A stretch of DNA of 64,000 nucleotides from Candidatus Udaeobacter sp. (GCA_036495045.1 DASXNN010000093.1:27583-91582); one strand, 5' to 3'; shown: positions 1 through 64,000, counted from the stretch's first letter. Translations and numbers: made by a program. The notes: generated from the letters alone by a model not told the origin.

Positions 1-1
1 C

Positions 2-160
2 GGGCTGGGCTTCAACTATTACAAATCGCTTCAACGCAACGTCGATGCGGTGACGCTCGATGATATCAAGCGCGTAGCTGCGAAATATTTTCGTGATCAG
101 CCTTACGTTTTAGCGACTGTGCGACCGCCGCAGGGGGTCGCAGCCGCGAAACAGAAATGA
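2..160 (+). CDS. M16 (insulinase/pitrilysin)-family peptidase, C-terminal end only; 5' part lies outside the window
   Basis: Frame is open from the window edge to TGA at 158-160. Translation GLGFNYYKSLQRNVDAVTLDDIKRVAAKYFRDQPYVLATVRPP resembles the usual C-terminal tail of M16 zinc peptidases. Absent from the ORF track because no start lies in the window. Confidence 0.45.
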   Translation, partial: GLGFNYYKSLQRNVDAVTLDDIKRVAAKYFRDQPYVLATVRPPQGVAAAKQK

Positions 161-163
161 GCT

Positions 164-607
164 ATGGCTGAAGTCCAGACCAGCACCCAGAGCGGCGAGC
201 TTTCGCAGCGCTTCATCGAATTTGTGATGATGCATGCACAGAATGCCGCCCTTTTTCTTGGGCAGATTCCCAACCCAAAAACGGGCGAGGGTGAAGTGAA
301 CTTGGAACTGGCGAAGATGTTCATCGATCAATTGGCCATGATTCAGGAAAAAACGCGTGGAAATCTGACAAACGAAGAAACGACCGTGTTGCGCAATGCG
401 CTTTCCAATTTGCAGATGGCGTATGTCGAAGTTGCGCGGGAAGCGCCCAAAGGCACCGCACAGCCCAAGCCAACGGAACAATCCGTGGCGCCATCCCAAC
501 CGCCGGAACAAACATCGACAAGTAGACCGGAGCCGTCGGCGCCCATTAGTTCCACCGAATCTGAGACCGAATCAAAAAAGAAATTCACGAAGAGTTACGG
601 GCCTTGA
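164..607 (+). CDS. DUF1844 domain-containing protein
   Basis: 147-aa ORF. FIEFVMMHAQNAALFLGQIPNPKTGEGEVNLELAKMFIDQLAMIQEKTRGNLTNEE matches the DUF1844 signature as I remember it. Has a low-complexity P/S/T/E tail. Confidence 0.75.
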   Translation: MAEVQTSTQSGELSQRFIEFVMMHAQNAALFLGQIPNPKTGEGEVNLELAKMFIDQLAMIQEKTRGNLTNEETTVLRNALSNLQMAYVEVAREAPKGTAQPKPTEQSVAPSQPPEQTSTSRPEPSAPISSTESETESKKKFTKSYGP

Positions 608-653
608 TTGGTAGGGCGCGATCGTCGGGCACGCCGCTTTAATTCGCGGGCGC

Positions 654-1811
654 TTGCAGACCGCCGCTGCAGTTTCGACTCGCGAATTCAATTACGTGCA
701 TGCTTTGGTAAAAAATATTCGCAAAGAGGAAACGGAGAATGCCGATCGGAAGAATGGCGCCGATCCAATCGAAGCTGCTGAGGAAGCCGGATTGCGGTAT
801 GTCAGCGACAGTCAACCCGGTTACACGCGGAAAGCGAACGGGCAGGGCTTCGAGTATTTCGATACGGATAGAGAACCGATTCGTGACGAACAACGGCTGT
901 TGCGCATCAGTCGTCTCGCCATCCCTCCCGCATGGAGTGGCGTTTGGATTTGCCCTTCACCGAATGGACACATCCAAGCCACCGGCCGCGATGCCCGTGG
1001 CCGCAAACAATATGGTTATCATGAACGTTGGCGAGAAGTTCGGAACGAGGACAAGTACGATCGGATGATTAGCTTCGGAAAAGCGTTGCCGAAAATTAGA
1101 AAACGGGTGAAGAGAGATTTGGCTCTGGCTGGTCTGCAGAGGAGCAAAGTGCTCGGCACAATCGTGCTGCTTCTCGAACAAACGCTCATCCGGGTTGGCA
1201 ATGAAGAGTACGCGCGCGAAAACAACTCGTTCGGTCTCACGACCATGCAAGATCGACATGTGGACGTGGCTGGCTCGAAGCTACGTTTTCGTTTTCGAGG
1301 CAAAAGCGGGCGCGAACATGAAGTGGACGTAACTGATCGCCGCATCGCAAAGATTGTATCCAGATTGCAGGATTTGCCCGGTCAAGATCTGTTTCAATAC
1401 GTCGATGATAACGGGGAGGTGCGCGATATCACTTCCCAAGATGTGAACGAATATCTGCGCGAGATCACTGGCCAGGATTTCACGGCAAAGGATTTTCGCA
1501 CTTGGTCTGGAACAGTGCTCGCCGCCGTTGCGCTCAACGTCGTTGGTGCCTTTGAAACACAGAAGCAAGCTAAAGCCAACGTCAAAAGCGCGATTGGCGC
1601 GGTCGCAAAAATCCTCGGCAACACTCCGGCAGTTTGCCGGAAGTGCTACATCCATCCTGCCGTGCTCGAAACTTATTTAGAGGGAAATTTAATTGAGGGT
1701 TTGCGAAAACGAACGGGCAAAGACCTCGAAAAAAAAGGTGTCGATCTGCGCTTTGCCGAAGCAGCGATTTTAAGATTTTTGGCAACCGGCTTCCGCAAAA
1801 AGGCTGCCTGA
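654..1811 (+). CDS. DNA topoisomerase IB (bacterial poxvirus-like type)
   Basis: 385-aa ORF with LAIPPAWSGVWICPSPNGHIQATGRDARGRKQYGYH, LIRVGNEEYARENNSFGLTTM and FTAKDFRTWSGTV, typical of bacterial TopIB. Start is uncertain: TTG 654, GTG 696 or TTG 705, all in frame. Confidence 0.85.
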   Translation: MQTAAAVSTREFNYVHALVKNIRKEETENADRKNGADPIEAAEEAGLRYVSDSQPGYTRKANGQGFEYFDTDREPIRDEQRLLRISRLAIPPAWSGVWICPSPNGHIQATGRDARGRKQYGYHERWREVRNEDKYDRMISFGKALPKIRKRVKRDLALAGLQRSKVLGTIVLLLEQTLIRVGNEEYARENNSFGLTTMQDRHVDVAGSKLRFRFRGKSGREHEVDVTDRRIAKIVSRLQDLPGQDLFQYVDDNGEVRDITSQDVNEYLREITGQDFTAKDFRTWSGTVLAAVALNVVGAFETQKQAKANVKSAIGAVAKILGNTPAVCRKCYIHPAVLETYLEGNLIEGLRKRTGKDLEKKGVDLRFAEAAILRFLATGFRKKAA

Positions 1812-1824
1812 CAATCAGTAATAT

Positions 1825-2853
1825 CTATTCGCGGGAAAGGCTGCGCTGCGTCGGACTGGGAGTTGGCATGGCCTTTCTGCGTGTGCTCTTGCGGACATTG
1901 ATTGTTTGCCCGGTCGACGCCGTCGTCGAAGCTTGCCGTTGCTCTTGCGGATATTTTTTTGTGCTCGGCCAGATCAAACGCCACGGCTGCGTTTTTATCG
2001 TATCGCTGAATTCCTTGAGGTTTTGGCCGACCGGTCCGAGGTCGGTAACGGTGATTTTTAGCTTTTCCGACGACGCGCGAAGGTTTTGCAGCGTCAGCTC
2101 GATGTTATTATTTTCTGAAAGGCTGGTGCTGATCTTTTCGATGTTGGTAAGCGATTGCGAGAGCGCGCTATCTGGCGCGGTTAGATCGACAAGATGTGTC
2201 CCGAATGTCTTGAACTGACCGATCGCAAGGGTCAGCTCGGAATTTTCGTCGGTCAGGCGGTTCAGATTTTGCGCGGTCTGCTGAAGGTCTTTCATCGTAT
2301 TAGTGGCTTCGGCGGCGACCGGCTTAATGACTTCGAGCATCTTGGCTGCGGCGTCGCCCAGATCGGGAGTGCGTTCGCCAGCAAACATTTCTCCGTCCTT
2401 GGCTCGGCCGGAGCTTTCGGTCCCTTGGGTGATATCAATCGCCATGTCGCCAAGCACTCCAAGCTGCATCAACCGTGCCTTGGCGTCCCGATAAACCCTG
2501 GCGCTTTTATCTACCTGAACGTCGACGCGTACTTCGAATCTCGGCTTGTTCTCAGCCGGAGTGGGGCTGGCGTTTGGTTGAGGCGGGTGAATTGCCGCAT
2601 CGGCTTCCTGTGCGCTTTTCTCTTCTTTGGGCGACACGGGCGAGAATAATTTCTGGACCTGCCCGATTTTTCGGCCCGCCAACATAACCGGTGCGCCAAC
2701 TTTGATTCCGGCGGCGTTGTCAAAATACATTTTGTAGGTCACGAGCGGCCGGAAAAGCCCGGGAGCACCGAGCAGAATGAGAATAAAGACCAAAACAGCC
2801 ACCGTGCCTACCACCAAGACACCGGTCAGTATTTCATTTCTTTGTAATTGCAT
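1825..2853 (-). CDS. mlaD: MlaD/MCE-family substrate-binding protein with a long C-terminal helical extension
   Basis: N-terminal TM helix followed by an MCE-like region (YKMYFDNAAGIKVGAPVMLAGRKIGQVQKL). Overlaps the stop of the upstream ABC ATPase by 20 nt. At 342 aa it is about twice the E. coli MlaD length. Confidence 0.75.
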   Translation of the reverse strand: MQLQRNEILTGVLVVGTVAVLVFILILLGAPGLFRPLVTYKMYFDNAAGIKVGAPVMLAGRKIGQVQKLFSPVSPKEEKSAQEADAAIHPPQPNASPTPAENKPRFEVRVDVQVDKSARVYRDAKARLMQLGVLGDMAIDITQGTESSGRAKDGEMFAGERTPDLGDAAAKMLEVIKPVAAEATNTMKDLQQTAQNLNRLTDENSELTLAIGQFKTFGTHLVDLTAPDSALSQSLTNIEKISTSLSENNNIELTLQNLRASSEKLKITVTDLGPVGQNLKEFSDTIKTQPWRLIWPSTKKYPQEQRQASTTASTGQTINVRKSTRRKAMPTPSPTQRSLSRE

Positions 2854-3604
2854 CTTGGCTGTCTTTCAGAATAGGGCCCTGTGTACTTCCGCTCAAAAAC
2901 TGAGCCACCACCGGGTTCTTTGATTGTTTGAATTGCTCGGGTTCAGCGTCCTCAATGATTTTACCTTGATACAGCATAGCCATTCGCGTGCCGATGCGAA
3001 AGGCACTGTCCATTTCGTGCGTTACCGTGATCGACGTTACTTTCGATTTTTCGCTCAGGCTGATGATCAATTCGTCGATCACCGAAGCAATCACGGGATC
3101 CAGGCCGGCGGAGGGCTCGTCGAGAAGGACCAATTCGGGCTCCAGGACGAGCGAGCGCGCCAAACTTACTCGTTTGCGCATGCCGCCGCTTAGTTCCGAA
3201 GGCAGCAACTCCTTTGCATCCTGCATGCCGACGAGTTCGAGCTTTTGATCGACAATCTTGTCGATTTCTTTGCGCGATTTATCGGTGACCTCCTCCAGCG
3301 GCAGGGCGACGTTGTCCCGAACATTGCGCGAGCTAAGCAGCGCTGAGTATTGATAGACCATACCAATGCGTTGACGGACCCGCTGCAGTTTTCGGCGACG
3401 CAGCCGTGTAATTTCAAATTGTTTGAAAAAAATTGAACCGGAGTTCGGCTGCAGGATTCCGAGGACGAGACGCAAAATTGTGCTTTTGCCACTGCCGGTT
3501 TGGCCCATAATGACAAGGCGATCTTCCGGCTGAACCTTGAGCGACAGACCATCGAGCACTTTTTTTTCCTCGAAGTGCATGGACACGTCGCGCAGCTCGA
3601 CCAT
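2834..3604 (-). CDS. mlaF: ABC transporter ATP-binding protein, MlaF-like
   Basis: Walker A GQTGSGKST, signature LSGGMRKRVSLAR, Walker B LVLLDEPSAGLD. Start placed at the internal ATG (MVELRDVSMHF) at 3604, 18 nt after the mlaE stop. The 53 extra codons of the track ORF look like non-protein sequence. Confidence 0.85.
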   Translation of the reverse strand: MVELRDVSMHFEEKKVLDGLSLKVQPEDRLVIMGQTGSGKSTILRLVLGILQPNSGSIFFKQFEITRLRRRKLQRVRQRIGMVYQYSALLSSRNVRDNVALPLEEVTDKSRKEIDKIVDQKLELVGMQDAKELLPSELSGGMRKRVSLARSLVLEPELVLLDEPSAGLDPVIASVIDELIISLSEKSKVTSITVTHEMDSAFRIGTRMAMLYQGKIIEDAEPEQFKQSKNPVVAQFLSGSTQGPILKDSQDAITKK

Positions 3605-3621
3605 ATGAGAGTTCGATGCGT

Positions 3622-4482
3622 TCACGTGGGAAAAAATGTTGTGTAAACGATATTGTAGAGCGTATCGACACCGATCACGGTGGTAATAGCCGTGACAACG
3701 CTCGAGGTTGTGGCTGTGCCGACACCAGCAGCGCCGCCTTTCACGGTCAATCCCCGATAACACGCGATTGCGCTGATGAGCAGACCGAACATGAAGCTTT
3801 TGAGCACGCCGGTGATGATGTCGCGAATGAGTAACGCGTCTTTGACGAGGTCGAGGAAATAGGGGAAAGCGATGCTAAAATAGGCACGAGAGATCAAACT
3901 GCTGGCGAAGATCGCTGAGATGTTGGAGACGGTGGATAGACACGGCATCAGGAAAAACAATGCCAGCATGCGCGGTGCAACCAGGAATCGGAGCGGCCCA
4001 ATTCCCATAGCTTCAATCGCCTCGACTTCCTCGGAGACTTGCATTGTCCCGAGTTCCGCGGTGAAAGCTGCACCGATTCGCGCGGCCAACATGATACCGG
4101 TGAGGAGCGGACCAAGTTCCCGCGTAAACCCGATCGCAACCAGGCCGGGAATGAGACGTTCAGTGCCGAATCGCTGAAGCTGGTAACCAGTCAACAATGC
4201 CATCGTTAAACCGAGAAAGAACGAAACGAGTCCGACCAGCGGCACCGAGTCGACTCCCGCGCGTTCGGTGTGGCGAAAAAAACTGGCCGCGCGAAACGGT
4301 ACCCGTCCATGGCGAATCCGCTCAATTGCTTCTCCAAATGTGTTGGCAATGAACCAGAACATGCTGCCGACTTCGCGCAGGAAATTGCGGCCGAGCTGCC
4401 CGATTTCTTGCACTGCGAAGATTGGGTTTGCCGAAAGCGTTACGCCATTGGCAGCGCTTTTTTGGGTGTTGGCCATGGTCAC
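3622..4482 (-). CDS. mlaE: MlaE-family ABC transporter permease
   Basis: 286-aa polytopic membrane protein with the MlaE-type motif TRELGPLLTGIMLAARIGAAFTAELGTMQVSEEVEAIEAMGI. Confidence 0.85.
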   Translation of the reverse strand: MTMANTQKSAANGVTLSANPIFAVQEIGQLGRNFLREVGSMFWFIANTFGEAIERIRHGRVPFRAASFFRHTERAGVDSVPLVGLVSFFLGLTMALLTGYQLQRFGTERLIPGLVAIGFTRELGPLLTGIMLAARIGAAFTAELGTMQVSEEVEAIEAMGIGPLRFLVAPRMLALFFLMPCLSTVSNISAIFASSLISRAYFSIAFPYFLDLVKDALLIRDIITGVLKSFMFGLLISAIACYRGLTVKGGAAGVGTATTSSVVTAITTVIGVDTLYNIVYTTFFPT

Positions 4483-4752
4483 AGGAAGTTGCCTTAGTTC
4501 TCCCTCTGGAAAAGAAGAAAGTTAAAGCGTGTTCAACACTTCACCTCCTATGAAAGCTTCGACATGCGGCTTTCCAGTTATCAAGATCACCAGCCGCGTT
4601 GGCGAACTGATCAAGCGTGATATGAAATTTTTCGCGCACTAAATTGCTTCTTTGTCACCGTACTATTTAGTGCCGGGGCGATGGCGCTCGCTTAGGAGGA
4701 AGTAAGTCCTGCGCATCCTTCGTCCCAAAAGCGATAAGGCGACCAGCCAAGC

Positions 4753-5697
4753 ATGCAAACAAAGAATTTTGGACTCGTAGTGCATGGAGGCGCTGGAACG
4801 ATCAAGCGCAGCGAAATGACGTCAGAACGTGAACGCGAATATCGTGCCGGAATCAAGCGCGCTCTGTCGGCGGGTTACGAAATTCTCAAACGCGCCGGAT
4901 CGGGTCTCGACGCCACGGAGGCTGCTGTGCGCGTGTTCGAGGACGATCCGCATTTCAACGCGGGCCGTGGTTCCGTCTTTACGAACAGTGAGACGAATGA
5001 ACTTGATGCCGCTATTATGGACGGCAAAACGCTTGGAGCCGGCGCGGTCGCGAATTTGCGACATATCAAAAACCCGATTCTGCTCGCGCGACTCGTAATG
5101 GAAAAATCGCCGCACGTTATAATGGCCGGCGAAGGCGCGGAAGCCTTCGCGAAAGAAAACGGCATCGAAATTGTCGATCAAAAATATTTTTACACCCGGG
5201 AACGCTGGGATGCTTTGAAAAAAGTGAAAGCGGCAGAGAAAAGCGGCGCACCGGGCAGAAAGAAATTTATCATTTCCGATCAAGATCGACATGGTACCGT
5301 CGGGGCTGTCGCGCTCGATCAAAATGGGAATCTTGCAGCAGCGACTTCAACCGGCGGAACAACCAACAAGCGTGCCGGGCGCGTGGGCGATTCACCAGTC
5401 ATTGGCGCAGGCACTTACGCGAACAATGCGACGTGCGCGGTCTCCGCTACGGGTGATGGGGAGTATTTTATTCGCGCAACCGTCGGGCACGATGTTTCGG
5501 CCCTGATGGAATATCGGGGAATGTCGCTCAAGGAGGCTGCGCAAACGGTTCTTGATAAAGTGGCCAAGCTCGGCGGTACCGGCGGAATGATCGCGATTGA
5601 CCACCAAGGCAACATCGCCCTGCCATTCAATACTTCGGGATTGTACCGAGGCTACGCCGATACAACCGGCAAATTCGTAATCGAGATCTACAAATAG
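4753..5697 (+). CDS. iaaA: isoaspartyl peptidase / L-asparaginase (Ntn hydrolase)
   Basis: VHGGAGT at the N-terminus, autoprocessing-site context HGTVGAVALD, and GGTTNKRAGRVGDSPVIGAGTYA. Confidence 0.85.
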   Translation: MQTKNFGLVVHGGAGTIKRSEMTSEREREYRAGIKRALSAGYEILKRAGSGLDATEAAVRVFEDDPHFNAGRGSVFTNSETNELDAAIMDGKTLGAGAVANLRHIKNPILLARLVMEKSPHVIMAGEGAEAFAKENGIEIVDQKYFYTRERWDALKKVKAAEKSGAPGRKKFIISDQDRHGTVGAVALDQNGNLAAATSTGGTTNKRAGRVGDSPVIGAGTYANNATCAVSATGDGEYFIRATVGHDVSALMEYRGMSLKEAAQTVLDKVAKLGGTGGMIAIDHQGNIALPFNTSGLYRGYADTTGKFVIEIYK

Positions 5698-5702
5698 AGG
5701 AG

Positions 5703-5720
5703 CGCTCGCCGCGGCGAGCG
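5703..5720 (+). terminator. GC-rich perfect palindrome just after the iaaA stop; possible terminator or attenuating hairpin
   Basis: CGCTCGCCGCGGCGAGCG lies 6 nt after TAG 5695-5697. There is no clear U-tract, so confidence is low. Confidence 0.3.
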
Positions 5721-5762
5721 AATTAATCGATCACAAGCGAGACGCTTGTGCTATTTCACATC

Positions 5763-6473
5763 ATGCTACCCGCATTTTCGGTTGTTATTCCCTGCTTTAA
5801 CGAAGCCGCGAGCATCGGGACCACGATTCGGGCGACGCTGGATTATCTCCACAAAAATTCGCCGGAGAGCGAATTAATCGTTGTAAACGATGGCTCGACA
5901 GACGCAACAGGGAGGATCGCCCGCGGCGTTTTTTCGGCTGCGGAGCTCACCACCCGGCTGCTCGAAAATTTTCCAAATCGCGGGAAAGGGGCTGCCGTTC
6001 GTTCTGGTTTACTTGTCGCACGGAAACCGATCGCTCTGTTTTTCGATGCGGATCTGTCAACTCCTCTGGAGGAAATGCCCGCGGTGATCGAGCCAATTGC
6101 CATTGGCGACGTCGATATTGCGTTTGGGTCGCGGGCCTTGGATCGGCGGTTGATCGGTCAGCATCAACCGTGGCGGCGCGAGCAGGCTGGCCGCATTTTT
6201 AATCTGCTCGTTCGCCTGATCACAGGCCTTCCGTTTTGGGACACGCAATGTGGTTTCAAGGCATTCCGTATGGATGCGTGTCGCCCAATTTTGGGGGCCG
6301 CTCGCATCGATGGATTCGCCTTCGATGTCGAGCTCCTTTTTCTCGCGCGTCGCGCCGGATTACAGATCCGCGAAATACCCGTGCGCTGGAATCATTCCGC
6401 CGGCAGCAAGGTGCGCCTTTTTCAGGACAGCCTGCGGATGTTGAGGGAAATTGTCACCCTGCGACGGTTGTAG
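5763..6473 (+). CDS. family 2 glycosyltransferase (dolichyl/polyprenyl-phosphate sugar synthase-like)
   Basis: FSVVIPCFNEAASI, VVNDGSTDAT and FFDADLS (DXD-type) motifs. ATG 5763 preferred over the GTG 5748 of the track ORF. Confidence 0.8.
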   Translation: MLPAFSVVIPCFNEAASIGTTIRATLDYLHKNSPESELIVVNDGSTDATGRIARGVFSAAELTTRLLENFPNRGKGAAVRSGLLVARKPIALFFDADLSTPLEEMPAVIEPIAIGDVDIAFGSRALDRRLIGQHQPWRREQAGRIFNLLVRLITGLPFWDTQCGFKAFRMDACRPILGAARIDGFAFDVELLFLARRAGLQIREIPVRWNHSAGSKVRLFQDSLRMLREIVTLRRL

Positions 6474-6536
6474 CGACTTCGTTGTGCGAAGCGAACGCAG
6501 ATATAGGAACTTACGCGCGTTGCGCTGCACAAAAGC

Positions 6537-6571
6537 GGCGCGCAATTCGGCGCTTGCCGATTTTGCGCGCC
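6537..6571 (-). terminator. long interrupted hairpin between convergent genes; likely terminator for the minus-strand gene 6593-7000
   Basis: GGCGCGCAA (6537-6545) pairs with TTGCGCGCC (6563-6571). An inner stem TCGGC/GCCGA surrounds the loop gctt. On the minus strand it is followed by a TTTT run (complement of 6531-6534). Confidence 0.45.
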
Positions 6572-6592
6572 TCCACTTGAATTATTTCTTCC

Positions 6593-7000
6593 CTATTTCT
6601 TGACGATCTCGGCGTTCTCGATCATCGCGATTCCGCCGCGCTCCGCGATTTTGCCCTTCACCGTGATGTTCTTGCCACAGTATTCCGCGAGTTGATCGTT
6701 GATCGGCTTATGTTCGCCAACGACGAGGTATGCTTTGCCCTCGCTCACGATGCCAGCTGGGCCGCCCGATTTGATGCACTTTGCCCCGCACGATTGACCA
6801 TGTTTCTCGCCGACTGCGTTATGATCGACGTAACACATCATGTCCACCACTTCGCCCGTGACTTCTTTCGAAGCAGCTGCGTCTTTTTCCTGCTCGTGTT
6901 CTTGCGCAACGGCAAGCGGAGAAATCGCTGAGGCCACGACGAAAGTTGCAGCGACTGCAAATTTCGAAACAGTGGATTTGCCAGATATTGAGTTAATCAT
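6593..7000 (-). CDS. secreted hypothetical protein with conserved-looking Cys residues
   Basis: 135-aa ORF with a signal-peptide-like N-terminus (AVAATFVVASAISPLAVA). The mature part carries C..(x16)..C..C and a later C. I recognise no family. Confidence 0.55.
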   Translation of the reverse strand: MINSISGKSTVSKFAVAATFVVASAISPLAVAQEHEQEKDAAASKEVTGEVVDMMCYVDHNAVGEKHGQSCGAKCIKSGGPAGIVSEGKAYLVVGEHKPINDQLAEYCGKNITVKGKIAERGGIAMIENAEIVKK

Positions 7001-7097
7001 GCACTAAATGTCGGCACCTTTTTGTGTCGGTCAATCAGAGCCGTTTGTCATTTCAAACTCGCTCGACACGACAAAACTAGATTTCGGCAATCACGCC

Positions 7098-8240
7098 CTA
7101 TCCTTGCGCTTCGATCAAATCTGCGAATTGCTCGAAGAAATATGAGGCGTCATGAGGACCGGGCGCTGCTTCGGGGTGATATTGGACGCTGAAGATCGGC
7201 AATTCCTTGTGCCGCATCCCTTCGACAGTGCCGTCATTTAAATTGATGTGGGTGACTTCGACGTTGGCCGGGAGTGAGTCAGGGTCGACCGCGAAACCAT
7301 GATTTTGCGCAGTGATCGCGACTTTGCTGCTTCGTAAGTCTTTGACTGGCTGATTCGCGCCGCGATGCCCGAATTTCAATTTGAATGTTGATCCACCGCA
7401 GGCGACGCCAAGGATCTGATGGCCGAGACAAATCCCGAAGATCGGTTTCTTGCCCATTAATCTGCGCACAGCTTCATGCGCATACGGGAGAGCGGCTGGA
7501 TCGCCGGGTCCGTTCGAAAGAAAAATTCCGTCGAGATCGAGGGCAAGCACCTCTTCTGCGGTTGTCGCTGCCGGAACAACCGTCACGCTGAAGCCTTTCT
7601 GGCGCAGCAGGCGCAGAATATTTTCTTTGATGCCATAATCGTAGGCGGCAATGCGAAATCGGATTGGGGGAAGGGCGGGTTTGCTTCCGCCGCTATCGCG
7701 CGCAATCGACCACGGCGCGCTTAACGTATCGTCAGGATCCCACTGATAAATTTCGTGAGTGGACACTTCGCGCACGTAATCCATCCCAATCACCCCTTGG
7801 CCTTTGATTGCCCGTTGCACCGCTTCCTGCGGCGAAATCTCTTCCGTTGTTAAACAAGCTTTCATTGCGCCGCGGGTGCGTAAATGCCGCGTTAATGCGC
7901 GTGTGTCGACTCCCTGGACGCCCGGGACGTCCCATTTTCGCAAATAGTCGTCAAGCGACATTTCGGACCGCCAGCTGCTCGGCATCTCACTTAATTCCTC
8001 AATCACAAATCCACGCACCTGTGGCGAGCGGCTTTCCTGGTCGAGCGAATTAGTCCCGTAATTGCCGATCAACGGATAAGTCATCGCCACAATCTGTCCG
8101 CGATACGAGGGATCGGTCAGCACCTCCTGGTAACCGGTCATCGCGGTGTTAAAGCAAATCTCACCTCCTCGGGTGCCGCCTGCGCCAAATGATTCGCCCT
8201 CGAAGAACCGACCATCTTCCAAAGCGAGAAGCGCACGCAT
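7098..8240 (-). CDS. carA: carbamoyl-phosphate synthase small (glutamine amidotransferase) subunit
   Basis: [46 protein letters not shown]-terminus. GATase triad context GICLGHQ and HPEA. Confidence 0.95.
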
Positions 8241-8370
8241 TGGCCGTGATTGTCGGTCTTATGGGCGGGTTTTCAAATGCGTGATCGGATGAACCGATGA
8301 ACTCGTGAAGCGATCTGGTGATTTTCATCTCCGCTTCAACTTTTCAACCCTTTAACGCATCAACGAAAAA

Positions 8371-8400
8371 CCCGAATCGAGAATTTCGATTTCGGGTTTT
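8371..8400 (-). terminator. intrinsic terminator, bidirectional in appearance; most likely ends the rplT-pheST transcript
   Basis: CCCGAATCGA (8371-8380) and TCGATTTCGGG (8386-8396) form a stem of about 10 bp with one bulge. It is flanked by AAAAA upstream and TTTTT downstream, so both strands read hairpin plus U-run. Confidence 0.75.
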
Positions 8401-8700
8401 TCAAATTTTTACCCCGCCGGTGCCGTTTAGGCGGATCTCCCGTTCCCTTTCAGTAACGGGCGGATGACCGTCGCCGCAGCGTCTGACTTCCAATTAAGGC
8501 CTGTCATGTTCTCCGCGCGACCGAGCCTCCTCAAGTTAGTCAATTATCGGTTCGGGAATCCCACCTGTAATCTCGAACATCGCAGGGTAAATGTTTACAT
8601 CCCGAGAACATTCGGGATCATGAGAGCCGCTGGTTGAGAGTTGAGAGAAAAGCACTGGTTTCCTGCCCAACCCTCAACGAGCGACTCTCCTCTCAAAGAA

Positions 8701-11022
8701 CTACTCGCGCAATTCCGCGCCGAGTTCGCGCTGCAAACGCTCGCGAATTCTCGTGTGCGCCGCAGTCACTTCTTCACTGGTCAGTGTGCGACTTCGATCT
8801 CGATATGTCAATCTATATGCAAGCGACTTTTTTGCCTCGCCGAGTTTTTCTGTGAATAAGTCGAACAGCTCAACACTTTCCAGCAGCGGCTCTTTTGGAT
8901 TTTCGATCGCTCGCAAAATTTTTTCGTGCGGAACTTCTTCGGCGAGAATCATCGCAATGTCGCGCGTGACTGCGGGGAATTTTTCCAACTCGGCGAATTT
9001 GGTTCGTTCGTGCTCTTTTAGGAAAAGGTCGGCGTGGAGTTCGGCGACGAAAACAGGTCCGGGAGCGCTCGACTTCGCGGAAGAGAGTTGTCCACCGAAA
9101 CCAATTATTCGCTCGTCGGAATAAATATCCACTGCCAGTGCGAGATCAGGAAATTTTCCCGGGCGGAACGACAAACTTGGAACAACGACATCGAGCGCGC
9201 CCCTGAGATCGAAAAGATCGAGGTGGCGGCTCGTTTGCGATCTCCAATCTGGCGCGGTGGCGACGCTTCCCCAAAGCAAAAGGCCGAGATGGCGCTCTTC
9301 TTTTCCCGACGGGGGAATGAAGGTGCGACCAATTTCGAAAATGGCGACGCGTTCCGCGCCAGCGCGAATGTTTCGATCGAGAACGGCGAGCAAGCCGGCC
9401 AAGATGCTTGGCCGAAGCGCGACGGCATCCTCGCTCAGCGGATTGCGGAGCTCGATCGCGCCTTCGCTGAAGGCGAACCGTTCGCGCGGAAGAAGTTTTG
9501 ATGTGCGCACTTCGTTTAGACCGGCGGCGGCGAGTCGATTTCGCCATGTGGATTCTAAATCGTGCGCGTGATCGGCCGCGCTCGATGGCGAATATCGGCC
9601 GCGCTCGCGACCGGGAATTTTGTTCGCGCCGTAAGCCCGCACGACTTCCTCGATAAGATCGACATCGCGCTGTAAATCGCGGCGGTAGGTCGGAATTTTC
9701 CATTTCGTGATTTTCGCGGCGCTGGTTTTCTTCAGACCAAATCCCTCCAGGATTTCGTCGACGGTTTTCGGTTTGACCGCGACGCCGACGACGCGGTCGC
9801 ATTTTTCATAAGTCAACCAAACGTCGTGCGGATTCGAGGGAACTTTCCCGGCGGTGTGAATTTCCTTTGCCGGACTTCCGCCGGCGATTTCTTGAATCAA
9901 TTCCGTCGCGCGCGCGGATGCGCGAAGGACCATTTCGGGATCAACACCGCGCTCGAAGCGATAACTCGCGTCACTTGGAAGACTCAATTCGCGCGCGGTT
10001 TTCCGAACGCTTGCCGGCAAAAAGTAAGCCGCTTCGAGCAAAATGTTTTTGGTCGAGTCAGTCACGCCGGTTTCCTCGCCGCCCATCACGCCGCCAATTC
10101 CAACTGCGCTCTCTTGATCGGCGACAACGCAGTTGTCCGGCTTCAGCGAATAGGTCTTTCCATCGAGTGCGAGAAATTTCTCTCGATCGCGCGCAAGGCG
10201 CACGTTGATGTGGCCCTTCAATTTGTCAGCATCGAACGCGTGCGTCGGCTGACCAAGCTCGAGCATCACAAAGTTTGAGATGTCGACGATGTTGTTGATC
10301 GAGCGAATTCCGACGCTCTCTATTTTCGACCGCAGCCATTGCGGACTCGCCTCGACTTTCACATTGTCGATCTTGCGCGCGGCGAAAAACGGACATTCGC
10401 GAGTAGAAGTAATTCCGACGCCGGTCTTCCGAACGGGAACTTTTGCGTCGCGTGGCGTTGATTTCAGTTTCTTGCCGGTCAGCGCGGCAATCTCCCGCGC
10501 GAGACCGAAATGACTGAGCAAATCGCCGCGGTTCGGCGTGATCTCGACATCGAGGATCGTATCGCTCGGAAACAAATCGGAAACTGGCGCGCCTACTTTC
10601 GCTTCGGGCGATAAAATCAAAAGCCCGGCAGCGTCCGAACCGAGTCCGAGCTCGATCGCGCTGCAAAGCATTCCTTCGCTTTCAACGCCGCGCAGTTTGC
10701 TTTTGCGAATCTCGGTTCCGTTCGGCAATTTTGTTCCGAGGAGCGCGAGCGGAACTTTGTCGCCAACTTTGTAATTGGTTGCGCCGCAAACTATCTGGCG
10801 CTTCGTTCCGCTGCCGTCATCGACTTCGCAAACGGTGAGACGATCCGCATTTGGATGGCGCGACGCCGCCGTGATCTGCGAGACGATCACGTTATCGATC
10901 TTCGCGCCGCGCGTCTCGATGTTTTCGGTTTCCACGCCGGCGCGGGTCAGTAAATCAGCGATCTCGTCCGGATTTTTTGGAAGATCGACAAATTCGCGCA
11001 GCCAATTGACGGAAAATTTCAT
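8701..11022 (-). CDS. pheT: phenylalanine--tRNA ligase beta subunit
   Basis: Starts MKFSVNWLREFVDL, the canonical PheT N-terminus, at ATG 11022. This forms an ATGA overlap with the pheS stop (11019-11021). The 38 upstream codons of the track ORF are discarded. Confidence 0.95.
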   Translation of the reverse strand: MKFSVNWLREFVDLPKNPDEIADLLTRAGVETENIETRGAKIDNVIVSQITAASRHPNADRLTVCEVDDGSGTKRQIVCGATNYKVGDKVPLALLGTKLPNGTEIRKSKLRGVESEGMLCSAIELGLGSDAAGLLILSPEAKVGAPVSDLFPSDTILDVEITPNRGDLLSHFGLAREIAALTGKKLKSTPRDAKVPVRKTGVGITSTRECPFFAARKIDNVKVEASPQWLRSKIESVGIRSINNIVDISNFVMLELGQPTHAFDADKLKGHINVRLARDREKFLALDGKTYSLKPDNCVVADQESAVGIGGVMGGEETGVTDSTKNILLEAAYFLPASVRKTARELSLPSDASYRFERGVDPEMVLRASARATELIQEIAGGSPAKEIHTAGKVPSNPHDVWLTYEKCDRVVGVAVKPKTVDEILEGFGLKKTSAAKITKWKIPTYRRDLQRDVDLIEEVVRAYGANKIPGRERGRYSPSSAADHAHDLESTWRNRLAAAGLNEVRTSKLLPRERFAFSEGAIELRNPLSEDAVALRPSILAGLLAVLDRNIRAGAERVAIFEIGRTFIPPSGKEERHLGLLLWGSVATAPDWRSQTSRHLDLFDLRGALDVVVPSLSFRPGKFPDLALAVDIYSDERIIGFGGQLSSAKSSAPGPVFVAELHADLFLKEHERTKFAELEKFPAVTRDIAMILAEEVPHEKILRAIENPKEPLLESVELFDLFTEKLGEAKKSLAYRLTYRDRSRTLTSEEVTAAHTRIRERLQRELGAELRE

Positions 11023-12032
11023 GCGAACTGGCGGAGAAATCGCAGATCGTTTTGCGCAAAGAGGCGGAGATCTGGAATGTCGAACAAGATCATCGCGAGA
11101 CGGTCCATGCCGAGACCGAAGGCATAACCGCTCCACTTTTCAGGATCGTAAGCTTTGTCGCCGCGCGCTTTGTTGACCTGTTCGAAAACGGCGGGATGGA
11201 CAACACCCGAGCCGGCGACTTCAATCCATTGCTCGCCGCCTTTGAGAGCTTTTGACCTTACATAAACCTCGAGACTCGGCTCGGTGAACGGAAAATAATG
11301 CGGTCGAAATTGGACGGCTGTATCGGCACCGAACAGTTCGCGCATGAAGAATTCGAGCGTGCCTTTCAAGTCTGCGACACTGACGTTCTCATCGACGTAA
11401 AGACCTTCGATCTGATGAAATTGTGCGCTATGTGTCGCGTCTACCTCATCGCGACGATACGCCGCGCCGGGCGCGATCACTCGAATCGCCGGCCGCGATG
11501 CCTGCATGGCGCGAATTTGCACTGTCGAAGTATGCGTGCGGAGCAATCGGCCGTCGGGTAGATAAAATGTATCCTGCTCGTTACGCGCGGGATGTTCGGG
11601 CGGCGTGTTCAGGGCGTCGAAGCAATGCCATTCGTCCTCAACGTCGGCCCCATCGGCGAGCGCGAAGCCCATTCGACGGAAGATTTCGATCGAGCGCTCG
11701 AGCATTTGGGTAAGCGGATGCAGGGCGCCGATCTCATGCGGCGTTCCGGGCAGTGAGATGTCGATCTTAGCAAGCGCGCCGGTTTCTTTCTGTGATCGGA
11801 ACTGTTGCGCACGCATGTCGATCGTCGCGGTGACAGCGTTCCGGACTTCGTTAAGAAGTTTGCCGACGATCGGCTTCTCTTCCTTGGACAGCGTTTTCAT
11901 TTGCTCGCCCCAGGCCGCGACGCTGCCGCTGCGGCCGAGGTATTTCACTCGGGCAGCTTCGAGCGTCTGCTCGTCGCGCGCAGATTCGATGTCGCGCAGG
12001 GCATCGTCGCGTAGTTCTTCCAGCGGATGCAT
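11019..12032 (-). CDS. pheS: phenylalanine--tRNA ligase alpha subunit
   Basis: 337 aa with class II aaRS motifs (FRPHYFPFTEPS, GSGVVHPAVF, GLGMDRLAM). Confidence 0.95.
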   Translation of the reverse strand: MHPLEELRDDALRDIESARDEQTLEAARVKYLGRSGSVAAWGEQMKTLSKEEKPIVGKLLNEVRNAVTATIDMRAQQFRSQKETGALAKIDISLPGTPHEIGALHPLTQMLERSIEIFRRMGFALADGADVEDEWHCFDALNTPPEHPARNEQDTFYLPDGRLLRTHTSTVQIRAMQASRPAIRVIAPGAAYRRDEVDATHSAQFHQIEGLYVDENVSVADLKGTLEFFMRELFGADTAVQFRPHYFPFTEPSLEVYVRSKALKGGEQWIEVAGSGVVHPAVFEQVNKARGDKAYDPEKWSGYAFGLGMDRLAMILFDIPDLRLFAQNDLRFLRQFA

Positions 12033-12040
12033 GAAACGAA

Positions 12041-12067
12041 ACGTGAACGTCTAACGTTCAACGTTCA
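12041..12067. repeat. tandem heptamer repeat 9 nt upstream of the pheS start codon
   Basis: Plus strand reads ACGTGA ACGTCTA ACGTTCA ACGTTCA. On the coding strand this is TGAACGT TGAACGT TAGACGT TCACGT, then TTCGTTTC, then ATG. Confidence 0.6.
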
Positions 12068-12076
12068 ATGAATTTT

Positions 12077-12099
12077 GTAGGGCATTTCTGTGAAACGCC
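12077..12099 (+). repeat. GTAG-headed short hairpin (REP-like) in the rplT-pheS spacer
   Basis: GTAG, then GGCATTTC, loop tgt, then GAAACGCC. 7 of 8 positions pair, with a 3-nt loop. Confidence 0.3.
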
Positions 12100-12129
12100 G
12101 CGGCGGCTGACACAGCACCTCTAAAATCA

Positions 12130-12516
12130 TTACGCCGCTTTCTTTTTCGACTTCGATTTCTCTTCCAGCGCGCTCTTTGCTTGACCGACAATGGATTTAA
12201 ACGTCGCTTCATCTGTGACGGCGAGATCGGAGAGAATTTTGCGATCAAGTCCAATACCGGCGGCTTTCAGTCCTTCCGCCAAACGACTGTAAGTTATTCC
12301 GTTGGCACGGGCGGCGGCGTTGAGCCGTTGGATCCAGAGATAACGAAAGGTTCGTTTTCGGGTTTTGCGATCACGATAGGCCCAGTACTTGCCTTTCATT
12401 GTCGCGTCTTTTGCGTAGCGGAAAAGTTTCGATCGGCGTCCGCGATAGCCTTTGGCTTTTTTTAAGACTCGTTTGCGCCGCGCCCGACTGGCCGGGGCAT
12501 TGGTAGCTCTTGCCAT
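12130..12516 (-). CDS. rplT: 50S ribosomal protein L20
   Basis: MARATNAPASRARRKRVLKKAKGYRGRRSKLFRYAKD... is an unmistakable L20 sequence. Confidence 0.95.
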   Translation of the reverse strand: MARATNAPASRARRKRVLKKAKGYRGRRSKLFRYAKDATMKGKYWAYRDRKTRKRTFRYLWIQRLNAAARANGITYSRLAEGLKAAGIGLDRKILSDLAVTDEATFKSIVGQAKSALEEKSKSKKKAA

Positions 12517-12598
12517 TTCATTTCGTTCCGAATTGCTTCGGAACTCCTCCTTCAGCGAGCTGTTGTTCCATTGTCGATCTTTCCGGCCTCGCTCGCTG
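12517..12598 (-). promoter_or_regulatory. structured rplT 5' leader: outer 8-bp helix, SD-like AAGGAGGA, GNRA-capped 8-bp hairpin, 17-codon uORF
   Basis: Coordinates are plus strand. Helix CAGCGAGC (12553-12560) pairs with GCTCGCTG (12591-12598). Hairpin at 12525-12544 is GTTCCGAA-GCAA-TTCGGAAC. SD complement at 12545-12552. uORF at 12518-12571 ends 1 nt before the rplT ATG. Confidence 0.35.
12572..12581 (-). repeat. copy of the hyper-abundant 10-mer AAGATCGACA (intergenic, in the rplT leader)
   Basis: Plus strand reads TGTCGATCTT. On the minus strand it reads GGAAAGATCGACAATGG, and the ATG just after it starts the leader uORF. Confidence 0.9.
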
Positions 12599-12750
12599 AT
12601 TAGGTCCCACAGACGCGGGACAGGCGAAAAGATAATCCGGCGTGTTGGACCGGGCGCCTAAGATAGTTTGTGGTTTCCCAATCACAACTGAATTCTGTGA
12701 AACTCAAAAGGACGGATCCCGGCAAGCGGATCAAGCCTGCTGAATGGCTG

Positions 12751-12778
12751 TGCACAATGGTTCACTATCAGGTATAAT
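12751..12778 (+). promoter_or_regulatory. candidate sigma-70 promoter whose predicted start site coincides with the cyclase ATG (leaderless mRNA?)
   Basis: TGCACA (12751-12756), 16-nt spacer, perfect TATAAT (12773-12778). The ATG of the next gene at 12785 lies 7 nt after the -10 box. Confidence 0.35.
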
Positions 12779-12784
12779 GTCCCG

Positions 12785-14896
12785 ATGCATTGGCTTACTC
12801 GTTATCGGCTGTTGATCCTGGGGTCGATCTGCGCTTTTTGGACTGGGCTGATTTTGCTTGGCCATTTCTTCTCGGCCACGCCGTTTCTCTCGGTCCCTTG
12901 GCGGGGCGAACAAAGCTTTGAGGATTTGCTCCGGCGGGAGGGCCGAAAAACTGCGCCGCGCAATGATTTCGTTTTTCTCGGGATTGATCAAAGCACCTTG
13001 GAGTTGCCGCCGATGACGGCGGAAGAAATCGCGAACAACCGAGCGTTTCAGTTGATGACCGAGCGGCCGTTCCCGTGGTCGCGCGAAGTTTGGGCGTTGT
13101 TGCTCGACCGTTTGTTCGGGGCGGGGGCGCGCCTGGTCATCTTCGACCTGATGTTTAATCCGCCCAACGATGGTGATCCAGCATTTCATAATGCGCTCGA
13201 TCGTTACAAGGACAAAGTAGTGCTCGGTGCCAATGTGGATATGCAAAACGCCACCAAGCCACAGGTTGTTACGCCAAACGCGATACTGATTCCGCCGCCG
13301 CAGATAGAAGATGATCGCGTTGGCTTCGTGAATTTCTGGCCCGATCCGATCGATGAAAAAATCCGCGCCGTGGCTTATCGGGTGACCGATTGGGAACTCA
13401 GCGGTTTACCGCCGCACCCAGGCGAGGAAATCTTCGAATCTCTTTCTGCGCGCGCTCTAAGGAAAATCGGCCGCGGAGACGACGTACCTCGTGATTTTGG
13501 CGGCCACATGATTCGCTTCACGGACCCGGACGCGTGGGCACCGCGCCCGCTGTACGAAGTTTTTGATCCCAAATTTTGGCATGCCAATTATGCGGACGGC
13601 ACGTTTTTTAAGAACAAAATCGTGATCGTAGGAGCGTCTGCGCAAGTAGAGCACGACGTTGTCGATACGCCGATGAGTCCAACGACATGGGGCCCTACGC
13701 TTCACCTACAGGCAATGGCGGCCGCGCTTGGCCACGAATTTTTGCAGCCTACGCCACCAAACACCGGTCTTGCGTTGGTGGGTGCAGCAGGACTGATCGC
13801 GTGGTCCCTCATCGCCTTTCTGCGCCGCCCGTTGCTTTGCCTTGGCGTGCTGGTTGCAATTACCGTCGCGTATCTTGCCGCGGCGCGATTCCTTTACGAT
13901 AAGACGGGGCTGCTGCTGCTTACGGTGCCGGTCCTGGCCGCTCTGATATTAAGCGGATTATTGTCGCTCGGCTTTGAATACGCCCTCGAGCGGATCGAGA
14001 AATTGCGCACGCGGCGTACGCTCGAACGCTATGTCTCCAAGAATTTGGTGAAGGAAGTTCTTGAGAATCCGGACAGCTACTATGGCCTCCTGCGCGGTGT
14101 ACGCGTGCCGGTAACGATACTGTTCTCAGATTTGATCGGTTTTACCACGTTGTCCGAAAGAGCCGATCCCGAAGCATTGGTCGCACAACTCAATGAGTAT
14201 CTCACCCGTATGACATCAGTTGTTTTCGGCAATGGCGGCACGCTTGATAAATTCATCGGCGACGCAATTATGGCAGTATGGGGGAACGTGCGCAGTTTTG
14301 GTGTCGCGCAGGACGCCAAAAATTGCGTGCGTGCGGCGCTGGCAATGCGGGGCGGGCTGCGGGAGCTTAATGAAAAGTGGCGCGTTGAAGGGCGAATGGG
14401 GCTCGGCATGGGCATCGGTGTCAATCAAGGGGAAGTGATCGTTGGCAATATTGGTTCACAGGAGCGCATGGACCCAACTGTTATTGGCGACTCCGTCAAC
14501 CTGGCATCGCGACTCGAAGGTCTTACTCGAATTTACGGCGTCGATATTTTGGTGGGCGCGACGGCGGCCGAGTTGGTGCGCGACGAGTTTCACCTGCGCT
14601 CGATTGCGCGGGTGCAGGTAAAGGGTAAAACCAAGCCGGTGGATGTCTTCACTCTGATTGGAGCGCGAAATGAAGATGTCGATCGACAACTTCTAAAGTG
14701 GCTCGAGTCATATGAGGAGGGACTCGAGAAGTTCCGGGCGCGTGATTTTACCCAGGCAAAAATCTTGTTCTCGCGGTTCCTTGAGTTCTATCCGGACGAT
14801 CTCCTGGCGCAAACGTATCTGGCGCGCGCTCTCGAATATGAACAGCAACCGCCAGACGAGGCCTGGGACGCGGTCGAGGTGTTTAAGAAGAAATAG
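12785..14896 (+). CDS. CHASE2 sensor domain-containing class III adenylate/guanylate cyclase
   Basis: N-terminal TM helix, large periplasmic CHASE2-like region, then 3 TM helices. Cyclase core shows VTILFSDLIGFTTLSE..LDKFIGDAIMAVWG..VNLASRLE. A C-terminal TPR-like tail follows. Confidence 0.85.
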   Translation: MHWLTRYRLLILGSICAFWTGLILLGHFFSATPFLSVPWRGEQSFEDLLRREGRKTAPRNDFVFLGIDQSTLELPPMTAEEIANNRAFQLMTERPFPWSREVWALLLDRLFGAGARLVIFDLMFNPPNDGDPAFHNALDRYKDKVVLGANVDMQNATKPQVVTPNAILIPPPQIEDDRVGFVNFWPDPIDEKIRAVAYRVTDWELSGLPPHPGEEIFESLSARALRKIGRGDDVPRDFGGHMIRFTDPDAWAPRPLYEVFDPKFWHANYADGTFFKNKIVIVGASAQVEHDVVDTPMSPTTWGPTLHLQAMAAALGHEFLQPTPPNTGLALVGAAGLIAWSLIAFLRRPLLCLGVLVAITVAYLAAARFLYDKTGLLLLTVPVLAALILSGLLSLGFEYALERIEKLRTRRTLERYVSKNLVKEVLENPDSYYGLLRGVRVPVTILFSDLIGFTTLSERADPEALVAQLNEYLTRMTSVVFGNGGTLDKFIGDAIMAVWGNVRSFGVAQDAKNCVRAALAMRGGLRELNEKWRVEGRMGLGMGIGVNQGEVIVGNIGSQERMDPTVIGDSVNLASRLEGLTRIYGVDILVGATAAELVRDEFHLRSIARVQVKGKTKPVDVFTLIGARNEDVDRQLLKWLESYEEGLEKFRARDFTQAKILFSRFLEFYPDDLLAQTYLARALEYEQQPPDEAWDAVEVFKKK
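14677..14688. repeat. perfect 12-nt palindrome TGTCGATCGACA, i.e. two head-to-head motif cores
   Basis: Read directly from the sequence; it lies inside the cyclase CDS. Confidence 0.9.
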
Positions 14897-14959
14897 TTCA
14901 CCGAGAATTCTGTTCCGCTTTCTGTAGCCAAACCCCGTAACGCAGATTACAGAATTCGC

Positions 14960-16354
14960 GTGACGAAGAAAGAGCCGCAGAATCTTCATTTTCTCGGTAT
15001 TTGCGGAACGGCCATGGGTTCGGTAGCGGCGGCGCTGGGCGAGCGCGGCTTCCGAGTTACCGGCTCGGACGAAAATGTTTATCCGCCGATGTCGATCTTT
15101 TTGGAAAAGAAAGGCATCGCGCTCGCCGAAGGTTATCGCGCCGAAAATATTCCAGCCAATGTCGATATTGTGGTAATCGGCAACGCGATCAAGCGCGGCA
15201 ATCCCGAGGTGGAGGCTGTGCTCAATCGCAAGTTATTTTATCTTTCATTGCCGGAAGTCTTGAAAAATTATTTTCTGCGTGACCGTCATAATCTTGTCGT
15301 CACTGGCACGCACGGCAAGACAACTACGACCGCGCTGCTGGCCTGGATCATGGAAAAGTCGGGACGCAAACCTGGTTATCTCATCGGCGGACTTCCCAAA
15401 AATTTCGGACAAGGTGCACGGCTGAATGATTCGAAATTTTTTATCGTCGAAGGCGACGAGTACGACACCGCTTTCTTCGACAAGCGCTCGAAGTTCATTC
15501 ATTACCTGCCCGAATTGGTGATCGTAAACAACATCGAGTTTGATCATGCGGACATCTTCAACAATCTCGATGAAATCAAGCTCAGCTTTCGGCGTTTGCT
15601 CAACATCGTTCCTCAAAACGGCATGGTCGTACTCAATGGCGACGACGCTAGTTGCGTTCAGGTGGCGAAAGATTGCCTCGCGCAGATGATTGAGGTCGGC
15701 TTTTCGAAGAATTGCGCGCAGCGTATTCGCGACGTGGCTTACTCGTCCGGTCGCTCAAGATTCAAACTTGGTGAGGAAACCTTCGAAGTTCCGCTCATCG
15801 GCGAATTCAATGTCCGTAACGCAGCGATGGCGGCGACAGCCGCGCGATTTTATGAAGTCCCAAAAACAAAGATCGACAACGCATTGAAAAGTTTTTCCGG
15901 CATCGCGCGGCGGCAGGAACTCCGTGGCGAAGTGCGCGGCGTGAAGGTGATCGACGATTTCGGCCATCACCCGACCGCAATCGCATATACGCTGCAAGCA
16001 CTCCGCCATCGTTATCGCGGCCATCGCATTTGGGCCATCTTTGAGCCACGCACCAACACGACGCGACGTGCGGTTTTTCAACAGCAGCTTCCCGACGCAT
16101 TGAAAACGGCGGATGGCGTTTTTATTTCGCAGGTTGCCAAGCTGGAGCAAATCCCGGAAGAAGAGAGGTTAAATCCCGAGGCGGTCGTAACTGCGATCGC
16201 CAAAGCTGGCCGCACCGCGTTTTATGAGGAGAATGCGGATGCAATTGTCGATCGAATTGTGCCGATGCTCCGTAGGCAAGATATCGTAGCGGTGTTCAGC
16301 AATGGTGGATTCGATAATATTCACGAGAAGTTGCTGAAGAGGTTACAAGGTTAA
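14960..16354 (+). CDS. mpl: UDP-N-acetylmuramate:L-alanyl-gamma-D-glutamyl-meso-diaminopimelate ligase (murein peptide ligase)
   Basis: Close to E. coli Mpl along its length: LGICGTAMG, GSDENVYPPMS, GTHGKTTTT, DEYDTAFFDKRSKF, NNIEFDHADIF and FSNGGFDNIHEKLL. GTG start. Confidence 0.85.
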   Translation: MTKKEPQNLHFLGICGTAMGSVAAALGERGFRVTGSDENVYPPMSIFLEKKGIALAEGYRAENIPANVDIVVIGNAIKRGNPEVEAVLNRKLFYLSLPEVLKNYFLRDRHNLVVTGTHGKTTTTALLAWIMEKSGRKPGYLIGGLPKNFGQGARLNDSKFFIVEGDEYDTAFFDKRSKFIHYLPELVIVNNIEFDHADIFNNLDEIKLSFRRLLNIVPQNGMVVLNGDDASCVQVAKDCLAQMIEVGFSKNCAQRIRDVAYSSGRSRFKLGEETFEVPLIGEFNVRNAAMAATAARFYEVPKTKIDNALKSFSGIARRQELRGEVRGVKVIDDFGHHPTAIAYTLQALRHRYRGHRIWAIFEPRTNTTRRAVFQQQLPDALKTADGVFISQVAKLEQIPEEERLNPEAVVTAIAKAGRTAFYEENADAIVDRIVPMLRRQDIVAVFSNGGFDNIHEKLLKRLQG

Positions 16355-16427
16355 AAGGTTACAGCGCTACAAAAGGATCCTCCTCTGGAGCTATTTAACC
16401 CTGTAACTCTCGCAACATTTTAACGAA

Positions 16428-16895
16428 TTACTGCGTCGGCGCAGCCGCTGAGGTGTGATCGTGCGCGATGCGCCAGCCGTCGGCCGTTCTGCGAACGATC
16501 AAAGTGAAACGACCACGCGGCCGATCCTGCGCGCGCTTTAATTTCCAGCGACCCAGGACGACTGCTGCATCGGCGCTAATCGGCGTAATCTCCAGATCGG
16601 AAAAAGTGAGGCGGCCCATTTTCGCGCGATCGGAATATTTCTTTAAGTAGCGCTCACGCACGGTTTCCCAACCCCTTCTCACCGTGTCTTCTGAAACAAA
16701 GGTCGTCGATCCTGAACGCGCGTATCCGCTCATGAAGCCGTCAATATTGCCTCGGTTCCAGGCGTCCTGCTGTGCATGCAGCACAGCCCGAATTTCGGTG
16801 GTTGCGTCGGCATTTTTTTGCTGCTCACTTGATGCCGCCGCAGCGGTTGCACCGAGAACGTAAACCGCGAGAAAGCATGCAAGTGGAATTTTCAA
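16428..16895 (-). CDS. secreted NTF2-fold protein (DUF4440 / SnoaL-like)
   Basis: Signal peptide MKIPLACFLAVYVLGATAAAA. Has the pattern WNRGNIDGFMSGY..GRWKL..RFTLIVRRTADGWRIAHDHTS, typical of DUF4440-type proteins. Confidence 0.7.
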   Translation of the reverse strand: MKIPLACFLAVYVLGATAAAASSEQQKNADATTEIRAVLHAQQDAWNRGNIDGFMSGYARSGSTTFVSEDTVRRGWETVRERYLKKYSDRAKMGRLTFSDLEITPISADAAVVLGRWKLKRAQDRPRGRFTLIVRRTADGWRIAHDHTSAAAPTQ

Positions 16896-17080
16896 ACTTG
16901 CTAAAATCTTTGTTGATTCAATTCGTTTGGAATCAGTTTAGGCACTAGCGTTTTCACGTGTTCGCATCGCCGCGTTGTGAACCACGCCGCAAGGGTTGCA
17001 AGATCGACCATTTCTTATAGAATACACTCCGCCGTGTCCAACTCGAGTAACCGGATTTCCGTTTGGACCGGCGAAGTAGT

Positions 17081-17109
17081 TTGACCTGCGATCCTGAATT
17101 TATTAGCAT
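17081..17109 (+). promoter_or_regulatory. candidate sigma-70 promoter upstream of the secretin gene
   Basis: TTGACC (17081-17086), 17-nt spacer, TAGCAT (17104-17109), located 25 nt before GTG 17134. Confidence 0.3.
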
Positions 17110-17133
17110 CGTCCCCTCATCATAAATAACATC

Positions 17134-19518
17134 GTGCATCGATTTTTCTGCAACGCGGCGCTCATGCTCGCGGCAGTGACGACTTTTTCAGGTCAGGTCG
17201 TGTCTGATCCCGCCGCACCAGTTCGTCCTGCCGCAAAAGGAACAGCGGGGCCAGCGGAGCGGACTGCGCCTGCTGACGCAAACGATCCGGGAGTGACGCT
17301 GCAATTTCCCAACAGCGATGTAGCCGACGTCTTGCGTTTTTATGAGCAGCTCACCGGCAAAAAGCTGGTGATGGACAATTTTGTCCAGGGCAAGGTGAAC
17401 ATTTTTATTGCCAAGGCCGTATCGCGCGATGAGGCAATCAAAATCATCGAGATGAGCATGGCGTTAAACGGGATTTCTTTAATCCCGGCCGCGCCCGATA
17501 TTATCGAAGTTGTTGGAGCCGGGCAAAATCCGCGCAAGGCTGTAGTACCGATTATTTCTGACCTGGCGGACATCCCGGCGGGTAATCCTGTGATCAGCTT
17601 CTTGTTCAAGCTTCAATACGCGGATCCGCAGGAGCTTCAACAAGTGCTGATGGCATATTTCCAGGGAAGTTCGGGCTCGATTAACATTTTGGCCCTGCCG
17701 AAATCGTCGAGCCTCTTGGTGACGCAGAATGCAGACGTGGTTCGCCAGCTCGCCAGCGTGATTGCACAACTTGACGTGGCTCCGGCACAGGTGGTGAGCG
17801 AGTTCATCAAGCTCGATCGCGCCGACGCGGGCAAAGTCGTCGACATGCTTAAAGACATTTTCGAAAAGGGCACTCAAAGCTCGACCCAGCCTGGCATCCG
17901 TTCTGTCCGGGTACCTCCAAATGTGCCGCAACCGATGCCGGTTGAAAATGAGGCTAGCGCCATGGCTGGCTTATCCGAAGAAGCAGTCGTCGTGGGTAAA
18001 GTTAAGCTTACCGCGGACGTCCGCACCAACCGCATCCATGTAGTGACGCGGCCGATTAACATGCCGTTCATCCGGAGATTGATTCATGAGTTTGATGCCA
18101 ACGTCGAGTTTGCGAAACCGGTCACGCGTTATTTGCAATACATTTCCGCCGGTGACGTTCTGCCAGTGCTGGTTCAGGCGTTGACCGAGCCGGGAACGGA
18201 AGGCGCCGGTGCGGCGCCCGGTGGCGGTCTGCCCGGAGCGAGTCCGCAACCGCAGCAACAGCAACAACAACAACAACGAGGCGGCTTTGGCACCACTGGC
18301 ACAACAAATCCATATACATCCCAATTTGGTGGCGCATCAAGCACGGCAGGGGGCAGCACGCTAAATATTTCTGAGCAGCTTTCCACGCAACCGGTAAACA
18401 CAACTCCCCAGGCGGTCACGGTCGGCACCACCAAGCTCATTGCCGATCAGCGCGCCAATTCCATCATCGTCCTCGGAAATCGCGAGGTTGTGGTGAAAGT
18501 GGAAAAGATTCTGGACCAAATGGATGTCCAGGCGCCACAGGTCGCGCTGAGCACGGTGATTGGTCAGTTGACACTGAGCAACAACGAGGAATTCGGCGTC
18601 GATTACTTTGCAAAATACAACAAGCGATTCGTGGGCACATCCCGCAACAACCAAGTATTCAATAACTCGAATCCTGTTTCCATTCCCGGTGCCAATCCCA
18701 ATCCTTCGGCTTCGCCGATAACTGCCAATATTCTTGATCCTTCCAACCTGATCAACTTCAGCCAGATCATTCAGAATGTGGGCAACGGAACCAATATTTA
18801 CGTGGCAGCCGGCAACGCTTTCGCAGCCATAGTGCATCTGCTTGAATCTACGAGTAAGTTCAAAATCCTTTCGCGTCCGACGGTCTTCACAAGCAACAAT
18901 AAGAAGGCTATCATCGCGTCAGGACAAGAGGTTCCCGTGCCGACGAGCACTCTGACCAATGCCACGACTGCGGTCAACGTTGCCTCTATCCAATCGAGCA
19001 TCGAGTACAAACAGGTTGTGCTTCAGCTTGAAGTCGTCCCTCTCATTAATTCCGAGAAGGAAGTGTCGCTCGATATTTTGCAAAAGCTCGACAGCCTGGT
19101 TCCGAACGGCAACGTAAGTATCAGCGGCAATCAGGTCCCGACAATCGACACGAAGTATATTCGCACGACTGTTTCCGCGGCAAACGGATCGACCATCATC
19201 CTGGGCGGATTGATCCAGGAACAGAAGCAGAAGCAGTACAGTGGCATCCCTTATCTCTCGCGCATTCCCCTCATCGGCGCGGCGTTTCGTGGCACAACAA
19301 CTAGCAAGCAGCGGCAGGAGCTGATCATTCTTATGTGTCCGCAGGTGACCCTGACCAAGCTGGATCAGTATCGGCTGCGCCAGAGGTGGGAGAACGTCAA
19401 TACGCATTTCGGTCCGGAGCTGGACGAGAGCGAGTGCCCAGATTGCCCCAAAACACGAGATGGCAAACAATTGACCTTGCCCCCACCCGATATTCCCGAA
19501 GCGAAAGATATGAAGTAA
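17134..19518 (+). CDS. gspD: secretin (type II secretion GspD-like outer-membrane channel)
   Basis: Signal peptide, then an N0-like domain (VTLQFPNSDVADVLRFYEQLTGKKLV). Repeated N-domains (LIADQRANSIIVLG) precede the secretin core ILSRPTVFTSNNKKAIIASGQEVPV ... GGLIQEQKQKQYSGIPYLSRIPLIGAAF. A Q/G/T-rich linker is present. Confidence 0.85.
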   Translation: MHRFFCNAALMLAAVTTFSGQVVSDPAAPVRPAAKGTAGPAERTAPADANDPGVTLQFPNSDVADVLRFYEQLTGKKLVMDNFVQGKVNIFIAKAVSRDEAIKIIEMSMALNGISLIPAAPDIIEVVGAGQNPRKAVVPIISDLADIPAGNPVISFLFKLQYADPQELQQVLMAYFQGSSGSINILALPKSSSLLVTQNADVVRQLASVIAQLDVAPAQVVSEFIKLDRADAGKVVDMLKDIFEKGTQSSTQPGIRSVRVPPNVPQPMPVENEASAMAGLSEEAVVVGKVKLTADVRTNRIHVVTRPINMPFIRRLIHEFDANVEFAKPVTRYLQYISAGDVLPVLVQALTEPGTEGAGAAPGGGLPGASPQPQQQQQQQQRGGFGTTGTTNPYTSQFGGASSTAGGSTLNISEQLSTQPVNTTPQAVTVGTTKLIADQRANSIIVLGNREVVVKVEKILDQMDVQAPQVALSTVIGQLTLSNNEEFGVDYFAKYNKRFVGTSRNNQVFNNSNPVSIPGANPNPSASPITANILDPSNLINFSQIIQNVGNGTNIYVAAGNAFAAIVHLLESTSKFKILSRPTVFTSNNKKAIIASGQEVPVPTSTLTNATTAVNVASIQSSIEYKQVVLQLEVVPLINSEKEVSLDILQKLDSLVPNGNVSISGNQVPTIDTKYIRTTVSAANGSTIILGGLIQEQKQKQYSGIPYLSRIPLIGAAFRGTTTSKQRQELIILMCPQVTLTKLDQYRLRQRWENVNTHFGPELDESECPDCPKTRDGKQLTLPPPDIPEAKDMK

Positions 19519-19531
19519 ACTCACTTCTGTT

Positions 19532-19942
19532 ATGAAACGGATAGCTCTTGCATTAATTCTTTGCTTTGGCGCTACCATCGCGCAAGCCGACGAGTTCGAT
19601 GTTGTCGATTATGATATTTTCCGTTCAGTCGATCCGCTGGCACAGCGCGACGAGTGGGGGCTTGCCCATCAGGGAAAAGCTCTGAACGCCACCGACTTTG
19701 CGCCACGCTACAAGTGGCGATGGTGTTACTACTTCAAGGCTGAGGAGCAACTCATTGTGCAACCCGCTTACGTGGGCTCGATGCAAACGGCGCTGCGCCG
19801 GCTGGGTTATTATTGCGGACCCATTAACGGCGAATTTACCCCGGAAGTAAGCGAGGCCATTGCGCGGCTTCAAAAGAGCTATTCGATGCGCGTTACGGGA
19901 ACGCTGACCGATCCCGTGCGGCGAGCGCTCCACATGCCCTAA
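19532..19942 (+). CDS. small secreted peptidoglycan-binding (PG_binding_1-like) protein
   Basis: Signal peptide MKRIALALILCFGATIAQA. C-terminal MQTALRRLGYYCGPINGEFTPEVSEAIARLQKSYSMRVTGTLTDPVRRAL is a typical PG-binding repeat. Confidence 0.7.
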   Translation: MKRIALALILCFGATIAQADEFDVVDYDIFRSVDPLAQRDEWGLAHQGKALNATDFAPRYKWRWCYYFKAEEQLIVQPAYVGSMQTALRRLGYYCGPINGEFTPEVSEAIARLQKSYSMRVTGTLTDPVRRALHMP

Positions 19943-19951
19943 TTGTGTTTT

Positions 19952-19999
19952 GTAGTAGAGGCGGCGCGCTGCGCCGTCCTGACATCGCAGCGCGATGTC
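19952..19999 (+). repeat. GTAG-headed pair of 8-bp/3-nt-loop hairpins (REP-like) after the PG-binding gene
   Basis: GTAG at 19952-19955. Hairpin 1 at 19960-19979 is GGCGGCGC / GCGCCGTCC with one bulge. Hairpin 2 at 19981-19999 is GACATCGC-agc-GCGATGTC, perfect. Confidence 0.4.
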
Positions 20000-20104
20000 T
20001 CTGCAAGATGTGTGATGCGTGAAAGCGCTTGCGAAACGGTCTAAATGGGATTCATTCGAACGCTTCCAATTCTGCGTTGTCGATTGTCCTGAACGCCGCC
20101 CCTC

Positions 20105-21851
<1,747 letters not shown>

Positions 21852-21853
<2 letters not shown>

Positions 21854-21861
21854 GATCGACA
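21852..21861 (+). repeat. copy of the 10-mer AAGATCGACA overlapping the gspE stop codon
   Basis: Context is gca TAAGATCGACAA ctcc, with TAA at 21851-21853. Confidence 0.9.
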
Positions 21862-21871
21862 ACTCCACGCG

Positions 21872-22534
21872 TTATTTAATGCCGCGCAATTCGCGAATTG
21901 TTTCCGCATAGTCTTTAGAGTGAAAGATTGACGTTCCGGCAACAAGGACATTCGCTCCGTTTTGGATGGACAGTCGCGCGGTATCGGCATTGATTCCGCC
22001 ATCGACCTCGATGTCGAGCTTGGCGCCGGTTCTCGTTTTCCAATCGCGCGCTCTCTTTACTTTTTCCATCATCTCAGGTCGAAACGATTGACCGCCAAAG
22101 CCAGGATGGACGGTCATGACGAGTAAGATGTCGATCTTGTCGAGAAACGGTTCGACCGAGTCAAATGACGTCGCGGGGTTTAATGTAAGGCCAGGGTGGC
22201 AACCAGCATCGCGAATTGCGCTTAAAGTTTTTCCGACGTCGTGTTTCGCCTCTCGCTCAACATGAACGGTGATCGAGTGGGCGCCTGCCTTGACAAAGCG
22301 CGGCACGTAATGATCGGGGTGCTCAATCATGAGATGCACATCGAGCGGCAGTTCCGTATTCTTTCGGACAAGATCGACAATTGCCGGGCCGAAGGAAATA
22401 TTATCGACGAAATGTCCATCCATGATGTCGCAGTGAATCCAGTCGGCACCAGCTTTCTCGACGTGCCGGATTTCATCGGCTAATCGCGAGAAATCGGCTG
22501 CGAGGATGGAAGGAGCAACGATGATCTTCTGCAC
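21872..22534 (-). CDS. rpe: ribulose-phosphate 3-epimerase
   Basis: IIVAPSILAADFSRLADEI..HCDIMDGHFVDNISFGP..HLMI..VMTVHPGFGGQSF. Start is uncertain. I chose GTG 22534, which gives the usual length of about 220 aa. ATG 22624 and the track start 22726 would add an atypical Cys-rich extension. Confidence 0.85.
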   Translation of the reverse strand: MQKIIVAPSILAADFSRLADEIRHVEKAGADWIHCDIMDGHFVDNISFGPAIVDLVRKNTELPLDVHLMIEHPDHYVPRFVKAGAHSITVHVEREAKHDVGKTLSAIRDAGCHPGLTLNPATSFDSVEPFLDKIDILLVMTVHPGFGGQSFRPEMMEKVKRARDWKTRTGAKLDIEVDGGINADTARLSIQNGANVLVAGTSIFHSKDYAETIRELRGIK

Positions 22535-22732
22535 GAACTGATGGAATAATGGAGTAGTAGCGTAATGGCAACAGTTGCAACACTCCACATAATATGAGCT
22601 TGACGGCGCGGAGTGGCGTTTCATGTTACGGCGTTTCAGCCGGTCGAATCGCGCTCGCGGAAATGTCCTGCGAAGATCGATGATGTGGACGCGTTTCCTT
22701 CGGACTGAAACGTGCTTTCTAATCAATAATTC

Positions 22733-23770
22733 ATGTTCAACGGACTTTTCGGCTGGTTATCCAGCGACATCGGGATTGACCTCGGCACGGCGAACACCCT
22801 TGTTTACGTAAAAGATCAGGGGATTGTCTTGCGCGAGCCATCAGTGGTAGCCGTGCAAGCCGGCACAAACAAAGTGCTGGCGGTCGGTGACGAAGCGAAG
22901 CGCATGCTCGGCCGCACACCGGCGAATATCGTTGCGGTGCGGCCACTCAAAGACGGCGTGATTGCGGACTTTGAAGTGACGGAGGCGATGCTCCGACATT
23001 TCATTACCAAAGTGCACAACCGCCGGGTCCGCGCACGGCCACGCGTGGTCATCGCAGTTCCATCCGGGATTACTGAAGTGGAAAAGCGCGCAGTCCGTGA
23101 ATCGGCGACGCACGCGGGCGCGCGGGAAGTTTATTTAATCGAAGAACCGATGGCGGCGGCAATCGGGGTGGGGCTTCCGGTGCAGGATCCCGCTGGCAAC
23201 ATGATTATCGACATTGGCGGTGGCACGACAGAGGTCGCCCTCATTTCGTTGTCGGGAATTGTCTTTAGCCGTAGCGTCCGGGTGGCCGGGGATGAGCTCG
23301 ATGAAGCGATCGTGCAGTACATGAAGCGTGCGTACAATTTGATGGTGGGTGAGCGCACGGCCGAGGAGATCAAAATTAAAATCGGCTCGGCCTATCCCAG
23401 CGAAAAGGAAACGAGCGTTGAAGTGAAAGGGCGTGATCTGGTCGCAGGCTTGCCCAAGACACTGATGATCACTTCGCAGGAAGTCCGGGAAGCATTGCTT
23501 GAGCCAATTTCGACAATCGTCGATTCAGTCCGCATCACGCTCGAACGCTGTCCCCCTGAGCTTTCGGCGGACTTGGTCGATCGTGGGCTCGTGCTGGCAG
23601 GCGGCGGCGCATTGCTCCGCGGGTTCGACAAGCTTTTGAGCGAGGAAACAGGTTTGCCTGTCCATGTTGCGGAAGATCCGCTCAGCGCGGTGGCGGAGGG
23701 AACTGGCAAATGCCTCAATGAACTTAAATTTTTGCGTCAAGTGGCTTCGGCTGATCGCCAGTGGCGGTAA
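22733..23770 (+). CDS. mreB: rod shape-determining protein MreB
   Basis: [30 protein letters not shown] and further actin-fold motifs over the full length. Confidence 0.97.
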
Positions 23771-23851
23771 TATCAATGTTGGATTACGGATTTTCGATTG
23801 CGGATTGAAGGCAGCAATCAGCCGCGGCGGATTGCGCAATCCGTAATCGAC

Positions 23852-24655
23852 ATGAGTCGCACGAACATCATTGCGCTGCTGATTTTTGGCGCCATTCTTG
23901 GGTATTTTCTTAGCTTCGGCGCGGAGAGCACACGCAAGTTCAAGGCCGGAGTTTATCAGTTGCTTGCGCCGTTTTTGACCAGCGGCTCCGGACTGCAAAA
24001 GCAGATTACATCGGTCCGCACCGGTTTGAAGTCGCTCGACCAATTGGAGCGCGAAAATGCCGCGCTACAGATGGAAAATCGAGCGCTGAGAGCAACTAAC
24101 CAAGGTTTGCGCGATGTCGAGCATGAAGTCAATCGCTTGCGCCATGCGCTCAATTATCGAGAGCGCTCCGTCTTTAAATTGATAGCCGCCGAAGTTTTAA
24201 CGCGCGATTCGTCTACCTGGTGGCGCACCGTTACGATCAACCGTGGGAAACAAGACGGCATCGAAACCGACATGCCAGTGGTAACCGATGAAGGCCTGGT
24301 AGGAAAAACAACAACTGTAAGCGACAGCATCTCGGTCGTCCTTCTGGTTTCGGACGAAAACTGCAAAGTCGCCGCTTCGGTGGAGGGGAGCCGTGAACAA
24401 GGGATCGTCTCTGGCGAACGCGTGACGACGGGATTGAATCCACTTTTGAATCTGAATTTTCTATCGAAACAAGCTGACCTAAAGCCGGGACCAAAGGTGT
24501 ATACATCAGGCGTGGGTGGCGTTTTTCCCTCTGGTTTGCTGGTCGGCGTCGTCAAGAGTTTTCGGGTTCGGGAGTTAGACGGGCAGGCGCAGGTCGCGCC
24601 GGCGGTCGATCTCTCGCATCTAGAGGATGTGTTCGTGGTAACTGGCCGAAAATGA
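23852..24655 (+). CDS. mreC: rod shape-determining protein MreC
   Basis: Start at internal ATG 23852 (MSRTNIIALLIFGAILG, a TM helix). Coiled-coil region, then beta-barrel motifs (GIETDMPVVTDEGLVGKTT, VYTSGVGGVFPSGLLVG). Confidence 0.85.
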   Translation: MSRTNIIALLIFGAILGYFLSFGAESTRKFKAGVYQLLAPFLTSGSGLQKQITSVRTGLKSLDQLERENAALQMENRALRATNQGLRDVEHEVNRLRHALNYRERSVFKLIAAEVLTRDSSTWWRTVTINRGKQDGIETDMPVVTDEGLVGKTTTVSDSISVVLLVSDENCKVAASVEGSREQGIVSGERVTTGLNPLLNLNFLSKQADLKPGPKVYTSGVGGVFPSGLLVGVVKSFRVRELDGQAQVAPAVDLSHLEDVFVVTGRK

Positions 24656-25194
24656 TATTCTTTTTTCTTCTGCTGGTACTTGTCCTGATCGCGCAGGTTG
24701 CAGAATTTTTCATCCCGGCGCTGCCTTGGCTCTATAACGCCCATATCTACATTGTGCCTGTCATCGTTTTTTATGGGGCAATGGCGCTGCCGTTTCCGCT
24801 CATGCTCGGGCTCGCCTTGTACGCCGGTCTCCTACTCGATGCGCTTACGGTGCACGTGATTGGTGGGAAAGTTGAAATTTCAACCGGATCGTCGATACTG
24901 CTTTACGCTATGTTGGCGGGAATCATGCATGGCCTGAGACCGCTCTTCATCCGTGGCCGCTGGGAAGTGCATTGCATCCTGAGCGGTGTCTGCACGTCGT
25001 CAATAATTCTTGCCCAATATTTAATGATTACGTTTCGGCGCGGTTCTCTTGTTTTTACCCGTGAAATTTGGTGGCAAATCGGCGGGCCTGGCCTGTTCGC
25101 CATGGCCATCGCACCGATCCTGTTTTGGTTCCTACATTGGCTCGGACGGATTACCGCCTACCCATATCTCACCGAAAGGAGCCGTTTCGAATGA
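24652..25194 (+). CDS. mreD: rod shape-determining protein MreD
   Basis: 180-aa polytopic membrane protein directly after mreC. It has ATGA overlaps at both ends (24652-24655 and 25191-25194). Position and hydrophobicity fit MreD. Confidence 0.7.
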   Translation: MIFFFLLLVLVLIAQVAEFFIPALPWLYNAHIYIVPVIVFYGAMALPFPLMLGLALYAGLLLDALTVHVIGGKVEISTGSSILLYAMLAGIMHGLRPLFIRGRWEVHCILSGVCTSSIILAQYLMITFRRGSLVFTREIWWQIGGPGLFAMAIAPILFWFLHWLGRITAYPYLTERSRFE

Positions 25195-27464
25195 GCCGAC
25201 GCGGCATCAATTCTCGTTTGCGGATTCAATTTCTTGCGCTGCTCATGCTGATTGGTATGGGCATCCTTGGGCTCAGGCTCTGGTGGATACAAGTGGCGCA
25301 TGGTGCCGAATGGACTGCTCAACTTCGCGGCAGCTCCCAGGCAACGGTCCGGATTCCATCTGTGCGCGGTGAGATCAAGGACCGTAACGGACTGAGCCTT
25401 GTCCAAAACCGGGCGAGTTATGAGGTCGATTTTTATTTGCCGGAAATGGTCAAAGGCTATCGCGAGCGCCTCGGCTCACCGCCCTTGACCGAATACCGAG
25501 CGATTATCAACGGAATGCCCAAAGACCAAAAAGAGCCAGACATCATAAAGATCGTCAATAGCGGCATCGTCCCGCGCCTCAACGATCTCGATCTTGCGCG
25601 CGACTACAATGCGGCCAAGCTACAGCGACACTATCGTAACGACACCGAGGTTCCGTTTTCCTACATCAAAGACATCGATTTTCCCACGATGGCGAAGTTT
25701 TCCGAGCACGATGTCGGATTACCCGGCGTTGATATTGCGATCAAGCCGGTGCGCTCTTACGTCTATGGCGCACTCGCAGCGCACCTCCTTGGTTACGTTG
25801 GCGCACCTGACGATATCAATAAAGAAGAGGCAAGGAAGTTTACCTTCTATCAACAGGATGTGGAAGGAAAATCGAACATCGAAAAATCGATGGATGAATA
25901 TCTGCGCGGGAAACCGGGCGTGCGTTATTTGCGCAAGAACGCGAAGGGAACAATCGAAGGTGTGCTACGCGAAGATCCCCCGCGACAGGGAGCCAATGTT
26001 TTCCTGACGATCGACGCGAGGATTCAAGCGATTGCAGAAGAAGCGCTGCGCGCCGTGGCTCGGGCGGGAGCCATCGTGGTCGATCCAAACAACGGCAATA
26101 TTTTGGCTATGGCTTCTGTGCCTTCGTTCGATCCAAATACGTTCATCCCGAGCATCAAGGCGAAGGATTGGAAAGCGCTGCAGAAAGACGAGGGCGATCC
26201 GTTGGTCAATCGTGCGATTAGCTGCTTGCCACCAGGGTCAACATTCAAGCTCATCACGTCGCTCGCCGGTCTGCGCGTCACTAAAAATCTCGCAGGCGCC
26301 AAATACAGCTGCGGTGGCGGTGTGAGTTACGGCGATCACTTTTTCCGCTGCTGGGTAGCCGAAAAACATTATACGCACGGGACCATCGGACTCGCCGATG
26401 CAATCAAGGTGTCATGCGACTCGTTTTTCTACCAGTACGGAAACGCGGCTGGCATTCAGTCGATTGACGCTGTTGGCAAGATGTTGGGAATCGGCGAAGA
26501 ATCGGGCCTGCAACTGTCAGGTGAACAAACCGGCAATATGCCGGGGCCTGAATGGATGCAAATTCACCATCCGCAGGAGAGGTGGTCGCAGGCGCAAACG
26601 GCCAATGTTTCGATCGGCCAGGGCTACACGCTTGTTTCGCCTCTGCAATTGACGATGGCCTACGCGACGATCGCAAACGGCGGCGTCTGTTATTATCCTC
26701 GGCTCGTCGATAAAGTTTTAAACCAAGACGGCTCTCCCGTGCTAGACGAGCATGGCAACGTCGCAGTGCCTCAGACGCCACGAGTGCGAACGGACTTACG
26801 TCAGCAAATCTCACCTGACAAAATTGACCTTGTGCGCAAAGGCCTTTGGAAAGTTGTTAACGAAGATGGAGGAACCGGTGGCAGAGCGCGTTTGAAAGAC
26901 GTCGTGGTCGCTGGAAAAACCGGCACTGCCCAGGCTACCGAGCGTGGCCACGAAGAAAACGTGGCGTGGTTTGCGTGTTTCGCGCCATTTGACCATCCGA
27001 AGTATGTTGTCGTAGTGATGGTGCAGGGCGCCTCTGGGCACGGCGGCGAGGTCGCGGGCCCGATCGCTACACGCATTCTCGAACGCACGCTCGCCCAGGA
27101 TGAAGGCAAGTTCGATATGCAGGTCGCTTGGCTCGCACCCGCACATAAGGCCAATCCGCTGCAACTGATCAAAGCAGTAACTTATCACGACGCGGGAGGA
27201 AATCTCGGAAGCGAGGACGAAGAAGATGCTGGCGACTCTCAAAATGCGGATGCGCAGATGGCGAGTGCAGATGCAGCGCCGGACGTCGAACCTGAAGCAG
27301 ACTCTCAAGGGAAAGTGAGGCGGCGTGCTTCGGCACCGGTTGCGCATGCCGTTCCGGTTGCAACGCCGCAGCCTCGCAACTTTTTTGAACGGCTCTTCGG
27401 GGTGCGGCGTCAACCGGCGCCCGTGCCAACCCCGCCGCCGGTACGCCGGCCGCGTTCACGATGA
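25191..27464 (+). CDS. mrdA: penicillin-binding protein 2 (elongasome transpeptidase) with a low-complexity C-terminal tail
   Basis: Start at ATG 25191 (MSRRGINSRLRIQFLALLML). Motifs STFK (PPGSTFKLIT), SCD/SxN region and KTGTA. The last roughly 130 aa are acidic, then Pro/Arg-rich. Confidence 0.9.
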   Translation: MSRRGINSRLRIQFLALLMLIGMGILGLRLWWIQVAHGAEWTAQLRGSSQATVRIPSVRGEIKDRNGLSLVQNRASYEVDFYLPEMVKGYRERLGSPPLTEYRAIINGMPKDQKEPDIIKIVNSGIVPRLNDLDLARDYNAAKLQRHYRNDTEVPFSYIKDIDFPTMAKFSEHDVGLPGVDIAIKPVRSYVYGALAAHLLGYVGAPDDINKEEARKFTFYQQDVEGKSNIEKSMDEYLRGKPGVRYLRKNAKGTIEGVLREDPPRQGANVFLTIDARIQAIAEEALRAVARAGAIVVDPNNGNILAMASVPSFDPNTFIPSIKAKDWKALQKDEGDPLVNRAISCLPPGSTFKLITSLAGLRVTKNLAGAKYSCGGGVSYGDHFFRCWVAEKHYTHGTIGLADAIKVSCDSFFYQYGNAAGIQSIDAVGKMLGIGEESGLQLSGEQTGNMPGPEWMQIHHPQERWSQAQTANVSIGQGYTLVSPLQLTMAYATIANGGVCYYPRLVDKVLNQDGSPVLDEHGNVAVPQTPRVRTDLRQQISPDKIDLVRKGLWKVVNEDGGTGGRARLKDVVVAGKTGTAQATERGHEENVAWFACFAPFDHPKYVVVVMVQGASGHGGEVAGPIATRILERTLAQDEGKFDMQVAWLAPAHKANPLQLIKAVTYHDAGGNLGSEDEEDAGDSQNADAQMASADAAPDVEPEADSQGKVRRRASAPVAHAVPVATPQPRNFFERLFGVRRQPAPVPTPPPVRRPRSR

Positions 27465-27529
27465 AATATCGATCCAACAAACAATGAACAACCTCATTTT
27501 CGTTGTGATCGCATCAGCATTTCAGTTTT

Positions 27530-29104
27530 ATGATAGACAAAGTAAAAAATTTTTTAGGTCTTTCTTCACGCAAGACTGGCAACAAACTCATACTCAATGT
27601 AGAAAAACTCGAGTCCCGTGTTGCGCTGCTCGAGAATGGCCGACTCGAGGAATACAGCGTCGAGCGTAAAAGCTCGCGCAACATCGTTGGCAGCGTTTAC
27701 AAAGGCAAAGTAAAGAACATCGAGATGGGGTTGAAGGCGATGTTCGTCGACATTGGCTTCGAGAAAAATGCTTTCCTCCATTTTTGGGACGCGATTCCGG
27801 CCGCGCTCGACAGTGGAATCGAGGAAATTGATCGGTCCGTAAACACGCACCCGCGGAAACGAATCACGACAAAGGATATTCCAAACATTTATCCTGTCGG
27901 CTCGGATGTAATTGTCCAGGTGACCAAGGGTCCGATTGGGACAAAAGGACCGCGGGTCACGACCAATCTTAGTTTTGCCGGGCGCTATCTGGTTCTGATG
28001 CCATTTAGCGATCGCAGTGGCATTTCCCGAAAAATCGAAGCTCCAAAGGAGCGGGAACGTCTCCGCAAGATTTTACGCGAACTCGCCGTTCCGGAAGGCA
28101 TCGGCGTTATCATCCGCACCGTTGGGGAAGGACAGCGCGCGCGATATTTCGTCCGCGATTTGCGCTTCCTTCTCGATCAATGGGCGAAAGTGGATCAATT
28201 GATTCGCAACCGTCCGGCCCCGTGCCGAATCTTTGAGGAACCGGATTTAGTTGAACGGACCGTGCGCGATTTTCTCACTGAAGAGATCGATGAAGTCATG
28301 TGTGACGACCGCGAGTCGATTAACCGGATGAACGAAATGGTCGGCGAGATTTCGCGGCGGGCGCGAAACCGAATTCATTTTTACGATAGTGCGACGCCGG
28401 TCTTCGAAAGCTACGGAGTGCAAAAGCAGATCGACGACGCTTTTCATCGGCAAGTCTGGCTGAAGTGCGGCGGCTACATCGTAATCGACGAAACGGAAGC
28501 GCTGGTCGCGATTGATGTGAATACTGGCCGCAACAAAGGTGGACGCGATGTCGAGAAAACGATTTTACAGACGAATTTGGAGGCGGCAGATGAAATCGCG
28601 CGCCAGCTTCGATTGCGCAATGTCGGCGGCTTGATCATCGGCGATTTCATCGATATGAAGAGCCGAAAAGACCAGCAGATGGTCTATAACCTGATGAAGG
28701 AACGGCTCAAGCGCGACAAGGCCAAGACCCACGTGCTTCCGATTTCGCCGCTCGGTCTGATGGAAATGACGCGACAGCGGGCACAGGAAAGTCTGAGCGA
28801 TACAATTTACGAAAACTGTCCTTACTGCGGTGGGCACGGCGTCGTGAAGACTACCATGACTACGAGCGTGGAATTGCATCGGACACTCAATACCGTGATG
28901 CGCAAGTACCAGGACAGCATCCACGAAATCCGTGTCATCCTAAATCCGGATGTCTTGAAACGGTTGAAAGAAGAAGATGAGGAATTGCTTGTGGAGCTGG
29001 AGCGCCGATACGCCGGGCGGCTGATGTTTCGTGGCGATCCTGCGTTTCATCACGAAAAGTTTATTATCACCGATGCTGTTACTGGAGCGGAACTCAAAGC
29101 TTGA
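27530..29104 (+). CDS. rng: Rne/Rng-family ribonuclease (RNase G-like)
   Basis: S1 domain GSVYKGKVKNIEMGLKAMFVDIG, catalytic region IDVNTG, and a Zn-link-like CPYCGGHG. At 524 aa its size fits RNase G. Confidence 0.85.
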   Translation: MIDKVKNFLGLSSRKTGNKLILNVEKLESRVALLENGRLEEYSVERKSSRNIVGSVYKGKVKNIEMGLKAMFVDIGFEKNAFLHFWDAIPAALDSGIEEIDRSVNTHPRKRITTKDIPNIYPVGSDVIVQVTKGPIGTKGPRVTTNLSFAGRYLVLMPFSDRSGISRKIEAPKERERLRKILRELAVPEGIGVIIRTVGEGQRARYFVRDLRFLLDQWAKVDQLIRNRPAPCRIFEEPDLVERTVRDFLTEEIDEVMCDDRESINRMNEMVGEISRRARNRIHFYDSATPVFESYGVQKQIDDAFHRQVWLKCGGYIVIDETEALVAIDVNTGRNKGGRDVEKTILQTNLEAADEIARQLRLRNVGGLIIGDFIDMKSRKDQQMVYNLMKERLKRDKAKTHVLPISPLGLMEMTRQRAQESLSDTIYENCPYCGGHGVVKTTMTTSVELHRTLNTVMRKYQDSIHEIRVILNPDVLKRLKEEDEELLVELERRYAGRLMFRGDPAFHHEKFIITDAVTGAELKA

Positions 29105-29268
29105 TCGGCGAGCGGGGTCAACAAGGTGAAAAGTTCTTGCAATTTTGGATGACCCAGCCAAACTCGCGGCATCCAGAAGAATAATGAATTTCGTTATTGA
29201 CTTTGGCGCTCCAACATGTTGGGGTTCCAAAGCTGAGGAAAGACTTAACCAAAAAGGAGAAATAAAAA

Positions 29269-29967
29269 ATGAGAAAATTAGTGTTGTCCCTGTTGGGCTT
29301 CGGCGCGATGGCGTCGCTAGCTTTTGCTGGTACCGAAACCTATGGCGGCAAGGAAATGAAGCAGGTGGCAGCGCCACCGCCTTGCCCGGAATGGTACGCC
29401 GATAACGAATTCAACATCAGTCTTTGGGGTACGTATATTTTTACCGGGAACGAGTGGCAAAATGACCGCTACCTCGAGTCCGACCACGCTTGGGGCGGTG
29501 GTGGGGATATCAAATACTTTTTCATGCGCTACTTCGGTGTCGGTGTTGAAGGCTGGGCGGCCAGTGCCAGGCGACGTGTCTTGAATTTCGGGGAATTTGA
29601 GAACGGGGACCAGGAGTTTTTCTTTGCTACGAGCAGCCACGATTCGCGTGTGGTGGGTGCCGTCCTGGGCACATTGACGCTGCGTTATCCGTTTCACTGT
29701 TCGCGCTTCTCGCCTTACATTTTCGGTGGTGGCGGCGCGATCTTTGGCGGCGGCGAAAGGGATACGTTTACGGACAGTGAAAGCCCTGACGTCCTCACTA
29801 ATTCTCACTCCGACACTAAGACGAGGGCGATTGGCCAAGTCGGCGGCGGCTTGGAAATTCGCTTAACTCGGCACATCGGTTGGATCAGTGATTTCAGCTG
29901 GAACTTTGTCGACGGTCCAGACAACAACTTCGGCATGGTGCGCACCGGGGTTAATTTCGCGTTCTAA
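29269..29967 (+). CDS. outer-membrane beta-barrel protein
   Basis: Strong RBS (AAAGGAGAAATAAAAAATG) and signal peptide ...ASLAFA. Alternating beta-strand pattern with a C-terminal aromatic residue (GVNFAF). Confidence 0.7.
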   Translation: MRKLVLSLLGFGAMASLAFAGTETYGGKEMKQVAAPPPCPEWYADNEFNISLWGTYIFTGNEWQNDRYLESDHAWGGGGDIKYFFMRYFGVGVEGWAASARRRVLNFGEFENGDQEFFFATSSHDSRVVGAVLGTLTLRYPFHCSRFSPYIFGGGGAIFGGGERDTFTDSESPDVLTNSHSDTKTRAIGQVGGGLEIRLTRHIGWISDFSWNFVDGPDNNFGMVRTGVNFAF

Positions 29968-29975
29968 GATCGACA
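29966..29975 (+). repeat. copy of the 10-mer AAGATCGACA overlapping the OMP stop codon
   Basis: Context is ttc TAAGATCGACAA tcgg, with TAA at 29965-29967. This is the same 12-mer as at the gspE stop. Confidence 0.9.
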
Positions 29976-29990
29976 ATCGGTATTTGCGGC

Positions 29991-30028
29991 GGCGGCATCC
30001 GGATTTCACCGGATGCCGCCGTTTTTTT
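29991..30028 (+). terminator. strong intrinsic terminator of the OMP gene
   Basis: GGCGGCATCCGG, loop atttca, CCGGATGCCGCC (12-bp perfect stem), followed by G and TTTTTTT. Confidence 0.88.
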
Positions 30029-30126
30029 ATAGACGGTACTTATATTTCGTCGGACACACGCTCGAAGGAGTTCGTTGGTGGATGTGGTTGACATTTGCGA
30101 ATGCTGGCACGGGGACGAAATTATTG

Positions 30127-31254
30127 ATGATGTCGTTCGTTGAGACCCTGGACAATTTGGCCCTCAGGAAATCGGAGCTCGTCCGCCGGTTCGAACGCTT
30201 GATCGCTCTGAAATCAAACCACGAGTTGGAAGCCATGGCGCAAGCTTCGCGCGAGCTCACACTGCAGAATTTCGGCCGGACGATGCGTCTCTTCGCGCCG
30301 CTTTACCTTTCCAACGAATGCATCAACAACTGCCGATACTGCGGATTCTCCCGGGACAACCCAATTCTTCGCGTTACCCTCAGCGTTGAGGAGGTCGTCG
30401 CCGAAGCGCTACACCTGTCGCGAGCGGGCTTTCGCCAAATTCTTCTCGTTGCCGGGGAGCATCCTAAGTTCGTCGGCCGCGATTATCTCGCGGAATGCGT
30501 GCGAGCTCTCGCTTCGGATTTTTCGTCGATCGCAATCGAAGTCGGTCCGATGGAAATGCAGGATTATATTCCGATTGTCAACGCTGGCGCGGATGGGCTG
30601 GTCGTTTATCAGGAAACTTACAACCGTGGCGTCTATGCCGAATTGCACACGGCCGGGCCGAAGCGCGATTTCAATTTTCGCCTCGACTGCGCAGAGCGCG
30701 GTTACGCGGCCGGGTTTCGCCGCCTTGGAATCGGGGTGCTTTTTGGTTTATCGCGCTGGCAGGACGAAGCCATCGCGCTGGCGGCGCATCTGGAATATTT
30801 GTTCAAGCATTGCTGGCAGGCGCAAATTACGGTGAGCTTGCCGCGGTTGCGTCCTGCCGCCGGTGGATTCCGTCCGGTCTTTTCGGTGAGCGATCGCGAG
30901 TTGGCGCAATTAGTTTGCGCGTTGCGCATTACATTTCCGCAGGTTGGCATCGTCCTGAGCACACGCGAGTGCGCGTTGCTCCGCGATTCGCTGGTCACGT
31001 TAGGCGTGACCATGATGAGCGCGGGCAGCCATACCGAGCCTGGCGGTTATACCCGGCAAGGCAGCAAACATCTGCACCGCACTGTGCGTGGTCGAATCGT
31101 GGCGCCCGATTTTCAGGACGGAGAAGACCAGCTTGCGACCGGGCAATTTGAGATCAGCGACGAGCGATCGCCTGCTGAAATCGCCGCGACCCTGCGACGC
31201 CGCGGTTTCGAACCGGTTTGGAAAGATTGGGATCAGGCGTTGATGAGTGCATGA
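30127..31254 (+). CDS. thiH: 2-iminoacetate synthase ThiH (radical SAM)
   Basis: YLSNECINNCRYCGF CxxxCxxC cluster; YQETYN, SLPRLRP and a C-terminal FEPVWKDWD like E. coli ThiH. Start at ATG 30127 or 30130 (MMSFVETL). Confidence 0.85.
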   Translation: MMSFVETLDNLALRKSELVRRFERLIALKSNHELEAMAQASRELTLQNFGRTMRLFAPLYLSNECINNCRYCGFSRDNPILRVTLSVEEVVAEALHLSRAGFRQILLVAGEHPKFVGRDYLAECVRALASDFSSIAIEVGPMEMQDYIPIVNAGADGLVVYQETYNRGVYAELHTAGPKRDFNFRLDCAERGYAAGFRRLGIGVLFGLSRWQDEAIALAAHLEYLFKHCWQAQITVSLPRLRPAAGGFRPVFSVSDRELAQLVCALRITFPQVGIVLSTRECALLRDSLVTLGVTMMSAGSHTEPGGYTRQGSKHLHRTVRGRIVAPDFQDGEDQLATGQFEISDERSPAEIAATLRRRGFEPVWKDWDQALMSA

Positions 31255-31265
31255 CGATTTCGCGT

Positions 31266-31288
31266 GTAGCGGCGGTCTACGACCGCCG
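31266..31288 (+). repeat. GTAG-headed perfect 8-bp/3-nt-loop hairpin (REP-like) between thiH and thiS
   Basis: GTAG, then CGGCGGTC, loop tac, then GACCGCCG. Confidence 0.4.
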
Positions 31289-31306
31289 AAATCAAGTCTG
31301 GGCTGC

Positions 31307-31507
31307 ATGACGATCTCATTGAATGGCGAAAAAGCGGATGCACGCGACGCGGAAACGATCGCGCAACTCGTAGAGCGCTATCAATTGCCGTCGCAAACTA
31401 CTTTGGTAGAGCACAACGGAGTCGCCCTGCATCGAGATGAATGGGTGGAACGATCATTAGCCGAAGGTGACCGTGTCGAATTTATTCGCGTCATAGCGGG
31501 CGGATAG
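31307..31507 (+). CDS. thiS: sulfur carrier protein ThiS
   Basis: 66 aa starting at the internal ATG (MTISLNGEK). Ends in GG (IRVIAGG), which is typical of ThiS. Confidence 0.8.
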   Translation: MTISLNGEKADARDAETIAQLVERYQLPSQTTLVEHNGVALHRDEWVERSLAEGDRVEFIRVIAGG

Positions 31508-31514
31508 CTTAACT

Positions 31515-32930
31515 TCACCCTGCGCTTTTCACGATTACTCGCATGCCGTCCGTCTGGATGATCGTTATCGGCGTTTGTGCGGCGATGAATTCTCCTTCGG
31601 TCACAACATCAACGACCTGATCCGCAAAGCGCGCTTTCCCGCTCGGCCGCAGGATTGTGATGGCGGTACCCCGCGCTCCGGGGGTGAGTGCGAATGCAGT
31701 GGCAAATTCACGCGGCGCGCCGACGAGAGATGGACCTGGAGGATTTGAGGTGATGAGAGCAAACCGTCTATAAAGCCCTGTACGCGGCAGATAACGCGCG
31801 AGAATGGCGATTACGATTGCGGCGGCGATAATCGCGAGGAAAAGCTTGAGCAGCGGCATCGCCAGCATTTGGCCGGTCGGAAAAAATGTTTCGCCGGGAT
31901 AACGATCAATCATTGCCCAGAGCAGAGACGCGACGATGAGAAAAATGCCCAATACACCGAAAACGATGGTGGAATGCGCAAAAAAGAGGATTTCGATTAA
32001 AACGAGCGCGATGCCCAATATGAAAAGTGCAACTACTTCCCACCCCGCGAGCCCCGCCACATAATGGCCGAGAAAAAAGAGCGCAAAACAAATCGCCGAA
32101 ATAATTCCCGGCAGACTCGCGCCCGGAATTTTGAATTCGAGATACGCGCCGAGGATCCCGCCCAGAAGGAGCAATGGCGCCAACGCGGTGATCCAAAAAG
32201 CGAGTTGCTCAAAGCCGCTCGGATTAAGAGCCACGATGTTGCCTTTGAGTCCGGCTTTTTGTGTTAGATCGACAACCGAAGCGGCGATACCATCGGCCAG
32301 CAATGGTTTGCCATTGATTTTTTCCGTCGCTTCCTGCGCGCTCAAAGTCAGTACCGTTCCTTTCGGATGAATCACGCGATCCCCGATTTTCACCTCCTTC
32401 TCCTTGTTTATGAACGCTTCACCGACATCGGGATTATGTCCGTTCTTGCTGGCGGAGCTTCGAGTCAAAGCCGTCCAATACGAAATTGTCTTCTCACGTT
32501 CGGTTAATGGAAGATCTTCTCCCGTTAGCAAAACGGGCGCAGCAGCACCAATCGCGCTTACCGGCGCCATGTAAATATGCTGTGTAGCGAGTGCGATAAG
32601 CGAACCGGCCGACCCTGCGTTGGAATTAATGAATGTGTAAGTCGGAATCGTGGCGTGGTTGAGCACGTTTGTTATTTCTGCGGCGCTGTCGAGTCGCCCG
32701 CCGTAAGTATCCATTTCAAAAATAATCGCCGAGGCGCCGCTGCTCTCGGCTGCTTTTTCCGCGCGACGTAAAAACATCAGGAGCGAAGGCGAAATTTCCC
32801 CCCGCAGCGGGATCACAATTATGTCGCCTTTATGTATGACGTCGCGCGCCTGGGCCATCTCCACTCCCAGACAGCAAATCAAAGCGAAAATTGGGAGTCT
32901 CTTTGTGATATTTGGAAAGCGACCGCGCAC
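31515..32930 (-). CDS. NfeD-family membrane-bound ClpP-class serine protease
   Basis: IIVIPLRGEISPSLLMFLRRAEK..IIFEMDTYGGRLDSA..SAGSLIALA, then multiple TM helices and a C-terminal OB-like domain. Start set at GTG 32930, giving a plausible signal peptide (RGRFPNITKRLPIFALICCLGVEMAQA). The track ORF extends to 33458, antisense to dnaG. Confidence 0.8.
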   Translation of the reverse strand: MRGRFPNITKRLPIFALICCLGVEMAQARDVIHKGDIIVIPLRGEISPSLLMFLRRAEKAAESSGASAIIFEMDTYGGRLDSAAEITNVLNHATIPTYTFINSNAGSAGSLIALATQHIYMAPVSAIGAAAPVLLTGEDLPLTEREKTISYWTALTRSSASKNGHNPDVGEAFINKEKEVKIGDRVIHPKGTVLTLSAQEATEKINGKPLLADGIAASVVDLTQKAGLKGNIVALNPSGFEQLAFWITALAPLLLLGGILGAYLEFKIPGASLPGIISAICFALFFLGHYVAGLAGWEVVALFILGIALVLIEILFFAHSTIVFGVLGIFLIVASLLWAMIDRYPGETFFPTGQMLAMPLLKLFLAIIAAAIVIAILARYLPRTGLYRRFALITSNPPGPSLVGAPREFATAFALTPGARGTAITILRPSGKARFADQVVDVVTEGEFIAAQTPITIIQTDGMRVIVKSAG

Positions 32931-32984
32931 TGCGTAAGTTTGCCATCGCTTCTCAAAGCAAACGAGCGAAAAATCCAACGCCTT

Positions 32985-34820
32985 ATGGGAACGATCCCAA
33001 CTGAAGCTATCGAACAAATCGCGGCAGCGAACGACATCGTCGAGGTGATCGGTTCCTATTTTCCGCTCAAACGAGCGGGCGCAAATTTCAAGGCCCTTTG
33101 CCCATTCCATCAGGAGAAAACGCCGTCCTTTCACGTGAGCCCGCAGCGCCAAACATTCCACTGCTTCGGGTGTGGTGTAGGCGGAAGCGTTTTCCGTTTT
33201 GTTATGGATTATGAGCACATCGATTTTCCCGCAGCGGTGCGCAAGCTCGCGGCACGTGTCGGGATTCCGGTTGTAGAGAAGGGGGGTGCCATGATCGACG
33301 AAGATCGAGAACGCGCGGGGCGGCGCCGGTTGTTGCAACTGCACGCGGAAGCCGCCGAATGGTTCCATGGGAATCTGATCAAAAGGGAATTCGCAAGGCC
33401 AGCGCGCAAATATCTGAAAGAGCGTGGCATCACAGCAGAAGTCGCGAAGCGATGGCAAATCGGTTATGCGCCGGATGAATGGGATGCGTTTGGGAGGTGG
33501 GCACGCGACCGCGGTTACGATCCGCGTGATCTCGTCGCAAGCGGCCTGGTCAAGACCAAAGACGATGCAGCAGACGCGCCGAGTCGATCAGCCTACGATC
33601 GGTTTCGTGGCCGAATCATGTTTCCGATCTGTAACGACATCAGTGAAGTGATCGCATTCAGCGGACGCCTCCTCAAAGACGAGGAGGGAGCGGCGAAATA
33701 CTTGAATTCGCCGGAGACGCCGCTCTTTCAGAAAGGACGTGTCTTGTTTGGGCTGCACAAAAGCAAGCGCGCCTTGATCGAAGCGAATTGTGCAATCGTC
33801 TGCGAAGGACAGCTCGATCTAATCTCTCTCTTTGAAGCGGGGATTAAGAACGTTGTTGCTCCGCAAGGGACAGCGTTCACTGAACGTCAGGCAAAGGTTC
33901 TCAAACGATACGTGAATGAGATTGTTCTCTGTTACGATTCCGATACAGCTGGCCAAAAGGCCGCGCATAGATCATTGAGCCCGCTATTGCGCCTAATAGT
34001 CGATAAGGCTTGGTGGGAGGCGTTTGCAAACAATCTGTATTTGCGAATTGCGGAAATGCCGCCAGGCAAAGATCCGGACGTTTTAATCCGCGAAGAAGGC
34101 GCAGAATCTTTCCGGGAGAGAATTACAAAAGCGCCGGACTTCTTCGATTATTGGATCGATAGAGCAATCCATGAAACGGACCTGTCATCTTTGAAAGCAA
34201 AGTTGGATTTGGCGGGTTCACTTGCAGAGACCGTTTCTGAAATCCACGACCCTATCTTTCGCGGCCAAGTAGCGCACAACGTAGCGTCTCGCTTGGCAAT
34301 CCCAGTGGACGAATTCAATTCTCTCATCAAAAAGCCTGCAATCGCGCAGAGCCCGACTCAACCCGAATACGTGGAGGTTGTGCGTGGGCACGACATTGCG
34401 ATGCTTTGTCTGCTTGCGTTGCGCGATGAAGCAGCCCGCAATTTTCTTCTCGAACAAAACTGGCGCGAAGTCTTGGCCCAAACGCCCGGGGCGGAATTTC
34501 TTGTTCGTGTTCTCGATGCCAATATCCGGCTCGAGGACGCGGCCTCACTTAATGCCTTTATGGCCATCCTCTCGCCGCAGGAGGAAGGCCTGGTCTCCGC
34601 GTGGCTAATGCAGAAGATGCCGCCAAATGCGAAGGCAGTGGTCGAGGATTGGTGGAACGGATTGCGACAGGCGTCGCTCCGGCGCCAGCTCGAAATCGCC
34701 GAGGGCCGAATGAAGCTTCCCGGGCTAAGCACCGGCGACGTGGTTAATTTGCAGAAAGAAATCCTTGACCTGCAAGAACAGCTCCACGAGCTTTCGCCCG
34801 CTCGCAAAGCCGACAGTTAA
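32985..34820 (+). CDS. dnaG: DNA primase
   Basis: Start at ATG 32985 (MGTIPTEAIEQI). Zinc ribbon CPFHQEKTPSFHV..FHCFGCG and a TOPRIM region (EGQLDLISL, DSDTAGQKAA). Confidence 0.95.
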   Translation: MGTIPTEAIEQIAAANDIVEVIGSYFPLKRAGANFKALCPFHQEKTPSFHVSPQRQTFHCFGCGVGGSVFRFVMDYEHIDFPAAVRKLAARVGIPVVEKGGAMIDEDRERAGRRRLLQLHAEAAEWFHGNLIKREFARPARKYLKERGITAEVAKRWQIGYAPDEWDAFGRWARDRGYDPRDLVASGLVKTKDDAADAPSRSAYDRFRGRIMFPICNDISEVIAFSGRLLKDEEGAAKYLNSPETPLFQKGRVLFGLHKSKRALIEANCAIVCEGQLDLISLFEAGIKNVVAPQGTAFTERQAKVLKRYVNEIVLCYDSDTAGQKAAHRSLSPLLRLIVDKAWWEAFANNLYLRIAEMPPGKDPDVLIREEGAESFRERITKAPDFFDYWIDRAIHETDLSSLKAKLDLAGSLAETVSEIHDPIFRGQVAHNVASRLAIPVDEFNSLIKKPAIAQSPTQPEYVEVVRGHDIAMLCLLALRDEAARNFLLEQNWREVLAQTPGAEFLVRVLDANIRLEDAASLNAFMAILSPQEEGLVSAWLMQKMPPNAKAVVEDWWNGLRQASLRRQLEIAEGRMKLPGLSTGDVVNLQKEILDLQEQLHELSPARKADS

Positions 34821-36731
34821 TTGGCGGTCTACGGGCAGCTGATCGAACGTCTCAGTCAAATCCTTAACCACTTAATCTTGGCCAGGCATTCGAAACGAAG
34901 GGGAGGCAGCCGAAAGTCGTCGTCACAACGGCTTAAAACGAGACAACTTCGCCGTCGTTCGATAAAAAAGGCTTCAGGTCGCCGGCGAAATCTTAAGAAA
35001 CGGCCAAAAATCGCCGCGCTCAAAGGCGAAGATATTACTCTTGTCCGAGGGCAGCAACCCAACGGCGAACAGCTGGGAAAGGCGCAAAACGGATTCGCGG
35101 CGGCGCATCTGGATTCCGCGATCGAAACTGAGGGGCGCATTCGCGAGCTAATCAAGCTGGCGAAGGAACAAGGTTATCTCACATTCGACGACCTAAACGA
35201 GGCGTTGCCCAGAGGGATTACCGACGCCGACGAGCTCGATCTCATTCTCACACGGCTGCGCCGCATGGAGATCGACATTATTGAAGCTTCGGAGGTGGAC
35301 CGCTACAAGGATGGGAAAAAAGACGCAGAGGAAGAGGAGGAAGAGGAAGAGAAACCCGAAGCGAAGCTCGACATTCTCGACGATCCAGTGCGCATGTATC
35401 TCAAGCAGATGGGCCAGGTCCCTCTACTGACCCGGGAGCAGGAAGTGGAAATTTCCAAACGGATTGAGGAAGCCGAAAATATGGTGCAGAAGCACATCAA
35501 TCGGTTCGGCTTTATTGCTCATGCCCATCTTGAGCTTGCCAGAAAACTTGCCGAGGGCCGGGAAAGATTTGATCGCGTCATTCTAGACAAAAAAATCGAG
35601 AGCCGCGAACGCTACATGAAGAAACTTCCCCACTTGTGTAAGCAGGTGGAACGATTAAGCGTGTGGATCAGTCAGCAATACGGCCAAGTTTCGCGCAATC
35701 CCTCAAAAAAACGATCGGCGAAACTCAAGTCTATACAAAGAGCGATAACTTCGTTGCAAAGATCTTATCCCCATTTCTACTTCAAGCAAAAAGTCATGGA
35801 AGAATTTGTTCACCTGGCGGACGAGGCCTACCACACATCGCTCTATCTGCAGACCGAAATAGCGAAACGTCCAGCCGATCGAAAGAAACGTTTACAACTC
35901 GGGAACAAAGTAGGCGAGTTAGAAAAGAGCTTGTGGTTTTCACTCGCTGAATATGCCGAGCAGTACCAGGCGCTGAAAGGTTGGGTGCGGCAGGCATTAC
36001 GAGCTAAAACCGAAATGGTGGAAGCCAACCTTCGCCTTGTTATTTCGATCGCAAAAAAGTACACGAACCGCGGTCTTTCGTTCCTCGATTTGATCCAGGA
36101 AGGAAACATGGGGTTGATGAAAGCGGTGGAGAAGTTTGAATATCGGCGCGGCTACAAATTTTCCACGTACGCAACCTGGTGGATTCGTCAGGCAATCACG
36201 CGAGCAATCGCCGATCAGGCGCGCACTATTCGGATCCCCGTTCACATGATCGAGACCATCAATAAGCTCATGCGGGTGCAAAAACAGCTTGTTCAGGAAT
36301 ATGGGCGCGAACCTTCGCCGGAAGAGGTGGCGGAAGAAGTTCTATTGCCCGTCGAGCGCGTCCGCGCGGTCTTGAAGATGGCCCAACAGCCGATCTCGCT
36401 CCAATCGCCCGTGGGCGAAAGCGAAGAGACTAATTTCGGCGACTTTATCGAGGATAAGGGCGCGGAAAATCCCAGCGACATGACGGCCATTGTTTTGCTG
36501 AAAGAGAAAATCAAGGACGTGCTTGAGACACTCACTGAACGGGAGCGGCAAGTGCTTGAACAACGGTTTGGCCTCGTCGATGGATACAGCCGAACTCTCG
36601 AGGAAGTAGGCCGGCAGTTTCAGGTCACGCGGGAGCGCATTCGTCAAATCGAAGCCAAAGCGTTGCGGAAAATGCGGCATCCGACCCGCATCCGACAGCT
36701 TGAAGGCTTCCTTGAAGCGGCTGACCTTTAA
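34821..36731 (+). CDS. rpoD: primary RNA polymerase sigma factor RpoD with a basic N-terminal extension
   Basis: Region 1.1 ([19 protein letters not shown]), an acidic stretch, region 1.2, 2.x ([49 protein letters not shown]) and 4.2 ([27 protein letters not shown]). There is no in-frame ATG upstream of region 1.1. Start is TTG 34821 (directly after the dnaG TAA) or TTG 34878. Confidence 0.9.
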
Positions 36732-36803
36732 TACCGGGCTTCTAGAATTCCTTCCGAGCGCAACTTTCAAAGCTGCAATCAGTTCAATTCACGGAGAGAG
36801 AAT

Positions 36804-37157
36804 ATGAAACGTGAAGATGACCAGGAATTGTGGGATCTCCTCGGCCGCGCGGCCGAGCCCGAGCTTTCGCCATTTTTCGCCCGCAACATCGTGAGACAAG
36901 TCCGGCAGGACGGTGGCCTCTCCGAGCGGATGCGAAAATGGATCAGCTTGCGCAAACTCATCCCGGCATCTGCGATGGCAATTGCCCTGATGGCGGCGAT
37001 AATGGCTACTCATCATCCTGTGTCACAGAAATCCTCGGAGAGCGAGCCAGATGCGGTGGCAAAGATTGATCCCCAAGATTATGAGGTCGTCGCCGATCTG
37101 GATGAGCTGCTCGCTGTGGATAAAGGCAGCCTGTGGGACGAAAAGCCAACCTTGTAA
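36804..37157 (+). CDS. small single-pass membrane protein resembling ECF anti-sigma factors
   Basis: RBS GGAGAGAGAAT before the ATG. Cytoplasmic DQELWDLLGRAAEPELSPFFARNIVRQV, one TM helix (IPASAMAIALMAAIMA) and a short acidic periplasmic tail. The anti-sigma assignment is by architecture only. Confidence 0.5.
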   Translation: MKREDDQELWDLLGRAAEPELSPFFARNIVRQVRQDGGLSERMRKWISLRKLIPASAMAIALMAAIMATHHPVSQKSSESEPDAVAKIDPQDYEVVADLDELLAVDKGSLWDEKPTL

Positions 37158-37660
37158 AGATAATCATTACGTTGTCGATCCTCGCCTCGTCCTGCGCCTT
37201 TGGGCAAGCGCAGCCGCAGCGCGGCAATGGGCGAAGAGAAGGGCCGGGCCCCGGGTTTGGACCGACGCGGCGCCCGCCAGTGCCGAGTGTGCGCGAGCGG
37301 TGGTCTTCGCTTCCGCCAGCCGAGCGGCAGATTTTCCAGCGAAATGCAGAGCGCTGGATGCGAATGAGCCCGCAAGAGCGCCAGATCATGCGTCAGCGAG
37401 AGGCTTTGCGTCGCGAACAAATCAGACGCGAAACTGAGGCAGCTTTACGCGATTCCGGCCTGACGCTGAATCCCGAAAGGCGTAATTTGTTTGAGTCTCG
37501 CTATATTCAAGAGCGTCGCAAAATCGAACAATCACTCCGCCAGCAAATCGAGGCTGAGCGACAGCAGCAACTGCCATCTTTGATTCAACAGTTAAAAAAA
37601 GAGTTCCAGCCCCAGCAGTCGAACGGCCCCGTTACAGCGAAACCGACCGGGTCGCCTTAA
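37133..37660 (+). CDS. secreted DUF3106-like protein (RW..LSP.ER repeats, coiled-coil)
   Basis: GTG start overlaps the previous gene by 25 nt. Signal peptide KIIITLSILASSCAFG. Motifs ERWSSLPPAERQIF and ERWMRMSPQERQIM resemble DUF3106 repeats. Confidence 0.55.
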   Translation: MGRKANLVKIIITLSILASSCAFGQAQPQRGNGRREGPGPGFGPTRRPPVPSVRERWSSLPPAERQIFQRNAERWMRMSPQERQIMRQREALRREQIRRETEAALRDSGLTLNPERRNLFESRYIQERRKIEQSLRQQIEAERQQQLPSLIQQLKKEFQPQQSNGPVTAKPTGSP

Positions 37661-37728
37661 ATCTGGCAAAAGCGAATCATCCCCAAGGGATCGATAAGAA
37701 GGGTGCGGCCGGCAACACCTGTTATTGC

Positions 37729-37762
37729 AAAAAAAGAGCTGGCTCGTATGACGAGCCAGCTC
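37729..37762 (-). terminator. intrinsic terminator of the Tyr-rich peptide gene (also a hairpin for the convergent plus-strand unit)
   Basis: GAGCTGGCTCG (37736-37746), loop tatga, CGAGCCAGCTC (37752-37762): an 11-bp perfect stem. The A7 run at 37729-37735 reads as U7 on the minus strand. Confidence 0.8.
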
Positions 37763-37785
37763 AGCGGATTTAGTCCTACGTCACC

Positions 37786-38058
37786 TTAATACCGATGGTA
37801 ATGGTGACGATGGTGGCGGTAATATCGATGGCCTCCGGACCAGTAGAATGAAGGCCCCCCATAGTAATAGTAAGGGTACGGCCGATAATACGGATAGGGA
37901 TAATAGCCATATCCATAGTAGCCCGGGTAGCCATAGCCGTAGTACCCCGGGAACCCAAATCCGATCCCGACCGACACACCCGCGTCAGAGCGCTGTGCCG
38001 AAGCAAAAGCGAACCCGCCTGCCACCAATCCAATTAAGAGAAGTCGTTTCCAGTTCAT
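37786..38058 (-). CDS. small secreted Tyr/Gly/Pro/His-rich low-complexity protein
   Basis: Strong SD (GGGAGGT, then 5 nt, then ATG). Signal peptide MNWKRLLLIGLVAGGFAFASA. Mature sequence GFPGYYGYGYPGYYGYGYYPYPYYRPYPYYYYGG...HRYYRHHRHHYHRY. A terminator follows 24 nt after the stop. Confidence 0.7.
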   Translation of the reverse strand: MNWKRLLLIGLVAGGFAFASAQRSDAGVSVGIGFGFPGYYGYGYPGYYGYGYYPYPYYRPYPYYYYGGPSFYWSGGHRYYRHHRHHYHRY

Positions 38059-38109
38059 ATTTTACCTCCCACTTAATTAAACAGCGGGTACGGCGAAAAG
38101 TTGCCCGGT

Positions 38110-39186
38110 TTATCCCGGAGATAAAGTCCTGGGATAACCGGTGATACAGATATTTTGGCCGATTCGTCGGTATGATACACAATCTAGACGGATCGCGTCG
38201 GCAGTACTCCCCGCTCCGCGGCCTGAAAATGCGATCACCGGTCCTCCTGTCAAAATCGGACCCAGATAAAGCTGAATCTTGTCAATCAGGCGCGCGTCGA
38301 GCGCTTGACCGAGAATTTCGCCACCCCCCTCAATCAACACGCTTGTCACATTTTTCTCCCCCAAGTCGTACAACACGGCAGCGAGGCGTTTGCGCTTATA
38401 GACCAACGTGCGTGCGGCTTGCCGATCAGAAAACAAGTGAGCGTGCGGTGGCAGATTTCCTGAACGAGTCAGCACGACGCGCCATGGTTGGCGGCCGTCC
38501 CGTATACCGCGCACGGTCAATCGCGGATTATCCACGCGAAGCGTTTCCGCTCCGATAAGAATTGCGTCGACGCGAGTGCGAAGCGTGCGCGCTTGAAGAC
38601 GAGCAGCAGAGCTTGTGATCCACGAGGGCTCACTCGGAGGGCGTCTCAATCGACCGTCGAGACTCATGCCGCATTTTGCGATCACAAAAGGTCGCCCGGT
38701 GACGATCCACTTGTTAAAGCCCTCGTTAAGACGCGCAGACTCCTGAGCCAAAATTCCCTCTCGTACATTGACACCAGCGTTTCGCAACTGTGTGATGCCT
38801 CTCCCGGAGTGACGAGGATTTACATCCACCGCTCCGGTGACGACATTTTTTACGCCGGCCTTAACGATTGCGTTCGTGCATGGGGCTGTACGCCCGAATG
38901 TCGAGCAGGGTTCCAGAGTGATATAGAGTGTGGCCCGGGCAGGTACTTTAGCGCCGAATGCGCGCAAGCATTCGACCTCAGCATGTCCGCGTCCCGCCTC
39001 TCGATGGTGGCCCTTGGCAACGATGCGATCGTCAACCACCAGAACTGCGCCGACAACTGGATTAGGGCTGGTCCGCCCTACCGCTTTTTGCGCTTCCTTT
39101 AAGGCCGCGCGCATAAAGCGTTCATCTTCTCGTTGTCTCGTCAGCGTCACGCCAAAATGAATAATTGCGGTTCCTAATTCCGGCAA
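38110..39186 (-). CDS. ribD: bifunctional riboflavin biosynthesis deaminase/reductase RibD
   Basis: Deaminase motif HAEVECL...PCSTFGRTAPC, with a C-terminal reductase domain. Start is ATG 39186 or GTG 39150. Confidence 0.9.
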   Translation of the reverse strand: MPELGTAIIHFGVTLTRQREDERFMRAALKEAQKAVGRTSPNPVVGAVLVVDDRIVAKGHHREAGRGHAEVECLRAFGAKVPARATLYITLEPCSTFGRTAPCTNAIVKAGVKNVVTGAVDVNPRHSGRGITQLRNAGVNVREGILAQESARLNEGFNKWIVTGRPFVIAKCGMSLDGRLRRPPSEPSWITSSAARLQARTLRTRVDAILIGAETLRVDNPRLTVRGIRDGRQPWRVVLTRSGNLPPHAHLFSDRQAARTLVYKRKRLAAVLYDLGEKNVTSVLIEGGGEILGQALDARLIDKIQLYLGPILTGGPVIAFSGRGAGSTADAIRLDCVSYRRIGQNICITGYPRTLSPG

Positions 39187-39216
39187 CGCTTTTTGCCCGC
39201 ACCGGGTTGGGCAAAC

Positions 39217-39750
39217 ATGTCACGCGTTTCAAGGCAGAATTTGGGATCCAGTGGGCCTCCTTATCTCCGCATCCACGACCCCGCTCAACAAGCGTTGGTC
39301 GCTTTGGGCGAGCATGATTTAAAAGCCGGAGGCGGCCGAGCAGGTTTGCGCCCCTATCTCGACCGAATGATTCACTTTTGGCGCGAGATATCGCTTGCGG
39401 ACTTTCCCTGTGCCGGAAAAGCAATCGACGAATGCTACGCGCTGCTTTTCGAATCCACATTCAGTTTAGCGCGATTGGAGCCCGCGTGGGGCATTGCCTG
39501 TCTAAACAAAGCAGCCGGCGAAGTGCACATCGATGCATTGCAACATTTCGCTAATCAGGTGAGAACTGCCACGATTGCTCACTCCGATCTCATTAACGCG
39601 TTGACGCATTTGTATGCGCCGCAGCGGGAACAAACCGCAACGTGGCAGAATCCAGTGAACGTGGCGTTGGCGGGCGAACTGTGGTTCTGGGCTGCCATTC
39701 ACTTAGTAGTCGGGCTTCAAGAGAATGACTGGTTATGGGCGTTTCACTAG
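39217..39750 (+). CDS. hypothetical protein; 5' half of a frame interrupted by an in-frame TAG
   Basis: ORF with no recognisable domain. The frame is open from 39193, with the first ATG at 39217. It ends at TAG 39748-39750 and continues in the same frame as the next ORF. Confidence 0.4.
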   Translation: MSRVSRQNLGSSGPPYLRIHDPAQQALVALGEHDLKAGGGRAGLRPYLDRMIHFWREISLADFPCAGKAIDECYALLFESTFSLARLEPAWGIACLNKAAGEVHIDALQHFANQVRTATIAHSDLINALTHLYAPQREQTATWQNPVNVALAGELWFWAAIHLVVGLQENDWLWAFH

Positions 39751-39762
39751 GCGATTGCCCAG

Positions 39763-40467
39763 TTGGCCGCGACTGATTGGAATGACGGTGATCGGCTGCA
39801 TATCCGCTTAATTCGGGAAGCGCCGATCCATGCTCCGGTTACGCCACGGGCTGAGTTAATGGCGCACCCCCTAATCCGACTGGCCCGACTCAAACACCGC
39901 GAAGGGAGCACTGAACAAATGCAGGTAGTCCGTTTTTTGAACTCGCAATGCATTCGCTCTCGAATCGAAAGCGAAGAACAATTTCTCGGGAGCGATCTAA
40001 CTCTAGCCCAGTGGACACGGGATGCCCGTGCATGGACGGCCGAGCGACGGCAGTCCGAACCGCGTGTTTACGACGCATTGGTCGAAGAAGCTGGCCAAGA
40101 AACGGTGGAGCGGACGCGACGCTTTTACTTCGAGCAACTGGGCGAGAGCCCTGAGCAAGTCGATGCTTTGGATGCGACAGCACTGTTGATGCGTTGGGCG
40201 AGAGCTAAACGCGGCTGCCAATGCACGGGCTATCGCGGGGAACTTTGGGAATTTATCGTTGAGATTGTCGATGCGGCTTTGTGGTTGGGCTGGTTATTCC
40301 CACAGAAATCGAAGGCCAGATCATCTACAGAGCGCCTCAGGCCGGGCGCGAGTCGGTTCACCAGTTACGGCCGTGTCACTCTTAAAAATTTGATAAACTT
40401 CTCCGAGCGCAGGAGGAACAACTGTCACAGCCTGGGCCGCATTTCCGGCCAAGCTGTTCATCTGTAA
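39763..40467 (+). CDS. hypothetical protein; 3' half of the same frame
   Basis: Same reading frame as 39193-39750 (offset 570 nt). No recognisable domain. The last 147 nt overlap the convergent GT-C gene. Confidence 0.35.
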   Translation: MAATDWNDGDRLHIRLIREAPIHAPVTPRAELMAHPLIRLARLKHREGSTEQMQVVRFLNSQCIRSRIESEEQFLGSDLTLAQWTRDARAWTAERRQSEPRVYDALVEEAGQETVERTRRFYFEQLGESPEQVDALDATALLMRWARAKRGCQCTGYRGELWEFIVEIVDAALWLGWLFPQKSKARSSTERLRPGASRFTSYGRVTLKNLINFSERRRNNCHSLGRISGQAVHL

Positions 40468-42015
40468 AAAATTGTGCCTCGCGTCTGGGAAAACCGAATT
40501 TTCCTCTGTAAATGTCAGATAGAGCGCCTTCACTTGCGGTGAGAAGGTCGCCTTAACCGTTGCCTCCGCGTCTGGCTTTTGCGCTGACCAATCTTTGAAG
40601 GCCCACCACCTATCTCTTATCTTCCGCCCTATTTTGGGTCGACACAAGGCTGCCAATTGGTTTCCAATGCCCCAATCGACGCAATAAATCTTATTCACCT
40701 GCTTTCCGTTAATATTCAGATAATCCGCGAGTAATTCCACGCGTGGACTCCACCGGCCGCGAAAGGAGCTTGCGTTGCGGAAAAGTCGAAAGTGGCTCTG
40801 TAAACTTTGCATCTCAGAACCCGCCCAAATCAATAAAACGATTCCTTCCAGCAGCGTCGCGACATAGCGCTTCCGACCGGACATGGTGTTCGTGAAGAGA
40901 AATGCCGCAGCGAAACAGGCTAATAAATCTAGAGGAAAGAGCATCAGAGTGTGGTGTGGACCTTCAGCTTGGGGCGTGATTACAATCTGCGCGAAAATCG
41001 CAGTAAACATTAGCAAGCACCAGATGCAGAACCGAAGAGCCCGGGAGTAAACGGGAAAGTTCGAACCCGGCCCGCGACGGTAAAATGCAAAATTCAGCAA
41101 TAGAAAACTCGCGGTGGCAGCCAGTACTGCCCAACCGGGCCACAACGGGATGGAAGAAGGCGCCTTGAACCACAAGAACGCGGTGGCACCGCCGGTCGAA
41201 GTGACATCGTAGAGCAACCACATTTGTAGGATTCTGCCCGAGACCGACTGTATATGGGGAGGCTGCACCAGCGGCAGGACGATCAATAAAACGAGAGCTC
41301 CCGCGGCGATGATAGCCGTCGCGATTGCAGCGACGAGGTTCTTGGAAACACCTGTCAGCTTCGCGCGAATCTCTCTCCAGTAGACGACGAGGGTTGCGCC
41401 AAGTAAAGCCACAACGAACCAAATAAAATTAAATTTGTCGAAAAATCCCAGACCGCAACCCGTGATCGCTCCGGCTAAAGGCCACGAGAAAAGACGTGAG
41501 GTTTCCAGCCATTTGACCAAAAGATAGAGACACAGTGCCTTGAAGAAGAGCATGAGGACGACGGGCCCCCAGTCCACCTTCGTTTGCAGGACAAAGCCTG
41601 GGTGAACCACACACGCCGCGGTGAATGCGATCGCCCACCCGGGGGTTAAATTCCTGCGGACGAGTGCATACCCTAACGCCAGAGTGCCGCATGAGATCAA
41701 CACAACCGGGAGACGGATGCTCACGGCAGAAACGCCGAACAACGCGAAAACAGGTATGTAGGTCCAAGCTTTTAATGCTCCGACGTAGGGAGCAATCAGC
41801 AGCGGTATGCCTAGCCAGCCTCGGTACGGCCGTTTCCCAGTCGCTGCCCCGACGAAATCCATTTCGTCCATATAAAGCCCGGGCGAGTGAATTTGATAAG
41901 TGGCGAAGGCTGTGAAGGCGAGTAGCAAGCCGAGTAATGTGAGCTGCTCCCACCGCCTCCAATTCTTAAAGGGAGCTACCAACGGCAAGAACCATCGCTG
42001 TTTGGAATTCTGCAA
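40321..42015 (-). CDS. GT-C fold membrane glycosyltransferase (family 39/83, ArnT/PMT-like)
   Basis: 564 aa with about 12 TM helices. First-loop acidic motif YMDEMDF and the typical ArnT-like N-terminal topology. Confidence 0.75.
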   Translation of the reverse strand: MQNSKQRWFLPLVAPFKNWRRWEQLTLLGLLLAFTAFATYQIHSPGLYMDEMDFVGAATGKRPYRGWLGIPLLIAPYVGALKAWTYIPVFALFGVSAVSIRLPVVLISCGTLALGYALVRRNLTPGWAIAFTAACVVHPGFVLQTKVDWGPVVLMLFFKALCLYLLVKWLETSRLFSWPLAGAITGCGLGFFDKFNFIWFVVALLGATLVVYWREIRAKLTGVSKNLVAAIATAIIAAGALVLLIVLPLVQPPHIQSVSGRILQMWLLYDVTSTGGATAFLWFKAPSSIPLWPGWAVLAATASFLLLNFAFYRRGPGSNFPVYSRALRFCIWCLLMFTAIFAQIVITPQAEGPHHTLMLFPLDLLACFAAAFLFTNTMSGRKRYVATLLEGIVLLIWAGSEMQSLQSHFRLFRNASSFRGRWSPRVELLADYLNINGKQVNKIYCVDWGIGNQLAALCRPKIGRKIRDRWWAFKDWSAQKPDAEATVKATFSPQVKALYLTFTEENSVFPDARHNFLQMNSLAGNAAQAVTVVPPALGEVYQIFKSDTAVTGEPTRARPEALCR

Positions 42016-42055
42016 CAGAGCGCGAATTGAATTCGAAACCGAACGAATTTAATTG

Positions 42056-42538
42056 TCACACACGGCTACCATCCGCTGCCGCTTCTATCGCCGTGTAGGC
42101 ACCTGGCGCCAAGGTCTGTAGAGTGGCTGATTCAGATGGATTGGCTGGCGCGGTTGTGATTATGGTGTTAGCTTGCTTTGAAGAACCATCCAGAAAGCTG
42201 TAAGTCAGTCTAACGGTGTTGGCATATCCATCGTAAAGTCCATATACTGGCAAAAGAATCGCCCCGGTTGTTGGGTTTTCAAAGCCCCGGTCCGGGAGGT
42301 AGTTGTTAAAATAAGTGCCGGACAGTGGCCGGGTGACGGAGCCTGGTTTCGGCGTGATCGTGAACTGAATGCTCTTCAGAACGCTCGTATTGCTCACCGC
42401 TAAGGTCAATTTACTGATGAAAGGCGCGTAACACCTGCCGTCTGGCTGGTGATTGTTATCGTGGTAATATCCGCCTGACTGGCGCTGGCGAGATGGGAGA
42501 AGACCATGAAGACGGCGCCGAGAACGATTAATGAGCAT
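42056..42538 (-). pseudogene. probable gene remnant (arylsulfotransferase-N-like piece plus PGAYTA-type C-terminal piece)
   Basis: The 160-aa ORF has an implausible N-terminus. The middle part (LLPVYGLYDGYANTVRLTY) recalls the ASST N-terminal domain. The end (SESATLQTLAPGAYTAIEAAADGS) recalls an unrelated secreted-protein domain. No signal peptide and no RBS. Confidence 0.3.
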
Positions 42539-43089
42539 GTTTTCATAAAGCGTTTACTTTTTTTTTGAGGTTTTCTTCAAGAAAAGTGCCCGAGCGTGTC
42601 GAAGGGAGCCATTTGAGTCCAGCAAAAACTTCGGTCAGACGCAATTTTTTCCTTGACGGATTCTCGAACTCAAACGCGCAGCGAGATCATGGCGTGCACG
42701 AATCAAAGAGGCGCTACAGTCTAGCGGCCGCACGACCACCCGAATGCCGGCGTGGACGGCGACTCGGTTGAAAATATCCGCCTAAGGTCAATTTTTACCG
42801 TCTCGCCCGACGGGCATGGTCTGCTTTCCACCGAAAAATTCTCGAAAAATCGATTTGACGAGGGTCCTGCCTGTCGCTGCGTTAACAACCCCGCCAGACG
42901 CGGGACTCCTCTAATCAGGAGTCGGTTCTTGTACATTTGGGGACTGCAAATTGGACTCAATTTTGTCCCGGCATGATTTTCGGCAACGAAATTATAGTCG
43001 GCGTGAAATTGAGTTTTTTTGTCGCCTGAATGTGCGAAAAACGGCTGGTTCTTTGACATCTACATACAGGGTAGTAAGAAAGTACAACT

Positions 43090-43653
43090 TTAAGAGCTGA
43101 GTCTGAAATATTTATGTGGCACGGGCATCCTGCCTGTGATTCCAAGCGCGGCCGCCGCGCTGATTGCTCTCTCCTTCGACAGCAGCCAAACACTGAGCAA
43201 AAGAAAAAAACCGACCGCCGAATCGACATTACCGTGATACGCGGAGAGAATTATCGCAAGCGGACTGAGCCAGTAACACGCTGCTACTACGAATCGCCAG
43301 GGACTCGCCACTAGCAACCTCAGCAACACAAACGCACCAGCCGCGTCGAGCAATGCGAACGGCGCGCGCAAAAAGATTCGATATGAGATACCTGTTGCGT
43401 CCGACATACCCAACAGAACTGCCTCAATCTCGCTAATAAACGGGGGATGATTCGCCGACCCGTTGACATGGTAACAACCGACTACTCCTCGCTCGATCAC
43501 GTCGCTTGAGTGACCTTCCCAAAGCTGAGCGTCGAACGTTCCTTCGGTAAATACGACGAGGTAAAAGCGAATGGCTGCGCCCAGCACAATCGCCATCCAA
43601 AACCAAAGACCCGCGCGGCTAAACGTCATGCTCAATTCGTTTGTGTTTTGCAT
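43090..43653 (-). pseudogene. truncated membrane glycosyltransferase (DUF2029/GT87-like N-terminal ~190 aa) ending inside a hairpin repeat
   Basis: Starts MQNTNELSMTFSRAGLWFWMAIVLGAAIRFYLV. 4-5 TM helices, then an abrupt end ...ITGRMPVPHKYFRLSS encoded by the hairpin at 43120-43138. Full-length relatives are about twice as long. Confidence 0.4.
43120..43138. repeat. 8-bp/3-nt-loop hairpin CACGGGCA-tcc-TGCCTGTG (REP-like)
   Basis: Seen directly; one G-T pair. Its translation (GRMPVPH) resembles repeat-derived peptide tails I recall from PVC-group genomes. Only one copy lies in this window. Confidence 0.35.
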
Positions 43654-44266
43654 AAACACACATTTTGCGAGCACCCAAGATCGACATCTTGTCGGCGAGG
43701 CGCTCGAAATTCTCGCCGAGTTGTGCGTGCGAATACGCGTCGGACGCGGTTGTGAACCGGATACCCTTTTGGATTGCGAGCTGGATGATGCGGTCGCTCG
43801 GATAAAGTTCGTTGACCGGTTTGCGCCAGGCGATGCCGGGTTTTTCATTGAAGGCGTGGTTTTCCGACCATTTTGTGAGGGCATCCTGCGCTGAGTTCAG
43901 CAGATAAATTTCAATCCGTTGGTCAGTCGGAAACTCGAGCGTGATCGCGCGCTTTGCTTGATTGGTCAAAGTCGCCTTGATTTCCAGCTGCCGGATTTTG
44001 GAGAGCTTGACCGGTTGCGGGGTGACTTGCAGGTCGAGAATAAGCCCGCGCAACTTCGGGTCGTTATACGTTGGGAGTACCTCAGAAGAAGAAAACGGAT
44101 GCAGAATTCGGCCGAACCAGCCTCGTTTCTGCATGATCGTGGTCGTGGCCGGCGCGCTTGCGGGGTCGTTTAAAAGCCAGATATCGTCGGCCGCTCGATT
44201 TTTTGCAGATGTCGATCTTGCGCCGGACCATCGCCTTGCCGATGCATAAGTCCTTAGAAAAACCAC
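43619..44266 (-). CDS. chimeric-looking ORF: BsuPI-like beta-sandwich N-part fused to a PHP histidinol-phosphatase C-terminal remnant
   Basis: ITLEFPTDQRIEIYLLNSAQDALTKWSENHAF fits the BsuPI inhibitor-domain pattern. The last ~72 aa (43619-43837), RKPVNELYPSDRIIQLAIQKGIRFTTASDAYSHAQLGENF, fit the HisJ/HisK C-terminus, with SDAH changed to SDAY. Confidence 0.4.
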   Translation of the reverse strand: MVFLRTYASARRWSGARSTSAKNRAADDIWLLNDPASAPATTTIMQKRGWFGRILHPFSSSEVLPTYNDPKLRGLILDLQVTPQPVKLSKIRQLEIKATLTNQAKRAITLEFPTDQRIEIYLLNSAQDALTKWSENHAFNEKPGIAWRKPVNELYPSDRIIQLAIQKGIRFTTASDAYSHAQLGENFERLADKMSILGARKMCVYAKHKRIEHDV

Positions 44267-44325
44267 TTTTCCTTGAATAAGCGAACCAATTTTCTACAAT
44301 CAGCGTTTTGCCGTCTTCTACCCAA

Positions 44326-45726
44326 ATGAAAAGCCAGCTGCCGGATGCGACAGCATCCTTTTTGTCGCCTGCGACGCCGGCCGAACAGAGCTCGGGAGCG
44401 AATGCTTCGCTCAGCTGTTCGGTTATTATACCTGTTTGGTGTGGAGGAACGAACTTTGCAAAATGTTTGTCGTCGGCGATGGCCGCAATTCAGAACGATG
44501 ACGAAATCATTGTCGTGGCCGACGGGGAAAGCGACGGGTCATGGCGAATCGCGGAGCAAATGAGTGTTCCCGTAGTCAAGCTCCGGGCAACGAGCGGACC
44601 GGGGCGAGCGCGGAATGTCGGAGCGGAAACTTCAAAATGCGACATTCTGTTCTTTATCGACGCAGATGTAACCATTCCTCCTGATTCGATCGAACGGATC
44701 AGATCAATTTTCGAGACGGAGAAAGATCTCGCCGCGTTAATCGGTTCTTACGATGAGCAACCGTCCGAAGCGAATTTTCATTCCCAATACAAGAATTTGT
44801 TCCACTATTATGTTCATCAACACGGGCGCACCGAAGCGTCGACGTTTTGGGGAGCCTGCGGAGCCATCCGACGCGAGGTCTTTCTCAAGGCCGGAGGGTT
44901 CGACCCAAGTTACAACCGACCGTGCATCGAAGACATCGAGCTGGGTTACCGGCTCAAAGCTGCCTCGGAGAAAATTCGGCTCGTTCCCGATCTCCAAGTC
45001 AAACACCTAAAGAGGTGGAACGCGTATTCGCTTATCGAAACCGATGTGTTCGATCGAGCGACACCGTGGACAGAACTCATTTGGGATCGCTTTATCCGGC
45101 GCAGACCGCTTGTTCGTCATGACCTAAACTTGGGTGTTTCCTACCGGCTGAGTTTGATTACCTCATTTCTCTTCGTAGCGGCACTGGTTGGAGCCTTATT
45201 CACGCGTTGGGCAGTGCCGTTCGTTTTGCTGTTCGGCTTTTTGTTCGTCTTACTCCAGGTTCCTTTCTTTAGCTTCTTCAGGATGAAGCGGGGACTTTCA
45301 TTTGCGTTTCGCGCGTTAGCCTGGCGATTTGGCTACGATCTCTACAGCGGGCTGGGATTCTTTTACGGGTCTTTGCGTTTCGCCAATTCCTCGACCAAAA
45401 AGATCCTTGGGCAGGCTTTCGCCAAGCTGGACGCAGTGGCACTCGGTGTCGCAGTCGGAACGGTGTGGGGTGGCGCAATCTGGTTGATGACTGTTTTGCT
45501 GCTGGCAAAGGGGGGCGAACGGATCGGCCCAAACCTCTCGCTTCTCAGTCAATTTATACCGGGCTACAGCGTGACGTGGATAGGAAGTCTCGTTGGTTTG
45601 CTCTACGGCTTTGGAACTGGATTTGTTTTTGGTTTCGCTTTTGCGCGTGCTCGCAATACGGCAATGAGATTACATCTGGGTTCACGTAAACTTCGAAGAC
45701 ACTTTGCCGCGTTGCGCCATGAATAG
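44326..45726 (+). CDS. family 2 glycosyltransferase fused to a C-terminal multi-TM domain
   Basis: SVIIPVWCGG, VVADGESDGS, FIDADV and the ED motif CIEDIELGYR. The C-terminal ~190 aa are membrane-embedded. Start is ATG 44326 or TTG 44308. Confidence 0.8.
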   Translation: MKSQLPDATASFLSPATPAEQSSGANASLSCSVIIPVWCGGTNFAKCLSSAMAAIQNDDEIIVVADGESDGSWRIAEQMSVPVVKLRATSGPGRARNVGAETSKCDILFFIDADVTIPPDSIERIRSIFETEKDLAALIGSYDEQPSEANFHSQYKNLFHYYVHQHGRTEASTFWGACGAIRREVFLKAGGFDPSYNRPCIEDIELGYRLKAASEKIRLVPDLQVKHLKRWNAYSLIETDVFDRATPWTELIWDRFIRRRPLVRHDLNLGVSYRLSLITSFLFVAALVGALFTRWAVPFVLLFGFLFVLLQVPFFSFFRMKRGLSFAFRALAWRFGYDLYSGLGFFYGSLRFANSSTKKILGQAFAKLDAVALGVAVGTVWGGAIWLMTVLLLAKGGERIGPNLSLLSQFIPGYSVTWIGSLVGLLYGFGTGFVFGFAFARARNTAMRLHLGSRKLRRHFAALRHE

Positions 45727-45801
45727 CGCGCAGTCTTTGGTTTACCGGTCCTCAAGAATGTTCGCCAACCTTGAGCAAACACCCCAGAGAACAGCGCGTT
45801 C

Positions 45802-46152
45802 ATGACTCCGGCCGAGTCTGATCCGCTTGCATCGCGCAGCAATGGCGGGGCAAGACGAATCGAGGAAGAAGAGCTTCTCAAAGAAGTAATCCGCTTAAGT
45901 CGTAATGTACTCGGACTAACTCTAGGCATATTCTTCGCGTTTGGCATTTTTCTGGCGACTAACATTCTTGTGCTCAAAGGTGGTCCAGCTGTCGGTAGCC
46001 ATCTTCAGCTTCTGAATCAGTACTTTCCAGGTTACAGAGTTACATTCGGAGGCAGTTTCCTTGGCGCGGCCTACGGCTTTGCAGTTGGCTACGTGAGCGG
46101 CTGGATCATCGCTGCGATCTATAACTGGATTGTGTTATCTCGGCATAGGTAG
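45802..46152 (+). CDS. small membrane protein paralogous to the C-terminal module of the preceding GT2
   Basis: 116 aa with 2-3 TM helices. About 43% identical over 77 aa to residues ~374-450 of the GT2 (hand alignment). Shared motif LL.Q(F/Y).PGY.VT..GS..G..YGF..G. Confidence 0.6.
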   Translation: MTPAESDPLASRSNGGARRIEEEELLKEVIRLSRNVLGLTLGIFFAFGIFLATNILVLKGGPAVGSHLQLLNQYFPGYRVTFGGSFLGAAYGFAVGYVSGWIIAAIYNWIVLSRHR

Positions 46153-46180
46153 AACATCGATCGGATAGCGATCGCACACC

Positions 46181-47227
46181 ATGCCTCCCCTACGAATAGG
46201 TCTGATCGGTTGCGGGCACATGGGCCGCGTTGTCCACCTCAACAGCCTGCGACGATTGCCACAGGTCGAAGTCTTGGCACTGGCTGAGTCGGATGCAGAA
46301 CGCCGAGAGCAAGCAAGCCAGCAGTTCCCGCGAGCTGCGCTATTTTCCGATTATCGCGAACTCCTCGATCGGCCGGAGATTGACGCGACGGTTATCTGCC
46401 TTCCAAACGCACTTCACGCTGAAGCTGCCATCGCCGCGCTGCACAGTGGCAAGCATCTTTATCTGGAAAAGCCGCTGGCCATCAATGTGGAGGATGGCCG
46501 CAAATTGCTCGACGTATGGCGTCGTTCAGGGCGAGTGGGCATGATCGGTTTTAATTACCGATTCAACCAACTCCATCAGCAAGTCCGGCGACATCTTGAA
46601 GCAGGGCGACTCGGCGAGCTGATCGCCGTTCGTTCGGTTTTTACCACCGCGCCCCATCACCTGCCCGAGTGGAGGCAGCGGCGGGCAAGCGGTGGCGGAG
46701 CTCTTTTGGACCTGGCCTCGCATCATGTAGATCTCGTGCGTTTTTGGTTCAATCAGAGACCGCTCGAAGTCCGCGCCACGATCAAATCCGAACGTGTCGA
46801 AGCCGATACCGCAACGCTCGAGTTGCGATTGGCAAACGGCTTGGTAATCCAATCATTCTTTTCCATGAGTTCAATAGATGACGATCGCTTCGAAATCTAT
46901 GGCCGGCGCGGCAAATTGTGTCTCGACCGTTACAATTCTTGGAATGTCGATCTGACGGGTTTAAGACGCGCCTCGGACTCTCTCCGACGTGTTAGGCAAG
47001 CGCTAGCTTGGCTTCCGCGCAGCCGATTCGCCATAAATAAACTGCTCGCCCCCGGACGAGAACCATCTTTCGCCGCGGCCCTCGCACACTTTGTTGTCGC
47101 GGCACAACAGGGACGGCAAACGAGTCCGAATCTTGAAGACGGCTTCCAGAATCTGGCCGTCATAACGGCTGCTGAAGAATCCGCTCGCACCGGTCATTCC
47201 GTACCGCTCGCGCCTTTTCCAGAATGA
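46181..47227 (+). CDS. Gfo/Idh/MocA-family NAD(P)-dependent oxidoreductase
   Basis: Rossmann N-terminus IGLIGCGHMG, then LYLEKPLA and a C-terminal alpha/beta domain. Confidence 0.85.
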   Translation: MPPLRIGLIGCGHMGRVVHLNSLRRLPQVEVLALAESDAERREQASQQFPRAALFSDYRELLDRPEIDATVICLPNALHAEAAIAALHSGKHLYLEKPLAINVEDGRKLLDVWRRSGRVGMIGFNYRFNQLHQQVRRHLEAGRLGELIAVRSVFTTAPHHLPEWRQRRASGGGALLDLASHHVDLVRFWFNQRPLEVRATIKSERVEADTATLELRLANGLVIQSFFSMSSIDDDRFEIYGRRGKLCLDRYNSWNVDLTGLRRASDSLRRVRQALAWLPRSRFAINKLLAPGREPSFAAALAHFVVAAQQGRQTSPNLEDGFQNLAVITAAEESARTGHSVPLAPFPE

Positions 47228-47263
47228 AGATCTTTTCGCTTGAATCGTTGAAACTAAACAGCG

Positions 47264-48307
47264 GTGGCTGTAGTGGCGTGCGCGCGGACATGCTACCGTC
47301 AAGGATTACCGGCGGACACGCAGCCGGAGGAGGGTGTCACTCTGGAACATAATCCAGCGATATCGGTGATTCTGATCACTCCCGACCGCTATCAGGACTT
47401 ACGCAAGACTATCAGTTACCTGCGAGCGCAGGCTGTGTATGACCGGATGGAGATTGTCATCGTTAGTCCGTCAGCGGATTCTCTACAAGCCGACCAGCGA
47501 GAGCTGCGGGAATTCTCACAATTTCGCGTGGTCGAGGTAGGGCCGATCACGTCGGTAGGCCCAGCTTATGCCGCTGGCATTCGCCACGCGTCCGCACCAG
47601 TGGTAGTCTTGGGAGAAGATCACTCTTTTCCCGATCCAGGCTGGGCCGAAGCGCTGCTACGAGCACACGAACAACCCTGGGCAGCAGTCGGGCCCGTGGT
47701 GCGTAACGCGAATCCCGGCAGCCGGATGAGCTGGGCTGATTTCTTCATCGGCTACGGGCCCTGGCAGGAACCGATGCTTGCGGGAGAGATGGAGCATTTG
47801 CCGGGTCACAACAGCTCGTACAAACGAGACATTCTCCTCCACTACGACGACCGGCTCGACACCATGATGGACGCCGAAAGCGTGTTGCACTGGGATCTGC
47901 GACGCAACGGCTACCGCCTTTATCTGGAGCCGGCGGCGAAAACCTCCCACGTCAACTTTACGTTGTTCTCTTCCTGGGTTCAGGCACTGTTCCTGTCAGG
48001 GCGTAAGTTCGCTTCCATTCGCGTCACAAACGAGAGTTGGTCGCGTACGCGAAGGCTGCTGTTTTCGGCGGCGGCGCCACTTATTCCCTTGGTGCGATTC
48101 CGGCGAATTGCCGCAGATGTGCGCCGTCCAGGGCGGCCCCGACAGGTGTTGCTCGGCGTTGCGCCTATCCTCCTGTTTGGTCTCGCAGTGGATGCTGCCG
48201 GCCAGATGGTAGGATGTGCCCTGGGAGCTGGCGCTGCTCGTGAGGAACTTCTCTGCTTTGAATTCCATCGCTATCGCCACGTTCGAAAAGGCGACCAATC
48301 GACCTGA
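47264..48307 (+). CDS. GT-A fold glycosyltransferase (family 2-like)
   Basis: ISVILITPDRYQDLRKTISYL and LGEDHSFPDPGW motifs. GTG start is uncertain. Confidence 0.55.
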   Translation: MAVVACARTCYRQGLPADTQPEEGVTLEHNPAISVILITPDRYQDLRKTISYLRAQAVYDRMEIVIVSPSADSLQADQRELREFSQFRVVEVGPITSVGPAYAAGIRHASAPVVVLGEDHSFPDPGWAEALLRAHEQPWAAVGPVVRNANPGSRMSWADFFIGYGPWQEPMLAGEMEHLPGHNSSYKRDILLHYDDRLDTMMDAESVLHWDLRRNGYRLYLEPAAKTSHVNFTLFSSWVQALFLSGRKFASIRVTNESWSRTRRLLFSAAAPLIPLVRFRRIAADVRRPGRPRQVLLGVAPILLFGLAVDAAGQMVGCALGAGAAREELLCFEFHRYRHVRKGDQST

Positions 48308-48336
48308 CCGTGAGCCAGGATTGCAGTATAGTCAGC

Positions 48337-49530
48337 ATGCGGCGCTTGAAGGTTCTTTTTGTTACCAACTGGTATCCCACCAAAGACGACCCGGCAAAAG
48401 CCATATGGGTGCGTGAGCAAGCCAAAGCTGTACAGCTCTATGACGATGTACGCGTGCTACACTGCGCCGGTTGTGATCCTAACCTAAAGCAGCTTTGGAA
48501 AGCCCAGCCCGAGATCGATGAAAGATTACTCGAAGGCATTCCTACCCACCGGCTTTGGTATCGGCCTTCCCCTATTCCTAAGACTTCATATTTCACATAT
48601 GCATGGAGTGTCCTGCGCGCGTTCCAGCATATAGTTAAGGACGATTTTCGGCCTGACATTATTCATGTGCAGGTTTACGACGCCGGCGGGCCGGCTATCC
48701 TGCTTGGGATAATTAATCGAATTCCTGTTGTAGTTAGCGAACATTTTTCCTCTTTCCCGAGCAGGTTGCTTCGCCCTTTGGACCTGGCCAAAGCCTGGCT
48801 GGCATTCAGATGGGCAAGTGTGGTGCTTCCAGTAAGCTATGCTCTGCAAAAAGCGATCGAGAACTATGGCATTCACGCACATTTTCAAGTCATACCGAAT
48901 GTTGCCGATACAACTCTGTTCTTTCCCTCATCACACCTTCGAAAGGACAGCGATTCCAAGCGCATCCTCTTTGTAGGACAGTTGGTGGAAGTCAAAGGCC
49001 TCGCCTACCTGCTCGAAGCCCTCTCGCGCCTAAGCCAGAAACGTGTTGATTGGCATCTTGACATTATTGGAAATGGAAGTGCACGGTCAGAGTATGAACG
49101 CCTTGCAATGCATCTGAAACTTTGCGACGAAGTCTCCTTTCATGGCCTCAAAACGAAGCAAGAGGTAGCGGAATACATGCGGCAAGCAGACCTGTTCGTG
49201 CTGTCCAGCCTTTGCGAAACTTTCTCTGCTCCAGCCGTCGAAGCTTTGGCCAGCGGAACTCCGGTATTAGCTACGCGTTGTGGCGGGCCGGAGGAGTTTG
49301 TCACTAAGGATGTTGGCTTGCTAGTGTCCCCAGGCGATCCGAAAACTTTATGCGAAGGACTGGACTATATGCTCGACAATCTACATCTGTACTCGCGCAG
49401 ACGGATTTCCGAATACGCCATAGAACGCTTCTCTGCTGAGCATGTGGGGGCGCAACTCCACCGGGTTTACGAGTCCTTGACTTCTCCTGCCCAGTCCCGG
49501 GTGGTAACTCGATGCTGCCCTCGCAGCTAA
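48337..49530 (+). CDS. family 4 (GT-B) glycosyltransferase
   Basis: MRRLKVLFVTNWYP at the N-terminus. C-terminal EX7E-type region (SLCETFSAPAVEALASGTPVLATRCGGPEEFV). ATG 48337 preferred to GTG 48310. Confidence 0.85.
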   Translation: MRRLKVLFVTNWYPTKDDPAKAIWVREQAKAVQLYDDVRVLHCAGCDPNLKQLWKAQPEIDERLLEGIPTHRLWYRPSPIPKTSYFTYAWSVLRAFQHIVKDDFRPDIIHVQVYDAGGPAILLGIINRIPVVVSEHFSSFPSRLLRPLDLAKAWLAFRWASVVLPVSYALQKAIENYGIHAHFQVIPNVADTTLFFPSSHLRKDSDSKRILFVGQLVEVKGLAYLLEALSRLSQKRVDWHLDIIGNGSARSEYERLAMHLKLCDEVSFHGLKTKQEVAEYMRQADLFVLSSLCETFSAPAVEALASGTPVLATRCGGPEEFVTKDVGLLVSPGDPKTLCEGLDYMLDNLHLYSRRRISEYAIERFSAEHVGAQLHRVYESLTSPAQSRVVTRCCPRS

Positions 49531-49663
49531 CGCCCGTCCCGCTCGGACCCTTCTATGTCGCTTGCCACCCACTCGCTCCATCCCTGGCCTCCTGATTAAG
49601 TTTGATTTTCGGATGACGCGGGAATGGCCAATTGGATAATATGCTTCGATTCCTTCCATAATT

Positions 49664-50116
49664 ATGAAAACACACCTTAAAATTCTGTTAACACTTTTGT
49701 TTCTCGCACTCGGATTCGTTCCGTCGTTGCGCGCGTCGGATGTCGTGATCATCGACGCGAAATACAAACAAGGGACGATCCTCGCGCCCGATCCGGAGTA
49801 TCCGCTCCATGCGCAACATTTGCAGGCAAGCGGGCAAGGGATTTATCGGCTCATCATCAATACCAAGACCGGCCTGACCGACGAAGTAAAGGTCCTTAGG
49901 AGTACTGGTTATCGTGAACTCGATGCCAGCGCCGTAATGACACTGTTCAAGTGGAAATTCCAGCCCGGAACGGTCGATCACTGTCTCGCAATCGATTCCC
50001 TCGGTGAAATGATTGGCTACCTCTTTGGTAGTGGGCAAACGATGGGCACGCTGACCGAAATGGAGTTCCATCGTCGCCGCTTCATGAACCGCCATGACAA
50101 GCGCGCGCTTTTGTAG
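49664..50116 (+). CDS. secreted TonB C-terminal-domain protein
   Basis: Signal peptide, then PEYPLHAQHLQASGQGIYRLIINTKTGLTDEVKVLRSTGYRELDASAVMTLFKWKFQPG, which is a TonB_C-like fold signature. Confidence 0.6.
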   Translation: MKTHLKILLTLLFLALGFVPSLRASDVVIIDAKYKQGTILAPDPEYPLHAQHLQASGQGIYRLIINTKTGLTDEVKVLRSTGYRELDASAVMTLFKWKFQPGTVDHCLAIDSLGEMIGYLFGSGQTMGTLTEMEFHRRRFMNRHDKRALL

Positions 50117-50144
50117 ATCAGCATAAGGCCCCACCGGCAACGGA

Positions 50145-51662
50145 ATGAAAACCGATTCCTATTCACGCCGGAGGACACCAAACACGCCCGGATTTAGTGC
50201 GAATCCGCGACGCCACATGGTTGAAGGCACGATCCGCGTCTTCCTCGGTGAGATGTTGTTACTTCCAACCGGTCTGCTAACGGCAGCTTACCTGACACGC
50301 AAACTGGCCCCGGAAGGCTATGGCCTATTCACCGTATCAGCGACGATGGTCGCTTGGATCGAATGGAGCATCGCGGCAATCTTTGCTGGTGCCGCTTTAA
50401 AATTGATTGGCGAAGCCGATGACTGGCGGCCGATCGGAGCAGCGGTAGCGCGACTGCACTTTGTGCTTGGCGGAGCCACCGCGCTGGCGCTATGGCTTTG
50501 CGCCAGTCCGATTGCCGTCGTCTTGAAAGCACCGGAACTGGCGGGTTACTTGCGACTCTTTGCGATCGACATTCCGATCTTCAGCCTTGCCCAAGCCCAT
50601 CGCAGCATCCTCGTCGGCATCGGAGGTTTTCAGCAGCGCGCCATGGTGACAGCCATCCGGTGGATTGCCCGGTTGTTATTTATCGTGATCTTGGTGCAGA
50701 CGGGCTTGTCGATTCGAGGCGCAATTATTGGTAGCATTGGCGCGTCTTTAATCGAGTTGGCGTGTTGCCGCTTCTACGTGCAACCGCAACTTCTTGGCCG
50801 AATCAGTTTTCCGATCCGTCAACTCTGGGACTATGCCGTCCCACTGTTGCTCTACGCCGTTAGCATGCGCTTGCTGAATAAATTGGATTTATTCATGCTG
50901 CAAGGATTGCGCGGCAGCGCCTCGGAAACGGGAATTTACGGGGCGGCGCAGAATCTCACGCTCGTCGCCGGACTATTTACTCTTTCGTTTTCGCCGTTGC
51001 TGCTATCCACCTTGAGCCGCATGCTGCGCGCGGGCGAACTCGACCTGGCCCGCCGCACCGCACGTGATGCTTTTCGCGTGGTCATATGGATGCTGCCATT
51101 TGCCGCGATGACCAGCGGCGCTGCGGAAGAAATAGCAGTTTGTATTTTTGGAGAGACTTTCCGGCCCGCTGCCACTCCGCTGGCGGTACTTATTGTCGGT
51201 TCGGTGGGCTTTGTCGCCATATCGGTGGCGACCGCGATTTTGACCGCCGCTGGCAAACCGCGCTGGACTGTACTAATCAGTGCGCCACTAGTGCTCGCAA
51301 GCATCGCAGGCAATATTTGGCTGATCCCAAAATTTGGAGCTCTTGGTGCTGCGCTGGTCACGACCCTGGTTGCCACCGTCGGCGCGCTGACGGCTGTGGC
51401 GACTGTCCGCCGATTCTGGCAGATATCCATTCCAACGGCGACACTCGCGCGCAGCCTTCTCATTACCGTCGGCGCCTATGTGCTGGGTGCGGTCTGGCCG
51501 GTCTCAACTCTCTTGCTCTTAACGCTGAAATTGTCCGCTATCGGTGTCCTGATTTTGTTCGGATTTTATGCGCTTGGCGAGTTCGACGCCGCCGAGCTAA
51601 ACTCGGCGCGTGCTCTGTTCCGCCGGCAACCTGGGCTCGCGCCACACCCTCCTTCAGTCTAA
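50145..51662 (+). CDS. MOP-superfamily oligosaccharide/polysaccharide flippase (Wzx-like)
   Basis: 505 aa, about 12-14 TM helices, with a typical N-terminal ..LLLPTGLLTAAYLTRKLAPEGYGLF. The start could also be ATG 50217. Confidence 0.8.
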   Translation: MKTDSYSRRRTPNTPGFSANPRRHMVEGTIRVFLGEMLLLPTGLLTAAYLTRKLAPEGYGLFTVSATMVAWIEWSIAAIFAGAALKLIGEADDWRPIGAAVARLHFVLGGATALALWLCASPIAVVLKAPELAGYLRLFAIDIPIFSLAQAHRSILVGIGGFQQRAMVTAIRWIARLLFIVILVQTGLSIRGAIIGSIGASLIELACCRFYVQPQLLGRISFPIRQLWDYAVPLLLYAVSMRLLNKLDLFMLQGLRGSASETGIYGAAQNLTLVAGLFTLSFSPLLLSTLSRMLRAGELDLARRTARDAFRVVIWMLPFAAMTSGAAEEIAVCIFGETFRPAATPLAVLIVGSVGFVAISVATAILTAAGKPRWTVLISAPLVLASIAGNIWLIPKFGALGAALVTTLVATVGALTAVATVRRFWQISIPTATLARSLLITVGAYVLGAVWPVSTLLLLTLKLSAIGVLILFGFYALGEFDAAELNSARALFRRQPGLAPHPPSV

Positions 51663-52552
51663 TGTCCCGACCGCCGGCCACGTTTTCCGTAATCATTCCT
51701 ACGCGCGACCGCCCTGAAGAATTAGCGGTCTGCCTTGAATCACTGGCCGAGCAAAATTACCCGCGGGATCAATTTGAAGTCGTTGTAGTTGACGACGCCA
51801 GCCGATTACCGCTCGATCCGGTCGTTGCTGTTTTTCGTGAGCGACTCACTCTCACCTTGCTCAAGCAATCGCGAAGTGCTGGTCCCAGCGTGGCCCGCAA
51901 CTACGGAGCCGCGCGCGCTACCGGCAAGTTCCTCGCCTTTACCGATGACGACTGCAGTCCGACGTCCGACTGGCTGCAACGGTTAGCCGAGCGCTTTGCA
52001 TCGACGCCTGCCCACCTTATTGGCGGTCGTACTATCAACGCGCTGACTGAGAATCCATATTCGACGGCCAGCCATGTGATCATCGACGTCATTTACGATT
52101 ACTACGACCCGCAGCAGGGGAGGTCACAGTTTTTTCCCACAAGCAACTTTTCCCTTGCCGCCGACCGATTTCGAGACATGGGCGGCTTCAATGAGAATTG
52201 GCCTTTGACTGCTGCCGAGGACCGTGAGTTCTGCTATCGGTGGCTACAACGCGGCTTCTTGATGACGCATGCTCCTGAAGCGAGCGTTTACCACCGCCAC
52301 CGATTGACGCTGGATTCCTTTTGTCGGCTGCACTTCAGATATGGGCGCGGCGCCTATCATTATCATCTCTTGGGCGCCGGTGGCCGCGGCGAAGGCGGCC
52401 TCAAGCCCGACTGGCGCTTTTATTGGACCTGCATTCGCTATCCGTTTCAGCACATGGCCAAATTCCGAGCAGCCATCGTCGTCGCCTTGCTGCTCCTGTG
52501 GCAGGTGGCCAATGCCGCTGGATATTTCTGGGAGCGATCTCATCACCCATGA
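51662..52552 (+). CDS. family 2 glycosyltransferase
   Basis: Start ATG 51662 overlaps the wzx stop (TAATG). FSVIIPTRDRPEEL, VVDDAS and FTDDDC motifs. The upstream part of track ORF 51086-52552 is a shadow of wzx. Confidence 0.85.
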   Translation: MSRPPATFSVIIPTRDRPEELAVCLESLAEQNYPRDQFEVVVVDDASRLPLDPVVAVFRERLTLTLLKQSRSAGPSVARNYGAARATGKFLAFTDDDCSPTSDWLQRLAERFASTPAHLIGGRTINALTENPYSTASHVIIDVIYDYYDPQQGRSQFFPTSNFSLAADRFRDMGGFNENWPLTAAEDREFCYRWLQRGFLMTHAPEASVYHRHRLTLDSFCRLHFRYGRGAYHYHLLGAGGRGEGGLKPDWRFYWTCIRYPFQHMAKFRAAIVVALLLLWQVANAAGYFWERSHHP

Positions 52553-52846
52553 GGCGCCTTTCTCTCAGCGTGTGAACGTCGCCTACTACTGTTGCCCACA
52601 ATGCGAAGTTCAGCTGGCTGCCGGGCTGGAGACATCTTGCAGGTGAGCGCATAGCCAACCACCATCTTGACGAAATACCGGACGGGTTCAAGTTGGTCGC
52701 AAGCAGTTCGCGCAGTTGGCACGTCGAGCTTGGCCCAGGAGAAATCACTGTTTTCAACAGCCGTTTCTGACCAAATAGCTAATTGTCGATTTCAGCTTTT
52801 CCGCTTGGCGAATTGTCCTCAGAGAAGTAATTAGAGCTCATCCCAT

Positions 52847-53884
52847 ATGGCGACGAAAACGGAAGAAAAAACCGGCGCAGACAAACTGACTGCCGCCCGA
52901 AATAAGAATCTCGACTTGGCGATTCAACAGATTGCCAAGGATTATGGCGAAGGCGCCATCATGCGACTTGGCGACGAGAAAATCGTCGATATCGACGTCA
53001 TCCCCACCGGCAACATTCTGATCGATCGCGCCCTTGGAGTCGGCGGTTTTCCGCGGGGGCGGGTCGTGGAAGTGTTTGGACCGGAATCCTCTGGCAAGAC
53101 GACGCTCACTCTCACTGTGATTGCGCAAGCACAGAAGCGGGGCGGTCTCGCCGCATTCATCGATGTCGAACATGCGCTCGATCCGGCATACGCGAAAAGA
53201 CTGGGTGTCGACCTTGACGATCTGCTCGTGTCCCAGCCCAGCTCTGGTGAGGAAGCGCTCCGGATTTGTGAAACTCTCGTGCGCTCCAACGCGCTCGACG
53301 TGATCGTTCTCGATTCTGTCGCCGCCCTTGTTACAAGGGCGGAATTGGAGGGCGAAATCGGCGACACAACCGTAGGCGCACAGGCACGACTCATGAGCGC
53401 AGCCTTGCGTAAATTGACCGCGCTTATTTCAAAGGCGCGGACTTGCTGCATTTTCACCAACCAGATCCGCGAAAAGATTGGCGTTATGTTCGGTAATCCG
53501 GAAACAACGCCCGGCGGCAAGGCGTTGAAATTTTACGCCAGTGTGCGTGTCGATATTCGCCGGATCGGCGCGATCAAACAGACCGATGGCGTTGTCACCG
53601 GCAATCGCACGCGCGTCAAGATCGTGAAGAACAAGGTCGCACCACCGTTTACCGAAGCCGAGTTCGACATCATGTACAACGAGGGAATTTCATCGACCGG
53701 CGCGCTTCTCGATCTTGCGTTGGAAAAACAAATCATCGAAAAGCGAGGCTCCTGGCTGAATTACAAAGGCACACAACTCGCGCAAGGCCGTGATGCGGCC
53801 AAGGAAGTGCTCAAAAATGATCGCGCTCTCTACGAAGAGATCGAGTCTGCAGTGAAAGCGAAGCTGGACGAAGATAGGTCCTGA
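52847..53884 (+). CDS. recA: recombinase RecA
   Basis: [19 protein letters not shown] and other canonical RecA sequence throughout. Confidence 0.98.
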
Positions 53885-53896
53885 TTTAACAGAGCG

Positions 53897-53906
53897 AAGA
53901 TCGACA
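53897..53906 (+). repeat. copy of the 10-mer AAGATCGACA in the recA-hydrolase spacer
   Basis: Context is gcgAAGATCGACATGgcg. The last A starts an ATG that opens a 19-codon ORF at 53906-53965. Confidence 0.9.
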
Positions 53907-53975
53907 TGGCGGTCTTCCGTTTCGCTCGAGGGGCTTTGCCTGCGGGCTTTTGTTGGTGCTCCTGACATTTGAACG

Positions 53976-54791
53976 ATGGCCGGTGAGCCGATAGCGACAA
54001 TTCCCGTCGATGGCGGACGAATCGCCTACCGTCGCTTGGGGAACGGACGACCGTTGCTGGTTCTCAATGGGTTAGCGGCAACGAGCGCTGACTGGGATCC
54101 CTTGTTCATCAATCGACTTGCCTCCGCCAACGATCTCGTTCTCCTAGACAACCGCGGCATCGGTGCATCCACTGACGACGGAGCGCCATTCGATATCGCC
54201 AGGCTCGCCAACGATGCTGCCCAGGTGATCGAGGCGCTCGACCTTGCCACTATAAACGTAATCGGATGGTCCATGGGCGGCTTTATCGCTCAAACGCTGG
54301 CTTTGGATTACCCGAACTGCGTTCACAAGCTGATTCTGCTTTCCACCGATCCGGGCGGAGCCGGCGCGGAACTCGCCTCGGCTGCCGTCCGAGCGCAACT
54401 GACCGATATGTCTGGCACTCCTCACGAGCAAGCTCGACGCCTGCTCTCACTGCTGTTTCCAGTCGATGTTGCCGAGTCCACTTATCGCGAATTTGGCGAT
54501 ATTGTGGCCGCCGCACGCGCGCAGTTAGCTCCCCAGCTAGTTCATCGGCAGGCTGTCGCAATGGACGCCTGGCATCGCGATAATCTCGGCGACCGGCTCC
54601 GGAACCTGCGCGCGCCCACGCTTGTCGCGACTGGCACCGAGGACATCGTCATCCCAGCCTCCAATTCCCTGGCGCTCGTTAATGCCATCCCCGGGGCTTG
54701 GCTTGCCCAATTTAGCGGCGGAGGCCACGCCTTTATGGCTCAGTATCCGCGCCCGCTCGCGGATCTCATCATCGGATTCTTCGCAATGTGA
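53976..54791 (+). CDS. alpha/beta-fold hydrolase
   Basis: Nucleophile elbow GWSMGG, a distal GGHAF His motif, and 271 aa. Confidence 0.85.
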   Translation: MAGEPIATIPVDGGRIAYRRLGNGRPLLVLNGLAATSADWDPLFINRLASANDLVLLDNRGIGASTDDGAPFDIARLANDAAQVIEALDLATINVIGWSMGGFIAQTLALDYPNCVHKLILLSTDPGGAGAELASAAVRAQLTDMSGTPHEQARRLLSLLFPVDVAESTYREFGDIVAAARAQLAPQLVHRQAVAMDAWHRDNLGDRLRNLRAPTLVATGTEDIVIPASNSLALVNAIPGAWLAQFSGGGHAFMAQYPRPLADLIIGFFAM

Positions 54792-54847
54792 AAGATGCGG
54801 GGCAAAAATTGAATAAACTTCGTAGCGGTCTCCCTGCAACCCCCGAT

Positions 54848-55498
54848 TTACACGATATGAATCACCTGTTCGCGTGGATATCGCACCTTCTTTTTCGTCG
54901 CGGATTTGTCGTCCGCAGCGCGATATCCAGCCGCACAACAAACCACGGACGCAAGCCCTTTCGGACCGAGATCGAGGATCCTGTCATATGCATCCGGCTG
55001 GAATCCCTCCATTGGGCAGGTATCGATGCCTACTAATGCCGCGCTCGTTATAAAATTCCCGAGCGCTAGATAAGCTTGGTGCGCCGCCCACTGCTGGGCA
55101 ATTGTTCCGCGCGCACCGGTCACGACATCCCCCACCATGACGTCGCGATATTGCTTCAACTCCTTGACCGTTCCGCCACGAACTTCGACGGTGCGCGCAA
55201 GGTGCCGATCGATATGTTCTTCGGTCATCTTCGTGTTCACTGCGAAAACGATAAAATGCGAGCAATCGACCACTTGTCGCTGGCTCCACGTCGCTGGAAA
55301 AAGTTTCTCGCGCATTTTCTGATCGGTGATCACGATAAATTTCCACGGTTGCAAGCCGTACGATGAAGGCGAGAGAATGAGCGCGCTTTCCAGCACAGCC
55401 CAGTCTTCCGGAGATATTTTGCGCGCCGGATCGAATTGCTTCGTGGCATAACGCCAGTTCAATTGGGTGAGAAGCTGCTCTCCTTTAATCGGGTTCAT
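54848..55498 (-). CDS. nitroreductase-family NAD(P)H-dependent oxidoreductase
   Basis: LNWRYATKQFD..SPSSYGLQPWKFIVI signature. Start is ATG 55498 (MNPIKGEQLL) or ATG 55516. Confidence 0.85.
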   Translation of the reverse strand: MNPIKGEQLLTQLNWRYATKQFDPARKISPEDWAVLESALILSPSSYGLQPWKFIVITDQKMREKLFPATWSQRQVVDCSHFIVFAVNTKMTEEHIDRHLARTVEVRGGTVKELKQYRDVMVGDVVTGARGTIAQQWAAHQAYLALGNFITSAALVGIDTCPMEGFQPDAYDRILDLGPKGLASVVCCAAGYRAADDKSATKKKVRYPREQVIHIV

Positions 55499-55576
55499 GA
55501 TCTTCAACGGCAACATGCCAGCCGCCGGTCAAGATTTCCATTTGGAAATCTTCGACCTCTCCGGCAATTTGATCTC

Positions 55577-55586
55577 AAGATCGACA
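55577..55586 (+). repeat. copy of the 10-mer AAGATCGACA 2 nt upstream of the alaS start codon
   Basis: Context is ctcAAGATCGACATCATGacc, with the alaS ATG at 55589. Confidence 0.9.
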
Positions 55587-55588
55587 TC

Positions 55589-58417
55589 ATGACCTCGGCC
55601 GAAATCCGCCAATCCTTTCTCGATTTCTTTCACGAGAAACGCCACACCATTGTGCCGTCATCATCGCTGTTGCCGGACGCGCCGAATCTCCTTTTCACGA
55701 ATGCCGGCATGAACCAGTTCGTTCCGATCTTTCTCGGACAACAAAAGCCGCAATGGAATCCACCGCGCGTGGCCGACACTCAGAAATGCATTCGGGCCGG
55801 CGGAAAACATAACGATCTGGAAGACGTCGGGCTCGACACTTATCACCACACCTTTTTCGAGATGCTCGGTAACTGGAGCTTTGACGATTATTTCAAAAGA
55901 GAGGCGATCGAATGGGCGTGGGAATTACTAGTCGAACGTTGGAAATTTCCGGCACAACGACTTTACGCGACGGTTTACAAGCCTGGCCCGGGCGAGCCGA
56001 GTGAGTTCGATCAGGAAGCCTACGATCATTGGGCAACGTTATTTCGCGAAGCCGATCTTGATCCGGCGATTCATGTTCTTAGCAGCGGCAAGGCCGACAA
56101 TTTCTGGATGATGGGCGATACCGGCCCGTGCGGACCGTGCTCGGAGGTCCATATGGATCTCACGCCAGATGGCGATACGCGAGGCGCGCTCGTGAACAAG
56201 GGGGACCCGCGTTGCATCGAGATTTGGAATCTTGTTTTCATCCAGTTTAACGCGAATCCAGACGGCACGTTTAGTCCGCTGCCGCAACGCCACGTCGATA
56301 CCGGAATGGGTTTCGAGCGTGTCACGGCAATCATTCAGGGCACAAAGGATCTGACCGATTTTTCCGGCACAATTTCAAATTACGAGACCGACATTTTCCG
56401 TCCAATCTTCGACGAACTGGAAACACTGAGCGGCAAAAAATATGAATCGACGATTCCGAAATACGGAAGTGCTGGTGACTTTGATCAAGAAAAGATCGAC
56501 ATCGCTTTCCGCGTGATTGCTGATCACATCCGGGCGTTAAGCTTTGCAATCGCGGACGGAATCATTCCGTCAAACGAAGGCCGGGGCTACGTTTTGCGCC
56601 GCGTACTGCGCCGTGCTGTCCGTTACGGCCGCACCCTCGGATTCCACGAGCCATTTTTCTTCAGGCTTATCGATGTCGTCGCAAAGACGATGGGCGACGT
56701 CTTTCCTGAAGTCCGCGCAAGACAATTAAAAATCAAAGAAACGATCCGCTGGGAAGAAGAAGCTTTTAACAGGACACTGGATCGGGGCATTGAAGTATTT
56801 AACAAGACGATAGCGGATCGGGAGAGGCTCAAGCGAATCGTGGATCAGGACAACGAAGGTCGTGATGGATCCGCGCAGGTTATTTTTCCTAGTCGGATCG
56901 TGTTTGAACTTTACGACACGTACGGCTTTCCCCTGGATCTCACCGAACTGATGGCCCGCGAGCAGGGTTTCACTGTAATTGCCGCTGACTTTGAGAAACG
57001 AATGGAAGAACAGCGTGAGCGAGCGCGTAAAGCGCAAAAGAAATCGTCGATCACTGTCCATCACACGCTGGATATTCCGACCAAATTTGTCGGATATGAC
57101 CGGCTAGAAGTCGACGCAAAGTTAATAAAGGTTATCGGGAAATTCGGAAGCGGCGATGAGTGGGGCATCGTTGATGTTTCGCCGTTTTACGCGGAGATGG
57201 GAGGGCAAGTTGGTGACTCTGGCCGGTTAACGTTTTCAGACAGCAGCCGTACTGTTGACGTTCTTAACACGCTTAGACATGGAGAGACCGTCTATCTCCA
57301 GCTTGCTGAGATTGAAGATCGGGCGTGGACATCCGCAGCTGGTGAACCAGTTCATCTCGCGGTCGATAAGAATCGACGTCGTGCCATCGAGGGGCATCAT
57401 ACGGCGACACACCTGCTGCATTGGGCATTGCATGAAGTGGTGTCCCGCGACGCGTCGCAAAAGGGGAGTTATGTCGGGCCCGACAAGTTGACGTTCGATT
57501 TTTCGAGCGCGGCGCTTACGCCGCAACAAAGGCGCGATGTCGAAAAATTGGTAAACGAGAAGATCGCTGAAGATGCGCTGGTTTCATGGACGGAAATTCC
57601 GTACGCCGAAGTGAAGAAGCGCTCCGACATTCAGCAATTCTTTGGCGAAAAGTATGGCGACACAGTGCGTGTGCTTCAGATAGGCGGCGAACCGAAAGCG
57701 CTCAATGGTTACTCTATGGAGCTTTGCGGTGGCACGCACGCGCGGACCACGGGAGAGATCGGGCCTTTCCGAATCGTGAGTGAGTACGCGATCGCAGCTG
57801 GTATTCGGAGAATTGAAGCAGTCGCGGGTGACGCGGCGCGTGCATGGGCAGAAAAGGAAGCTGCGCGCCAAGAGGAAAAATTTGAAGCGCTCACGCGAAA
57901 GAAACCCGACATCGCTGCGTTGCCGGTTTTTGCGGAAACGGCTGAGACGAGTGAACTGCTGAAACAGATCGACGCGCGAGCGGCCCATCTGGAGAAACTT
58001 GAGACCGAGGTCCACGATTGGGAGAAACGAACTGCCAAAGCTGCTGAGGCTGACCTGCAGAGTCGTGCGGCGAAAATTGCGAACGAAATAGTTGAGTCAT
58101 GCGAAAAGAAGAATTTCTGCGTCGCGGAAGTTTCAAACGCGAATGGCAAATTGCTTGGCGCCGTGGCCGATGCCCTGAAGACGAGATTTGAGGGTCCGAT
58201 CTTTCTGGCCGGTGCGATTGATGCAAGAGTGGCGCTCATCGCGTTGGTGCCAAAAGAAATGACTTCAAAGTTTCAGGCGAACAAGTTGATCCAGGAAACG
58301 GCCGCAATTGTGGGCGGCAAAGGCGGCGGTCGGGTTGAATCCGCGCAGGGTGGCGGCACCGAGCCGACGAAAGTCGGTGAAGCGCTTAATCGGGCGAGGG
58401 AGATCCTGGGAGATTGA
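55589..58417 (+). CDS. alaS: alanine--tRNA ligase
   Basis: Start at internal ATG 55589 (MTSAEIRQSFLDFFHEKRHTIVPSSSL, the canonical AlaRS N-terminus). Editing-domain HxxxH (HTATHLLH), CGGTH, and a C-terminal DHHA1 domain. Confidence 0.98.
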   Translation: MTSAEIRQSFLDFFHEKRHTIVPSSSLLPDAPNLLFTNAGMNQFVPIFLGQQKPQWNPPRVADTQKCIRAGGKHNDLEDVGLDTYHHTFFEMLGNWSFDDYFKREAIEWAWELLVERWKFPAQRLYATVYKPGPGEPSEFDQEAYDHWATLFREADLDPAIHVLSSGKADNFWMMGDTGPCGPCSEVHMDLTPDGDTRGALVNKGDPRCIEIWNLVFIQFNANPDGTFSPLPQRHVDTGMGFERVTAIIQGTKDLTDFSGTISNYETDIFRPIFDELETLSGKKYESTIPKYGSAGDFDQEKIDIAFRVIADHIRALSFAIADGIIPSNEGRGYVLRRVLRRAVRYGRTLGFHEPFFFRLIDVVAKTMGDVFPEVRARQLKIKETIRWEEEAFNRTLDRGIEVFNKTIADRERLKRIVDQDNEGRDGSAQVIFPSRIVFELYDTYGFPLDLTELMAREQGFTVIAADFEKRMEEQRERARKAQKKSSITVHHTLDIPTKFVGYDRLEVDAKLIKVIGKFGSGDEWGIVDVSPFYAEMGGQVGDSGRLTFSDSSRTVDVLNTLRHGETVYLQLAEIEDRAWTSAAGEPVHLAVDKNRRRAIEGHHTATHLLHWALHEVVSRDASQKGSYVGPDKLTFDFSSAALTPQQRRDVEKLVNEKIAEDALVSWTEIPYAEVKKRSDIQQFFGEKYGDTVRVLQIGGEPKALNGYSMELCGGTHARTTGEIGPFRIVSEYAIAAGIRRIEAVAGDAARAWAEKEAARQEEKFEALTRKKPDIAALPVFAETAETSELLKQIDARAAHLEKLETEVHDWEKRTAKAAEADLQSRAAKIANEIVESCEKKNFCVAEVSNANGKLLGAVADALKTRFEGPIFLAGAIDARVALIALVPKEMTSKFQANKLIQETAAIVGGKGGGRVESAQGGGTEPTKVGEALNRAREILGD

Positions 58418-58420
58418 CAA

Positions 58421-59215
58421 GTGGACTTGGAGCTTGGCGGCAAGTTGGCGTTCGTTAGCGGCTCGACTGCTGGGATCGGCATGGCAATTGCGAGTCGATT
58501 AGCGCGTGAAGGCGCGGAAGTCGTTATCAATGGACGAACCGAGGAGCGAGTTGGCGAGGCCATCGCGCAGATTAAGAAAGACTCACGGGATGCGAACATT
58601 CGCGGGATCGCGGCTGATCTTGGCAACGCCAATGGTTGTGAGGAAGTCGTGCGACAGCTGCCCCGCGTGGACATTCTCGTTAACAACGTCGGCATTTTCG
58701 AGCCAAAGCCTTTTGAGAAGATCACTGATGAAGATTGGGAGAAATTCTTCGCGGTAAACGTGATGTCGGGAGTGCGATTGAGTCGTGCTTACCTGCCACC
58801 AATGAAGGAGCGCAATTGGGGTCGAATCGTTTTCATCTCGAGTGAATCGGCGCTGCAGATTCCAGCCGAAATGATCCACTATGGAATGACCAAAACTGCG
58901 CAGCTGGCAATCGCACGTGGGCTGGCTGAGACGTGTGAAGGGACAGCTGTAACGGTAAATTCGGTTCTGCCGGGACCAACTGCATCGGAGGGCGTGACGC
59001 AGTTTGTCTCAGATCTCGCAGCGGAGAAAAGCATGAGCGCAGCTGAATTTGAGAAAGAGTTTTTTAAGAACGCGCGACCGACTTCAATTTTGCGGCGATT
59101 TATTCAGTCGGATGAAATTGCAAATGTGGTCGCGTTTGTCTGCAGCCCATTGGCATCAGCGATTAACGGCGTGGCCGTCAGAGCGGATGGCGGCGTTGTG
59201 CGCGCGATCAGTTAG
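58421..59215 (+). CDS. SDR-family oxidoreductase
   Basis: GSTAGIGMAIA (TGxxxGxG), NNVG, and the catalytic YGMTK (YxxxK). GTG start lies 3 nt after the alaS stop. Confidence 0.9.
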   Translation: MDLELGGKLAFVSGSTAGIGMAIASRLAREGAEVVINGRTEERVGEAIAQIKKDSRDANIRGIAADLGNANGCEEVVRQLPRVDILVNNVGIFEPKPFEKITDEDWEKFFAVNVMSGVRLSRAYLPPMKERNWGRIVFISSESALQIPAEMIHYGMTKTAQLAIARGLAETCEGTAVTVNSVLPGPTASEGVTQFVSDLAAEKSMSAAEFEKEFFKNARPTSILRRFIQSDEIANVVAFVCSPLASAINGVAVRADGGVVRAIS

Positions 59216-59261
59216 TCAGTTCTGTTTTCACGGCGTGCTCACGCTCGGAAAACGCGCATCT

Positions 59262-59512
59262 CTAATGAGGCGCTTCAAGTCCTTGCTGTTGGCGGACATC
59301 CGATAAATTGAGTCTTCCTTTTTCTTTCGGTGCGCGGCTTAGAAAAAGGATGTTCTCGTTGTCGATCCAGCAACCGATTTTTCTGACGCCTGTGCCATCG
59401 AGGTTTGCAATCCAAACCGCGTTGTTGCGTTCGAACGCAACAAGAGGCGACGCCGCGAGTATTCCAGTCACAGGGGCAAGAAGGGTTAGAATGAACAGGG
59501 CTATTTTTTCAT
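59262..59512 (-). pseudogene. small secreted-protein gene disrupted by a frameshift in an A6 tract at codons 2-4
   Basis: ATG 59512-59510 forms an ATGA overlap with the DUF3667 stop, but reads ATG AAA AAA TAG. With one more A the frame reads MKKIALFILTLLAPVTGILAASPLVAFERNNAVWIANLDGTGVRKI... The track shows only the GTG-started 69-aa part. Confidence 0.35.
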
Positions 59513-60600
59513 GGCATGGCGAGGGTAATAAAGAAAGTCGCGGCTAGCGCGACCGAGAGGACGATCAGATAAACAAACCCGCCGAAAAAGAACTTAAATA
59601 TGCTAACAAACCAGCTTTGCCGATAAACGCGGCGGATCGAAAGGAAAATTTGCAGAGCGAACGCGATCCAAAGAAGCGCAATGATCCAGCGAGCGAGCTG
59701 ACCAGACGCCGCACGATTTAGTCCAATCGTCGCGAGAACAATCAGCATGATGCCGACGTAAGCGAAGCTGTGAATATGCAGCGCGTAAATTAGATGATCG
59801 ATGTAGAAAATGCGACGGCGCAGATAGAGAATCTTGAGCACAAAGGCAAACAGTGGAATGCAGCAAAGCATCATGTAAGGCAGGTTGCTGAAGAGCGTGC
59901 TGAGAAAGAGCTGCAGTTTGGTTCCACGTTCGCCAAATTTCTCTTTGGCATGTGCTTCCAGCCATCGTTCAAATTGTGTCGACGTTTTCGTGCCAGGGTC
60001 AAAAACAGCAAACGGCCTATCTTTGGGGCCGGTTGCAACTCCTTTGGACTGCCCCGTTTCTGCCGCCTGTGCCAGTGAAGCCTCTTGCAACACGGTTTCC
60101 AGTTTAGCACGCACTTCCGGCGGCAAATCTTTCTTCTTTAATTCGCTTTCGATTTCGGTGCGATTCTTTGGAGCGAGTTTACTTGGATCGATGTGGATCG
60201 CTTTTGCCCAGTAATTGACTGCGAAGAAAAAAAGGATGCTGGCAAGCAGATAAAGACGCAGCGGATGGACGTGGCGAACGCGTTTGCCCGAAAGAAATTC
60301 GTTTGTCAGGCGCCACGGCTTTGCGACCAGCAATCCGACGGAGGCGAAAAATTTCGAGTCCCAATTTAGAAACGAATCCAGAACATCGACAATCACGTGA
60401 CGAAACGAGCGCCGGTAATCGACCGCAGCTTGTCCGCACTGCGCGCACCAATGTCCGGTCAGTTGCGCGCCGCAATTCTCACAATGGGAGAGCGACTGGC
60501 GCCGCGTTTTTTGGCGTCTCGAGGAACGCTTTCGCTCCGGTTGTTCGATGGCGGAAACTGCGGTATCGCCAAGGTTCAACTTGCTCGGCTCATTAGACAT
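59509..60600 (-). CDS. DUF3667 domain-containing membrane protein
   Basis: Start at ATG 60600 (MSNEPSK). Zinc-ribbon CENCGAQLTGHWCAQCGQ, then PWRLTNEFLSGKRVRHVHPLRLYL and TM helices, as in DUF3667. Confidence 0.75.
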   Translation of the reverse strand: MSNEPSKLNLGDTAVSAIEQPERKRSSRRQKTRRQSLSHCENCGAQLTGHWCAQCGQAAVDYRRSFRHVIVDVLDSFLNWDSKFFASVGLLVAKPWRLTNEFLSGKRVRHVHPLRLYLLASILFFFAVNYWAKAIHIDPSKLAPKNRTEIESELKKKDLPPEVRAKLETVLQEASLAQAAETGQSKGVATGPKDRPFAVFDPGTKTSTQFERWLEAHAKEKFGERGTKLQLFLSTLFSNLPYMMLCCIPLFAFVLKILYLRRRIFYIDHLIYALHIHSFAYVGIMLIVLATIGLNRAASGQLARWIIALLWIAFALQIFLSIRRVYRQSWFVSIFKFFFGGFVYLIVLSVALAATFFITLAMP

Positions 60601-60737
60601 GGTCACCGAGTTTAATAAAACCAACTCACTGCCGTCCACCGGCAAAGAACGGCAAAACTTAGGATTGACCACGCGCCCAGGGTGATGCCACGATGCGCAT
60701 CCAATCGGGCCTGACTCAGCCGAATTAGTAAAGCGAC

Positions 60738-62372
60738 GTGGCGTCTCAACTTCTAAGAACCAAAAGTCCAGAGCATTTGATGGCCGAAGCGGCTGCTCCC
60801 GAGCGCCAGCTGAAGCGCGCACTCGGGCCGTTCGCTCTTACCTGCATCGGCATCGGCGCCATCATCGGCACTGGAATTTTTGCTCTGGCGGGAACCGCGG
60901 CGGCCGGCGAGCAGGCGCACGCTATCGGCTCCATTTGGAAAACGCCGGTCCTGAATTTCTTTCAGGCGTGGATCACGCACGCGCCCTTGGTTTTTGGCCG
61001 GCCGGGCGCCGGTCCCGCGGTGATGCTCTCATTCATAGTTGCTGGCATCGCGTGCGGATTCGCCGCGCTTTGTTACGCGGAATTGGCGGCCATGATTCCC
61101 GTCTCCGGCTCGGCTTATACATATTCGTACGCAACGATGGGCGAAATCGTTGCCTGGATCATCGGCTGGGATCTGATTCTCGAATATGCGGTAGGCAACA
61201 TGGCTGTCGCCGTCGGCTGGTCTGGGTATTTTGTGCGACTTTGCGGGAGCGCGCAGATACCCTGGCTATTTCCGGACGGAATCAAATTTCCGCTTTGGTT
61301 GGTCAATGATGCTCGGACTGCGAATGACATTGTGACGACCGGTGGAGATGCATTAAAGAATTATTCTTCTACGGGATTGCCGCTAATCGGCGGAATTCCG
61401 ATTGCCGTGAATCTGCCGGCCTTCCTCATAGTCGCGGCAGTGACCGCGCTGTTGATCTATGGAATTCGTGAGAGCGCGCGGACGAACTCGACCATCGTCG
61501 TCATCAAACTCGCAGTCGTCGTGTTCGTGATTGCCTTCGGCGCTTTCATGGTTCATCCGAGCAATTGGCATCCATTTTTGCCGAGCGGCTTTGGCGGCGT
61601 TATGAGTGGCGCCGCGATCGTCTTCTTTGCCTTCATCGGATTCGATGCCGTGTCGACTACGGCCGAAGAAGCAAAAAATCCGCAGCGCGACATGCCGATT
61701 GGAATCATTGCCAGCCTCATCATCTGCACCGTGCTCTATGTGTTGATGGCGGCAGTGATCACCGGGATGCGGATGTACACAACGTACCTCGGGGATCCGG
61801 CTGCAGTCGCGACCGCGTTCGCCGGTCATCGGTTGGCGCAAGCGCTTATCAGTGCCGGCGCGCTTGCTGGAATTACTTCCGTGCTGCTGGTGTTTCAACT
61901 CGGTCAGCCTCGCATCTTCATGGCGATGGCGCGCGACGGTCTGCTCTGGCCGTATTTTGCGAAAATTCACCCGCGATTCCGAACACCGTACATCACGACG
62001 ATCTGGACCGGTATTGTCGTTGGCGGCGTTGCTGCGCTGGTCGATATCGGCTCGCTCGCCGATCTCACCAATATTGGAACCCTGTTTGCGTTTGTGCTCG
62101 TCTGCATGGGCGTAATTATTTTGCGCCGCACCCAAGCCAGCCGCGCTCGGCCGTTTCGTGTTCCATTAGTACCGCTTTTCCCGATCCTCGGCGTTCTCTT
62201 TTGCTTCATCCTGATGTTGAGTTTACCGCTGGAAACTTGGGGACGGTTTTTTGTTTGGCTCGCGATTGGCCTGGCGATCTATTTTTTCTACGGCGTGCAT
62301 CACAGCAAACTCCGCCTCGGCGTTGATACCGGTATAACGGAGGATACTCCGCCGCCGATCATCAAGACATGA
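60738..62372 (+). CDS. APC-superfamily amino acid permease (cationic amino acid transporter-like)
   Basis: LLRTKS..L..LKRALGPFALTCIGIGAIIGTGIF at the N-terminus, about 12-14 TM helices, and FIGFDAVSTTAEEAKNPQRDMP. GTG start. Confidence 0.9.
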   Translation: MASQLLRTKSPEHLMAEAAAPERQLKRALGPFALTCIGIGAIIGTGIFALAGTAAAGEQAHAIGSIWKTPVLNFFQAWITHAPLVFGRPGAGPAVMLSFIVAGIACGFAALCYAELAAMIPVSGSAYTYSYATMGEIVAWIIGWDLILEYAVGNMAVAVGWSGYFVRLCGSAQIPWLFPDGIKFPLWLVNDARTANDIVTTGGDALKNYSSTGLPLIGGIPIAVNLPAFLIVAAVTALLIYGIRESARTNSTIVVIKLAVVVFVIAFGAFMVHPSNWHPFLPSGFGGVMSGAAIVFFAFIGFDAVSTTAEEAKNPQRDMPIGIIASLIICTVLYVLMAAVITGMRMYTTYLGDPAAVATAFAGHRLAQALISAGALAGITSVLLVFQLGQPRIFMAMARDGLLWPYFAKIHPRFRTPYITTIWTGIVVGGVAALVDIGSLADLTNIGTLFAFVLVCMGVIILRRTQASRARPFRVPLVPLFPILGVLFCFILMLSLPLETWGRFFVWLAIGLAIYFFYGVHHSKLRLGVDTGITEDTPPPIIKT

Positions 62373-62455
62373 AGGTGGCCCACGCGTCCGGCTTCCGTCG
62401 TTGATCCGTTCGCAAGTCAGAAGACGCTACACACCCACGTTAGATCGTGTGCGAT

Positions 62456-62911
62456 CTACGCGGCTTTCTGCGCGTGACTTACTTTATCGTCGATTTCAAG
62501 CCACTCGAACGTTGTCGTCTTTGCCGGATCAAGTCCGAGCTTCTTGCATCCCTCGACGAAGAAATCACGCTTTTCCGGATCGTTGTAGAGGCTGCTAGCC
62601 TCTACCTCTTCGGCCCATCGTTTGGTTTCCGCCGGCGTTTTCTCTTCCCCGTTGCGGTTGAGCCATTCAACTATTTCCTGGTCGCTCGCGCCGTGGTCGA
62701 CTTGCACTTTGAAATCGTACCCTTTCACGCCCTTAAAACCAAAAAGCATGTTATCCAGCGGACAATCAAAGTGATATTCGCCGATATTCCCTGCCACGAG
62801 GGCACGGCATTTGTCGATCGTGCGCCCGAGGATCGCGTACCCGCCAACCCGAATGCGTGGACTGCGCGGCGATTCTTTCGTTAAATCTTTGCCTGTTCCT
62901 TTTTTGTTCAT
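62456..62911 (-). CDS. DUF5069 domain-containing protein
   Basis: PRSPRIRVGGYAILGRTIDKCRALVAGNIGEYHFDCPLDNMLF matches the DUF5069 pattern as I remember it. Confidence 0.65.
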   Translation of the reverse strand: MNKKGTGKDLTKESPRSPRIRVGGYAILGRTIDKCRALVAGNIGEYHFDCPLDNMLFGFKGVKGYDFKVQVDHGASDQEIVEWLNRNGEEKTPAETKRWAEEVEASSLYNDPEKRDFFVEGCKKLGLDPAKTTTFEWLEIDDKVSHAQKAA

Positions 62912-63042
62912 ACTTCCTGAATCGCCGAGGGAAAACGAATCGGTTGCAACCTGCGGTTGTTTTTGTAGGGGCGTTCTATGAGGATCGCGCTTTCCATTCT
63001 AAATTACTCGGTGGCCGTGAGCCAACATCACCGTCCTTTGGC

Positions 63043-64000
63043 GTGAAAAGGCTTCTCTCCGGTTGTTTGCTTGGACTTTTGTGCGTCGCACACGTTCGCG
63101 CTGAGTCTGTGCGTATTGCATCACCACCATCCGGAAAGCTTTATCACGGATTCTACTGGGGCGGGGTCGGGACCGATCAACACGATCCGACCGAGCATGA
63201 TGTCACGCCGGAAGATGTTGCACGGTACGAGCAAGCGGTCGGCAAAAAGACCGTCTGGATTTATTTCTCCAATAACTGGTTTGAATCCCGAAAATTTCCA
63301 GCCGTCGTATGCGACTGGATTCGAAATCTCAATAAAGTTCCGTATATCCGGTTGATGCTGCGTTCGAATGTCGATCAGCGGCATTCGGAGAAAACCTTTT
63401 CGCTTCGCAAGATTATCGCTGGAGATTTCGATGTCGATCTGCGCGCTTGGGCGCGAGAGGCGAAGAATTTTGGGTCGCCCATTTTGATCGAGTGGGGCAC
63501 GGAGCCAAATGGAAATTGGTTTAGCTGGAATGGGAAATGGAACGGCGGGGCAAAGGAAGGGCCAGCGCGCTACGTTGCGGCTTACCGGCACATCGTCGAT
63601 CTCATGCGCGCTGAAGGCGCGGATAATTTACATTGGGTCTGGCATGTGAACTGGTTCGATGAGCCGGAACGAAAATGGAACCGGTTTGAGAATTATTTTC
63701 CGGGAGAGAATTATTGCGATTGGGTCGCGTTCAGTGCCTACGGACCGACAACGCCGACGACTCGCGATGGAACTGAAAGTTTTCGATTCAAAATGCGCGA
63801 CGCTTACCCACGCTTGATCAAAATCGCACCGAACAAGCCAATCATTATCGCTGAATTCGGATGCGATTTACATAATCGGCATGTCAATGCGGCCAGTTGG
63901 GCAAAATCGGCGCTCGAAGATTTATTCTCAAATCGATGGCCGGCGATCATTGGATTCGGCTGGTGGAACGAAGGCTGGCAAAATGACGACCACAAAAAGC
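63043..64000 (+). CDS. secreted glycoside hydrolase family 26-like protein (mannanase-like), 3' end outside the window
   Basis: Not in the ORF track because there is no stop in the window. GTG 63043 opens a signal peptide (KRLLSGCLLGLLCVAHVRA). PILIEWGTEPNGNWFSW, HWVWHVNW and IIIAEFG fit GH26 catalytic-region patterns. Track ORFs 63071-63355 (+) and 63121-63591 (-) are shadows. Confidence 0.7.
   Translation, partial: MKRLLSGCLLGLLCVAHVRAESVRIASPPSGKLYHGFYWGGVGTDQHDPTEHDVTPEDVARYEQAVGKKTVWIYFSNNWFESRKFPAVVCDWIRNLNKVPYIRLMLRSNVDQRHSEKTFSLRKIIAGDFDVDLRAWAREAKNFGSPILIEWGTEPNGNWFSWNGKWNGGAKEGPARYVAAYRHIVDLMRAEGADNLHWVWHVNWFDEPERKWNRFENYFPGENYCDWVAFSAYGPTTPTTRDGTESFRFKMRDAYPRLIKIAPNKPIIIAEFGCDLHNRHVNAASWAKSALEDLFSNRWPAIIGFGWWNEGWQNDDHKK

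What the first reader, a model, noticed from the sequence alone, without database searches (positions are those of the whole stretch)
1249..56501. Hyper-abundant DNA motif AAGATCGACA(A/T): at least 18 exact copies in 64 kb, independent of frame, strand and coding status
A manual scan finds the exact 10-mer on the plus strand starting at 1249, 5282, 9655, 10981, 15869, 21852, 22370, 29966, 43677, 53897, 55577 and 56492. Its complement TGTCGATCTT starts at 10365, 11759, 12572, 15090, 22129 and 44210. That makes 18 copies, and the next base is always A or T. A given 10-mer is expected about 0.1 times in 2 x 64,000 positions (128,000 / 4^10); base composition could change this only a few-fold. The 9-mer AGATCGACA occurs six further times, at 2183, 32267 and 35269 (+) and at 1739, 46945 and 63432 (-). 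By my count the 8-mer core GATCGACA occurs about 35 times against about 2 expected. This count includes the perfect palindrome TGTCGATCGACA at 14677-14688. The copies fall in many contexts. It encodes K-I-D-I/N in pheT, pheS, mpl, rpe and alaS. It encodes V-D-L when antisense in pheT and rpe, and Q-D-R-H in topoisomerase IB and iaaA. It encodes M-S-I-F/L in mpl and the 43.6-kb ORF, and R-S-T in the 44.2-kb ORF. It also lies in non-coding DNA: the rplT leader, the recA spacer and the alaS 5' region. Flanks show no extended similarity, so these are not copies of a longer mobile repeat. The motif therefore seems selected at the DNA level. Its statistics resemble DNA-uptake sequences (Neisseria DUS, Pasteurellaceae USS) or hyper-abundant oligomers such as cyanobacterial HIP1 (GCGATCGC). 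Like HIP1 it contains a GATC core, and here also TCGA. The window also encodes a secretin, a GspE/PilB-type ATPase and recA, but any link to DNA uptake is speculation. Orientation is 12 plus to 6 minus, so there is no strict strand polarity here.
Basis: partly seen in the sequence, partly recalled or inferred. Interest (0 to 1): 0.8.

Follow-up and report, generated by a model that had tools for sequence, protein, structure and literature searches.

The report
Hyper-abundant DNA word in soil Verrucomicrobia
The 11-base word AAGATCGACA(A/T) really is about 100 times too frequent in this soil verrucomicrobial chromosome and its relatives; it is kept at the DNA level even at the cost of changing proteins, as DNA-uptake tags are in Neisseria and Haemophilus, but its function has not been tested.

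Summary
AAGATCGACA occurs 18 times (12+, 6-) at exactly the reported coordinates, against 0.1-0.5 expected. It is always followed by A or T.

The window comes from a Chthoniobacterales / 'Candidatus Udaeobacter'-like soil bacterium. The same word is the top 10-mer in many related MAGs. Its density follows the phylogeny: about 1.5 per kb in one clade, 0.15-0.5 per kb in the window's clade, and near zero in most Udaeobacter.

The pressure acts on DNA:
- Density is equal in coding and intergenic DNA.
- There is no strand, transcription or replication polarity.
- Copies are 8-17 times more frequent than synonymous-codon shuffles predict.
- In dense lineages 95% of K-I-D and V-D-L tripeptides use the motif's codons.
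- New sites arose through amino-acid replacements.
- Sites are almost perfectly conserved between motif-bearing lineages, although synonymous positions are near saturation. They are not conserved towards motif-poor lineages.

Same-strand pairs prefer a spacing of 15-16 bp.

The word is not a mobile repeat, a peptide or codon effect, or a Chi/KOPS-type sequence. The best reading (about 0.4) is a self-recognition tag for DNA uptake. A HIP1-like binding-site array is nearly as likely. I found no report of this word.

The parts
1249..1258 (+). motif copy in the topoisomerase IB CDS (654-1811), sense frame +1, encodes Q-D-R-H
5282..5291 (+). motif copy in the Asparaginase_2 (isoaspartyl peptidase) CDS 4753-5697, encodes Q-D-R-H; exact in the clade A orthologue
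9655..9664 (+). motif copy antisense in pheT (8701-11136, minus strand), encodes D-V-D-L; site RDVDLI carries the exact word in 33 of 81 loci
10365..10374 (-). motif copy sense in pheT, encodes K-I-D-N; site RKIDNV carries the exact word in 36 of 81 loci
10981..10990 (+). motif copy antisense in pheT, encodes F-V-D-L; site EFVDLP carries the exact word in 47 of 81 loci
11759..11768 (-). motif copy sense in pheS (11019-12032, minus strand), encodes K-I-D-I
12572..12581 (-). intergenic copy, 56 nt upstream of the rplT start (12516)
15090..15099 (-). motif copy antisense in mpl (Mur ligase, 14960-16354), encodes M-S-I-F within the conserved PPMSIFLE segment
15869..15878 (+). motif copy sense in mpl, encodes K-I-D-N
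21852..21861 (+). copy overlapping the TAA stop codon of the GspE/PilB-type ATPase gene (20105-21853)
22129..22138 (-). motif copy sense in rpe (21872-22726, minus strand), encodes K-I-D-I
22370..22379 (+). motif copy antisense in rpe, encodes I-V-D-L
29966..29975 (+). copy overlapping the TAA stop codon of the outer-membrane beta-barrel gene (29269-29967)
43677..43686 (+). motif copy antisense in ORF 43619-44266 (minus strand), encodes M-S-I-L
44210..44219 (-). motif copy sense frame +2 in ORF 43619-44266, encodes A-R-S-T
53897..53906 (+). intergenic copy 13 nt after the recA stop codon; not inside a predicted terminator hairpin
55577..55586 (+). copy at the 5' end of alaS; encodes K-I-D-I in the ORF as called from TTG 55436, but the true start is uncertain
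56492..56501 (+). motif copy sense in alaS, encodes K-I-D-I
14677..14688 (.). palindrome TGTCGATCGACA: two 8-mer cores overlapping head to head through GATC
2183..2191 (+). 9-mer AGATCGACA, a one-off variant at position 1
32266..32274 (+). 9-mer AGATCGACA variant
35269..35277 (+). 9-mer AGATCGACA variant
1739..1747 (-). 9-mer AGATCGACA variant
46945..46953 (-). 9-mer AGATCGACA variant
63432..63440 (-). 9-mer AGATCGACA variant

Best explanation
AAGATCGACA(A/T) is a chromosome-wide tag on double-stranded DNA. A sequence-specific protein of this Chthoniobacterales lineage recognises it, and a process that sees DNA, not RNA or protein, maintains it. The most likely mechanism is that of a DNA-uptake-enhancing sequence. 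A surface DNA receptor would prefer fragments that carry the word. Homologous recombination of the imported DNA would then spread word-bearing alleles, a molecular drive. The word would accumulate wherever coding constraints allow, bend codon choice and some amino acids, and be protected from decay. In lineages where the receptor is weak or lost, it would decay neutrally.

Shown here: the excess, DNA-level maintenance, lack of polarity, a clade-structured density, and site conservation only among motif-bearing lineages. Inferred: recognition by a protein, and that the process is uptake plus recombination.
For: - Excess: 18 copies against 0.1-0.5 expected in the window. There are 399 copies in 1.42 Mb of window plus 80 related loci. 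Four loci reach 1.1-1.9 per kb (120 copies in 78.7 kb, about 1.6% of the DNA). That is the range given for DUS/USS: 9-10 nt, hundreds to thousands of copies, up to about 2% of the chromosome (10.1101/2025.10.24.684340).
- DNA level: observed copies in CDS against synonymous-codon shuffles are 14 vs 1.75 (window), 98 vs 5.8 and 80 vs 5.6. In dense loci 96% of KID is AAGATCGAC (11% expected) and 95% of VDL is GTCGATCTT (2.6% expected). KID and VDL are themselves 6.1-fold and 4.7-fold over-represented. Independent copies have the same density in coding and intergenic DNA, 0.47 vs 0.46 per kb.
- Both orientations: sense 177 vs antisense 166. G-rich strand 119 vs C-rich strand 112.
- Sharp specificity: 120 exact copies against 33 for all 30 one-mismatch words together.
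- Frame bias towards tolerated peptides, as described for USS (PMC2817400, title and abstract as listed; paper not read).
- Gains by point substitution with amino-acid replacement, without indels: PIADLF to PIVDLF, VVTA to VVDL, NPDE to KIDN.
- Maintenance only where the system seems active. Window to L072: 8 of 8 sites exact, against 6% of other 10-nt windows; third-codon-position identity 25/25 inside the motif against 0.53 outside. L079 to the motif-poor L061: 1 of 20 sites exact, third-position identity 23/44.
- Density follows the PheT phylogeny.
- No motif-rich viral contig was found among 2.9 million.
Against: - Natural competence is not known for Verrucomicrobia. No receptor, pilin or com gene was identified.
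- About half of DUS/USS lie in terminators, often as inverted pairs. Here there are no inverted-pair terminators, and the intergenic density is not raised.
- No depletion was seen in genes with atypical codon usage or in rarely shared genes.
- No dialects were seen.
- I know of no counterpart in DUS/USS for the preferred 15-16 bp spacing of same-strand pairs.
- Site conservation fits selection for a function on the chromosome itself equally well.
Confidence: 0.4

Rival explanations
1. HIP1-like case. The word is the binding site of an abundant intracellular DNA-binding or DNA-modifying protein, for example a nucleoid organiser or an orphan methyltransferase partner. Ordinary selection keeps it for a function on the chromosome itself.
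For: - Sites are conserved between genomes far above background. This is the argument used for HIP1 (PMC5861425).
- Coding and intergenic densities are equal and density is flat along genes.
- The 15-16 bp preference of same-strand pairs, in all frames, suggests a fixed protein footprint or cooperative binding.
- The word contains GATC, as HIP1 does.
- Density varies from none to very high among related lineages, as for HIP1.
Against: - The word is not a palindrome.
- No candidate protein is known.
- Spacing between copies is Poisson-like at the kb scale.
- Selection for thousands of individually dispensable sites is hard to sustain without a drive.
- The function of HIP1 is itself unknown, so this reading gives no mechanism.
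Confidence: 0.3
2. Neutral replenishment. A sequence-biased repair, gene-conversion or templated-mutagenesis process converts near-matches into exact copies, for example a mismatch-specific nuclease tied to a long recognition site, or recombination with an abundant short DNA. The word itself would have no function.
For: - Exact copies vastly outnumber one-mismatch words.
- The word invades conserved proteins against amino-acid conservation.
- Density is the same in core and rarely shared genes and in coding and non-coding DNA. This is expected for a process blind to function.
Against: - Known very-short-patch repair systems act on 4-6 bp contexts and give only modest enrichment (my own knowledge).
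- No Vsr, methyltransferase or retron gene lies in the window.
- GATC and TCGA outside the word are at expectation, O/E 1.0-1.1.
- The pair spacing preference is not explained.
Confidence: 0.15
3. Self-mark for a defence or DNA-surveillance system. A nuclease or translocase would spare DNA that carries the word, modified or not, at sufficient density. This would be an orientation-independent analogue of Chi.
For: - Genome-wide, roughly random spacing at 0.3-2 per kb in both orientations.
- The word was not found at high density in viral contigs.
Against: - No such system is known.
- There are no defence genes in the window.
- Phages would be expected to mimic the mark.
Confidence: 0.08
4. By-product of protein or translation-level selection: favoured peptides K-I-D and V-D-L, or codon-pair bias.
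For: 76% of coding copies lie in two codon-aligned frames, K-I-D-x and x-V-D-L.
Against: - The other four frames are also used.
- Intergenic density equals coding density.
- Copies are 8-17 times more frequent than synonymous-codon shuffles with the protein sequence fixed.
- Motif codons are used in 95% of cases against 3-11% expected.
- The antisense frame cannot be explained by the same peptide.
Confidence: 0.02
5. Polar chromosomal signal (Chi, KOPS/SRS) or fragments of a dispersed mobile repeat (REP, MITE).
For: Short over-represented words of 8 nt are typical of Chi and KOPS.
Against: - No polarity: 119 vs 112 relative to GC skew, 177 vs 166 relative to transcription.
- Flanks carry no information beyond +11, and copies sit in frame in conserved proteins without indels.
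Confidence: 0.02

Closest known systems
DNA uptake sequences of Neisseriaceae (DUS, GCCGTCTGAA and dialects; receptor ComP)
   Same: - A non-palindromic word of about 10-12 nt at roughly 1 per kb, up to about 1.6% of the DNA.
- Both orientations.
- Present in coding and non-coding DNA.
- Exact copies far outnumber one-off variants.
- Lineage-restricted.
- Sites arise by point substitution.
   Different: - No inverted pairs forming terminators.
- No intergenic enrichment.
- No dialects detected.
- Different phylum, with no evidence of competence or of a ComP-like pilin.
- Same-strand pairs prefer 15-16 bp.
Uptake signal sequences of Pasteurellaceae (USS, AAGTGCGGT / ACAAGCGGT)
   Same: - Mostly intragenic.
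- Strong reading-frame bias towards tolerated peptides.
- The proteome is bent by the motif (Findlay & Redfield, PMC2817400).
- A sharp core followed by a weak flank preference.
   Different: - No AT-rich, helically phased flank.
- No terminator pairs.
- Function and receptor untested.
HIP1 (GCGATCGC) of cyanobacteria
   Same: - 15- to 300-fold excess.
- A GATC-containing core.
- Sites conserved between genomes beyond background.
- Found inside and between genes.
- Abundance varies greatly among related lineages.
- Function unknown (PMC5861425, PMC4390886).
   Different: - HIP1 is an 8-bp palindrome; this word is an asymmetric 11-mer.
- A link to orphan methyltransferases, and long-range periodicity, could not be tested here.
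Chi and KOPS/SRS (polar 'architecture-imparting' words)
   Same: A short over-represented chromosomal word recognised by a DNA-processing protein.
   Different: Those words are strongly co-oriented with replication. This word shows no strand polarity and is 10-100 times denser than they usually are (my own knowledge).

Membership tests
DNA uptake enhancing sequences (DUS/USS) | Non-palindromic word of about 9-12 nt at hundreds to thousands of copies per genome (about 1 per kb) | tested here: met
   0.28 per kb in the window. Relatives reach 1.1-1.9 per kb and metagenome contigs up to 2.6 per kb. Whole-genome counts were not possible.
DNA uptake enhancing sequences (DUS/USS) | Both orientations, no replication or transcription polarity | tested here: met
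   119 vs 112 relative to GC skew; 177 sense vs 166 antisense.
DNA uptake enhancing sequences (DUS/USS) | Intragenic copies biased to permissive reading frames; the motif shapes codon and peptide usage | tested here: met
   Frame counts. Codon and tripeptide excess. Amino-acid replacements.
DNA uptake enhancing sequences (DUS/USS) | Many intergenic copies, often inverted pairs acting as terminators (about half of DUES lie in terminators) | tested here: not met
   13% of copies are intergenic against 12% non-coding DNA. Density is 0.46 vs 0.47 per kb. There are almost no inverted pairs and none in terminators.
DNA uptake enhancing sequences (DUS/USS) | [quoted passage not shown] | tested here: inconclusive
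   No relation to codon typicality or to gene sharing. Only 2 of 18 copies lie in 30-53.8 kb of the window, which includes the polysaccharide cluster. No prophage or IS element was available to test.
DNA uptake enhancing sequences (DUS/USS) | Related lineages carry dialects of the word | tested here: inconclusive
   The same exact word is used in all motif-bearing clades. No convincing alternative word was found in motif-poor loci of about 20 kb each.
DNA uptake enhancing sequences (DUS/USS) | The organism is naturally competent, and a receptor (a minor pilin such as ComP) binds the word and biases uptake | not testable with these tools
   The lineage is uncultured. The window has a GspD-like secretin and a GspE/PilB-like ATPase, both below the family cut-offs. 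No pilin was found in 2.1 Mb of held DNA by a leader-motif search.
HIP1-type highly iterated palindromes | Palindromic 8-mer | tested here: not met
   AAGATCGACAW is asymmetric. Only the inner GATC and TCGA are palindromes.
HIP1-type highly iterated palindromes | 15- to 300-fold excess, with sites conserved between genomes beyond background | tested here: met
   35- to 180-fold over Markov order 0-4 expectations. Orthologous sites are 59-100% conserved against 6-26% for other 10-nt windows.
HIP1-type highly iterated palindromes | Co-occurrence with orphan methyltransferases for the inner sites; long-range periodicity | not testable with these tools
   This needs complete genomes and methylomes.
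Chi / KOPS polar words | Strong co-orientation with replication | tested here: not met
REP / MITE dispersed repeats | A longer conserved unit, mostly intergenic, inserted as a block | tested here: not met
   No flank conservation. Copies lie in frame in conserved genes without indels.

The most novel reading that the evidence does not exclude
This is the first self-recognition DNA-uptake sequence outside the Pseudomonadota. It operates in the Udaeobacter-related Chthoniobacterales, among the most abundant soil bacteria, through a receptor that reads an 11-bp word and binds tandem sites 15-16 bp apart. That would imply frequent natural transformation biased towards kin DNA in an uncultured soil lineage. 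If it is not uptake, it is a new kind of chromosomal self-mark read by a surveillance or nucleoid protein.
Probability: 0.35. Interest if true: 0.88.

Novelty: new variant of a known kind. Interest (0 to 1): 0.72.

Why it matters
Hyper-abundant short words that override codon choice and even protein sequence are known from very few lineages: DUS in Neisseriaceae, USS in Pasteurellaceae and HIP1 in cyanobacteria. In the first two they reveal a whole biology, kin-biased natural transformation.

Here the same signature appears in another phylum, in relatives of 'Candidatus Udaeobacter', a dominant and uncultured soil group. This gives three things:
- A testable hypothesis about how these bacteria exchange or mark DNA.
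- A comparative handle for finding the recognising protein, because density ranges from about 0 to 2 per kb among relatives that use the identical word.
- A practical marker for binning contigs, and for telling host DNA from foreign DNA, in soil metagenomes.

The 15-16 bp pair geometry is a concrete constraint on any candidate protein.

Tried and rejected
- Longer repeat: the flank logos carry no information beyond +11. Rejected.
- Peptide or codon explanation: rejected by synonymous shuffles, codon fractions and the intergenic density.
- Replication or transcription polarity (Chi/KOPS): rejected.
- Even spacing: inter-copy distances have a random-like coefficient of variation.
- Inverted-pair terminators: none found.
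- Dialects in motif-poor relatives: a few recurrent words, but nothing convincing in 20-kb samples.
- Degenerate partner half-site next to single copies: none.
- Close pairs as recent tandem duplications: spacer against downstream identity is not significant.
- Position along genes: flat in independent copies. The apparent 5' peak in the first data set came from orthologous PheT sites counted many times.
- Start-codon role of the reverse complement ATGTCGATCTT: only a few copies are at real starts; the mpl copy is internal.
- Depletion in atypical or rarely shared genes: not seen. The 'mid' comparison is invalid because only the window extends beyond the shared neighbourhood.
- Restriction-type avoidance or enrichment of GATC and TCGA: O/E is 1.0-1.1.
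- Viral contigs: the double-motif scan returned unrelated tandem repeats only.
- Population-level test with near-identical contigs (99.98% and 98.6% identity): too few differences to use.
- Pilin search by leader motif in held DNA: nothing.
- Literature: no paper mentions this word as a genomic motif, or competence in Udaeobacter.

Full report
**1. The observation**

One hundred dinucleotide-preserving shuffles give a mean of 0.18 and never more than 2. Markov expectations of order 0 to 4 are 0.10 to 0.52. The word is the most frequent 10-mer in the window.

The next base is T in 11 copies and A in 7. Beyond that the flanks carry almost no information. The extra 9-mers (six; one is at 32266, not 32267), the 35 copies of GATCGACA and the palindrome at 14677-14688 are also confirmed. 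Two copies are intergenic (12572, upstream of rplT; 53897, after recA). Two overlap TAA stop codons (21852, 29966).

**2. Where the window comes from**

The window is ordinary core chromosome. Pfam identifies topoisomerase IB, mlaDEF, an asparaginase-family peptidase, carA, rplT-pheS-pheT, a CHASE2 cyclase, mpl, a secretin and a GspE/PilB-type ATPase. It also identifies rpe, mreBC, PBP2, RNase G, dnaG, rpoD, ribD, a glycosyltransferase and flippase cluster, recA and alaS.

A scan of one genome per GTDB species with PheT returned 80 loci. Nearly all are titled Verrucomicrobiota, Chthoniobacterales or 'Candidatus Udaeobacter' soil MAGs, at 68-85% PheT identity (lineage). One (L021) is titled Candidatus Dormiibacterota. 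Near-identical contigs (99.98%) exist in JGI and Logan assemblies.

**3. The word is a lineage trait with very different intensities**

In these 80 loci plus the window (1.42 Mb) there are 399 exact copies, and the word is the top 10-mer in many loci. Outside pheT, density follows the PheT tree:
- One clade reaches 0.9-1.5 per kb (L072, L044, L079, L074), with relatives at 0.3-0.6.
- The window's clade has 0.15-0.5 per kb, with one subclade near zero.
- The large clade holding most 'Udaeobacter' MAGs has 0-0.1 per kb.

In the four densest loci, 120 copies in 78.7 kb make up about 1.6% of the DNA.

Of these, 75 are non-redundant with 53-60% G+C and motif-rich: 0.49 per kb after removing the ascertained pair, and up to 2.6 per kb. 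Hits at other G+C contents are unrelated tandem repeats. The same scan of 2.9 million viral contigs found only unrelated tandem repeats and no motif-rich virus.

**4. The pressure acts on DNA**

- With protein sequence and per-gene codon usage held fixed, synonymous shuffles predict far fewer copies than observed in CDS: 1.75 predicted vs 14 observed in the window, 5.8 vs 98 in the dense loci, and 5.6 vs 80 in intermediate loci.
- In dense loci 96% of K-I-D tripeptides are written AAGATCGAC (11% expected from codon usage), and 95% of V-D-L are written GTCGATCTT (2.6% expected). Those tripeptides are themselves 6.1-fold and 4.7-fold more common than amino-acid composition predicts.
- All six frames are used. 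K-I-D-x (sense) and x-V-D-L (antisense) dominate.
- In the independent metagenome sample, coding and intergenic densities are equal (0.47 and 0.46 per kb), and copies are spread evenly along genes.
- Orientation is unrelated to transcription (177 sense, 166 antisense) or to GC skew (119 vs 112).
- The word is sharply defined. In dense loci there are 120 exact copies against 33 for all thirty one-mismatch words together. The 3' part, ATCGACA, tolerates loss of the 5' bases best.
- GATC and TCGA outside the word are at expectation.

**5. How sites arise and persist**

A codon alignment of PheT shows three sites (EFVDLP, RKIDNV, RDVDLI) that carry the exact word in 33-47 of 81 loci. Further sites in the dense clade were created by amino-acid replacement without indels, for example PIADLF to PIVDLF and FPDLA to HVDLA. 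Genome-pair comparisons add VVTA to VVDL, NPDE to KIDN and ELTT to KIDN.

Between motif-bearing lineages the sites are almost perfectly conserved:
- Window to L072: 8 of 8.
- L072 to L079: 15 of 17.
- L079 to L044: 17 of 18.

Only 6-26% of other 10-nt windows are conserved in the same pairs. Third-codon-position identity is 25/25 and 55/57 inside the motif against 0.53-0.63 outside.

Towards a motif-poor lineage, conservation falls to background: 1 of 20 sites, and 23 of 44 third positions. The word is therefore actively maintained where it is abundant, including in the window's lineage, and drifts where it is not.

**6. Arrangement**

Distances between copies look random at the kb scale. There are virtually no inverted pairs and no terminator association.

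Same-strand pairs closer than 40 bp show a strong and unexpected preference. In the full set of 120 loci, 15 bp occurs 47 times, 16 bp 12 times and 17 bp 5 times. The next most frequent distance, 33 bp (12 cases), comes largely from tandem repeats outside the lineage. In the non-redundant lineage set the counts are 38, 14 and 3, and no other distance exceeds 5. Distances of 12 and 18 bp occur twice or less in both sets.

The pairs lie in about 45 different contexts and in all frames. A spacing of 16 bp cannot be in frame, and 12 or 18 bp would be equally possible in frame. Many 15-bp pairs encode (M/L)SILxLSI(L/F) in N-terminal hydrophobic segments. The pairs are not recent tandem duplications, and single copies have no degenerate partner. 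I read this as the footprint or cooperative geometry of a bound protein. That is an inference.

**7. Interpretation**

Mobile repeats, peptide or codon effects, and polar signals such as Chi or KOPS are excluded by the tests above.

What remains is a protein-read DNA tag. The only established mechanism that produces such words is biased DNA uptake followed by recombination. DUS and USS are 9-10 nt, occur in hundreds to thousands of copies and take up to about 2% of a chromosome. The asymmetry, the density, both orientations, the frame bias, proteome bending, gains by point substitution, lineage restriction and neutral decay where the system seems absent all fit this reading.

Several points do not fit. 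There is no terminator or inverted-pair class (about half of DUS/USS). There is no intergenic enrichment, no detectable depletion in atypical genes and no dialects. There is no evidence of competence. The window's secretin and ATPase score below the cut-offs for both GspD/GspE and PilQ/PilB, and no pilin was found in the DNA I hold.

The HIP1 precedent (conserved, in genes and between them, GATC core, function unknown) is nearly as good a match, except that HIP1 is a palindrome. A biased repair or conversion process and a defence-type self-mark cannot be excluded.

My estimates are uptake tag 0.4, intracellular binding-site array 0.3, biased repair 0.15 and self-mark for surveillance 0.08.

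**8. Novelty**

Full-text searches found no paper that treats this word as a genomic motif. None reports uptake sequences or competence in Udaeobacter or Verrucomicrobia. A current survey states that uptake sequences are known in two families only.

I class this as a new variant of a known kind, a hyper-abundant genomic word, in a new phylum. Its features are the 11-bp asymmetric word, equal coding and intergenic density, and 15-16 bp tandem geometry. Its function is still to be shown.

Noticed in passing
window 38110-49530: A block of ribD plus glycosyltransferase and polysaccharide genes has clearly atypical codon usage: score per codon 0.05-0.09 against 0.13-0.2 elsewhere. It may be a variable or acquired surface-polysaccharide island. 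Only 2 of the 18 motif copies lie between 30 and 53.8 kb.
   Followed up: partly
window 21851-21861 and 29965-29975: Two motif copies overlap TAA stop codons as TAAGATCGACA. This 11-mer occurs 4 times in the window. Gene ends seem to be one of the permissive places.
   Followed up: partly
window, e.g. 9575, 9598, 15040, 27800, 55038, 57504, 62140: Other words are mildly over-represented without shared flanks: CGAGCGCGGC (7 copies), CGAAAAATCG (6) and GCCGGCGGAA (6). CGAGCGCGGC is also among the top words in several related loci (L031, L056, L068).
   Followed up: partly
L053, L058, L060, L037, L065 (AGCGAAGTCGA); L035, L058, L063, L065, L068, L009 (AATGACGAA); L039, L040 (GTCATYCCGA); L003, L020, L034, L067, L076 (CGCTTCAACG-like): Motif-poor Udaeobacter loci show other recurrent 9-11-mers, 4-7 copies per 20 kb. 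These may belong to a REP-like dispersed element or to other over-represented words.
   Followed up: no
L085 2816-2841, L093 1760-1785 (IMG/VR contigs, 67-68% G+C): Two high-GC viral contigs each carry a direct pair CAAGATCGACAC-N4-CAAGATCGACAAC with the same 16-bp spacing seen in the verrucomicrobial pairs. L085 has 5 copies of the word in 13 kb. This could be an operator or iteron, or chance.
   Followed up: no
window 17134-21853: The secretin (N0 domain plus three Secretin_N domains), a peptidoglycan-binding protein and a GspE/PilB-type ATPase with an MshEN (c-di-GMP-binding type) domain lie together, with no pilin, PilC or PilMNO genes nearby. The scores fall below the NCBIfam cut-offs for both type II secretion and type IV pilus models.
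   Followed up: partly
pheT, window about 10975-10995 and orthologues: The 18-mer GAATTTGTCGATCTTCCA (EFVDLP) is identical in 29 of 81 loci, although synonymous sites are otherwise saturated. This includes motif-poor lineages. Conservation extends beyond the 10-mer, so another constraint may act there.
   Followed up: no
L239-L242: Contigs 98.2-99.98% identical to window 2130-17216 exist in JGI samples 3300036845 and 3300036798, in Logan SRR11835593 and in ENA ERZ27259962. The organism therefore recurs in several metagenomes.
   Followed up: partly
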